Assembly (NCBI GenBank): GCA_046497485.1
Contig: JAWOFP010000060.1
Span: forward strand, 1-43,174
DNA from: Candidatus Nanohaloarchaea archaeon
Lineage (GTDB): Archaea; Nanohalarchaeota; Nanosalinia; Nanosalinales; Nanosalinaceae
Length of the DNA stretch: 43,174 bases
Reading direction: 5' to 3'
Below the pieces are notes generated by a model that had not been told where the DNA came from, made no database searches, and saw only the letters and a list, made by a program, of their open reading frames with translations. This document shows positions 1 to 43,174 of this stretch, piece by piece. Positions within the stretch are counted from its first letter, which is position 1. Each line of letters opens with the position of its first letter. The position numbers were made by a program, and so were the translations under genes.

Positions 1-2
1 AG

Positions 3-896
3 GAAATTTCTGGCGATAGATATGTGGCAGAAGAACTAGTCGATTATGCGAAAGAGCAAGGCGTCCAGGGAATTTTACATACTGATGAAGACATAGAGAA
101 ATACGATTTAGTTGAGGAGTTTGAAGAAGTCGGAGATATGCTGAAGAAGAATGAAAAAGATGTTATCGCTTTGATCGCAGCACCGGAAGAACAGGCAAAA
201 TCAGCTGCGCAGAGAGTAAAGAAAAGAGCCGAGATTCTATATGAGGGAGAGATTCCTGAGGAGACCAGAGGTGCTGAACAGGACTTCACAACCAGCTACA
301 TGAGGCCTCTGCCTGGAGCAGCAAGAATGTATCCGGAAACCGATATCCCCTCAGTCAGGATCACAGATGAAAGAATTGAAGAAATAGACCAGAACTTACC
401 GGAGACTCTAGAAGAAAAAAGAGATAGATTGAAGGGTGAGATAGGCGAACAGCTAGCTGATCAAATAGTGAACTCCAGAAAGATAGGATTGTTCAACAAG
501 TTTGAAGACTCGGTCGATAGGAAAGATCTCGCTAATTATATCGTGAATACGCTTCCAAGACTTGAAAGCGAAGGCCTAGAAGTAGAAGAGCAAGATGCTG
601 AGAAAATCATCGAGGCCTTTTCTGAAGGTGAGTTGGAGAAAGGTCATTTGGAGAAGGCTTCAAAGCTTGCTGCAGAAGGGTCAGATGATCCTGTCAAAGA
701 AGTAGTTGAATCACAGGCCTCAGAAGATGAGATTGAAGAAGCAGTAAGAGAAGTAGTAGAAGAGAATGAAGAGATGATTGAAGAGCAAGGTATGAGGGCT
801 CAAGGCGCTTTAATGGGGGAAGTTTTAGGAAAAATCGATGCAGAAGGCTCAAAGGTTTCAAAAGTTCTTCAAAAAGAACTACAAGATAAAAATTAA
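3..896 (+). CDS. gatE: Glu-tRNA(Gln) amidotransferase subunit E, 5'-partial
   Basis: Motif PEETRGA...YMRPLPGAARMYPETDIP and a C-terminal Yqey-like tail (GMRAQGALMGEV). The frame is open to the window start. Confidence 0.95.
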   Translation, partial: EISGDRYVAEELVDYAKEQGVQGILHTDEDIEKYDLVEEFEEVGDMLKKNEKDVIALIAAPEEQAKSAAQRVKKRAEILYEGEIPEETRGAEQDFTTSYMRPLPGAARMYPETDIPSVRITDERIEEIDQNLPETLEEKRDRLKGEIGEQLADQIVNSRKIGLFNKFEDSVDRKDLANYIVNTLPRLESEGLEVEEQDAEKIIEAFSEGELEKGHLEKASKLAAEGSDDPVKEVVESQASEDEIEEAVREVVEENEEMIEEQGMRAQGALMGEVLGKIDAEGSKVSKVLQKELQDKN

Positions 897-1001
897 TGTT
901 TAAAGGCTTGAAATTGTGTTTAACTATTATTTAGCCCTCTAATTTTTTAAAAATATTATTTCTCCATGTCATTTATAATCTAGACGGTTTCAATAGTTAT
1001 T

Positions 1002-2165
1002 GTGACAATTTCAAATGATTTTAGAGGACAATCAGCTATTGAGTATTTGATGACTTACGGATGGATGCTGCTGGTTGTGGCGGTGGTTGGTGGTGCAGTA
1101 TTCTCAACTGTCCAAGGTCAGTGTAATGAGTCCGTCTCTGGGTTTACGGGTGCGGATGTTATGGTTGGCGATTTTGGATCTACTTCAACCGAAAAAATAC
1201 AGTTTGAGTTAAGGAACACTGGGTCGGAGAATGTGGAAATCAATAAAGTGACTTTTAGACAGGACAATACCTCTTTAAATATAGGCCCAAATCGCAAGAT
1301 AGAAGTTTCAGACACAGAGTTATTCAGTACTGATGGGTTTGTCGAATCTTCTTCATGTAACACTGTTGAAACCACGATAACCTATGATACTGAAACCCTC
1401 AGCAATTTGGAAGTTACAGGCACCTTGACAACTAGCGGAGAGGTTGTTGATATAACAAATGATGTTAGTAGCATTCCTCAAGATGATTTTCAGATGAGGT
1501 TTGACGCACAGAAGATTGGGAAAATTGATGGAGAAGAAGTAAACAAATGGAATGATCTAACTAATGGCGAGAACAATGCTACAGGAATCAATGATAGCCG
1601 ACTGCCCGAGGTGAATGCAGACGGAATAAATGGGTACCAGGCCCTAAAGTTTGAGCCAGAGCCTAAAGATATTCTAACGATGGAACATAAAAATTACTTG
1701 AAATCCAGGAATCATACTATCTTCGCTGTAGCACAGTTTAATGAGGTCTCAGGCACAGCTGCTGTGACATCAAAATATGAAACAGGAAGTAGGGTTAATA
1801 CTCTTCACATAGAAAACAACAAGACTTGGCTGAACTGGAATGACAACGAAGGATGGAAAAATTCTGCTGGAAGGACTAATGTTTCCAACAGGCCTAGAAT
1901 TTTGTCTACTCGTGTAGGTAAAAATATAACTGGTTATGTGGATGGTTCAAAGGATCTTAGCCAAAGAATAGATGATCCTCTAACTCTGAATGATGGTCCA
2001 GTCTCCTTTGGAGCTGTAGAATGCGGCTCTAGCTGTTCAGATTACTGGGAGCTCGACGGAAATATCGGGGAGATAATCTACTATAATAAGACTTTGAGTG
2101 ATTCGGAAATGGATGATGTTCATAATTATCTTTCACAAAAATGGAGTGTTCATATCTCTGAATAA
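1002..2165 (+). CDS. Type IV pilin-like protein with C-terminal LamG/concanavalin A-like domain
   Basis: Class III signal RG|QSAIEYLMTYGWMLLVVAVVGG. The C-terminal FDAQ...KWNDL...GNIGEIIYYNKTLSDSEMDDVHNYLSQKW pattern is typical of LamG-like folds. GTG start with TTTATAAT about 25 nt upstream. Confidence 0.8.
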   Translation: MTISNDFRGQSAIEYLMTYGWMLLVVAVVGGAVFSTVQGQCNESVSGFTGADVMVGDFGSTSTEKIQFELRNTGSENVEINKVTFRQDNTSLNIGPNRKIEVSDTELFSTDGFVESSSCNTVETTITYDTETLSNLEVTGTLTTSGEVVDITNDVSSIPQDDFQMRFDAQKIGKIDGEEVNKWNDLTNGENNATGINDSRLPEVNADGINGYQALKFEPEPKDILTMEHKNYLKSRNHTIFAVAQFNEVSGTAAVTSKYETGSRVNTLHIENNKTWLNWNDNEGWKNSAGRTNVSNRPRILSTRVGKNITGYVDGSKDLSQRIDDPLTLNDGPVSFGAVECGSSCSDYWELDGNIGEIIYYNKTLSDSEMDDVHNYLSQKWSVHISE

Positions 2166-2236
2166 TTAGTGATTCTAGGCCTTCGATGACTTTTTAACTT
2201 TTTATTGATGTAAGTAAAAATAGGTGAATTCTAATA

Positions 2237-3910
2237 ATGAGAGGACTAGGCGGACAACCTATTTTTGTAATGTCGGAAGACGCTGAGCGTCAAACTGGTG
2301 AAGATGCTCAAGAAAACAATATTGCAGCATGTAAAACTGTGGCAAAAGCAGTGAGAACTACTTTAGGCCCTAAAGGGATGGACAAGATGATGGTCGATTC
2401 TGTCGGGGACTTGGTGGTGACGAACGATGGCGTAACTATACTTGAAGAGATGGATATCCAGCATCCGGCCGCCAAGATGATGGTTGAAGTCGCCCAGACT
2501 CAGGAAGAAGAGGTAGGTGATGGAACGACTACCGCAGTAGTACTCGCTGGAGAACTACTGAAACAGGCAGAAGACCTGCTTGATCAAGAGATCCATCCAA
2601 CTGTAATTACAAGAGGATATAGGATGGCCCGTCAGAGATCAACAGAAGTACTAGACGATATCTCTGAAGAGGTTAGCCTAGCAGACGAAGATACACTTCA
2701 AAAGGTTGCGATGACATCCATGACCGGGAAATCCGCAGAGGCCTCTCGAGATTACTTGGCTGAAATCGCTGTTAAAGCGGTTAGACAGGTAGCAGAGGAG
2801 AAGGAAGACCACATTCTTATCGATAAGGATATGGTCAAGGTCGAGAAGAAAGAAGGAGGTACAATTGATGAGACAGAACTTGTGCAGGGAGTAATCCTTG
2901 ACAAGGAAAAAGTTCACGGCGGAATGCCGTCAACAGTAGAAGACGCAAAAATCGCATTACTTAACTCGCCAATTGAAGTAAAAGAGACGGAGACGGATGC
3001 TGAAATCAATATCAGTGATCCTTCACAGATGAAGAACTTTGTAGAACAAGAAGAAGAACAGCTCAAAGAAATGGTCGAGGCCTTAGATCAGGCAGGAGCA
3101 AATGTAGTTCTATGCCAGAAAGGAATCGATGACATGGCCCAGCATTATCTTGCTAAGAAAGGAATTTTTGCGATCAGAAGAGTATCAACATCTGATCTTG
3201 ACAATCTAGCTAAGGCAACAGGAGCAAACATTGTAACTTCAATTACTGACATTGATAGTGATGATTTAGGAAATGCAGGTACAGTCGAGGAAAGACTTGT
3301 AGGCGGAGACTCAATGACCTTCATTAACGACTGTCCTGAAGCCAAATCGGTTTCAATTCTTATCAGAGGAGGAACAGAGCATGTAGTAGATGAGATTGAG
3401 AGAGCGATGGAAGACGCGATAGGTGGGGTCTCAAGCGCATTGAGAAACGGTCGAGTAGTCGGAGGTGGAGGAGCAACAGAAGTACAACTTGCTCAAGAAC
3501 TCCGTGACTACGCTGATTCAGTAGGAGGCCGTGAACAGCTAGCCATCAATGCATTCGCAGATTCACTAGAAGTAATTCCAAGAACGCTTGCAGAGAACGC
3601 AGGATTCGATCCGATTGATACCTTGGTCGATCTCAGGAACAAGCATGACGATGGAGAAGTCTGGGCAGGCCTAGATGTTTCCTCAGGTAAATCTGAGAAA
3701 CTATTCGATAAAGGCGTTGTCGAACCTAAGCAGACCAAGACTCAGGCTGTTCAGTCTGCGTCAGAGTCTGCTGAGATGATTCTCAGGATTGACGATGTCA
3801 TTTCTGCTTCTGGATTTGACGCTGATGATATGGGCGGCGGAGATGACGCTGGCGGTCCTCCTGGAGGCCCAGGCGGAGGAATGCCTGGCGGAATGGGCGG
3901 CATGATGTGA
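2237..3910 (+). CDS. thsA: Thermosome (group II chaperonin) subunit
   Basis: [20 protein letters not shown] and GDGTTT motifs, GGM-rich tail, SD-like AGGTGA upstream. Confidence 0.98.
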
Positions 3911-3924
3911 GGCCTATTCCTCTA

Positions 3925-3962
3925 TAAATTTCCTATTTTCTCCTTTATTTTCACTATTTCTC
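3925..3962 (+). terminator. Pyrimidine/T-rich archaeal terminator after the thermosome gene
   Basis: Runs tttcctattttctcctttattttcactatttc directly after the stop codon. Confidence 0.5.
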
Positions 3963-3971
3963 GGTAAACTT

Positions 3972-4015
3972 CCGTGGATTATAAATACCGTGGAACCGAA
4001 TTTTGTGCTAGGAGG
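3972..4015 (+). promoter_or_regulatory. Putative promoter of the pilus operon: TATA box flanked by CCGTGGA direct repeats, plus SD
   Basis: TTATAAAT at 3979-3986, CCGTGGA at 3972-3978 and 3988-3994, GGAGG at 4011-4015 before ATG 4028. Confidence 0.5.
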
Positions 4016-4027
4016 CCTTTACAAACT

Positions 4028-4741
4028 ATGTCTAATGACGAAGTACAGCTCGGTTCCTCAAATGATGAGGACTATGAAGTGGTTCCTGTAGGACCGATCA
4101 GAAAACTTGAGAGAAGAATTGATGAAATCCAGGAGCAGTCTCAGGAGGCTCAAGGCTCCAGCCATCAGGATGAACTGATCAGAGATGTTCTGGACATTAT
4201 GAAGTCAAATCAGAAAATTGTCAACGACATGACAGAATCCACTCACGAGCTGAAGAACTCTGTAGAAGACCTTACTCATAAGATGGATGAAACTATAGAT
4301 AACATGAATGCCTTCATGGACTTGCTTAATGAGGCCTCGGAAATGGATATGGAAGGCGAGATTGTTGGAGATATGGAAGGCCGTATCGCTGACGCTATCG
4401 GAAATAAGATGGATGAAGTAGCTCAGAACATGCATGAATCCAATCAAGAAGTTGTCAGCCAGTTAGATAATTTGAATGAAAGTATTAGAAAGTCCTATGC
4501 TTCTCAGTCGGCAAATAATAGTTCGCAGGTTCAGAGGAGTCAGAGACCGCAGCAGAATCAGAGACCTCAACAGTCACAGGCTCAGCAGTCTCAAAGACCA
4601 GATCAGGGACAGTCAAGCAATATGCAGCAGCCTCAAGGAGGACAGAATAAAGGTCAGGGATCTCAGGCCTCAAATGATTTTTCAAATGACGACAGGATGA
4701 AAAGGCTGAGGGAAAAGTTCGGAAATGTTGAAGAAGAGTAA
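4028..4741 (+). CDS. Coiled-coil protein with Q/S/N-rich linker, first gene of the pilus operon
   Basis: The likely start is ATG 4028, after an SD. Heptad-rich middle, Q-rich tail, and overlap with the next pilin gene. Confidence 0.75.
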   Translation: MSNDEVQLGSSNDEDYEVVPVGPIRKLERRIDEIQEQSQEAQGSSHQDELIRDVLDIMKSNQKIVNDMTESTHELKNSVEDLTHKMDETIDNMNAFMDLLNEASEMDMEGEIVGDMEGRIADAIGNKMDEVAQNMHESNQEVVSQLDNLNESIRKSYASQSANNSSQVQRSQRPQQNQRPQQSQAQQSQRPDQGQSSNMQQPQGGQNKGQGSQASNDFSNDDRMKRLREKFGNVEEE

Positions 4742-5198
4742 AGGAGTTACGCCAATCTTAGCAACTGTAATGCTGTTATTTATTGCTGTCGCAGCAGTAA
4801 GTAGCGCAGCTGTTTTCTTACAAGGAACTATAGATGGGATTCAAGAGGGTGCGGAAGATGAACTTGAGAGAGAAGAGTTAATTGAAAACTCTGATTTAAG
4901 GATTCAGAGCGGTTTCAATAGTTCACAGGGTTACATGCATATCGTTGTTAGAAACTCAGGTTCAGTGACAATGCCTGTAGTAGAGGACTCAGAAAAGGTG
5001 TGGAGTATCTTTGTTGAAAATTCTCCTAGAGATAGTTGGAGTGCTCCAGAAGATAGCATTGATCCAAATCAGATAATTAATATTAACACTACTGAACCTT
5101 ATCCAAGTAATCAAGATAGTAAAGAAGTTTCTATTAGTGCCCCTTATGAGACAACAGATAGCTATATCTGCTATAATGGCGGTTCAATCCGTTGCTAA
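4725..5198 (+). CDS. Archaeal type IV pilin
   Basis: KSKG|VTPILATVMLLFIAVAAV class III signal and a C-terminal Cys pair. Confidence 0.88.
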   Translation: MLKKSKGVTPILATVMLLFIAVAAVSSAAVFLQGTIDGIQEGAEDELEREELIENSDLRIQSGFNSSQGYMHIVVRNSGSVTMPVVEDSEKVWSIFVENSPRDSWSAPEDSIDPNQIININTTEPYPSNQDSKEVSISAPYETTDSYICYNGGSIRC

Positions 5199-5246
5199 AG
5201 TCTAAGTTATTTAAACCGGGAAGAACAATTCTATGATAGATATATT

Positions 5247-5822
5247 ATGTTCGGAACACAGAAAGGTATCACTCCTGTAATTGCGATCGTTTTACTATTA
5301 CTTGTAACGGTCGGAGCAGTAGGAGTGGTATACACACAGTTCCAGAGCTTGGTAGGAGACGGTCCAGAAGCAGATTTCTTGGACGCTCAGAATATTGATA
5401 TTGGTTTCCAGACCACAACCAGAAATGAATCTTGGGTATTGACTCCATCAGGAGATGACTTTAACACTATCCAGATAGGACTTGAGAATTCTGGGGAAAC
5501 TGAGTATAACATGACGGATGAAATGAGACTTGAATACAGCGTACCTGGTGAAGATAGAGTTCAAACTGGAGTTGTATCAAGTGCATTCGATGCAGTGGAT
5601 TACCGAGATGGGCCACATACTTGCTTCGATAACAGCGATATGACAAATGTCAGTCAAGACTGGGAGACATTTGGTCCTGGTGACGAAGTATCATGTAACA
5701 CTGGAGTCTCAATGCCAAGCCCTGATGATGAAGTAGAGATTCATCTCGTTCTTGAAGGATCAGGAGATGAAATTACTTCATACACTTGTAGTCCTTCTAC
5801 AAGTGACAGCACAACTTGTTAA
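5247..5822 (+). CDS. Archaeal type IV pilin (candidate major pilin)
   Basis: QKG|ITPVIAIVLLLLVTVGAVGVVY. It has its own TATA (ttatttaaa near 5207) and a T-rich terminator after it. Confidence 0.9.
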   Translation: MFGTQKGITPVIAIVLLLLVTVGAVGVVYTQFQSLVGDGPEADFLDAQNIDIGFQTTTRNESWVLTPSGDDFNTIQIGLENSGETEYNMTDEMRLEYSVPGEDRVQTGVVSSAFDAVDYRDGPHTCFDNSDMTNVSQDWETFGPGDEVSCNTGVSMPSPDDEVEIHLVLEGSGDEITSYTCSPSTSDSTTC

Positions 5823-5824
5823 AA

Positions 5825-5860
5825 ATTCTTTTTTCACATATTTTTCCCTTTATTTTATAT
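5825..5860 (+). terminator. T-rich terminator after the pilin gene
   Basis: ttctttttt...tttttccctttatttt immediately after the stop codon. Confidence 0.5.
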
Positions 5861-5883
5861 TCAGGCCTTTCAAATAACGGGTT

Positions 5884-6525
5884 ATGAAGGGTCAGACCCA
5901 GGCGGTTACTGCAGTTATGATAACCGGTATTATGATAGGAACTATAGCAGCAGTCTATGTTTGGGGAACGCCACTGCTTGAGAAAAGAGAAAGCCAAGCA
6001 CAATTAAATCAGGTACAGGGAGATGTAATTAGTCTGAGGAACAGTATTGAGTCCACTAGTAACAGTGGAGAAGGCTCAGCTTCTGAAGTAACTATTAGGG
6101 TCTCTCAAGGTTCAGTAAATGTAAACGAATCAGGCAATTATATTGATGTAACAACCTATACTGAAGGCTCTTCATATCCTTTAGAAGCCTGGAGAATAAT
6201 AGATGGAAGCAATCTGCAAGGCCTGAGTATAGGATCAGGAGATTATGGATTACAGGGAGAAGATAGTCCTGGAGTTGTCGCGGCGAGAGCCCAGGAAGGA
6301 GGGTCTGAAGATAGAGTAACTTTCAGAATAGAGTTCAGAAATCTTTTAGATTCTCAAGACCAGGAGGTTGAATTAACCAATCTGCAAGTTGCAGGTTCAC
6401 CTGAATCAAATGGCGAAACTGTGATCTCTCTATCAAATCAAGGTGTAGAGTCCGATAGTCTTGAGATAAATACTGGTGAAGATTTTGATAGAGAAAAAAC
6501 CAATTTACGGGTGACTTTGTCATGA
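5884..6525 (+). CDS. Minor pilin-like protein
   Basis: MKG|QTQAVTAVMITGIMIG followed by a beta-rich acidic domain. Confidence 0.8.
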   Translation: MKGQTQAVTAVMITGIMIGTIAAVYVWGTPLLEKRESQAQLNQVQGDVISLRNSIESTSNSGEGSASEVTIRVSQGSVNVNESGNYIDVTTYTEGSSYPLEAWRIIDGSNLQGLSIGSGDYGLQGEDSPGVVAARAQEGGSEDRVTFRIEFRNLLDSQDQEVELTNLQVAGSPESNGETVISLSNQGVESDSLEINTGEDFDREKTNLRVTLS

Positions 6526-6911
6526 AAGGCCAGTATTTGGCTGTGGAATCTGTACTTACATTTGGTTTAGGCCTAGTTCTAGCTATAGGAGTTATCAGTG
6601 CTTTTGAAACATATAGCTCAGGAATTTACGATGCTTCAGAAGAGGTCCAGGCTTCTATAATTCAAAACAGGGTGCTTGAAACGTTTAACGTCTTACAAGC
6701 ATTAGAAGGCTCTGCAGAAGTTGAGTTAGATCTTCCAGAATCGGCAGGCAATAGGGATTACAGGGTTGAAGCCTCAGATAATGTAGCTGTTATTACCGAT
6801 TCAAATGAGTATGAAAGAGAGTTGTCTATAGACGGCTCTGTAACCGGTTCTGGTTCAGGCGAAATTAGAATAGTAAAATCCGGAAATAGTTACGAGATAA
6901 GTGATAGATGA
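6522..6911 (+). CDS. Minor pilin-like protein
   Basis: MKG|QYLAVESVLTFGLGLVLAIG, with ATGA overlaps on both sides. Confidence 0.8.
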   Translation: MKGQYLAVESVLTFGLGLVLAIGVISAFETYSSGIYDASEEVQASIIQNRVLETFNVLQALEGSAEVELDLPESAGNRDYRVEASDNVAVITDSNEYERELSIDGSVTGSGSGEIRIVKSGNSYEISDR

Positions 6912-8620
6912 TGGGTATAGGAGGGCTAATTGAGAAACTAAGAAAAGCAAAGCATCCAGAGTGGTACGAAGAGGAAGATAAGGAAGAAGAGGATCATAAA
7001 TTAAAAGGTGATGGTGTTGAGATTCCGTCTCCTGGGCCTTTCAGTCCTGATGATGTTCAGGATTTCTCCGATGATGAAAAGCTGAGTGATGTGGATGTTA
7101 CATATCCTTTGATTCCTTCCGAGCCTGAGGATGGCGAAATGGTATATGCATGGGCTCACATAAAGTGGGATGAGCAAAAGGGAGAGCTTATCTATAATAT
7201 TATAGAGCCAGATCTTACCCCTAGAACTGAAGCCGTCCTTGAGAAAATTCAGGATATTATGGAGCGAAGCTTTGATATTACACTGGATGATCTTGAGGCT
7301 GGAGAGGCAGACGATTACCTTGCTGAAAAGATTGATATGATTGTCGATAAGTATGATATTAGCTTGACTGACGATCAAAGAGAAATTGTCAGATACTATA
7401 CAAAAAGAGACTTCGCAGGCCTAGGAAAACTCGAACCATTGATGAGAGATACAGAGGTAGAGGATATTTCATGCGATGGTATAGATATTCCAGTATTCGC
7501 TTACCACAGAAATCCTCGTTATGGTTCACTGAAGACAAGCATAGAATGGGATGACTCTGAAGAACTGGATAAGTTCGTTATGAAAATGGCTCAGAGATGT
7601 GGTAAGTCTATCTCGGTCTCCAGTCCATTACTTGACGGTTCACTGCCTGACGGATCTCGTGTTCAGGCAACACTGGCGACAGATATTGCTAGAAAGGGTT
7701 CAAACTTTACGATTCGACGCTTCACAGAAGATCCATTAACGCCTATTCATATGATGGACTTTGAGACAGAAAATGCACAGATGCTTTCATACCTCTGGAC
7801 AATGGTTGAACATGGAAAATCGACTCTAGTCTGTGGAACTACAGGAGCAGGTAAGACCTCACAACTTAACTCTCTATCGCTTTTCATCAGGCCTGATAAG
7901 AAAATTGTATCGATTGAAGATACTCCAGAGCTTAGACTTCCTCACGACCACTGGGTGCCGGAAGTTTCGCGTTCAGGATTTGGTTCCAGTGCTGATGGAA
8001 GCGGAGAAGTATCTATGGACCATCTTTTGAAGGAGTCTCTGCGTCAGAGGCCTGAGTATATTATCGTTGGTGAGGTGCGTGGTGAAGAGGCTTATATTCT
8101 GTTCCAGCAGATGGCAACGGGACACACAGGTCTTTCCACTATCCACGCAGACTCTTTGGAGATGCTTATGGATCGTTTAACAACTCAGCCGATTGATCTT
8201 TCACCTTCTCTTATAGAGACTCTTGACTGTATTATGCTTATCAAGAGGTTGAGAAGAGATGGATCCTATATTAGAAGGATTACAGGCCTATACGAAGTTC
8301 TAGGATACGATAAGCGGAAAGGTATTGATGAAAACAAGGTTTTCGGTTGGAATCCTCAGAACGATGAGTATGTGGTTGAGAATAAGTCCATGATGCTGAA
8401 ACAGATTGCGGATCAGAATGGTATCAGTCATGAGAAGGTTAAACGCGATTTGAGGAATAAGCAGCATGTTCTGAATTACATGCAGGAAGAGCAGATTAAG
8501 CATTACAGGAAGGTAGGAGATATTATTTCTAGGTATTACTCTGATCCTGAGTCTGTGGTTGAAGAGATAGGAGAAACATTTAACTCCAAGGAAGAAGAAG
8601 TAGAGCTTAGCGATGCTTGA
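6908..8620 (+). CDS. Type II/IV secretion (pilus assembly) ATPase, PilB/FlaI/TadA family
   Basis: Walker A GTTGAGKT, SIEDTPEL Asp box, LRQRPEYIIVGEVRG and TGH...TIHA His box. Confidence 0.96.
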   Translation: MMGIGGLIEKLRKAKHPEWYEEEDKEEEDHKLKGDGVEIPSPGPFSPDDVQDFSDDEKLSDVDVTYPLIPSEPEDGEMVYAWAHIKWDEQKGELIYNIIEPDLTPRTEAVLEKIQDIMERSFDITLDDLEAGEADDYLAEKIDMIVDKYDISLTDDQREIVRYYTKRDFAGLGKLEPLMRDTEVEDISCDGIDIPVFAYHRNPRYGSLKTSIEWDDSEELDKFVMKMAQRCGKSISVSSPLLDGSLPDGSRVQATLATDIARKGSNFTIRRFTEDPLTPIHMMDFETENAQMLSYLWTMVEHGKSTLVCGTTGAGKTSQLNSLSLFIRPDKKIVSIEDTPELRLPHDHWVPEVSRSGFGSSADGSGEVSMDHLLKESLRQRPEYIIVGEVRGEEAYILFQQMATGHTGLSTIHADSLEMLMDRLTTQPIDLSPSLIETLDCIMLIKRLRRDGSYIRRITGLYEVLGYDKRKGIDENKVFGWNPQNDEYVVENKSMMLKQIADQNGISHEKVKRDLRNKQHVLNYMQEEQIKHYRKVGDIISRYYSDPESVVEEIGETFNSKEEEVELSDA

Positions 8621-9488
8621 AGAATACGCTGAATTCTGTTACAATCAGGTCGGAAGCTATGTTTTAGACTTGGTTCAGTACTTTGAAGACTTGAGGCCTC
8701 AGCTCTCTAAGGCAGGAATCGAAATTTCCTTACCTGAATATCTCAGTATGATGTTCTTCACAATCGGGATAGTAGGACTTTTCACTTTGACAGTTGGTGG
8801 AACTGCGATGGTTCTCACTTCAGGCCTCGCAGGAATAATGATGGCCTTTATTGCTTCTATTGTGCTTTCAGTGGTGACTGCTCTCGGTTTCTATATCTAT
8901 CCTTCTATAATGATAAGCAGTAGAGCATCCAGAATTAAGGATACTCTTCCTTTCGCTACAATGTATCTCGCTACACTCTCAGGGACAGGTACACCTCTTC
9001 CAAAAATATTTCAGAATCTTTCAGAAGTTGACGAATATGGTGAAGTATCTAGAGAGGCTGAAAATATTGCAAGAGACATCAATACATTTGGAATGGATGT
9101 ATCCGAGGCCTTAGAGCGTTCAGCTAATAGAAGTCCTAGTGAGGACTATAAAGAACTTATGTGGGGAATTAACCATGTTATAACTACAGGAGGTTCACTT
9201 AGAGATTTCTTAAATCAGAGAGCAGAAAGCTTAATGAATAATTACAAGAGAAGGATTGAGGAGTTCTCTGAGCAGCTCTCTTTACTCGTTGAAATGTATA
9301 TTACGGTTGTAGTTGTAGGTTCAATCATATTTACATCTATGAGCGCAGTTATGAGTACTATTTCTCAGAATATGACGCCTGATCAAATTGTCGCCCTACA
9401 AATTGGAGCGATTTTCTTTGGGTTGCCTTTAATTTCAGGCATGTTTATCTTACTTGTACAGGGAATGGCGCCAGGTGGTATAAGATGA
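8613..9488 (+). CDS. Type II secretion system F domain protein (TadB/TadC/PilC-like)
   Basis: Multiple TM helices, LPFATMYLATLSGTG...ALERSANRSPS motif, adjacent to the ATPase. Confidence 0.92.
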   Translation: MLEEYAEFCYNQVGSYVLDLVQYFEDLRPQLSKAGIEISLPEYLSMMFFTIGIVGLFTLTVGGTAMVLTSGLAGIMMAFIASIVLSVVTALGFYIYPSIMISSRASRIKDTLPFATMYLATLSGTGTPLPKIFQNLSEVDEYGEVSREAENIARDINTFGMDVSEALERSANRSPSEDYKELMWGINHVITTGGSLRDFLNQRAESLMNNYKRRIEEFSEQLSLLVEMYITVVVVGSIIFTSMSAVMSTISQNMTPDQIVALQIGAIFFGLPLISGMFILLVQGMAPGGIR

Positions 9489-10543
9489 TTGAGTTCTTTA
9501 AGGAGGAAGAATATGAACCAGGCTACGCGACCGAAGACAAGATAATCTTCGGTAGCTTGGCTTTAGGAGCAGTAATGATTATAATAGGGATGATTATTTA
9601 TTCCTCAGTTTCGATCCAAATTGGAGGTCTAACGATTTTATTAGGGCTTATGACTTCAGTTCTTCCATATGGTATCATATCTTTTCTGAGAAACCGCGCG
9701 GTTACAGAGATGGAAAAGCAGTTCCCTTCGTTTCTGAAAGACTTGGCTGAGTCCAAGAGAGGAGGAATGACAATTCTAAAGTCATTTGAATCTGCGAAGG
9801 AGACAGATTATGGAAGATTAAATAGAGAGATTGATAAGGTCCATAACCAGCTATCTTGGGGTATTCCCTTCCCAATTGTGATGGAAAGATTTTCCAAGAG
9901 GTTGAAGGACTCTCCTGTAATACAGGAGTCTGTCTCAATTATTTTACAGAGCTACAAGAGTGGAGGACAGATTACAGAAACAATTGAGTCTGTGGCCGAT
10001 AATGCAACGATGCTTAAGGAAGTAATAGCAAGCAAAAATTCAATGCTTAAACAACAGCTAGTTATTATGTACGTAATTTACCTTTTATTCATAGGTATCA
10101 CGGTGGGGATCTACTTTTTGATGCAGCAACTACTAGGGCTAGGTTCTACTGATCCAGGAGCACTAGGAGCAATAGCTGAATCTGATATTATCGGTGGCGG
10201 AGGCGGAGGTAGTGGCGGTGAAGGAGGCGAAGCTATTGTAAACTGGTGTTCAGGAGATATTATGTGGGCTGAACCGTTTTGCGGTATTTCACAGGTTTTC
10301 GGATTTGTACCTGGAAATATAACTGATTTAAGCAGTGCAGCTGCAGAAGAAAGAGCTTATGGACAGATGGCTTACTATAAATCAGTCTTCTTCTCCATGC
10401 TTATGATTCAGGGAATCTGCAGTGCAGCAGTTGCAGGTCAGATAAGCGAAGGAAGTCCAAGCGCAGGAGTTAAACACGCAATGATAATGATGCCTGTAGC
10501 ATTTCTAGTATTCATGCTGGTAGTAAGGCCTATGGGGTTCTAG
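9485..10543 (+). CDS. Second T2SS F domain protein (TadC/PilC-like)
   Basis: FPSFLKDLAESKRGGM...DYGRL...LSWGIPF and C-terminal AGQISEG...GVKH. Confidence 0.92.
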   Translation: MIEFFKEEEYEPGYATEDKIIFGSLALGAVMIIIGMIIYSSVSIQIGGLTILLGLMTSVLPYGIISFLRNRAVTEMEKQFPSFLKDLAESKRGGMTILKSFESAKETDYGRLNREIDKVHNQLSWGIPFPIVMERFSKRLKDSPVIQESVSIILQSYKSGGQITETIESVADNATMLKEVIASKNSMLKQQLVIMYVIYLLFIGITVGIYFLMQQLLGLGSTDPGALGAIAESDIIGGGGGGSGGEGGEAIVNWCSGDIMWAEPFCGISQVFGFVPGNITDLSSAAAEERAYGQMAYYKSVFFSMLMIQGICSAAVAGQISEGSPSAGVKHAMIMMPVAFLVFMLVVRPMGF

Positions 10544-10545
10544 CT

Positions 10546-11358
10546 ATGAAAGGGCAGACTACACTGGAGTTTGTTGGAAGCGCGTTATTCTTTATTTTAG
10601 TAATCTTAGGAGTTTTTACTTTAACTGCAGACCAAATACCACAGTTCTATGATACTACGGAAGTAGCTGAAAAGAATTTAGAGGCCAAATATTTGACTGA
10701 TCACCTTTTAACATCAAATCACAGCAGTGAATCAGGACTCGTCAATGAGTATATGCATGTAGATAAAGACTATATAGAAAATGATATTGCAACGGCTAGC
10801 TCATCTAAATATAATAATACTCAGTTAACTAGAGATTTAGGCCTTGAAAACCGTTTTAATATTCGTTTTACATGGTATCCTGTTGTTGAGACTGATAAGA
10901 CATTTACTAGGACCTATCCTCCGACAATAGACGGCGAAACTGTTAAAGAACCTAGTAATGAATATTCTAACGCAGGCAATAGGGTTCATTATGGCAATAT
11001 TACTTTAAGCGGAAGCGAGGAACAATTTCTAGTGACTTCAGATGATGGAGATTATGTTAATGTCTATCATCACAGTGATGAGAACTGGGATTTCCGTACA
11101 AATCCTGACCAAGAAGGAGATATAATTGATACAACTAATGCAGGCGACTTTAGGATAGAGGCTATTCAGAACAGGCCTGATACTCCTGGGGCTTCAATAG
11201 TTCTCAGTAGGCCTATTGAGTTCTCTGATGGACGAACTTACTTTGGCTCCAGCCAGAACACTACGGAAGGAGATGTGATCAAGCTAACGAGGTATCCTGT
11301 ATTAGATGATCCTGACAGCAGCAATGAACTTGCGAAGATGGAGGTTTTAGTATGGTAA
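10546..11358 (+). CDS. Minor pilin-like protein
   Basis: MKG|QTTLEFVGSALFFILVILG (Q at +1, E at +5). Confidence 0.8.
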   Translation: MKGQTTLEFVGSALFFILVILGVFTLTADQIPQFYDTTEVAEKNLEAKYLTDHLLTSNHSSESGLVNEYMHVDKDYIENDIATASSSKYNNTQLTRDLGLENRFNIRFTWYPVVETDKTFTRTYPPTIDGETVKEPSNEYSNAGNRVHYGNITLSGSEEQFLVTSDDGDYVNVYHHSDENWDFRTNPDQEGDIIDTTNAGDFRIEAIQNRPDTPGASIVLSRPIEFSDGRTYFGSSQNTTEGDVIKLTRYPVLDDPDSSNELAKMEVLVW

Positions 11359-13154
11359 AAGGCTTAGGCTATGCTTTAGAGGCGATAGTAGCAATGCTGA
11401 CGATACTTTTATTCAGTCTAGGAGCCCTTCAAATCTCTGGACCCGATCAGGACTGGAGCAACTATCAGAGAGAAGTAGCAGCCCATGATCTTACTTATTC
11501 TATGGAAGCAACTGGTCATACTGAGGCCTTTATGAAAAGAAGTGAAACTGGTTCGTTGCAGACATCTATGACGACTATTTCCGATAGAGATATGGAGGTT
11601 TCAGGCCTTCTATCTCAGTTACCTGTAAATGAGCTTCGAGTCGGTTACTATACTTTGATTGATGATCGGAAGAGCCAGACACTGAGTACTGTGGATTCAG
11701 GCGATCCATGTGAAGGAGATCTAGATGAGTTGGAGGATTTCTCTTCTGATCCTATAATCAAAACCGAAGGTAACTTGGAATCTGTCCATAATGTCACACT
11801 ATATTTCGGGAATACGAACTCTACGTCCTCAACGCAGAGAGCAGGATATGATGCATTATGGGTGGATAACGGGACAGAGTGCCAGTTTGGGGCCGATGAA
11901 GGACCATATTATCTAGATGAAATATTTTTCTGGGGAGATAAAGATACATCATTTAGAAATGACTACTATGATTTCAAATCAATTGAATGGGATGGTGGTT
12001 CAGGATCATCAGAATTTTATAATGCGACACAGCCAGTTAATCTGACAAATTCTATGATGCCAGGCCCTAATGGAATTAAAACAGATATCAGTATGGATAT
12101 GGTTGATGTATCAGGCCTCGAATCAGAGACATTTGATATCGCTGTTTTCAGAGAAAACGATGCTTTAGGAGAGGTAGTCGGAGATTATGATTTAATGCAG
12201 GACTTGGTTCAGGAAGGCTCAGTAATGTTTATGATGGATTTACAGCAAAATGATATTACAAACTATGACTTCCTTGATAATACAGGCATCTCATGGATGG
12301 ATCTAGGATATCAGGGAGGTTATTCTGGCGGCGAAACCGATGCAGCTTTTTCAACGGAATCAGACTCAATCAAAGTTGATACATATTATACGGGACTGGA
12401 AGGGTCAGATAGTTTCAAGATGAGTCCTCCAGGAAAAGTAATCTCTAACACCTCTGAGGATTTGAGGCCTTCCAGAACAATTTACTCTAATACTGAAAGA
12501 TATGATTCTTCAGATTGGCAGAGAAATGATACAGATATGACAAATATCACAGATCACCCTGATAAACCTGATAGTCAGTGCTACAGCAACTTTGATGATT
12601 CTTCTGAATATCCATTGTCTGAAGGTGAAATAGATTTCCCGAATGGTAACACAGTTGGAGTTCTAAGCGCGAAGCTAGGGAGTAATAATCAGGCCTGCAA
12701 CAATTTAATTGAGAGAGGCCTGAAATTTGATTTCAACGATGACGGAGATTATGAGTCTGATCTATACCTGAATGGGGAAAATGTTGAAATCAGCGGAATT
12801 GAATATTTCATTGAAGCCAACAAAGATCCTAACACTAACTCCGGTTGCAGTCACTGGGGAGATTGTGCCAACTTCATTCCTTCAATAAGAGATAGTGGAG
12901 ACTTTGTAGAATTAATGATTACTCGTGACAGATTCCAAGATATGAGCGGTAATAGATTTGCTTTAACAGGTTACCAAAATCCTTACAGTGAAGATCAGAA
13001 CAAGGCTATTGCTTCTACAATGTTCTGGCTAGCACAAACTGAACAAACTTTTGAGGGAACAGAGGATCCTAGTAATATTGATTCAAGGTCATTTGGAAGT
13101 ATTGATGGTTCTGCCTATCTGCCGTATAATCTTGATTTGAGGTGGTCGGATTGA
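11352..13154 (+). CDS. Large pilin-like/adhesin protein (600 aa)
   Basis: MVKG|LGYALEAIVAMLTILLF followed by a large acidic Cys-containing ectodomain. Confidence 0.75.
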   Translation: MVKGLGYALEAIVAMLTILLFSLGALQISGPDQDWSNYQREVAAHDLTYSMEATGHTEAFMKRSETGSLQTSMTTISDRDMEVSGLLSQLPVNELRVGYYTLIDDRKSQTLSTVDSGDPCEGDLDELEDFSSDPIIKTEGNLESVHNVTLYFGNTNSTSSTQRAGYDALWVDNGTECQFGADEGPYYLDEIFFWGDKDTSFRNDYYDFKSIEWDGGSGSSEFYNATQPVNLTNSMMPGPNGIKTDISMDMVDVSGLESETFDIAVFRENDALGEVVGDYDLMQDLVQEGSVMFMMDLQQNDITNYDFLDNTGISWMDLGYQGGYSGGETDAAFSTESDSIKVDTYYTGLEGSDSFKMSPPGKVISNTSEDLRPSRTIYSNTERYDSSDWQRNDTDMTNITDHPDKPDSQCYSNFDDSSEYPLSEGEIDFPNGNTVGVLSAKLGSNNQACNNLIERGLKFDFNDDGDYESDLYLNGENVEISGIEYFIEANKDPNTNSGCSHWGDCANFIPSIRDSGDFVELMITRDRFQDMSGNRFALTGYQNPYSEDQNKAIASTMFWLAQTEQTFEGTEDPSNIDSRSFGSIDGSAYLPYNLDLRWSD

Positions 13155-13462
13155 AAGGGCAGTTCATGGTGGTTTCTGCAGTTATCGGAGGTCTCATAAT
13201 GATCTCGCTTGGGTCTGTTATATCGGAAGTTGAGTCCCAGACATTTGAGCCGGAAGATACTCAGCACCAGTTTAGCTATATTGAGAGGGAAGCAGATGAA
13301 ATTTATGAAGGAGGAACGCCTTCCAATGTTGAACAAGAGAATTTTGTTGATTTAGTGAACGAGTTAGATTATAGGAGTGGTGTAGAGTTTGGAGCAGATC
13401 ATGTCAATGTAACGCTAGAGAGTCCTGGCGAAACCTATAGGCTTCAAAGACTGGGAGATTAA
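13151..13462 (+). CDS. Small pilin-like protein
   Basis: Probable TTG start overlapping the upstream TGA, giving MKG|QFMVVSAVIGGLIMISLG. Confidence 0.75.
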   Translation: MKGQFMVVSAVIGGLIMISLGSVISEVESQTFEPEDTQHQFSYIEREADEIYEGGTPSNVEQENFVDLVNELDYRSGVEFGADHVNVTLESPGETYRLQRLGD

Positions 13463-14643
13463 AACTTCTTCATTAATTCTATTTCCTTCTCTTCTAGGCC
13501 TAACTCCTCAATAGTATCTTCATTTGAAGTGATAATTTCTCTATATAGCGGCATTGAGTTAATAGCGTCTCTCTGTGAGATATGGAGATTTTCTCCAAGT
13601 TTAGAAGTTAGTGAGTCCATTCTGTTTCTTGAAGCGTGGCTTGAACCCATCTTCTTAATCTTTGAAGGATACTGATACTTTGTCCAGCCATCATATTTCT
13701 CATCCTTGCTTAAAGCCACTCCAACTGTCAAGTATTCGTACATGTACTTCATCAGACTCCAAGACATTCTTTTCCTGATTCTACCGGAAAATAGATCGGC
13801 TTTAGAAACCCATTCATAGGCCTCGGCCGTATCCTCTTTCTTCTTGTATTCTCGCGGCACGTTCTCTCTTATCCACTGCATGAATGTGTCTGCGTCCTCA
13901 TCCAAGTTATCTGAGGCCTGACGAGCGTTCTGAATATTAGTTGTCTTGAATATGATTTTCAGTGCATCAAATATCTCCTGCTCAGAATCTCTCTGATCCA
14001 ATGATTCTAAATCTTCTTTAGTCAGTTTATCTTTTCCAAGAGCGACTGACTCTAGATCGTTTATGGCTGAGCGCATCTGTCCACCTGCTCTTCTTGCAAT
14101 TTTCTTTACAGCTCTTTCATCAAACTCTATTTCTTCCTGCTCTAGAATCCATTTCAGGTGAGCATTTATTGAATTAGTGTGAACAGATCCTAGCTCAATA
14201 ACTTTTGACATGTTCTTCAGATCACGGATCTTGGATTCATATGCATCGTTCGCAGTCATTATCACAGGAAAACGGCTTTCTGAGACAATCTCTTTTAACT
14301 CGGCGGCTCCGCCTCTATCGGCTCGGCCCATACCATCAATCTCGTCAATTAAAATCAATTTATTTTTCCCAAAGAATGAGGCCTGACGTGTAGCTTCCTT
14401 TAACTCTGATTTCAGGCTTTTCTTGGTTCTTACATCTGACGCATTGGTCTCAACAAGCTCTAAATCTAAGTCTTTGGCTAGAGCCTCGGCCATAGAAGTC
14501 TTTCCGGTACCGGCTTGGCCGTGAAGAAGGACAGATTTATCTCCTTGACTCCAGTTCTCCGCCCACTTCTTTAACTTTTTCTTCTCTTTCTTTGCGCCTC
14601 TATAGTCTTCTAAGCTTTCAGGCCTGTATTTTTGAACCCACAT
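13459..14643 (-). CDS. rfcL: Replication factor C large subunit
   Basis: WVQKYRP, GQAGTGKT, ETNASDVR and LIDEIDG motifs, downstream of rfcS. Confidence 0.95.
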   Translation of the reverse strand: MWVQKYRPESLEDYRGAKKEKKKLKKWAENWSQGDKSVLLHGQAGTGKTSMAEALAKDLDLELVETNASDVRTKKSLKSELKEATRQASFFGKNKLILIDEIDGMGRADRGGAAELKEIVSESRFPVIMTANDAYESKIRDLKNMSKVIELGSVHTNSINAHLKWILEQEEIEFDERAVKKIARRAGGQMRSAINDLESVALGKDKLTKEDLESLDQRDSEQEIFDALKIIFKTTNIQNARQASDNLDEDADTFMQWIRENVPREYKKKEDTAEAYEWVSKADLFSGRIRKRMSWSLMKYMYEYLTVGVALSKDEKYDGWTKYQYPSKIKKMGSSHASRNRMDSLTSKLGENLHISQRDAINSMPLYREIITSNEDTIEELGLEEKEIELMKKF

Positions 14644-14646
14644 AAT

Positions 14647-15597
14647 CTATTGTGCTCCAAGTGCTGCGATTTTTGCAAGAAGTGCTTCAATCTGGATGTC
14701 GCTGGATGCTCCTTCTGTAATCCTGAACTCAAACTCTCCTAGAGCCTCCATAACTTCAAGCTTCTGCTTATCCTCTAAATCTAAATCATAAATTTCTCTG
14801 TGGACTGAAGAGATTACATCCTGGCCGTCTAGGCCTCTATCAATCATTAGGTCGGAGAGTTCTTCACGGGCTTCCATGAACCTGCCTGAGAGGCTTTTCT
14901 CCATTATGTCTTTAATTTCTTCAGGTCTTAGAGATGCTGCAACGCTGTAGACATCTTCTTCCTCGATCTCATCTGTTGAGATTGCTGCGGTCTGTAGTAC
15001 ATTGGTGACTCTTCTGAGATCTCCGTTTGAGACCCTCATTACCGCATTGACTGCGTCCTCCGAGATTTTGAAGTCTTCTGAAGTTCCGAGTCTTTCGATA
15101 TAGTTTTTGACATGTTCTTCGTCCAGGTTGTTGAACCTAAATACTGCGCATCTGGACTGAATTGGGTCAATGATTTTGCTGGAGTAGTTGCAGCTCATTA
15201 TGAAACGACAGTTACTGGAAAACTGCTCCATAGTCCTTCTCAAGGCCTGTTGCGCATCGCTTGTCAATGAGTCTGCTTCGTCTAGAAATATAATTTTGTA
15301 TTCTGCGTTGATTGGTTTGGTCCTAGCAAAGTCCTTGATTTTTTCTCTTACTACATCGATTCCTCTCTCATCGGAGGCATTTGTTTCCATAAAATTCTGT
15401 TTCCATTCATCTCCGTAGAGATCTTTCGCCAATGCGATTGCGGAAGTCGTCTTACCGGTTCCCGGAGGACCAGCAAACAGCATATGAGGGACTGACTCCT
15501 CTTCAACAAATGCTTTCAGCCTTTCAACTATTGCTTCCTGCCCGACAACTTCATCCAGTGTATCAGGCCTATGCTTCTCAGTCCAGACATCTATCAT
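14647..15597 (-). CDS. rfcS: Replication factor C small subunit
   Basis: The true start is ATG 15597 (MIDVWTEKHRP). GPPGTGKT, NASDERG, DEAD and SRC motifs. No intein. Confidence 0.97.
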   Translation of the reverse strand: MIDVWTEKHRPDTLDEVVGQEAIVERLKAFVEEESVPHMLFAGPPGTGKTTSAIALAKDLYGDEWKQNFMETNASDERGIDVVREKIKDFARTKPINAEYKIIFLDEADSLTSDAQQALRRTMEQFSSNCRFIMSCNYSSKIIDPIQSRCAVFRFNNLDEEHVKNYIERLGTSEDFKISEDAVNAVMRVSNGDLRRVTNVLQTAAISTDEIEEEDVYSVAASLRPEEIKDIMEKSLSGRFMEAREELSDLMIDRGLDGQDVISSVHREIYDLDLEDKQKLEVMEALGEFEFRITEGASSDIQIEALLAKIAALGAQ

Positions 15598-15649
15598 ATC
15601 TAAATTTGAGTTGGTGAAGCTTTTATTCCTTTCAAATCCAGTACCTTGT

Positions 15650-16120
15650 ATGAGAATAGGTATCACAGGAATGCCTGGAACAGGGAAAACAAGTGTGGCT
15701 GAGAAACTAGATAGAGAAGTTATCTCGATCAAGGAGTTCGCGAAAGAGAGAGGCCTCGGTGATGAAAAGGATTTATTTGAAGTTGATGTTGAAGCTGTTA
15801 AGGATGAGCTGCCGAAGGATTGCTGGGTTGAAGGCCATCTTGCCCACAAAGTTGGTGTAGATTACTGTATAGTTCTACGGACGAGACCCGATATACTTGA
15901 GGAAAGACTGAAGAAGAGAAATTATAGTGAGGAAAAGATTGAGGAGAATCTTGAAGCTGAAAAAATGGATTTAATTCTAAGCGAGGCGTTCGAAAACTGC
16001 AAAATATATGAAATAGATACTACTGAGAAATCAGTTGAGGAAACTGTTGAGGAAATTGAAGAAGCAGTGAAGAATAAGGAAAGTAAATATGCGATTTGCG
16101 ACTGGTCAAGCTTTTTCTAG
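15650..16120 (+). CDS. Adenylate kinase, AK6/Fap7-type
   Basis: Start ATG 15650. ITGMPGTGKT P-loop, VEGH motif and LEERLKKRNYSEEKIEEN. Confidence 0.88.
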   Translation: MRIGITGMPGTGKTSVAEKLDREVISIKEFAKERGLGDEKDLFEVDVEAVKDELPKDCWVEGHLAHKVGVDYCIVLRTRPDILEERLKKRNYSEEKIEENLEAEKMDLILSEAFENCKIYEIDTTEKSVEETVEEIEEAVKNKESKYAICDWSSFF

Positions 16121-16428
16121 GCCTTTTCCTCTATCCAGGTCTTTAATTGGTCCTTGTTCATAAGACCTGATTTCCGTGCTACTTCCTCTCCGTCTTTCAG
16201 GATTAGAAGTGTCGGTAAGGCTCTGACCCCCATTTTTCCGCCAAGCTGCTGGTACTCCTCCATATCAACTTTCCCAAATTTCACATTTTCTACTTCTTCG
16301 CTTGCTTCCTCAAAATGAGGGGCCATCTTCTTGCACGGTCCGCACCATTCAGCCCAGAAATCAACTACCCAAGTATCACCTGAGTCCATCGCTTCCTGAA
16401 GGCCTTCTTCATCTAGTTCTGTTGGCAT
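16117..16428 (-). CDS. trxA: Thioredoxin
   Basis: DFWAEWCGPCK active site. Confidence 0.96.
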   Translation of the reverse strand: MPTELDEEGLQEAMDSGDTWVVDFWAEWCGPCKKMAPHFEEASEEVENVKFGKVDMEEYQQLGGKMGVRALPTLLILKDGEEVARKSGLMNKDQLKTWIEEKA

Positions 16429-16480
16429 TAGTTGAAAACACCTCTTGTGTTTTCGGCTTCACGAAAATTTGTAATTTTCA

Positions 16481-17302
16481 TCATTGTTCCTCCATGAATA
16501 TTGTTCTTATTGGGTAAGGAATATCAATGTCCTCATCATCGTAATACTCCTTGACTTTCTGAGTGACTTCAGATGAAGCTGCTACAAGTGATGCTCTTGA
16601 GGGCTTTGTCCAGCCTCTCAGTTTTATATCTACTGAGGAACCTCCAAGCTCTGATACAAGTACTTGAGGATCTTGATGATCTGAAACTTTTTCAGAGTCT
16701 TCTAAGGCCTCGATTGCCTTGTCCTTAGCCTTTTCTATATCGTCGTCATAACTTATTCCGACTACTACATCAAATCTTCTCTCATCATAAGCTGTATTGT
16801 TCACAACAGTGTCGTTGTAGAGCTTGGAGTTAGGGACAATTACCTTTCTCCCATCATAGGTCTTAACATCTGTTGCTCTGATTTTAATATCCTGTACTGT
16901 TCCTGATTCGTCTCCGACGGTTATCTGATCGCCCACTTTAAAAGGCCTGGTAGCGAGAATTAAGATTCCTGAGAAGAAGTTCGCTATCATATCTTTCAAA
17001 GCGAATGAAATACCTAATCCGATAAGGCCTACTGCACCTGCTAGAGCTGATAGCGGGAAGCCAAATACGCCTAGAACTGCCACAATTGTTAATGGATAAA
17101 TTATGTATGATGTAAGTTTCTTCCCTGTCACAGCTGCGTGTGGGTCTCCGCCTCTACGCTTGACTGTTCTCTCCACCATCAGGTTTGAGAATTTGTTTGC
17201 AAAGTATCCGAGGAAGAATACTCCGGCTGCAAATACTATTGTTAAAGTACTGATTTGGATTCCATAAGCGCCTACACTCCCATTTATCTGTTCTAAAACC
17301 AT
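16481..17302 (-). CDS. mscS: Small-conductance mechanosensitive channel
   Basis: GLGISFALKDMIANFFSG, RPFKVGDQI and VPNSKL motifs. Confidence 0.95.
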   Translation of the reverse strand: MVLEQINGSVGAYGIQISTLTIVFAAGVFFLGYFANKFSNLMVERTVKRRGGDPHAAVTGKKLTSYIIYPLTIVAVLGVFGFPLSALAGAVGLIGLGISFALKDMIANFFSGILILATRPFKVGDQITVGDESGTVQDIKIRATDVKTYDGRKVIVPNSKLYNDTVVNNTAYDERRFDVVVGISYDDDIEKAKDKAIEALEDSEKVSDHQDPQVLVSELGGSSVDIKLRGWTKPSRASLVAASSEVTQKVKEYYDDEDIDIPYPIRTIFMEEQ

Positions 17303-17366
17303 TATTTAATCACAGTTTATTCTTCCCTACAATTGTTATTAAAGATTCGAACTAACTTCTCTGGAT

Positions 17367-18242
17367 ATGTACTCACGATTCCAGGCCTTAGGAAAGTATG
17401 ACTTAGATAAGCTGCAGGATTCGACTGCAGCAGTTATAGGCTTAGGAGCGACAGGTTCGGTAATAGCAGAGCATCTGGCCAGACATGGGATCAATCTCAT
17501 ATTGATTGATAGAGACTACTTGGAGATGAACGATCTCTATTCATCAAACCTCTATTCAAAAGATCAGTGTGAAAATTCTCTTCCAAAGGCAAAAGCAGCG
17601 GAAGAAAAACTCTCAGAATTAACTGAAGTCAAGGCATTAGTGGAAAATGTTGACTCTGCAAGTATCGGAGAATTAGATGTGGATATAATCCTGGATGGCA
17701 CTGACAATATGGAAACAAGGCTAGTGATAGAAGAATTTTCCAAGGAAAATAATGCTCCGTGGATCTATACTTCTGCGCTCGACCAGAGAGGATTCTCAAT
17801 GTTTATACAAGAAGAATGCTTTAACTGTATGTTTCAGGACCTTAATCCTAGCTCAAGCTGTGAAACGGATGGTGTTATGAGAGGGGTTTCTTCGATTGCT
17901 GCCTCTACCGCTGCTTTGAAAGCAGTAAAATATCTTTCAGGCTTGGAAGTTGATGAAAAGCTGGAGATGCTGCCGGATAAAAAATCGTTCGAACCGGTCG
18001 AATGTAGCTGCGAGAAATTTGAGATTAAGGCTTCTTCAGTGTGCGGAGATGGAAAATATCAGGTTTTCGGTGATAAGAGGCCTGAGGATTTCAGTGAAAA
18101 TGTATTAGTGGAGAATGAGTATCTGAGAAAGATTGAGTATGAAGGAAAGGAATTAACTGTTTTTAATTCTGGCAGAGCTATAGTTCATGCGGATTCAGAG
18201 AACGATGCTGAACGCGTCTACAGAGAGGCCTCCAGTATTTAA
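17367..18242 (+). CDS. ThiF/MoeB/HesA (E1-like) adenylyltransferase
   Basis: VIGLGATGS, IDRDYLE, DGTDN and CFNC motifs. Confidence 0.88.
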   Translation: MYSRFQALGKYDLDKLQDSTAAVIGLGATGSVIAEHLARHGINLILIDRDYLEMNDLYSSNLYSKDQCENSLPKAKAAEEKLSELTEVKALVENVDSASIGELDVDIILDGTDNMETRLVIEEFSKENNAPWIYTSALDQRGFSMFIQEECFNCMFQDLNPSSSCETDGVMRGVSSIAASTAALKAVKYLSGLEVDEKLEMLPDKKSFEPVECSCEKFEIKASSVCGDGKYQVFGDKRPEDFSENVLVENEYLRKIEYEGKELTVFNSGRAIVHADSENDAERVYREASSI

Positions 18243-18266
18243 ACCGGAGAATGTAAATTTGTATTA

Positions 18267-19091
18267 ATGGATTTGGAAGTAGATTACATTGAGTATGGGC
18301 TTCAGACTGCTTTCGCTGTTATCGCTATGTCCATGCTGTTAATGGTTGAGCCCGGTAATCATTCGACTTATGTTTTCATGTTAGGCCTTCCATTATTGTT
18401 CGGGCATACAGCATTTATCTCTAAATCCGAGTTCAATAAGGCCTCACTGGCTTCAGCCATAGCATTATTTTACGCGCCTATCAGCATGTTTATGGCTGCG
18501 ATGGCGGCAACCATCTTTCTATGCAATAACTTTATCTCAGTCTTTACTGTCAGTGATAGCTTTAGAGCTCATTATTCCTCTACAGCAATACCATTGATTA
18601 TGACAGGCCTCGTAATAGGCTCCGGAATCACAGGTTATTCCTATTTGAACCCTAGCTTTGAATCGGAGATAGAATCAAAGACTGTAGAAACAGGCACACA
18701 GGTTACAATGGAGTCAATAGAAGCTTCAGGCCTGGCTAATCAGAATCAGGGAAATGAAGAACTTGAATCTCTAATTAATATGACGGTTGCATCTACTCAG
18801 GCTTATGTAGTTCAGAACTACGCGGAGAATGCAGAAAGTCCTGAGACTCAGGTTTTGCAGGAAAGCTTTGAAGGAGCTGAATCCGAGATAATAAACAATC
18901 TAGAGAGTGAAGGAGATCAACCTGATATGGAGGGAAGAGTATCCACTATGTTGGAAAGCCTGATCTCAGGGAAGATAATCCTTATCGCAATCCCGTTCTC
19001 AATAATGTTTCTTTACGCCTTACAGCCGATCTTAGGCCTACTGACAGCGCTGTTCGGAAAAATATTTAGAGTCATTGAAGGCAGATTTTGA
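18267..19091 (+). CDS. Hypothetical multi-pass membrane protein
   Basis: Several hydrophobic helices plus an acidic loop. Confidence 0.7.
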   Translation: MDLEVDYIEYGLQTAFAVIAMSMLLMVEPGNHSTYVFMLGLPLLFGHTAFISKSEFNKASLASAIALFYAPISMFMAAMAATIFLCNNFISVFTVSDSFRAHYSSTAIPLIMTGLVIGSGITGYSYLNPSFESEIESKTVETGTQVTMESIEASGLANQNQGNEELESLINMTVASTQAYVVQNYAENAESPETQVLQESFEGAESEIINNLESEGDQPDMEGRVSTMLESLISGKIILIAIPFSIMFLYALQPILGLLTALFGKIFRVIEGRF

Positions 19092-19124
19092 AGAGATTAA
19101 AAACTAATCTCCCATCTAAATAGT

Positions 19125-21806
19125 ATGGGTATTGAGTTCGTTGAGGGAGAGGGAAATTCTGATTTACCGCAAGAATTCAGGCCTTATGTGAAGGAATGGT
19201 TCAATAATAGTTTTCCAGCACTGAGTCCTCCGCAGGAGTATTCATTCGAGTTAATTAATAATAAAGAGAACTCGTTGATCTGTGCTCCAACAGGTTCTGG
19301 AAAGACCTTATCAGCGTTCCTATCGGTTCTAGATGACTTATTTGAGAAAGGGGAAAACAATGAGCTCGAGGACAGGATTTATGCTGTCTATGTTTCTCCT
19401 TTGAGAGCATTAAATAATGATATTCAGAGAAACCTGGAAGATCCTCTCAGCGGTATAAGGGAGAAAGCAGAGGAGATGGGTTACGATGTTCCTGAAGTTA
19501 GAAGCGCAGTGAGAACCGGCGATACTACAGATGCCGAGAAAGCCAAGATGAGAGATAAACCACCGCATATTCTGATAACAACTCCTGAGTCTCTGGGGAT
19601 AATTCTTAGCTCACCAAAATTCAGAGAAAATCTTCAACAAGTAGAGTACATGATAGCGGACGAAATCCATAGTCTATCGGAGAATAAAAGAGGAGTCCAT
19701 CTTTCCCTTTCAATGGAGCGACTAGAAGACATAGCAGAAAATAAAGTTACAAGGATAGGCCTCTCAGCAACCCAAGCACCCATCAAAGATATTGCATCTT
19801 ATCTAGTAGGATTCAATGCAGAGGAAGAAACGTGGGAGCAAGAAACAGAATTTGAGCCAGTGACTGGTGCAGAAGAAGCCTCAGATGAAGATTACGAAAC
19901 TAGAGGATGCAAAATTGTGGATGTATCCGCCTCAAAAGAAATCGATATAGAGACTATCTCTCCCGTAAGAGACCTAATCTATACTCCCGGGAATGAGATT
20001 CAGGAGGCCTTGTATGACAAGATGCATAACTTGATCCAGGAGCATGAATCAACTATAATATTTACGAATACTAGAAGTGCGACGGAAAGAGTCGTCAATA
20101 ATTTGACAGAAAGATATGGAGAGTATGAAGGTGATATTGGAGCTCACCACTCATCTATGTCCCGTGAAGAAAGACTGAAAGTTGAGGAGGCCTTGAAAAA
20201 TGGAGAGTTAAGAATTGGTGTGACTTCTACTTCTCTTGAGCTTGGTGTCGATATTGGGGCAGTTGATCTAGTGATTCAGCTTGGCTCTCCTAAAGGAGTG
20301 GCTCGTGGAATTCAAAGAATCGGGCGTTCAGGCCATAAAATAGGTAAAAAAGCCAAAGGTAAGATGCTAGTCAGTGACAGAGATGACGCAATGGAGTGCT
20401 CTGTTTTAACAAAATGTGCGAAAGAAGACGACCTTGATCGAATTCAGATTCCGACTAACTGTCTAGATGTTTTAGCGCAACAAATGATAGGAATGGCGTG
20501 TGATCACAGGTGGAATATCAATCATATGTACAACCTGATTAGGAGAAGCCATTGTTATAGGCATTTGAGTAAAGATGACTTCGACTCAGTACTGAAATAC
20601 CTAGCAGGAGAGTACGAATTAGAGGATCAGAATGTCTACAGGAAGATCTGGGTTAATAGAGAGAACAATCTTCTAGGCCGCTCAGGGAAAATGACTCGTG
20701 TAATCTACATGACAAATATCGGCACAATTCCAGATGAGACAGGTTATGAGGTAGTGACTCGAGGCAACAAGAACTTTGTCGGAAGCCTAGATGAAGAGTT
20801 CCTGGATCGTCTGACTAAGGGAGATATTTTTACGCTTGGTGGATCGACTTATCAGTTCAGTTATGCGAAGGGCATGAAGGTCTATGTAGATCCTAAGCCG
20901 CAGAAACAACCAACCGTTCCTTCATGGTATTCGGAGAGACTTCCGCTTAGCTATGACCTTGGAACAAAGATAGGAGAGTTTAGGGAGAAGATCTCTCAGC
21001 AGCTGGACATGAACGTCTCAGAGGATGAAGTGATCCAGTGGACCATGCACAACTACTACCTGGATGAGTACACAGCGGACGCAGTCACCAGCTATATTCA
21101 GGAGCAACACCAGTACCTTGGAGAAGTATCAACTCATAGAAACATCACGGTAGAGAAATACATTGATGAAGAAAACCGTCAGAATATAATATTCCATACA
21201 ATCTACGGTAGAAGAGTCCATGACGCGATCGCCCGGATACTAGCGCATATACTGCAGAAAAAGTTCGGAGCCAACATTGGGATGATTATAGACGACAACG
21301 GCTTTGTACTCCAGACTCCGAGAAGGCCTGTGGACATAGAAGAGCTGATTAATGATCTTGTGAACTGTGATGCAGAGGAAGAACTTAGAGAGGCGGTTGC
21401 AAAAACCGAGTTAATGAAGAGAAGGTTTAGACATGTTGCAGGAAGATCATTAATGGTGCTACGGAACTACAAAGGAAATTCGAAGACTGTCGGCCAGCAG
21501 CAGATGAAAGGCCATTTCCTGATTTCCGCGATCAGAAACAAGTATGATGAAAGCTTCCCGATGATCAAGGAAACATACAGGGAGATTATGGAAGACGCAA
21601 TGGACTTGCCACACGCAAAAGAAGTTATTGAAGGCCTAGAAGATAGTGAAATTGAATTTAGCGTGCATGAAAGTGATATTCCTTCTCCTTTCAGCCATAA
21701 CTTATTGCTTCAGGGAAGCACTGATGTGGTTAAAATGGAAGATAAAAAAGAGAGGCTACAGAAACTTCATCAGCAGGTAATGGCCAGAATTGAGGAACAA
21801 CAATAA
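19125..21806 (+). CDS. lhr: Lhr-family SF2 ATP-dependent helicase (Lhr-core)
   Basis: APTGSGKT, SPLRALNNDI, DEIH, SAT, HHSSMS, SLELGVDIG and QRIGRSGH motifs. Confidence 0.95.
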   Translation: MGIEFVEGEGNSDLPQEFRPYVKEWFNNSFPALSPPQEYSFELINNKENSLICAPTGSGKTLSAFLSVLDDLFEKGENNELEDRIYAVYVSPLRALNNDIQRNLEDPLSGIREKAEEMGYDVPEVRSAVRTGDTTDAEKAKMRDKPPHILITTPESLGIILSSPKFRENLQQVEYMIADEIHSLSENKRGVHLSLSMERLEDIAENKVTRIGLSATQAPIKDIASYLVGFNAEEETWEQETEFEPVTGAEEASDEDYETRGCKIVDVSASKEIDIETISPVRDLIYTPGNEIQEALYDKMHNLIQEHESTIIFTNTRSATERVVNNLTERYGEYEGDIGAHHSSMSREERLKVEEALKNGELRIGVTSTSLELGVDIGAVDLVIQLGSPKGVARGIQRIGRSGHKIGKKAKGKMLVSDRDDAMECSVLTKCAKEDDLDRIQIPTNCLDVLAQQMIGMACDHRWNINHMYNLIRRSHCYRHLSKDDFDSVLKYLAGEYELEDQNVYRKIWVNRENNLLGRSGKMTRVIYMTNIGTIPDETGYEVVTRGNKNFVGSLDEEFLDRLTKGDIFTLGGSTYQFSYAKGMKVYVDPKPQKQPTVPSWYSERLPLSYDLGTKIGEFREKISQQLDMNVSEDEVIQWTMHNYYLDEYTADAVTSYIQEQHQYLGEVSTHRNITVEKYIDEENRQNIIFHTIYGRRVHDAIARILAHILQKKFGANIGMIIDDNGFVLQTPRRPVDIEELINDLVNCDAEEELREAVAKTELMKRRFRHVAGRSLMVLRNYKGNSKTVGQQQMKGHFLISAIRNKYDESFPMIKETYREIMEDAMDLPHAKEVIEGLEDSEIEFSVHESDIPSPFSHNLLLQGSTDVVKMEDKKERLQKLHQQVMARIEEQQ

Positions 21807-21838
21807 AATCTTCCTGAACCAAATATTATTCCAGTGAC

Positions 21839-23353
21839 ATGATACAGTCAATAACAAGTTTCCTCCAGAACTTTTTCCTGAATCCTTTAGGTTTTACCGC
21901 TTTACTTGCACTAATTCCATTAATTATATTTTATTTGACGAGGCCTGAACCTGAAAGAAAGGTTATGCCGAGTATGGAGTTTTTCTCCCAGGAAGAAAGA
22001 GAAAGCATGCTTCAAAACGCTATAAAGACTCTGAAATCAAATCTGATCCTGTTAATCAATATTTTCGCTATAATTTTGATGACATCGGCAGTTGCAGGCC
22101 TCTATATGGAAGGATCTGGACAGGAATCGTCTGTTGTAGTTTATGATAGATCGGCTTCAATGATAGAGGAGCATGCGTCGATGATTTCGATGGTTCAAAA
22201 TGATGCGGCTTCCGAGATAACGCTTGTGGAGGCCTCGGATACAGTTGAAGTCCATGAAGGCCTTAACCGTCAGGAAGCTGTTGATTTTATCAGAGACAAT
22301 CCTCCTGGATACTTTAAAAGCGATATGGGAACGGCACTCCAACAAGCCAGGCAGCATGAAGGCGAGTTAATTTTACTGTCGAATCTTGATGAATCAGAGT
22401 CTCTGGTAAATGATTATAGAGAGTTTGGGGCGAATAGAGGCCTGAAACAGATAGATTACTCTACTGAAAATAGATGGGGTTTCACTGAGGTTGGAGAAGA
22501 CTTTGTTGAGGTCAGGAACTACGGTGATAAAGCGGTGGAGACAAGCATATCAGTAAATGGAGAATCTCAAGAGGTAAGTCTTGAGCCCAGATCCAATAAT
22601 AGAATAAATCTGAATCTGACGGATGGGAGAAATACTGTAGAGCTCCAGATAGACAGTTTTGAGCCGGATAATACGGCGTATATTTACAGGCCTGATGATG
22701 AGGCTTTGGGCGTGGAGTATTATGGTTCGGAGAACCGTTATCTTGATACTGCTCTAGAGCTTATTGAAGGCCTAGAAAAAGTTGAGGAAAATGGAGAAAT
22801 GGTAATTCTTGATGAGGAAAATTCCGAGGTTTTCAATGATGACCGGCCTAAAGTTTTGATGCAGGGAAGCAGCTCTCACTGGGAGACTCAAGCTTCTGAG
22901 GACGTAGAGGTTGAGTTTACTGAAGTAAATGCGGGTCTCGAATCAGAAGTATATGATATTAATGCATCGGAAAATAGCCTGGCAAATCCTGGCAGAGCAT
23001 TATTTGTTGAAGAAGAAACGGTTTACTATAATTTTGAGGACTCGAAGATAAGACAGGATATCATGTATCCGGTGCTATGGAAAAACTTAGTTAATCAGAT
23101 TTCTGAGCCGCCAAACTTTCAGAACTTGAATCACAACATTCTTTTCTCTGACCAATCGGAGACAGGATTCAGTAATGGACAGAGTTACAACTTCTTTGAC
23201 CAAGATCAGGCCGACACAGAGTTCAACAGTATAGAACAAGAACTCGATTCGCAGGGATTAAAAATGAGTCAGGCCTCGCTAATCTCACTTCTTGTCCTGC
23301 TTTTAATAACAGGAGAAACACTGTTAATTCTTAACAGAGGTGTATACCATTGA
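21839..23353 (+). CDS. BatA N-terminal domain / vWA membrane protein
   Basis: FLNPLGFTALLALIPLIIFYL...PS BatA-type N-terminus, DRSAS MIDAS motif and a C-terminal TM. Confidence 0.8.
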   Translation: MIQSITSFLQNFFLNPLGFTALLALIPLIIFYLTRPEPERKVMPSMEFFSQEERESMLQNAIKTLKSNLILLINIFAIILMTSAVAGLYMEGSGQESSVVVYDRSASMIEEHASMISMVQNDAASEITLVEASDTVEVHEGLNRQEAVDFIRDNPPGYFKSDMGTALQQARQHEGELILLSNLDESESLVNDYREFGANRGLKQIDYSTENRWGFTEVGEDFVEVRNYGDKAVETSISVNGESQEVSLEPRSNNRINLNLTDGRNTVELQIDSFEPDNTAYIYRPDDEALGVEYYGSENRYLDTALELIEGLEKVEENGEMVILDEENSEVFNDDRPKVLMQGSSSHWETQASEDVEVEFTEVNAGLESEVYDINASENSLANPGRALFVEEETVYYNFEDSKIRQDIMYPVLWKNLVNQISEPPNFQNLNHNILFSDQSETGFSNGQSYNFFDQDQADTEFNSIEQELDSQGLKMSQASLISLLVLLLITGETLLILNRGVYH

Positions 23354-25533
23354 TATTCTTTGAAACACCGCATCTCATGATCCTAATTCCATTAATTATG
23401 TTCCTGGGGTGGAAGGCCTACAATATGACAGGATTGAAAAGAAAGATAGGGTTTCTAAATATTTTTACAGCTCTTATACTGGTTTTAGCAGCTGCAGGAC
23501 CTCAAATGTCTGTAACTCAGGAAGAAAACCTAAGGCCTTCAATAACTGTGATAGAAGATACTTCAGAGTCATCTAATCTAATTGAAGACTGGAGGTCAAG
23601 CGCCGATTCATCTAATTTAGATGTTAGAACTGTTAACTCTGACTCGGATAGTTTTGAGGCCCAGGTCAGAAGCATTACTGAAGAGAATCAGGATTATCTA
23701 TTTGTATCTGATCTACAGTTTGATTCAGGTCTGCCTCAGTACTTCAGTGATAACAATATTTCTATGAACTTATTAACGCCAGAAATGGTGGAGGAGCATT
23801 CGATAGAGATTAGCGGGCCTAGTCAGACGGTGATAGGCGCCGAAAACCAGTTTGAGGTCGAGGTAGACAGTTCAACTGAGGAGTCTCCTGAAGTTGAGGT
23901 CTTTCTAAATAATGAGACAGTTAAATCAGGACAGCCTCCTCTTGAATTAAACATGTCATTTGAAGAGGAAGGTGTAGAAAAACTTTCCGCAAGAATAGAG
24001 TCTGAAGACGAATATCAATCGAATAATGAATACTTTAAAGCAGTTAAAGTGAACGAAAGGCCTGAAATTGCATCTATTGGTGAAAGATCAGGACTTGAAG
24101 AAGATTTCTCAGATTTCTATGAGATTGACAGCTCTGACGGCATCCCGGAAAACTTGGACAGTTATCAGGCCTTGATTCTAAAGGAGTCTGCTGATTCTCA
24201 GGAGTTGAGGGATTACATGGTTGATGGCGGAGGCGTAATGTATACCGGAAGCGATTACTCAAGCGATTATCTCCCGGTCGCGCCTGCTGAAAAGGAGGAT
24301 AAAACTGATGCGCCTATGATCATATTTGCGATTGATATCTCTGTAGGTACGGAAGAATCTGGCGCATCGGAATCTGCAAAACAGATCGCTTACCAGTTGG
24401 TTGAAGGCCTTCCGGATAACTCTCGTGTAGGGGTGGTTGCATACAACCGTTATTCTTATGATGTGGTTGAGCCTACTTTACTAGCTTCTGATAGAGAAGG
24501 CGTTCAGTCAAAGATTTCACAGTTACAGCCTGAAGGCCCGACATTCCATAATTATGGGTTGAGGGCTTCTGAGTCAATGATTTCACGAAATCAGGGAGAA
24601 GGAAATATTGTAATGATAACAGATGGAAAGATTTCCACATTAGCGGAAAGATCCGATGTTAAAAGAGAGGCCGAGATTGAAGCAAACACGCTTTCAGGCA
24701 GATTAATTACTATAGGTGTGGGAGATAATTTCCCAGCTGAGATTGATGAAGAAGATAAGGACTTTCTGAAGAATCTTGCAGAGAGAACTGAAGGCGGATT
24801 TTATCTTGACGGGAACTCTGCAGGAGAGTTAGGCCTCACATTTGACGCAGGTGGTGGAGCAGATCAGATGCAGCCGTTAGTTGTTTCAAATAGTAATCAT
24901 TTCATCACAGAAGGTTACAGTCCGAATGCGACAGTCTTTGAAGTAGATGGTTCAAGGCCTAGAACAGCTGCGTCTCAACTCGTTTCGACGAGTAGTGGAG
25001 AGCCAGTTTTAACGACTACTAGGTATGGATTGGGAAGGATTGCGGCCTTTACGGCTGATAACCCTAACGTTGAAACTTTGATGAAGGAGGATCCTGCATT
25101 GGTTGGTAGAACAATGTCATGGGTCTCAGGACCTTTAGAGGAGGACTTATGGGTTGAAGGATCCAGGAGAGGAGATGAATTCACTATGGTTTCAAGGGAA
25201 AGAGTTTCCGGTTTTTCAAGAGAATCTAATGAAAGATATGTCAGAGAACTAAATCCTGAGGAGACAGGATTCCATGAAACAGAGAATTTGACATACAGTG
25301 TGAATTATAGGCCTGAAATCGAGGAGGTGGGCTACAATGAAGAGGAATTCTCCAGTTTCACGAATAACGGCAATGTCTACGATTCCGAGAATATCGACGT
25401 TCTTTTTGAAAGGATGGAAATGGAGACCTCGGAAAATACTGAGAATCTTGATTTGACTCCTTATCTTGTAGGCCTTGCAGTGCTGCTCTACTTAGGGTTT
25501 GTAGGGCTTAGGAAGAGAAATGGGTTGGCATAA
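23350..25533 (+). CDS. vWA domain membrane protein
   Basis: TTG start overlapping the upstream TGA. FAIDISVG, RVGVVAY, MITDG, YGLGRIAAF motifs with N- and C-terminal TMs. Confidence 0.82.
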   Translation: MIFFETPHLMILIPLIMFLGWKAYNMTGLKRKIGFLNIFTALILVLAAAGPQMSVTQEENLRPSITVIEDTSESSNLIEDWRSSADSSNLDVRTVNSDSDSFEAQVRSITEENQDYLFVSDLQFDSGLPQYFSDNNISMNLLTPEMVEEHSIEISGPSQTVIGAENQFEVEVDSSTEESPEVEVFLNNETVKSGQPPLELNMSFEEEGVEKLSARIESEDEYQSNNEYFKAVKVNERPEIASIGERSGLEEDFSDFYEIDSSDGIPENLDSYQALILKESADSQELRDYMVDGGGVMYTGSDYSSDYLPVAPAEKEDKTDAPMIIFAIDISVGTEESGASESAKQIAYQLVEGLPDNSRVGVVAYNRYSYDVVEPTLLASDREGVQSKISQLQPEGPTFHNYGLRASESMISRNQGEGNIVMITDGKISTLAERSDVKREAEIEANTLSGRLITIGVGDNFPAEIDEEDKDFLKNLAERTEGGFYLDGNSAGELGLTFDAGGGADQMQPLVVSNSNHFITEGYSPNATVFEVDGSRPRTAASQLVSTSSGEPVLTTTRYGLGRIAAFTADNPNVETLMKEDPALVGRTMSWVSGPLEEDLWVEGSRRGDEFTMVSRERVSGFSRESNERYVRELNPEETGFHETENLTYSVNYRPEIEEVGYNEEEFSSFTNNGNVYDSENIDVLFERMEMETSENTENLDLTPYLVGLAVLLYLGFVGLRKRNGLA

Positions 25534-25573
25534 AGTCCAAACCGTTAAAACTGGGTTAAGGTAATAATAGTCT

Positions 25574-26236
25574 ATGGGAGTTTTTGATGACCTGAAGGAT
25601 TCTGTTACAGCCTCCGATAAGTCAAATAATAGTAAAGGAAGGCATGGTCGTTCTTCAAATAACGATATGGATTTCGGGTCCGATATCGGATCGGATATGG
25701 GAAATGATTCTTCTGGAAACGACTTTGACCAGTTAGGCTCTCAAAATAGCCCTCAGAAACCTGGCTCACGATCTCAGAACCAAACCAACCCGAATTCTCA
25801 GAATAATCTAAATAACGGGAATAGAGGTCAGAGACAGTCTCCAAACAATCAGGCTCAGTCTGGGGCTCAAGGCCGCTCAGGCCCTCAAGGAAACTCTCGA
25901 AATCAGAGGCCTAATCAATCAAATAACCCGTCAAATCAGTTTTCTAATAATCAACCTTCCAATAGTCAAGGAGGAAATAATCCAAGTCAAGGCCGGAACC
26001 GGTCTCAAGGAAATTCTCAGAACTTTCCGAATGGCCAGGCTGGAAGGCCCAAACCGGGTAGCGATCAGCCGCAGTTAAGCCGAAATACTCAGAAAAAAAT
26101 GGAGAACGCAGGCCTAGACCCATCAGGAAATAATTTACAAGGTAATGTTGCTGATTCTAGAGAGGGAATTGAAGAGTTGAAGGCTCAGAACGATCAGATA
26201 ATTGAATTATTGAAAAGGATTAATCAGAGGCTTTGA
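25574..26236 (+). CDS. Low-complexity N/Q/S/G-rich protein with C-terminal coiled coil
   Basis: ATG after a TATA-like element. Disordered core and C-terminal IEELKAQNDQIIELLKRINQRL. Confidence 0.75.
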   Translation: MGVFDDLKDSVTASDKSNNSKGRHGRSSNNDMDFGSDIGSDMGNDSSGNDFDQLGSQNSPQKPGSRSQNQTNPNSQNNLNNGNRGQRQSPNNQAQSGAQGRSGPQGNSRNQRPNQSNNPSNQFSNNQPSNSQGGNNPSQGRNRSQGNSQNFPNGQAGRPKPGSDQPQLSRNTQKKMENAGLDPSGNNLQGNVADSREGIEELKAQNDQIIELLKRINQRL

Positions 26237-26542
26237 TTAGAAGCTTGATGTTAATCCCCATGCGCCTTTGAATCCTAGGAATCCAGCTATCCAGTACTTG
26301 TAATCAGCTAGAATAGCTGGGTCTCCTGTAATTAATATGACTGCGCTTAATACATCAGCTGCATTACCCATGATAAACATTGGATAAGGCAGTAAACTTG
26401 GTTTTAACAAAGATAGGCCTCCTTTGAAATATAGAAATCCTGCGTGGAAATGTAGAAAGCTTTCTGGCAGTGCTGAAGCTGTCATTAAAATTAAGGTGGC
26501 TGAAAGAATATCAAGAAGGCCTAATGGGTCGAGTCTGATCAT
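26237..26542 (-). CDS. Small membrane protein
   Basis: Hydrophobic, with an internally duplicated D-x-L-S-A and F-K-G motif. Abuts the NYN gene. Confidence 0.7.
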   Translation of the reverse strand: MIRLDPLGLLDILSATLILMTASALPESFLHFHAGFLYFKGGLSLLKPSLLPYPMFIMGNAADVLSAVILITGDPAILADYKYWIAGFLGFKGAWGLTSSF

Positions 26543-27004
26543 CTAATTCAGCGTTACTACTTCGTCTGCGGCGTTTTTTAATGCGGTAGAGAATCCAGGA
26601 TCCATTCCAACTATAACTGTCTCCATTCCATGCTCCTTGGCTTTCTGAATCACAGGAAGGAAATCCATGTCTCTCGTAACCAGTACAAGCACATCGATAT
26701 CTTCGTTGAAAACTGACTCCATGGCATTCACGGCCATGTAGACATCGACATCGCTTTCCTTGGCTTTCTCGCCGATTCCCTGTGAGGCCTCAAATCCTTG
26801 TGAGGCGATCGCTTCAATCAGTTTGGAGGAAGCATGCTGATTAACAAAGACTTTACCAGTCTTAATGTTACCGTATTCCTCTACCTTCTTCCTAAGATTA
26901 TCTAGATCAAGATCAAACTCTTTCCGAACCACATTAGGCCCGTCAACATAAACTGCAACATTCGGATCATTGCTAACACTGTTCTTGATTCTATTCAAAA
27001 CCAT
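26543..27004 (-). CDS. NYN domain protein (LabA/DUF88, TIGR00288-like)
   Basis: VYVDGPN, DVDV and LVTRDMDFLP motifs. Confidence 0.9.
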   Translation of the reverse strand: MVLNRIKNSVSNDPNVAVYVDGPNVVRKEFDLDLDNLRKKVEEYGNIKTGKVFVNQHASSKLIEAIASQGFEASQGIGEKAKESDVDVYMAVNAMESVFNEDIDVLVLVTRDMDFLPVIQKAKEHGMETVIVGMDPGFSTALKNAADEVVTLN

Positions 27005-27041
27005 TTTCTAAACACTGAAACAAAATTAAACCCCAGCACAT

Positions 27042-27773
27042 TTAACAGTAATACCTGAAAAACTCCTCAACATTTTCTTCAACTGAGGCCTCAACTTCTT
27101 CCACATCAACATCCTTAATCTCAGAGACTTCTTCAGTCACTTTTTCCACAAAAAGAGGGGTATTTCTATCATATTCTCCAAGATAAGGAGAATCAGTCTC
27201 GGTCAAAAGACTTTCCAATGGTACTTTCTCTACTATATTTTTCACTCGAGTAGAATGCAAGACCTGTCCAGTCACACCGATTAAATGGCCTTCTGAGATG
27301 ATTTCTTCAACAAGTTCAGGCCTGCCATTGAAGCAGTGGAAAAATCCTTTGACATCATACTCTTGAACAATCTTGAAAGCCTTTCTCTCCGCGTTCCTTG
27401 AATGAACAACTACATTTAGGTCTTCGGCTTCCGCCAGTTCAAGCATTTCTCTGAAAATCTCTTCAGATTCTTTTCTTTCCTCATCAGCTGTAATATAATT
27501 ATGGTCTAGGCCTATTTCACCTATTGCAGCGGGTTCGTTCTCGTTAATCTGTTCCTTGATTTCTTCTAAATCTGGGTGATCAAATAAAGGATGAGCCCCC
27601 TGACAGTAAATCAGTTCTTCAGAACTTTCTGAGATATTTTTCGCCTCTCTATTGTCTTTAAGATCTGTTCCTGCTATAATTGCTAAATCTAGTTTTTCCT
27701 CTATCTTAGAAATTAGTTGTTCTCTGTCCTCATCAAACTGCTCGAACTGGAGGTGGCAGTGGCCATCTATCAT
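27042..27773 (-). CDS. tatD: TatD family nuclease/hydrolase
   Basis: IDGHCHL, AIGEIGLD, HSR, HCF and ETDSPY motifs. Confidence 0.95.
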   Translation of the reverse strand: MIDGHCHLQFEQFDEDREQLISKIEEKLDLAIIAGTDLKDNREAKNISESSEELIYCQGAHPLFDHPDLEEIKEQINENEPAAIGEIGLDHNYITADEERKESEEIFREMLELAEAEDLNVVVHSRNAERKAFKIVQEYDVKGFFHCFNGRPELVEEIISEGHLIGVTGQVLHSTRVKNIVEKVPLESLLTETDSPYLGEYDRNTPLFVEKVTEEVSEIKDVDVEEVEASVEENVEEFFRYYC

Positions 27774-28354
27774 TTTTTCCTTTTTTCCCGGTTGAGTTTG
27801 GAGCCGGTTGCGCCCGTCTGTCCCATGTATTTTGTATCTTCTTTATCTCCATAAGGCTGATCTGCTCTTGAAGTCATGGTCTCAAATACTAATTGGCAGA
27901 TCCGGTCTTCTGGGTAAAGTTTGACTGGTGCGTTTCCAAGATTCTGAATCTCAAGGGTTATATCGCCTTCAAAACCGGGGTCTACGAATCCTGCAGTAGC
28001 ATGAACAATGATACCGAGCCGGCCATAACTTGATCTCCCTTCTACACGAGCAACCATGTCTTCAGGCACATTAATTTTCTCCATTGTGCTGCCGAGAATG
28101 AACTCTCCAGGATGAATCACAACTCCATCATCAGAGCTATGACGCTCCTTGGAAATATAGTCTTCGTAACTGCTCATATCTTTTGTGTCTACCATTTCAA
28201 GTTTTCTAGTATTTAATACACCGAACTCGTATCCAAGTCTCAAGTCAAATGAAGAAGGTCCGAGCTGTAGATCCATATCAAGGCCTTCGCTGCACTGAAC
28301 CGCGTCTTTATCTTCTATCAGTTTGCGCATATCCTTATCTGAGAGAATCGCCAT
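27770..28354 (-). CDS. dcd: dCTP deaminase
   Basis: SFDLRLG, EGRSSYGRLG, TAGFVDPGFEGDITLE and KYMGQ motifs. Confidence 0.96.
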   Translation of the reverse strand: MAILSDKDMRKLIEDKDAVQCSEGLDMDLQLGPSSFDLRLGYEFGVLNTRKLEMVDTKDMSSYEDYISKERHSSDDGVVIHPGEFILGSTMEKINVPEDMVARVEGRSSYGRLGIIVHATAGFVDPGFEGDITLEIQNLGNAPVKLYPEDRICQLVFETMTSRADQPYGDKEDTKYMGQTGATGSKLNREKRKK

Positions 28355-28409
28355 ACCTTGAAATTGACTTGCAGTCTTTTATTCCTTGCAGATCAATTAT
28401 TCCATACCT

Positions 28410-29798
28410 ATGAGGAAATCAGGTCTGATTCTAGTTTTTATTGTACTATTTCTGACTGGAGCAGCAGCACAAGTTACGCACAGCTTAGATGTCGAAGAAA
28501 GTCAGGCTAAGGTTAATACTACTTTGGAGCTAGACTCAGACCGAGAAGTTAATTCCTGGAATATAAATTACAGGCTGCCTGAAAACAGTGAAATTATAGA
28601 GATAAGAGATTCTTATGGAGAAATTGAGGAATATACTTACTCCGATAGAAGACTTGAATTGAAGACGAATACTGGGGATAGAAGGCAGGAAGAATATCTT
28701 AGAATCAACTATATTATCAATAAAGAAGAAAACAGTTTTTCAGGCCTCAACCATAGGACCTTTAATTTTGCAGGATTTGACGGAGAGAAAACTAGTGGAA
28801 AAGTAGAGGTAGAAAACCTGATTTCAGGGAGTATAAGCCAAGGTTTCCAGGCCTCTTACAACAAATCCATGAATTTTGAAGGAAGCGGTCCTGTCCAGTT
28901 CACAGTTAATTACGGCGAAGCAGAAGAATCTGACTACTTCATTTTCTTTGGAGAAGAACTTAATTATTCTGATATGGATCAGGCCTATGAAATTGCATTA
29001 GGCACAGTCGGTTACCAGCAGAACTTTGAGAGATTTCCTGTTGTAGTTAGAGAGGATTTTGAGGGCCAGGAATGGTCTGCAGGAGAATATACTCAGGGAA
29101 GAATTTATCTGAGGCCTTCAGACGACGCTTTCTCTGTTCTGACACATGAAACAGTTCACGGATTAAATGATAGATTGTTTAGCTGGGATCGGACCAGTAG
29201 TTCCTGGATGGATGAAGGTATTGCAAAGCATGCAGAAGATTTAGCACGTATCAGTAAGGAAGGCCGTGAAAGAAACTCAAACCTATTCGGAGGATCTGTA
29301 AAATACCGCGAAGATAGTTATATCTATACTTTGCCTTCTAGAGGCGATAGAGATGAGTTATGGAGTTACTATGAGAATGATGAAGACTGGATGAAGGACT
29401 GGGCTCCAAGAAAAGGAAATAGATCGTTCGGATATGCTTACTCAGAACTTGTAGTGAAAAATTATGTTAAGAACAATAATTCTATACAGGATATCTACTC
29501 TCAAGCTGAGCAAGAAAATAGAGTAGAAGATAACAAAGAGAAATGGAGCATTTACTCTGAATTTATTGATATGAGGCCTTGCGATTATGATTCAAGGAGC
29601 CGGTTTGACGAATGCCTCGATGAGATAAATAATCAAAGGTACCGGGTCTTGCTTGCTCAACCATCTGAATCAAGAACAGAAGTTGCTTATAGAGAAGCTG
29701 AGATACCTGAAAGAGAACTGAACAAGCCTCTAAACTCAGATTTCTCAGGATTAATTGAAAAACTGGTTAAATGGCTAAATGAGGTTTTAGGCCTGTGA
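28410..29798 (+). CDS. Secreted gluzincin-type metallopeptidase
   Basis: Signal peptide from ATG 28410, with HETVH plus downstream WMDEGIA. Confidence 0.75.
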   Translation: MRKSGLILVFIVLFLTGAAAQVTHSLDVEESQAKVNTTLELDSDREVNSWNINYRLPENSEIIEIRDSYGEIEEYTYSDRRLELKTNTGDRRQEEYLRINYIINKEENSFSGLNHRTFNFAGFDGEKTSGKVEVENLISGSISQGFQASYNKSMNFEGSGPVQFTVNYGEAEESDYFIFFGEELNYSDMDQAYEIALGTVGYQQNFERFPVVVREDFEGQEWSAGEYTQGRIYLRPSDDAFSVLTHETVHGLNDRLFSWDRTSSSWMDEGIAKHAEDLARISKEGRERNSNLFGGSVKYREDSYIYTLPSRGDRDELWSYYENDEDWMKDWAPRKGNRSFGYAYSELVVKNYVKNNNSIQDIYSQAEQENRVEDNKEKWSIYSEFIDMRPCDYDSRSRFDECLDEINNQRYRVLLAQPSESRTEVAYREAEIPERELNKPLNSDFSGLIEKLVKWLNEVLGL

Positions 29799-30445
29799 TA
29801 GAGCAATTGATGTCTAATGTAGAGGTTTATGGGCCTATAGCCGTTGTGATTTGGATGTTTATGGAGGAATTTCTTCCAGTACCGTCTGTTCTTGCGCCAA
29901 TGGCGGCAGCTTATCTACTGGTTTCAGCAGAAAACCCTTATATGGCGTTTCTCCAGGTTTTCGTGATAATTGCAATTCTAGGATCTGCTGCATCAGTTTT
30001 AAGCTCATATGTAACGTATGGAATAGCTTTCTATGGGGGTAGACCTGCTATAGACAAATTCGGGAAGTATATTGGTGTGAGTTGGATACAGGTTCAGGCC
30101 TTTAAAAGGCATTTAACTTCTGGGAATGAGCATCGATATCTTGCTCTTTTCAGAGCAATTCCCCTGATGCCTCTATCTGTCATATCTGCCTCTGCAGGAT
30201 TCTTTAGAATAGAATGGAAGAGATATGGTCTGTGGAGTTTCATAGGTATGGTTCCAAGAAATCTTTTTTTAGGATATCTTGGATGGTATCTGGCTGATGA
30301 TTTCCACGAAGCCGCGACACTAATAGGTCAGTTATCGACAGTAGTCTTCATAATAGGAGCATCAATTCTACTATTCTACTTCATCTACAGAAGAGAAGAA
30401 TTAAAGCAAAAATATGAGAAAAGCAAAGGCCTGTTCAATCCCTGA
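29795..30445 (+). CDS. DedA/VTT family membrane protein
   Basis: EEFLPVPS, YGGRPAIDKFGKY, FRAIP and ISASAG motifs. Confidence 0.9.
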   Translation: MIEQLMSNVEVYGPIAVVIWMFMEEFLPVPSVLAPMAAAYLLVSAENPYMAFLQVFVIIAILGSAASVLSSYVTYGIAFYGGRPAIDKFGKYIGVSWIQVQAFKRHLTSGNEHRYLALFRAIPLMPLSVISASAGFFRIEWKRYGLWSFIGMVPRNLFLGYLGWYLADDFHEAATLIGQLSTVVFIIGASILLFYFIYRREELKQKYEKSKGLFNP

Positions 30446-30477
30446 AAAATAATAGATTAACAGTTAAAGGAGAAATT

Positions 30478-31005
30478 ATGGATCGAGAACAGGTCGAAAA
30501 ATATATTGAATACTACGATAAAACTCAAGGCCTTCTACCGGAAAAATTGGAGGAGTATAGAGACAAGTTTAAGGAAAAAGGATTTTTGACCCAACAGGAT
30601 CTGTATGAACTTGCGTACGAATCATCAACTAGAAGCGCATACCATGTAAGAAAGAATTCTAGGGGAAGATGTAGAGAAGTCACCTCTAATTTATCCAAGG
30701 TAAACGATGATTTCTCCCAAATTGCTCTGATAGAGGCCTTGAAAGGATTTAAGGCTCCCACAGCTTCAGTTATATTGACTGTAAAAGATCCTGAAAGACA
30801 TGCAGTTGTTGATACAAGGGTTTGGGCATCATTAGAAAGACTTGGTTATCTAGAGGGTAGAAAAGAATGTTTCACTGCTGATGACTATGTTAAAATGATT
30901 GGACCGATAAGAAAAATAGCAAAAGAAACAGGGTTTACTACTGAGAAAATAGGTTATGCTCTTTTCGCTATGGATGTAGATAAAAGAGAAGGAACCTTAC
31001 ATTAG
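30478..31005 (+). CDS. Hypothetical protein, possible HhH DNA-glycosylase-like fold
   Basis: LKGFKAPTASVIL...AVVDTRVWASL resembles an HhH motif followed by a catalytic Asp. Confidence 0.55.
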   Translation: MDREQVEKYIEYYDKTQGLLPEKLEEYRDKFKEKGFLTQQDLYELAYESSTRSAYHVRKNSRGRCREVTSNLSKVNDDFSQIALIEALKGFKAPTASVILTVKDPERHAVVDTRVWASLERLGYLEGRKECFTADDYVKMIGPIRKIAKETGFTTEKIGYALFAMDVDKREGTLH

Positions 31006-31514
31006 TCCTTGAACCTCAAACCATGCCTTACATGTTTATAAGGAGAGTTGATTCCCTCAAAACGGCTCTCAAGATGATTTAACAATTCTTCATAATCTCT
31101 TGGGAGATTGCTAGACTCTTCATGGTTTAAACCCGTTAAGAAATCTCTGACTAACATTTCTTTTATGCTGGAGTTCTCAATATCGGACATGTACGATTTC
31201 ATATAGCCTTCCAGAAAACTTCCGAAATGAACAGGTTCGATAGGAACATCAGCTACTTCTTCTATCCAGAGATCCTTCCAGATCTCTTCAAACTTTGAGT
31301 AATTAACATCATAGAGCTGAGGGTCAGTATTCTCAACTTTATACAGCAGGCCTTCTTTATGCATTACTTCAATTATCTTTTCGGCAACTTCTTCATCTAT
31401 ACCAGCCTTTAGATCCATTTGGACATGATAGCTTCCGCCATCGCTCAAATGAATATTTCTGAGGATTTTATAGGGAATAGGCCTGACCAAAATATTATCC
31501 TCGTTGTAGCTCAT
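31002..31514 (-). CDS. Hypothetical protein, possible winged-helix N-terminus
   Basis: Likely start ATG 31514. Acidic composition. Confidence 0.6.
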   Translation of the reverse strand: MSYNEDNILVRPIPYKILRNIHLSDGGSYHVQMDLKAGIDEEVAEKIIEVMHKEGLLYKVENTDPQLYDVNYSKFEEIWKDLWIEEVADVPIEPVHFGSFLEGYMKSYMSDIENSSIKEMLVRDFLTGLNHEESSNLPRDYEELLNHLESRFEGINSPYKHVRHGLRFKD

Positions 31515-31554
31515 AACAGAAAACTTAACTTTGAAGGGCTTAATAATTAACTGT

Positions 31555-31992
31555 ATGAAACTTTCCAGCCCAGAATTCAAAGATAGAGAAGAACTACCTG
31601 AAAAAGCAGGATACATGGAAGAAAATACTAATCCAGAATTGAGAATCGAGGAAGTCCCAGATGAGGCATCTTCATTGGTTTTGATAATGGATGATCCTGA
31701 TGCATTGGAGCCGGCAGGAAAAATTTGGGATCACTGGATAATGTATGATATTGATCCTACAATCGAGGAAATTGCTTCAGGTGAAAGCCCAGGAACAGAA
31801 GGAAGAACAGATTTCAGAGAAACAGGGTACAATGGCCCGAATCCTCCAGACGGAGAACACGAATACGTCTTCAAACTCTATGCACTGGATATAGAACTGG
31901 GTCTTCCACAGGGCGCTTCGAAGGATGAAGTGGAAGAAGCAATGGAAGACCATGTAATTGAGAAAGCAGAGTTGAGAGGCCTATATGAGTGA
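31555..31992 (+). CDS. YbhB/YbcL (PEBP) family protein
   Basis: LIMDDPDA, WDHW and GPNPPDGEHEYVFKLYALD motifs. Start ATG 31555. Confidence 0.93.
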   Translation: MKLSSPEFKDREELPEKAGYMEENTNPELRIEEVPDEASSLVLIMDDPDALEPAGKIWDHWIMYDIDPTIEEIASGESPGTEGRTDFRETGYNGPNPPDGEHEYVFKLYALDIELGLPQGASKDEVEEAMEDHVIEKAELRGLYE

Positions 31993-32641
31993 AGGTCTGA
32001 CAAAGGAAGAGCTTCAGAAGCTCAAGGAAAGTCTGAAAGAAGAATTTTCGGGATATAGTGAAATCGCTGGAGGCAAGAATTACAGGTATCAGCATCTAGA
32101 AACTACACATAAGCATGTCTGTAAATTTCAAGAAAGATTAGATGTTGAAGTTGATAATAAAGTGTTGGAGATTGCAGCGCTTTACCATGACATAGGCAGG
32201 GTCAAAGATATTGTATATGGAGAGATGGATCCATTTGAAGGGAATGAAGGCCACGCAGAACACGGAGCCAAAATAGTCGAAGAATATATTTCGGATTTCG
32301 TGTCTAAGGAACAGCTTGAGAAAATTAAAGAAATTATAGAGAATCATCACTCTGAGGCCTCAACCATTGAAGGCAAAATCGTCCAAGATGCTGACAAAGT
32401 CTCAAATTTCGGAGTATTCAATCTATGGAGACAGATTCATTATTCTGCTCAGCACGAAAGGACTTTGGAAGAAAGCCTAGACTACTTCTGGAATAAAGCA
32501 GTAAGCCAGTTTGAAAACCATATTGAAGAAATGCATTTTGAAGAAACCTCTGAACTAGCGAGGAATAGGTTGGAAAAACATAAAGATACGATAAGAGAGA
32601 TAGAAAGAGAAATCAACGCAGAAGACTTTTTAATCCTGTAA
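31985..32641 (+). CDS. HD domain phosphohydrolase
   Basis: H...ALYHDIG...H...HH...QDADK motif series. Confidence 0.9.
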   Translation: MSEGLTKEELQKLKESLKEEFSGYSEIAGGKNYRYQHLETTHKHVCKFQERLDVEVDNKVLEIAALYHDIGRVKDIVYGEMDPFEGNEGHAEHGAKIVEEYISDFVSKEQLEKIKEIIENHHSEASTIEGKIVQDADKVSNFGVFNLWRQIHYSAQHERTLEESLDYFWNKAVSQFENHIEEMHFEETSELARNRLEKHKDTIREIEREINAEDFLIL

Positions 32642-32655
32642 TAAGGACTTGAGAC

Positions 32656-33261
32656 TTATTGCTTACTGGCTAGCACCCATAGATGGTCTTCATCCCTCCA
32701 GTCTTCTTCGTAAGTCTCTATTATCTCAAATCCTGATTCTTCTATTATTTCCAGTGTTTTCGTTCCTTCATATGAGCTCCACTGAATTTCTGCGCCGTTC
32801 CATGATTCCTTCAAATTTTCCATTTCTGTAGAGGCTACTGTTACAAGGATGTATCCTTCTGGTTTTAACCAGTCGTTAATCTGTTCAAATAGTTCTCGGT
32901 GCTCCTCTCTAGGGATGTGAAAGATGGCGTAGAAACTTACTACTGCGTTGAGAGATTTATTATCTATATCAACTTCAAAGAAGTCTCCTTGAACAATTTC
33001 TGCTTCAGGAACATTTTCTCTAGCTTTCTCAACATGCTTCTCCGCTATATCAACTCCTATCAAATCATAACCATTATCGATTATATATCGATTAAATGGA
33101 AGTCCTGTTCCACAGCCTAGATCTAAAATCTGTCCTGAACTGCCTAATTTATCAAAAAGTTTCTGAAATAGCTCTTCTTCCTCCGGACGGATTTCTCTCC
33201 CTTCTCTATAGAGGCCTTCGTAATCGGCCTCTTCGTAGCCTTCCTTTACATCTTCGCGCAT
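32656..33261 (-). CDS. Class I SAM-dependent methyltransferase
   Basis: ILDLGCGTG, GVDIA, AIFHIPRE and LKPEG motifs. Confidence 0.92.
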   Translation of the reverse strand: MREDVKEGYEEADYEGLYREGREIRPEEEELFQKLFDKLGSSGQILDLGCGTGLPFNRYIIDNGYDLIGVDIAEKHVEKARENVPEAEIVQGDFFEVDIDNKSLNAVVSFYAIFHIPREEHRELFEQINDWLKPEGYILVTVASTEMENLKESWNGAEIQWSSYEGTKTLEIIEESGFEIIETYEEDWRDEDHLWVLASKQ

Positions 33262-33298
33262 AATAATCTATAATTTATCCAGATTTTAATATTTCAAC

Positions 33299-34261
33299 TT
33301 AAAAATCAGTAAGCGAGGCCTGGTTCTCTTTCAAGGCTCGTGCATTGATTCCTTCCTCTCTTTTCAGGTATGATGCAAATTCTGAGTCAAATCCGTGATG
33401 AGTGTAGACTTTTTCCGGATTCACAGCTCTCACCATTTTAACTAAGTCATTGAAACCGCAGTGATCGCTGAAAGGAAAAACCTGGTCGTAACCGCCTCGA
33501 TACTTGTACTGATCTGTCATCCCCCAACCGGAGAATCCTGCTTTAACTCCATTTGAGGCCTTAACTAGTTCATTCATTGCGTTGGTTTTAGCAAATCTTG
33601 TAGGCCCGATAAAAATTCCTTCACCATTCTCCAGCATATCTTTATTCTCGCCGTAAGGCAAGGCATCAAAACTCAAGTCAGTATGTTCTTCTACTACTTT
33701 GTTCATCTTCATGACTGCGCCATGCGCGATTAGAGGTCTATCAGTAACCTGTTGAGCCAACCATTGGATTTTCTGGGCTTTTCCCAGAGAATAACCAAAT
33801 AGGAAAGGCGCTTTAGTCTCCTCAATCCAGGCCTTGATACTGTTCTCGATCTGTTCCTGTGGAGGAAGAGAGTAGGCTGGAATCCCATAAGTGCTTTCAG
33901 TAATTAAGATATCTGCTTCTATTGGTTCAAATCCTTTAATATAGGCTCTATCTCTGGTTGAGACATCTCCGGTGTAAAGTATTCTTTTTCCATCAGATTC
34001 AATTAATGCAGCTGTCGAGCCCAAAATATGTCCTGAATTAATCAGCTCAACATCAGGATGTTCATTGAGATTCAACTCTCTTTCAAGCCTAGACTCCAAT
34101 AGTCTTCGAGTCAAATCGGACGCGACTACTTTCCCTTCACCCTGAAAGGCATGATCCATATGAGCATGAGACGCAATATTTACATCTCCCAAGGCCTTCT
34201 GAGAGTCCGCAACAAACTTTTCCCCTGCGTCAATATGGATTCCATCTTTCTCTCTTATCAC
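33299..34261 (-). CDS. Metallo-beta-lactamase/beta-CASP-type exonuclease
   Basis: SHAHMDH, GHILGS, YTGD, ESTYG, YSLGKAQ, FSDH and HG motifs. Confidence 0.88.
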   Translation of the reverse strand: MIREKDGIHIDAGEKFVADSQKALGDVNIASHAHMDHAFQGEGKVVASDLTRRLLESRLERELNLNEHPDVELINSGHILGSTAALIESDGKRILYTGDVSTRDRAYIKGFEPIEADILITESTYGIPAYSLPPQEQIENSIKAWIEETKAPFLFGYSLGKAQKIQWLAQQVTDRPLIAHGAVMKMNKVVEEHTDLSFDALPYGENKDMLENGEGIFIGPTRFAKTNAMNELVKASNGVKAGFSGWGMTDQYKYRGGYDQVFPFSDHCGFNDLVKMVRAVNPEKVYTHHGFDSEFASYLKREEGINARALKENQASLTDF

Positions 34262-34354
34262 AAATGTTAGTTTGAGAGCAATCTTTTTGTGGTTGATATT
34301 TTAAAGCTGAGGCCTCTAATTTCTATTTACCGAGCAGGCTGTTTTGGTCTATGA

Positions 34355-34490
34355 GGGGGTGTAGCTCAATCTGGGAGAGCGACCGCCTCCAGAATCTTTA
34401 CTGGAGGGATGAGGCCTTTACCTGGCCAATGATTAAACCTTTACATTTGGAGATAGCGGTAGGTCGCAGGTTCAAATCCTGTCGCCCCCA
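34355..34490 (+). tRNA. trnW: tRNA-Trp(CCA) with a 62-nt intron at 37/38 (34393-34454)
   Basis: Acceptor stem GGGGGTG/CGCCCCC, D stem GCTC/GAGC, anticodon stem ACCGC/GCGGT, T loop TTCAAAT. The BHB-type central helix CTCC/GGAG has 3-nt bulges. CCA is not encoded. Confidence 0.95.
34393..34454 (+). ncRNA. Intron-encoded box C/D-like guide RNA (predicted Cm34 of tRNA-Trp)
   Basis: Guide CTGGAGG (34401-34407) is complementary to tRNA positions 31-37. D-like ATGA at 34409-34412, GGCC/GGCC hairpin, C-like ATGATTA at 34429-34435. Confidence 0.65.
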
Positions 34491-34591
34491 TCCAAAATCT
34501 TTCTGACTGGATATTGGAGACAGATTACGGATTTGAATTTGGGTCTGAGTTTGTAATAGGTTTTATAAGAATCTTCTACATGGTCTTATAC

Positions 34592-35293
34592 ATGTCTAAA
34601 GACGTTGATCTTACCGATAACGTTGATGAAGTCGAAGATCAAATCAGGGAGGCTGAAGACCTTGATTATGAAGCTCTTCTAGAAGAAGAGAAGTCCGGAA
34701 AGGACAGGAAGACTATCAAAGAGTTTCTGCAGAAGAGAATTGACAACCAGGAAGACGAAGTTACAGAAGCAGAAGACGAAGTAGTCGAACAGATTGAAGA
34801 AGAGACAGAAGGAGGCCTCCTAGGAGGTCTTTCAAGAGATAAAGTTCTTGGCGCAGGACTTGCGGCAGGGCTTGTTCTAGGCCTTATTTTCGGTGTTGCA
34901 GTAGGTTACACTACTGGTGGACCGGACGCAGATATTACTGCAGATCAGGCCGAGGAAAGAGTTTCTGATATAGTAGAGCTCCAGTTTGATGATTACAGCA
35001 TTGAGTCTGTATCAACAAGCAATGGAATGTACTATGTAGAGTCTACTATCACTCAAGAAGTTCCAGCACAAGGTAATGAGACAGAGACACAGGAACAAGA
35101 GTTCCCTCAGAACTTCTACTTGACACTTGACGGAAACCTATTGTTCCCAGAGCAGCAGAGTCAGCTTGGACAGGTAATCTCCCCGATTGATGTTGATCAG
35201 GAGTTAGAAAGAGCACAGAATCAGACACAGCAGCCAAGTCAGGAAGAGATTCCAGAAGACCTTCAGGAAGAACTTGAGAATCAGACTGAATAA
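34592..35293 (+). CDS. Single-pass membrane protein with DsbC-N-terminal-like ectodomain
   Basis: Likely start ATG 34592. Acidic N-domain (EKSGKDRKTI), TM helix, then GMYYV...FYLTLDGNLLF. Confidence 0.65.
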   Translation: MSKDVDLTDNVDEVEDQIREAEDLDYEALLEEEKSGKDRKTIKEFLQKRIDNQEDEVTEAEDEVVEQIEEETEGGLLGGLSRDKVLGAGLAAGLVLGLIFGVAVGYTTGGPDADITADQAEERVSDIVELQFDDYSIESVSTSNGMYYVESTITQEVPAQGNETETQEQEFPQNFYLTLDGNLLFPEQQSQLGQVISPIDVDQELERAQNQTQQPSQEEIPEDLQEELENQTE

Positions 35294-35412
35294 GACTTCA
35301 TTCAACAAAACTACATATCTTCATTTTTTCTTTTACTTTCTCGATTACACTAAAGTTACCGATACTTACAAACACCTCCGGGCCTAAATGTTAGATAGGT
35401 GAGAATCTTTCT

Positions 35413-36000
35413 ATGAGAGAAAAATTAATCGAACTACCGTATGAATACGACGCATTAAAACCCTCTATTTCCCGCCAAGTTCTTGAATGGCACCACGATA
35501 CACATCATCAAGGCTATGTGAACGGAGTCAATACTGCGGAAGAGAAACTTGAGCAGCAAAGAGAAGACGATGACTTTTCAAATACAGGAAGCCTACTGAA
35601 CAGCTTCACACATAACTATGCAGGAACAGTTTTGCATGAGATTTTCTGGCAGAACATGAGTCCGAACGGCGGAGGAAGGCCTGGAGGATCTCTAATGCAG
35701 AAAATTAAGGAGGACTTCGGAAGCTACGAGGCCTGGAAGAAAGAGTTCAAAGCTGCGGCTTCAAGCGCATCAGGATGGGCTCTACTAGTTTACATTCCAA
35801 GACATGATGAGCTTCACAATGTAGCAGTTGATAGACATGATGAAGGAGCAGTCTGGGGAGCGCACCCTGTTCTCGCATTAGATGTCTGGGAACACAGCTA
35901 TTACCATGACTACGGTCCAAGCAGAGGAGAGTTTATTGACGGATTCTTTGAAGTATTAGACTGGACTGATGTGGAAGAGAGATTCGAGGAAGCCAAGTGA
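35413..36000 (+). CDS. sod: Fe/Mn superoxide dismutase
   Basis: LPYEYDALKP, HHDTHHQGYV and DVWEHSYY motifs. SD-like AGGTGAG upstream. Confidence 0.97.
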   Translation: MREKLIELPYEYDALKPSISRQVLEWHHDTHHQGYVNGVNTAEEKLEQQREDDDFSNTGSLLNSFTHNYAGTVLHEIFWQNMSPNGGGRPGGSLMQKIKEDFGSYEAWKKEFKAAASSASGWALLVYIPRHDELHNVAVDRHDEGAVWGAHPVLALDVWEHSYYHDYGPSRGEFIDGFFEVLDWTDVEERFEEAK

Positions 36001-36040
36001 AAAACAAGTTATTTAACCAATTTCTCCCCTTCTTTTCTTT

Positions 36041-36415
36041 ATGACAGAATATAAACCAGGAAAATGCAATATTGGGAAAACAGAAAAAAGAAATAGAGCG
36101 ATACTAGGGGCTTCAGGGCTTTTAACAGCTGCATTAATGGCAGGTCTTATAGTTCAACAGGATCTTCCGAACTCTATAATGCTTTTCACATTTATACCGT
36201 TTCTTCTAGGATTTGAAGGAATTTTCCAGGCCTTAAACTCTTTTTGTGTCCACTACGCGCATAAAGGAGTTTACAATGAGGGAGAAGGCCTAAAAGAAGT
36301 CACTGACGAGGAATCAAGAGAAAAAGATAAAGATAAAGCGAAGAGAATTCATGGGGCTTCCGTTATTTCTGCAGCAATCTGTACAGTAGTCGTGACTGCA
36401 GTGGTAATAATTTAG
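36041..36415 (+). CDS. Small membrane protein with CNIG and FCV motifs
   Basis: Three TMs and two Cys-containing motifs. Confidence 0.7.
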   Translation: MTEYKPGKCNIGKTEKRNRAILGASGLLTAALMAGLIVQQDLPNSIMLFTFIPFLLGFEGIFQALNSFCVHYAHKGVYNEGEGLKEVTDEESREKDKDKAKRIHGASVISAAICTVVVTAVVII

Positions 36416-36459
36416 AGTTTTCCAAAGTATTCATTAAATCTACAGTCTAAATATTCTAT

Positions 36460-37017
36460 ATGAAGGATGTAATTGTGATTGGAGGAGGCCTCGCAGGTCT
36501 TCAAGCAGCAGTAATGACTGCAAAAGCAGGAGAAGAAACACTTGTACTGGATTCGGGACAGTCTCTAGTTCTAAATACTTCAAATATTCAGAACCTGGTA
36601 GGCCATGACTCGGTTGCAGGAGGAGAACTTCTCACCTCAGGAAAACAAAAAGTAGAAGCTTTTAATGGAGAAATAAAGGAGGAAGAAGTCGAAAACTTAG
36701 AGAGAACTGATTCAGGCCTTAAAGTCTCGACAGAAGAAAATGAGTATGAATCAGGGTATGCGATAATTGCATCAGCAGGCGATCTAAGCTATATTGAATT
36801 AGATGTGGAGTTTGAGGAAGGCGTGGACGATCCTTATATGATGGATCAACATGTCAAGACCGATAACTCAAATAAAGCCGCTGAAAAAGTCTATGTAGCA
36901 GGCCTTGCTAATTCGTGGGAGCATCAAAGCTCTGTAGCTATCGGTGATGGCGCAAAGGCAGCAGTTAATCTACTGAGCGAAAAGTACGGCGAGCCTTACG
37001 ACGATCACGACACCTGA
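36460..37017 (+). CDS. Short FAD-dependent oxidoreductase (thioredoxin reductase-related)
   Basis: VIGGGLAGL, IIASAG, VYVAG and AIGDGAKAA motifs. Lacks the NADPH domain and CxxC. Confidence 0.82.
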   Translation: MKDVIVIGGGLAGLQAAVMTAKAGEETLVLDSGQSLVLNTSNIQNLVGHDSVAGGELLTSGKQKVEAFNGEIKEEEVENLERTDSGLKVSTEENEYESGYAIIASAGDLSYIELDVEFEEGVDDPYMMDQHVKTDNSNKAAEKVYVAGLANSWEHQSSVAIGDGAKAAVNLLSEKYGEPYDDHDT

Positions 37018-37030
37018 ATTCCATTATTTT

Positions 37031-37447
37031 TTATTTCCAAAATTCTTGTTGCAGTAGTTTAGATAGGTCTTCCTGATATCTCTTTTCTAGTCTATTGTCT
37101 GAATTCAAAACAGAGTCAATATCGTATTCTTTGCCCGTACCTGAAACATAGATTTTATTGACTGCATCATCAAAGGAAATACCTCTAGATAAGGCCTCAA
37201 GGACATAAAGAAAGTTATCAGATCCTTTCGCATTTCTAAACACGAATTCTAGTTCTGCTTCTTCATTAAATTCAAATCTATAACAGATAGATCCTGGTGT
37301 TCCTTCTTCTACTTGAAAATCAATTGTTCCATAACTTTCAGAATACTCCTCTAGGCCTACGCTATTACGTAAAAGTAGAACTCCTTTGATCTCTAGATCA
37401 TCAATTGAATCAAACTCTTCATCTATAGGAGCTTGATCATTATTCAC
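37031..37447 (-). CDS. Hypothetical protein
   Basis: Acidic ORF coupled to the upstream gene by overlap. Confidence 0.6.
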   Translation of the reverse strand: MNNDQAPIDEEFDSIDDLEIKGVLLLRNSVGLEEYSESYGTIDFQVEEGTPGSICYRFEFNEEAELEFVFRNAKGSDNFLYVLEALSRGISFDDAVNKIYVSGTGKEYDIDSVLNSDNRLEKRYQEDLSKLLQQEFWK

Positions 37448-38172
37448 GGATTGATGAACCCCTCAATTTCCTTTAAACCATCAACAATTCTAGGTCCAGG
37501 TCTGTTAAGAAGAGCGTCATTGACAACATAGATGTCCTCGTTTTTCACAGCGGTTATTTCCTGCCATTCAGATCTTTCCAAAATTTTATTCCTGTCTATA
37601 TTTTCTCCTGCTCCGCATACATTCAGGAAAATGTACTCGGGGTCGAACTCTTTCAACTTTTCCAAGACGAGCTCTCTACTTCTCTCCTCTCCAATAAAGT
37701 AATCTCCATTAGCCGCCTCTATCAGGCCTGGAATCCAGTTACCAGATACCATTGGAGGATCCATCCATTCTTCGCAGTAGATTCTCTTACCTTCTAGATT
37801 AATTTCTTGGATTTCTTCTTTCATCTCTGAAATAATTTTTGAGGCCTCTTTTTCACGATTAAATCTTTTTCCAATCTTCTCTATGCTCTCAAATACTTCT
37901 TCCAAACTTTCCGGATTTACCTGCAGGACCTCATATTTTTCACTTAGTTTTGAGGCCTGTTCGTCCTGTAACTGATCGCTTAATAAGATAATATCTGGAT
38001 TAAGTTCATCTATCTTATTGTAATTAACTCCCTCGCTCCATCCTCCGATACTCGGCTTTTCTCTAGCAGCCCCAGGATAATCACATAGAGAAGTAGTCCC
38101 TACAATTTGATCTTCTAGGCCTAAAGCATAGAGAATTTCTGTATTGGATGGGGCGGCTGAAAGAATTCTCAT
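37444..38172 (-). CDS. BtuF-like cobalamin/helical-backbone metal-binding protein
   Basis: RILSAAPSNTEILYALG, CDYP and LLNRPGPRIVDG motifs. Confidence 0.87.
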   Translation of the reverse strand: MRILSAAPSNTEILYALGLEDQIVGTTSLCDYPGAAREKPSIGGWSEGVNYNKIDELNPDIILLSDQLQDEQASKLSEKYEVLQVNPESLEEVFESIEKIGKRFNREKEASKIISEMKEEIQEINLEGKRIYCEEWMDPPMVSGNWIPGLIEAANGDYFIGEERSRELVLEKLKEFDPEYIFLNVCGAGENIDRNKILERSEWQEITAVKNEDIYVVNDALLNRPGPRIVDGLKEIEGFINP

Positions 38173-38225
38173 CTACTAATATTATGGTAGAAGAAGTTAA
38201 CAATCTTTTTGTACAAATATAAATT

Positions 38226-39062
38226 ATGAATCTCAAAGTTGGTGCGCATGTATCGGTAGCTGGAGGAGCTCAAAAAGCATTTGAAAGACAGGAAGAAGTC
38301 GGAGGAAACTGTGGACAGATTTTTGCTGGAAGCCCAAGGACTTGGAGCGTGAAAGAATACTCAGAAAAAGAGGCCTCAAAGTTTAGAGAATCTCAAGAAG
38401 AATACGGTCAGGCTCCTTATGTGATTCACTCGACCTACTTGGTAAACTTGGCGACACCTAAAGATGACTTACTAGAAAAATCAAAGAACTGCATTCAGAA
38501 AGAGCTTTATGCCGCCGAACAACTAGGAATAGAGTATGTGGTTTTCCATCCAGGAGCCCATACTGGTTCAGGGAGAGAAGCAGGAATTGATACTATAACT
38601 TCTGCAGTCGATGATTTAGATATTCCAAAATCAGTTACTCTATTATTCGAGAATACTGCTGGAAAAGGTACTACTTTAGGTAAATCCTTTGGAGAGTTAA
38701 GGCAAATGGTTGAAGCCACAGAACAGGAAAATGTTGGAGTCTGCATCGATACCTGTCATGCTCACGCAGCAGGATACAATCTTTCAGATGAGCAGGGATT
38801 TGAGGATATGATGCAGGAAATTAGAGAGGATTTAGGCCTTGAGAATGTAGAAGTTTTGCACTTAAACGATTCAAAGGATGAACTCGGTTCCGAGAAGGAT
38901 AACCATGAGCATATCGGTGAAGGAAATATTGGAGAGGAGGGATTTTCAAATATAGTGAACTCCGAAGACTTTGAAGATCTTCCTATGATGTTAGAGACTC
39001 CGAATACTGATGAAAAAGGCTATAAGGAGAATATTGAGAGGATTAAGGCCTTGAGGAACTAA
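38226..39062 (+). CDS. nfo: Endonuclease IV
   Basis: GAHVS, HSTYLVNLA, FHPG, ENTAG, CIDTCH, HLNDS, HEHIG and ETP motifs. Confidence 0.96.
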   Translation: MNLKVGAHVSVAGGAQKAFERQEEVGGNCGQIFAGSPRTWSVKEYSEKEASKFRESQEEYGQAPYVIHSTYLVNLATPKDDLLEKSKNCIQKELYAAEQLGIEYVVFHPGAHTGSGREAGIDTITSAVDDLDIPKSVTLLFENTAGKGTTLGKSFGELRQMVEATEQENVGVCIDTCHAHAAGYNLSDEQGFEDMMQEIREDLGLENVEVLHLNDSKDELGSEKDNHEHIGEGNIGEEGFSNIVNSEDFEDLPMMLETPNTDEKGYKENIERIKALRN

Positions 39063-39394
39063 GGTTGGTAGCTCCAGGAGGAGTCTATTGATTCTATGCT
39101 TTCTATATTGTATTCTTTTCCTGGATCGTCTACGCATACTTCTCTGTAGGCTCTTTCAACAATTTCAACATCACCAGAATATATTTTGTTTCCATCGTTA
39201 TTTGAGAATATGAATCTTACTGTCTCCCCATCAATTTCGGGGTTGACTCCTCTATAACATACTTCTCCGTCTTCTCTAATTATCTCAGATGTTGGTTCGC
39301 TATCAAGATAATCATATGTTGCTTTATACGCCCCACCTGCTGTCAATCCAAAAAGTTTTCCAAATTCTCTGCGCGTAGAATCATTCATAGTCAC
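39059..39394 (-). CDS. Hypothetical protein with twin-arginine-like N-terminus
   Basis: STRREFGKLFGL at the N-terminus and a Cys pair. Confidence 0.55.
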   Translation of the reverse strand: MTMNDSTRREFGKLFGLTAGGAYKATYDYLDSEPTSEIIREDGEVCYRGVNPEIDGETVRFIFSNNDGNKIYSGDVEIVERAYREVCVDDPGKEYNIESIESIDSSWSYQP

Positions 39395-39529
39395 TGATTA
39401 CTCACAAAATTTAAAATCTCCTTTTTCTTATCGAAACCTCCATCATTAAAACGTTCTTCCTTCAATATTTCTTTAGAGACAAAATATCATTTTGTTATCT
39501 AAGAACTATCTAATTAAGGTTAAATTAAA

Positions 39530-40030
39530 ATGACGGAAATACACGATAATCAGAGAGTTGGCGTCTTTGTAGACGTCCAAAATATGTACTACAGTGCAAA
39601 AAATCTATACAACAGCAAAGTAGACTTCAAAAAAGTTCTTCATTCAGCTACAATGAATAGAAAGCTTATCAGGGCTTCAGCTTATGTAATTAAAGCTGAT
39701 ACGCCTGATGAAGAGAATTTCTTTGAGGCCTTGAGAAAAATTGGCTATGAAGTCAAGATTAAGGAATTGAAGGAATTCTATGGCGGACAGAAGAAAGGCG
39801 ACTGGGACTTAGGAATGACAGTAGATATGGTCCAGCAGGCGAAGAAGCTTGACACAGTCGTACTTGTAACTGGTGACGGAGACTTCGCAGTATTAGTCGA
39901 TCATCTCAGAGCGATGGGGACTCGTGTCGAGGTAATGAGTTTCGGCAAGTCATCCGCTAAAGAGATTAGGGAAGCGGCCGATAACTTCATAGACATGGAT
40001 GAGAACAGTGAAAAATACTTGGTGAACTAA
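39530..40030 (+). CDS. NYN domain protein (LabA/DUF88)
   Basis: VFVDVQNMYY, KGDWD and VTGDGDF motifs. Confidence 0.93.
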   Translation: MTEIHDNQRVGVFVDVQNMYYSAKNLYNSKVDFKKVLHSATMNRKLIRASAYVIKADTPDEENFFEALRKIGYEVKIKELKEFYGGQKKGDWDLGMTVDMVQQAKKLDTVVLVTGDGDFAVLVDHLRAMGTRVEVMSFGKSSAKEIREAADNFIDMDENSEKYLVN

Positions 40031-40032
40031 AA

Positions 40033-41187
40033 ATGAGATCTATTCATGATGTGTCTGCAAAAGAAGTAATGAACACAGATCCAAAAACTGTTGAAATAAC
40101 AGACAGCCTAGGAAGCGTCAAAGACATGATGGAAGACGAAGGCCTGAGAGCTGTCCCTGTAGAACATGACGGAGAATTTAAAGGCGTTATCAGCTACAGA
40201 GAACTCATCAGGCACGCTCAGTACAATCCTGGAGCTTCCAAGCTCGAAAAAGTGCTGCACAATCCTCCAGAATTTGAGGCCTCAGACTCATTAGTAGATG
40301 TTGCCAGCCTCAGAATTGAATCTGGAAGAAAGATGATTGTTAATCTTGAAGGAGATACACTGAAAGGCCTTATCGGAGACCAGGAATTCTTGGAAGTAGC
40401 TGGAGATATCAAAGAGTTCGATAGATACTCTACCCGTAATCTTGCTTCCGATGAAGTTATCAGAGTCTTCGAAGAAGATCCTCTTGACAAAGCCAGGAAT
40501 ACAATGTTAGACAACAATATTTCCCGGCTACCTGTGCTTGATTCAGAAGGGACGCTTTCAGGTATAATCAGATCAACTGATTTATTGAAGATGCTTGTAG
40601 TTCCAGAATCTCAGAGCGACTCTGGCGGCAGTTCAAGAGAGAAAGACGGCTCACTTAGAGGATCAGGTGAGAAGGAGTCAATGTCCGACATCCCTGTAGA
40701 AGAGGTTATGAACCGTAATCCTCTGGAGATTGAAGGTTACGGAGACGCGGTAGATGCTGTGAAGAAGATGAAGCAGAACGGCCAGACCGATGTTATAATC
40801 ACTAACAACGGTTATCCTGAAGCAGTTCTGACAGTGAAGGACTTCGTCCAGTATATAATGGATCAGAGTCAGCACAACATGGTTCTAGTAAACCTTGTAG
40901 GCCTAGAAGTTGAAGAAGAAAAGGCTGCTGTCCATGAACAGATCGAGAAGCAGCTCAGAGGATCGCTCGGTAGAAAAGTCGAGGAGCCTGAGGAGCTCTC
41001 GATGCATTTCAAGAAGAAAGATAAGGATGGGAAAAAACACCGCTATGAAGTGATTGCGAAGTTCTACTCTGAACTTGGGATTACGACCACAACCGAAGAG
41101 GACTGGGACTTAATGAATGTAGTAGACCAGGCCTTAGACGATATCAATACCCAGGTAAGAAAAGAGAAGGACAAAGAGAAACCTTAA
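40033..41187 (+). CDS. CBS-domain protein with C-terminal HPF/RaiA-like domain (putative ribosome hibernation factor)
   Basis: Four CBS repeats, then ...RYEVIAKF...EEDWDLMNVVDQALDDINTQVRKEK. Confidence 0.78.
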   Translation: MRSIHDVSAKEVMNTDPKTVEITDSLGSVKDMMEDEGLRAVPVEHDGEFKGVISYRELIRHAQYNPGASKLEKVLHNPPEFEASDSLVDVASLRIESGRKMIVNLEGDTLKGLIGDQEFLEVAGDIKEFDRYSTRNLASDEVIRVFEEDPLDKARNTMLDNNISRLPVLDSEGTLSGIIRSTDLLKMLVVPESQSDSGGSSREKDGSLRGSGEKESMSDIPVEEVMNRNPLEIEGYGDAVDAVKKMKQNGQTDVIITNNGYPEAVLTVKDFVQYIMDQSQHNMVLVNLVGLEVEEEKAAVHEQIEKQLRGSLGRKVEEPEELSMHFKKKDKDGKKHRYEVIAKFYSELGITTTTEEDWDLMNVVDQALDDINTQVRKEKDKEKP

Positions 41188-41528
41188 AGGGTTTCATCAT
41201 TTTTCATTTTCTCAATTTTTGATTCTGTAGATAAGCTGAGCTTTCTGAATGATAGAGTGTTCCACATCAGGTAGATGAATACAAATATTAGTGAAATAAA
41301 TAGTGGGTACTGTGCGAAAGGCACGTCTGTAAGCGCAGCTGTATAGTATGCCCAGTATCCTAGGAACAACAACATTACGCCGATTAAAAGCAATAATCTT
41401 TGAGAGAACTCCTGAATTATTTCATCTTCTATCCTCTTTGAAGTATTGTAAACTATAAAGAAGCTCACCAGGCCTATACTAAGAGTGAGCGCAGTACTAA
41501 CTGCAAAAAGCATCTGATTTATAGGCAT
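41184..41528 (-). CDS. Small membrane protein
   Basis: Three TM helices. Confidence 0.65.
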   Translation of the reverse strand: MPINQMLFAVSTALTLSIGLVSFFIVYNTSKRIEDEIIQEFSQRLLLLIGVMLLFLGYWAYYTAALTDVPFAQYPLFISLIFVFIYLMWNTLSFRKLSLSTESKIEKMKNDETL

Positions 41529-41564
41529 AGCTACAACTTGCTAAAGTCCAAATATAAAAACCTG

Positions 41565-42506
41565 CTATAAGGCCGATAATAGGAACAGAACAAATAAGAT
41601 TGATAATCCAAATAAAACAATTTTCAGGTTGTCAGCGAGTTTTTCACGGTAGTCTGTTAGAGGCTTAACATTAAATCCGATTAAGACGAGGTATCCGGCC
41701 AGTACTGCTGCTAAAAGGTTTATCAGTAATACTTCTAGGCCTAAAAACATTTTTGAAAAGTTTTGAAGGAATAAGGCCTCAGCTGAAACAACTGCTGGAG
41801 GAACTATTGCTACTGCAAGCGCTGCACCAGCCATCTCCTCCTTATACTCGGATATGAATGTAAGTACCGCTGCTCCTCCTACAAATACTGATAAAGCGAT
41901 TACTTCAAGGCCATCAAGTAAAACATTGATTTCTGCTTCTCCAAAGATTGCAAATACAGGGATTGAGGATAGAGCAACGAGTAAAGTCCCCAGACTTATC
42001 GATTTTAGACTTGAAGCCAACATTTTGCTGTCTCCCATAGCCATAGAAACTGATAGAGATGAAAGTGGGTAAAGTAAAGGCGCTAACAGTATTGCGCCAA
42101 TTAAAACTATTAAGTTTCCTGTTGTCAGGCCTATTCCTGCGATCGCACCAGCTAGGCCTAGCATTACCCACTGTGCACGGTTTAAAGTTGCGGACTTCTG
42201 AGCCTTACTGTAAATCTCCTGGTTGGAAAGTATGCTGTTGGATGCTCCTTTTGTCGAAGCGCCTTTTTCTATAAGGCTTTCTTGTTCGAAGACTTTGATG
42301 CTTAAGTCGCCTGAATCAACATCCAAGGCCTTTAATTCATCTGTTAATTCATCCAAATCTTCTTGGCTTATTGTAGCGGTCAGTTCAATAAACTTGCTGT
42401 CCTTCTTCTCAATTTCGGAAGAGCTGATCTCATCGGTGTACTCTTTGATTACTTCCTCTGCATCGTCCTCAAACTTTGAAGGGATATCTATCTTTACTTC
42501 CCGCAT
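41565..42506 (-). CDS. DUF389/TIGR00341 family membrane protein
   Basis: IGAILLAPL and GAALAVAIVPP motifs with a soluble N-terminal domain. Confidence 0.85.
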   Translation of the reverse strand: MREVKIDIPSKFEDDAEEVIKEYTDEISSSEIEKKDSKFIELTATISQEDLDELTDELKALDVDSGDLSIKVFEQESLIEKGASTKGASNSILSNQEIYSKAQKSATLNRAQWVMLGLAGAIAGIGLTTGNLIVLIGAILLAPLLYPLSSLSVSMAMGDSKMLASSLKSISLGTLLVALSSIPVFAIFGEAEINVLLDGLEVIALSVFVGGAAVLTFISEYKEEMAGAALAVAIVPPAVVSAEALFLQNFSKMFLGLEVLLINLLAAVLAGYLVLIGFNVKPLTDYREKLADNLKIVLFGLSILFVLFLLSAL

Positions 42507-42538
42507 AGAAATACTAGGCCTTTCATTCCATATAAATT

Positions 42539-43174
42539 TCAGGACCTGACTTTGAGGTTATCTCTTTGATAAGCGCTCAAAATTCTTCCTGATAACTCGC
42601 TGCTTTTAGTCAGTGAAACTTCCCCGGATTTTCCTACTGTAGCTGTGAATAGAAACTCGTCGCCGTCATAGACATCGACTTCTTTACCAGACAACGACTC
42701 TGCTACATCTACTATTACTGAGTTACCGGATTCACGGACATCAAAGTCTACTTCAGACTTCAAGGTCTGAGACTTGGGCTCGACTGTTATGTTCAGGCCT
42801 AAATCCTTCTCCAGTTTGTCTATATTTTCTCCACCTTTTCCAATTACTTGGGAAATCTCATCTTCCTCTACAAACATTTTGATGTGGTTGTCCGAGATAA
42901 ATTCAATTTCTGGATTGTCTACTCGTCCTCTTAGAAAGTGCTCGATCTGTTCCTTCGCCAGTTTTTCAGCACCGGATTCTTCTCTTTCATCAACCGGTAT
43001 AACAACGGTCTCCTCGCCGTAAGTATAGACTTCGTAAACTGGCCTAGAGTCTTCAAATGTCCTGATCTGGATAACAGGCCTTGCTAGGTCTTCTTCCGTC
43101 ATTCCTTCTGGAACTTTTACAACCATTTCAAGCTCGTAGACTTCCGCTACTTCTGCATCTTCGATAAATATTAC
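42539..43174 (-). CDS. PINA (PIN-domain ATPase with KH domain), 5'-partial
   Basis: The frame is open to the window end: VIFIEDAEVAEVYELEMVVKVPEGMTEEDLARPV, KH motif VIGKGG and FLFTATVGKSG. Confidence 0.9.
   Translation of the reverse strand, partial: VIFIEDAEVAEVYELEMVVKVPEGMTEEDLARPVIQIRTFEDSRPVYEVYTYGEETVVIPVDEREESGAEKLAKEQIEHFLRGRVDNPEIEFISDNHIKMFVEEDEISQVIGKGGENIDKLEKDLGLNITVEPKSQTLKSEVDFDVRESGNSVIVDVAESLSGKEVDVYDGDEFLFTATVGKSGEVSLTKSSELSGRILSAYQRDNLKVRS

Follow-up and report, generated by a model that had tools for sequence, protein, structure and literature searches.

AGGCCT sites within the window

The window, as we call the whole stretch of 43,174 nucleotides analysed here, derives from a tiny, salt-loving, symbiotic archaeon. 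Its main features, together with one gene pair located outside it, are the following:

303..43081, no strand: 141 dispersed AGGCCT copies (exact word count)
303..308: AGGCCT in codon phase 0 (AGG-CCT, Arg-Pro) of the gatE/gatB-family frame 3-896
572..577: AGGCCT in phase 2 (GAA-GGC-CTA) of the gatE/gatB-family frame
613..618: AGGCCT in phase 1 (GAG-GCC-TTT) of the gatE/gatB-family frame
2177..2182: intergenic AGGCCT upstream of the thermosome gene; further intergenic copies at 5863, 34310 and 42516
9106..10531: longest AGGCCT-free stretch, 1,420 bases, over pilus platform genes
32656..33261, minus strand: class I SAM methyltransferase gene
34355..34490, plus strand: tRNA-Trp(CCA) with a 62-nt intron holding AGGCCT at 34412 (Rfam; ARAGORN with introns)
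G000:C62:17323-22499, outside the window: addB-like and addA-like gene pair, candidate reader of AGGCCT

Type IV pilus genes are also present. The initial annotation had described AGGCCT in all three codon phases within gatE, in spacers and in a tRNA intron, and the exact positions agree with this, except that whether a further copy, at 4013, lies between genes depends on the start of the next gene (intergenic with a start at 4028, not with one at 3974). The nanohaloarchaeal origin that it had proposed is supported by the six best thermosome relatives (76-85%), which are named nanohaloarchaeal records. The position of AGGCCT relative to gene starts and stops followed no strong pattern.

Abundance of AGGCCT against null models

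Base composition predicts 6.7 copies in the window, so that the exact count represents a 21-fold enrichment at a density of 3.3 per kb, about one site per 300 bases; the first estimates (about 140 copies, some 6 expected, roughly 20-fold) were therefore accurate. The word is not restricted to the window, since the genome holds 3,249 copies spread over 66 of 66 contigs (range 1.83-5.84 per kb). Its observed/expected ratio (O/E) was 21 with an order-0 and 14.8 with an order-1 Markov model, and only 6.4 at order 2 because the word inflates its own background. All 18 one-mismatch words, already thought to be far rarer, showed O/E values of 0.65-1.40 in the genome with the order-1 model, and 3,249 of the 4,609 GGCC in the genome sit within AGGCCT, which argues against GGCC frequency as the explanation.

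Within genes, we found 2,774 copies compared with a mean of 394 in 20 synonymous-codon shuffles, a sevenfold excess that was distributed over the codon phases as 494/964/1,316 observed versus 94/123/178 in the shuffles. A dicodon Markov null, inapplicable to phase 0 because AGGCCT is there itself one dicodon, gave 511 copies in one three-codon phase and 842 in the other, versus the 964 and 1,316 observed. Spacers of the whole genome contain 459 copies (3.75 per kb). The enrichment thus persists under both nulls, and a DNA-level force, rather than the codon or amino-acid bias that the initial annotation had also doubted, is supported as what maintains AGGCCT. It is true that the codon phases influence which one-off words take over a lost site; however, a bias in codons, dicodons or composition, or an artefact of assembly, has practically no probability left as the source of the excess, given the sevenfold excess over synonymous shuffles, the counts above the dicodon nulls, the equal spacer density, the AGGCCT richness of 12 genomes and 11 independent metagenome loci (at least 2 per kb) and the lack of such richness in sister lineages with like GC. 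On these data this explanation is already refuted.

Occupancy, spacing and conservation

AGGCCT occupies 67% of the protein-permitted positions of the genome, and the tripeptides that permit it are 1.7-fold over shuffles, compared with 0.99 in a poor genome: the word has reshaped proteins. Occupancy was 0.71-0.74 in core genes versus 0.56 in genes that have no relatives in three genomes, and the longest gaps cover an integrated element and cas genes, so that AGGCCT is sparse in recently gained DNA. Sites are conserved between relatives in genes as well as in spacers; 50 of 77 were retained in the locus L386 versus 14.8 expected, and intergenic divergence inside sites was 0.05 versus about 0.18. 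In lineages that stop keeping the word, it decays. Exchange occurs, since the identity between G022 and G005 is 80-95% for some genes, with a median near 60%.

The word is held at exactly six bases, with a weak symmetric flank preference (T at -3/-4) that includes spacers. One-sided AGGCC[ACG] words were 1.7-3.4 times as abundant as flankless GGCC words in G000, G022 and G005 (1.1-1.2 in poor DNA) and reached an O/E of only 1.2-3.8, and in G000 the full palindrome was 12-fold over the one-sided word, beyond what two independent halves would give. Pairs of sites closer than about 30-75 bases are avoided, with exclusion lengths of 30 (G000), 14 (G022) and 7 bases (G005). Spacing was described by short-range exclusion only, with no far-neighbour term; gap-splitting models did not improve the fit and a perfect-stopping model, in which benefit scales with gap length, was rejected. 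Generic hairpin avoidance was likewise discarded as the source of the exclusion, inverted pairs of other hexamers being undepleted at short range.

AGGCCT richness and an AddAB-like gene pair

Repeating the analysis across Nanohaloarchaeota, as the initial annotation had proposed, we found 12 of 70 genomes of the class to be AGGCCT-rich, five of the 12 being only 68-82% complete. An AddB-like gene is present in 12 of 12 rich genomes versus 16 of 37 poor family genomes, and in every rich genome it adjoins an AddA-like gene whose match extends to residue 881-913, the nuclease domain being kept. The AGGCCT/control ratio exceeded 1.20, a cut-off chosen after data inspection, in 17 of 23 family genomes with a nuclease-bearing pair and in 0 of 27 without it, and the ratios were 0.28-0.81 in the four genomes whose only AddA has no nuclease. 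Genus g2 is split, the rich G005 and G060 having the pair (2/2) and the poor G059, G061, G062 and G063 lacking it (0/4). By genome, where kin are non-independent and the g2 split alone gives p = 0.07, the association had a Fisher p of 7e-8 (strict) to 7e-6 (lenient); across the four rich genera its chance was 0.0003-0.035. This tracking of AGGCCT richness by a nuclease-bearing AddAB-like pair across nanohaloarchaeal genomes is what is new here.

The AddA-like protein matches PRK13909, a RecB-like helicase model, over residues 246-902 (E 8e-40, below curated cut-offs), its matches to addA models fall below cut-off and its Pfam domains are UvrD and PDDEXK_1; the gene is predicted to encode an SF1A helicase with a C-terminal RecB-family nuclease, as an AddA would. 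The upstream partner gene (836-854 aa) has PDDEXK_1 at its C-terminus. In the Atlas its product resembles 'ATP-dependent helicase/nuclease subunit B' (0.96), and residues 1-460 resemble ADDB_N clusters (0.91); the two likenesses count as one source of evidence. Sequence searches of the AddB-like family against the PDB gave 0 matches to E 1, and no ADDB_N match was found in the 26 relatives scanned. The pair genes contain 26 AGGCCT sites in 5.2 kb in G000 and 0 in G024, whose AddA lacks the last 150 residues and whose AddB has lost four residues of a conserved N-terminal motif.

The pair is not sufficient for AGGCCT richness. It is present whole in five poor family genomes (G007, G017, G069, G014 and G047), mixed or second copies occur in five more, and nine of 10 genomes of family f3 carry addB/addA-like genes without being rich. 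No enriched word was seen in 4.6-kb loci of some f3 genomes, and no strong replacement word in G024 or in 20-kb loci of poor DNA. ACCGGT shows a mild excess whether or not the pair is present. Rich genomes do not form one clade in the AddB tree, in which the nearest sequences to G022 outside its own genus are the poor G017 and G007, and no residue in three N-terminal motif windows separated rich from poor AddB. Neither are the rich genera one clade in the thermosome tree, whose deep forks are unresolved. L394 and L389 are decaying lineages; in G004, AddB runs over contig ends.

We screened for genes of G000 that G022 shares but that G024 lacks or matches much more weakly; with 71% of G005 covered, this screen yielded 60 rows, of which a coverage filter left 51. 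The AddAB-like pair, which arose from the Chi hypothesis discussed below, was absent from this output because G024 keeps a truncated form; furthermore, G024 is a biased negative with a GGCC-type restriction-modification pair, and therefore the screen may have dropped true candidates. The profiled candidates leave out about ten metabolic or membrane genes common to three rich genomes. Twelve other candidate genes failed the co-occurrence test applied to the pair. Rejected candidates include a PF01555 match, which we take to be a tRNA methylase-like gene (seen only in its own genome, with a score under the cut-off), a DnaG-like gene (25 of 41, mostly poor genomes), a 146-aa ADP-ribosyltransferase-like protein (0 of 5 genomes, two rich ones included), a 208-aa unknown protein (also in the poor G018), a Cdc6 paralog (5/5 genomes), an AbrB-linked GNAT (absent from the complete rich G010 and G057), a small wHTH (5/5, poor ones included) and HhH-GPD (only weak paralogs, 5/5). 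An HD protein, ThiI and unknown proteins of 328 and 408 aa were also profiled and rejected, and C5 methyltransferase, NucS, MutS and DprA were rejected as the cause on distribution.

A Chi-like reading and its alternatives

Since every sampled, equally rich relative has an intact AddAB-like pair, it is likely that AGGCCT signals the degradation of DNA ends to stop, and the comparative evidence points to a Chi-like role, which the first ideas on this word had omitted. We see an even chance that AGGCCT is a Chi-like site and that an AddAB-like enzyme of the archaeon reads it. The wider proposal, which we put slightly below even, is that end resection in nanohaloarchaea may be carried out by a bacterial-type AddAB machinery having its own Chi, which would be the first known from archaea as well as the first palindromic one and would decay upon loss of the enzyme or its 3'-strand nuclease. 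If it works as AddAB does in B. subtilis, the pair would start from a DNA end, unwinding the duplex and cutting its two strands. When the AddB-like subunit met AGGCCT on the 3' strand, its helicase-like N-terminus would bind the word and the AddA nuclease would be turned off, leaving a 3' tail for RadA. If recognition per site were of low probability, sites could add up independently, and we propose that a higher number of sites would therefore reduce the DNA lost at breaks, with better survival and kin-DNA integration. Selection or recombination drive could then fix sites even at amino-acid cost, a palindrome readable from both directions would double the benefit, and two sites in one enzyme footprint would be redundant, hence the proposed short-range exclusion. 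Loss of the pair or its nuclease would free AGGCCT to decay.

Like the Chi of bacterial AddAB/RecBCD (B. subtilis AGCGG, E. coli GCTGGTGG; PMC3321194, PMC5443536, 10.1101/2021.07.08.451572), AGGCCT is a short genome-wide word, tied to an addB-addA-like pair with a UvrD motor and two PD-(D/E)XK nucleases, and the link hinges on the nuclease of AddA, whose activity is turned off at Chi. It is frequent in the core genome and sparse in foreign DNA, as expected of Chi, and its close copies are not independent; short-range-only exclusion would be as expected from the reported recognition of about 0.23 per chi site, clustered sites not being read independently (PMC5443536). Against the Chi reading, AGGCCT has no G-rich GxGG end of the kind described for B. 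subtilis and E. coli (PMC3321194), and it is some 15 times denser than E. coli Chi, for which one source gives a spacing of about 5 kb and argues that it follows from codon usage, also judging computational Chi prediction inadequate (10.1101/2021.07.08.451572). The synergy of the palindrome halves in G000, which fits a dimeric binder as well, also counts against Chi, as does the HIP1 effect that addAB deletion left in place in Synechococcus. Lastly, AGGCCT is its own reverse complement and not the polar, non-palindromic, replication-skewed word expected of Chi; known Chi sites are not palindromic.

The pair being necessary yet insufficient would also be accounted for if it only enabled the drive, through frequent kin-DNA recombination, and another factor (for instance a component of a pilus or of DNA import) read AGGCCT, in the manner of uptake sequences and of a proposal made for HIP1. 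This is unlikely in our judgement, although the type IV pilus genes in the window and the exchange between G022 and G005 agree with it, HIP1 is reported to correlate with transformation genes (PMC13756078) and, in Synechococcus, the HIP1 effect on transformation was left intact by addAB deletion (10.1101/2024.09.10.611283). No second gene among those tested tracks AGGCCT, DprA (PF02481) was found in 0 of 5 genomes while its control rings in 11 of 14, leaving the earlier idea of uptake without positive support, and the inner one-mismatch words are flat, unlike those of uptake signals. Such signals are usually longer than AGGCCT and mismatch-tolerant. A nucleoid or chromosome organiser, that is, a dimeric dsDNA-binding protein for which selection would maintain a site roughly every 300 bases and whose footprint would exclude close pairs, would make the AddAB link a matter of shared history. 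The strict palindrome, the synergy of halves in G000, the exclusion lengths in the three genomes, the symmetric flank preference and the argued service of HIP1 to chromosome structure (PMC5861425) suit such a binder, but it seems improbable to us since no such gene (small wHTH, Cdc6 paralog, AbrB-linked GNAT) tracks AGGCCT and the link with the AddA nuclease is not predicted. A weak 39-kb period would also suit it; the peak, seen in two non-independent genomes (G000 being too fragmented), was at noise level in G022 (6.3, noise about 6.3) and reached 8.6 in G005 (noise 5.9).

An own or host-supplied methyltransferase marking AGGCCT/GGCC, with methyl-directed repair ratcheting the sites as in Elhai's alternate-HIP model, is very improbable, even though GGCC methylated at the inner C would give the G-meC site that the model needs (PMC4390886) and a host enzyme is conceivable given the methyltransferase traffic proposed between symbiont and host (PMC11001535). 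A six-frame motif scan (71% of G005 covered; PF00145 over all of G005) found no methyltransferase common to G000, G022 and G005, MutS is absent from the 5 of 5 genomes examined and NucS occurs in 62 of 70 genomes irrespective of AGGCCT. The co-distributed orphan enzyme sought by the initial annotation did not emerge, the C5 methyltransferase being present in one of seven clearly rich genomes (G000, in an island beside a McrB-like gene) and in eight poor ones. Neither was a repair halo seen, divergence at 4-fold sites, which is near saturation, being 0.58 within 15 bases of AGGCCT and 0.54 beyond 100. Two genomes with a HaeIII-like methyltransferase and an NgoPII-like nuclease are AGGCCT-depleted; GGCC restriction as a general cause of poor genomes was rejected, applying to only 2 of 70. 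The class I SAM methyltransferase of the window was also rejected (7/12 rich versus 9/37 poor genomes).

Comparison with known systems

The resemblance to cyanobacterial HIP1 (GCGATCGC) and alternate HIPs, such as CAGGCCTG reported in Synechococcus PCC 6312 (PMC4390886, PMC5861425), holds: AGGCCT is a hyper-abundant palindrome, enriched 14.8-fold (order 1) to 21-fold (order 0) and present in every frame plus spacers, conserved among relatives and patchy across lineages, with one-off variants mainly at the outer bases. It differs in its six bases, its density (3.4 per kb versus 0.2-2.73 for HIP1), genomes without cognate methyltransferase or MutS, short-range exclusion, with a 10-90 kb period at most weakly indicated, and its tracking of an AddAB-like pair that the HIP1 effect outlived. 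The function of highly iterated palindromes is described as open for three decades (PMC5861425, PMC13756078).

Archaea have been described as lacking RecBCD/AddAB and Chi sites, and in the literature searched, in which subscription journals are thinly covered, we found neither such palindromes nor an AddAB/Chi system with one in archaea, in line with the initial annotation. DNA uptake sequences (Haemophilus USS, Neisseria DUS) share with AGGCCT thousands of copies, a protein imprint and self-marking. In the AGGCCT genomes scanned, however, neither DprA nor a shared methyltransferase was found, and inner one-mismatch words are unenriched; uptake in C. jejuni is reported to use methylated RAATTY (10.1101/2024.09.10.611283). 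UvrD-Cas4-like (pfam12705) fusions of bacteria and mesophilic archaea also join an SF1 helicase to PD-(D/E)XK with predicted RecB/AddB-like action, but the available part of their description places them in restriction-modification or stand-alone contexts, with no 850-residue AddB-like partner and no sequence signal (PMC5704561).

If the Chi-like reading is true, AGGCCT would be the first archaeal and first palindromic Chi, with thousands of codons rewritten, and the first among highly iterated palindromes whose reader is identified; it would also be a case of a repair signal visibly overriding protein-level constraint. A word denser than any HIP1 now has one concrete candidate of two genes beside it, along with natural variants that have lost the nuclease and lineages in which it decays; a genome signature without an explanation thereby becomes amenable to a simple biochemical test. 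In addition, AGGCCT can serve for binning these symbionts and for marking foreign DNA in them.

Lastly, a triple-site scan gave at least 122 loci, mostly chance or tandem repeats, and no nanohaloarchaeal virus with AGGCCT was evident among the matches listed. In the read comparison, which covered contigs of one study and in which runs X2 and X3 have small shares, 0 of the 40 differences shown (of about 1,856) fell inside an AGGCCT site, 0.8 being expected, and one of the 40 creates such a site, at 26045.

AGGCCT enrichment in the genome

The enrichment of AGGCCT proposed in the initial annotation is real, strong and genome-wide. The window holds 141 copies against 6.7 expected from base composition, close to the earlier hand count of about 140 against about 6, and its genome (G000; 967,558 bases in 66 contigs) contains 3,249, at 1.83-5.84 per kb on 66 of 66 contigs, so the word is not limited to the window. 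Under an order-1 Markov model the observed/expected ratio (O/E) in G000 was 14.8, against 0.65-1.40 for all 18 one-mismatch words, in agreement with the claim that these relatives are far rarer. The excess also persisted in the proposed codon and dicodon shuffles: in the 1,069 genes called in the present analysis (87% coding), 2,774 genic copies were observed against 394 under synonymous shuffling, every codon phase lay 5- to 8-fold above the synonymous shuffles, and dicodon nulls were exceeded in both phases that such nulls can test. Spacers carried 3.75 copies per kb. The individual positions reported earlier were confirmed, the intergenic status of the copy at 4013 depending on the choice of start codon. 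The suspected nanohaloarchaeal origin also held, the six closest relatives of the thermosome being named nanohaloarchaeal records. Among their six loci, four were rich in AGGCCT, including those of SG9 (L015; 77 copies in 21.6 kb) and Nanosalina VS9-1 (L018; 89 copies in 21.6 kb), as were none of 74 other archaeal loci; these named records may overlap our genome set and were not counted as independent. Behind the thermosome gene, the window carries a type IV pilus cluster (4725-13462; pilin-like genes, an ATPase and two platform proteins), and at 30478-31005 an OGG-like glycosylase gene that is 67-72% identical across the family.

AGGCCT was present at 2,755 of the 4,120 positions where the protein permits it in G000 (67%), the corresponding occupancy being 60% and 73% in the rich genomes G022 and G005 and 3.6% in G024, a poor genome used as negative comparison. 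Permitting tripeptides relative to shuffles stood at 1.72, 1.35, 1.75 and 0.99 in G000, G022, G005 and G024, respectively, and at 61-66% of the G000 sites in orthologues the residues of the other genome do not permit the word. Close pairs were avoided, with 53 gaps of less than 25 bases against 262 expected in G000, and occupancy was 0.12 when a neighbouring copy lay 6-12 bases away, 0.55 at 24-48 and 0.73-0.75 beyond 100. The best spacing fit was a symmetric short-range term with a decay length of 30 (G000), 14 (G022) or 7 bases (G005) and no far-neighbour effect in these three genomes; inverted pairs of other hexamers showed no short-range dip. T was weakly preferred at -3/-4, spacers included.

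The longest stretches free of AGGCCT cover what we take to be an integrated element and cas genes, along with genes of toxin-antitoxin type and some that are highly expressed. The integrated element (G000:C59:5253-11743; an integrase-like gene and a D5-type helicase) has almost no AGGCCT, and a related one in G022 (L140) carries 2.4 per kb. A looser word was seen in G022 (L124-L176) and at loci L395 and L411, with GGCC at 3.4-3.8 with one matching flank and 1.5 with neither, and flank preferences varied by lineage (AAGGCCTT in G022, AGAGGCCT and ACAGGCCT in G005). In both G022 and G005, site density peaked at a period of about 39 kb, a signal level with the noise or barely above it.

Distribution, maintenance and loss

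Twelve of the 70 class genomes were rich (G000-G003; G010, G049, G050; G022, G057, G058; G005, G060) and, together with the intermediate G004, all belong to the window's family. At locus L386, whose DNA is 79% identical, 50 of 77 window sites were kept against 14.8 expected, with synonymous sites near saturation and the retention partly reflecting high equilibrium occupancy; flanking bases diverged at the background rate. Within the rich clade, AGGCCT is disappearing from two lineages, L394 (0.8 per kb) and L389 (0.4). L394 is the sister, with support of 1.00, of L393 (3.9 per kb): 8 of 39 L393 sites survive in it, 15 of its 16 remaining sites coincide with one in a rich relative, and inner one-off words stand at 1.5. 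The permitting-tripeptide imprint persists at 1.43 for the two word-losing loci. Since some lineages lose a word whose sites are conserved elsewhere, AGGCCT is kept by an active force that can itself be lost.

GC content in L389 and L394 was 0.37-0.38 versus 0.40-0.43, and L394 sits on a longer branch than the rich lineage beside it, as might follow from a weakening of recombinational repair. Several genes of G022 (L131:9559-11205, L136:4310-6621, L146:13737-15695) were 75-95% identical to those of G005 versus the usual 60%, pointing to probable recent exchange between genera.

An AddAB-like gene pair and its association with AGGCCT

Outside the window, G000 encodes an adjoining pair; G022, G005 and G024 carry it too, each time among different neighbouring genes.

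AddAB-like genes
G000:C62:17323-19833, addB-like gene, 836 aa; C-terminal PD-(D/E)XK domain, N-terminus with Atlas likeness to ADDB_N and Halo_UvrD_like clusters; the AddB-like protein has conserved L-T-x-D and F-A-x-T-P-R-R motifs
G000:C62:19830-22499, addA-like gene, 889 aa; UvrD and PD-(D/E)XK, scoring under the cut-offs of the RecB-like and AddA models that it matches
L148:2912-8227 (G022), the corresponding gene pair
L203:8661-14031 (G024), addB-like gene, then a 97-aa gene, presumably RelE-like, then a nuclease-less addA-like gene

The family is widespread in archaea (87 close homologues; 628 representatives) and fast-evolving (37-43% between genera versus a median near 60%). AddB-like proteins occurred in 12 of 12 rich genomes versus 16 of 37 poor ones of the family, their presence splitting exactly with AGGCCT within genus g2, and all 12 rich genomes have an AddA-like protein with intact nuclease. 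In eight poor genomes an AddA-like copy ends near residue 752-776, and for G024 the missing part was confirmed to be the nuclease domain; the cut near residue 760 is a recurring, predicted helicase-only variant. The 37 poor family genomes comprised 21 with no pair, two with an AddB fragment only, four with nuclease-less AddA only, five with mixed or second copies and five with a whole pair. The ratio of AGGCCT to TCCGGA, a crude control, was 4.3-17.2 in rich genomes and 5.05 in G004; among poor genomes it was 0.32-1.42 with a whole pair, 0.46-1.63 in the mixed group and 0.15-1.20 in the 27 others. In the other families AddAB-like genes were present in 9 of 10 f3 and 0 of 8 f4 genomes, with no rich genome in either. 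In the present sample the pair is necessary and not sufficient for AGGCCT richness; the four rich genera amount to a small number of independent events, and about twenty genes or families were tried. AddB proteins of rich genomes form no single clade, and no diagnostic residue common to them was found in the windows examined.

Possible readers of the word

In Caulobacter each chi site acts with a probability of about 0.23, and recognition of clustered sites is not independent (PMC5443536). Known Chi/AddAB properties predict dependence on the AddA nuclease, additive distant sites, redundant close sites and poverty of foreign DNA. The spacing, nuclease dependence and foreign-DNA poverty of AGGCCT are as these properties predict, and we give roughly even chances to AGGCCT being a Chi-like site read by the AddAB-like enzyme. 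A palindromic site would count in either direction; distant sites would add up and close ones would be redundant. The palindrome and spacing would be explained equally well by a dimeric protein binding the duplex, to which, however, no gene has been assigned. In rich genomes one-sided AGGCC[ACG] lay 1.7-3.4 times above neither-sided GGCC words, and the steps from neither to one-sided to full word were equal in G022 (2.5 and 2.6) and unequal in G000 (1.7 and 12.4). For the Chi-like site, we infer recognition of AGGCCT, the AddB-like fold, and fixation by selection or else by recombination drive.

An orphan methyltransferase with methyl-directed repair, one of the causes first suggested, was not borne out: motif scans of G000, G022 and 71% of G005 found no methyltransferase common to these rich genomes, MutS was found in 0 of 5 genomes, and NucS is near universal in the class. 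A C5 methyltransferase occurred only in G000 among seven rich genomes profiled, and every candidate profiled from a presence-absence screen (whole G022 and G024, 71% of G005) failed to track AGGCCT. G024 has a HaeIII-like C5 methyltransferase (E 2e-95 to M.HaeIII) adjoining an NgoPII-family nuclease, and GGCC stands at 0.41 there.

GGCC-type restriction-modification pair (HaeIII-like methyltransferase and NgoPII-family nuclease)
L220:488-2386 (G024)
L003:1456-3355 (G020)

Only these two of the 70 genomes carry the nuclease, and both are among the genomes poorest in AGGCCT; G021, in which this nuclease is absent, is equally poor (55 copies).

In G000, L001 (C53:98-4274) carries a C5 methyltransferase adjoining an McrB-like AAA ATPase and what is probably its McrC partner; the contig has little AGGCCT (1.83 per kb), and the region is a putative defence island. 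ACGT was strongly avoided in G000 (O/E 0.49) and G024 (0.32), suggesting a possible further restriction history, with no avoidance in G022 or G005. An archaeal DnaG-like gene of G022 (L124:10034-11149) was not found in the complete G018 and G024, nor in any of 7 f4 genomes searched. Among the matches listed, AGGCCT was the top hexamer of two viral loci, L271 and L302 (13 and 15 copies in 6.2 kb against about 1 expected, the search pattern itself having selected for three); neither looks halophilic, and L271 encodes a C5 methyltransferase-like protein.

Relation to known systems

AGGCCT resembles highly iterated palindromes (HIPs) in genome statistics (PMC4390886, PMC5861425, PMC13756078), but differs in that no methyltransferase was found to accompany it across the rich genomes. 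The effect of HIP1, the cyanobacterial type, survived addAB deletion (10.1101/2024.09.10.611283), whereas AGGCCT richness tracks the AddAB-like pair. Chi sites, unlike AGGCCT, are not palindromic; this, the HIP1 result and the insufficiency of the pair count against the Chi-like reading. We place AGGCCT under neither class, because it lacks both the methyltransferase of the one and the polarity of the other and Chi function is only predicted; authors caution that Chi is not callable from sequence statistics (10.1101/2021.07.08.451572). A 2026 preprint holds that archaea lack RecBCD/AddAB and that no chi sites have been identified in them (10.64898/2026.05.08.723854), and UvrD-nuclease fusions were noted in mesophilic archaea without a signal in the accessible part of PMC5704561. 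The term GGCC is absent from the main text, as available, of two nanohaloarchaeal methylome papers (PMC11001535, PMC10266531). Our literature search found no description of AGGCCT in archaea or of its AddAB link.

Contig C45 of G000 has a cas operon, which we take to comprise cas8/7/5/3/4-like genes, absent from G022, G024 and the 71% of G005 examined; its CRISPR spacers could test Chi-bounded self-acquisition.
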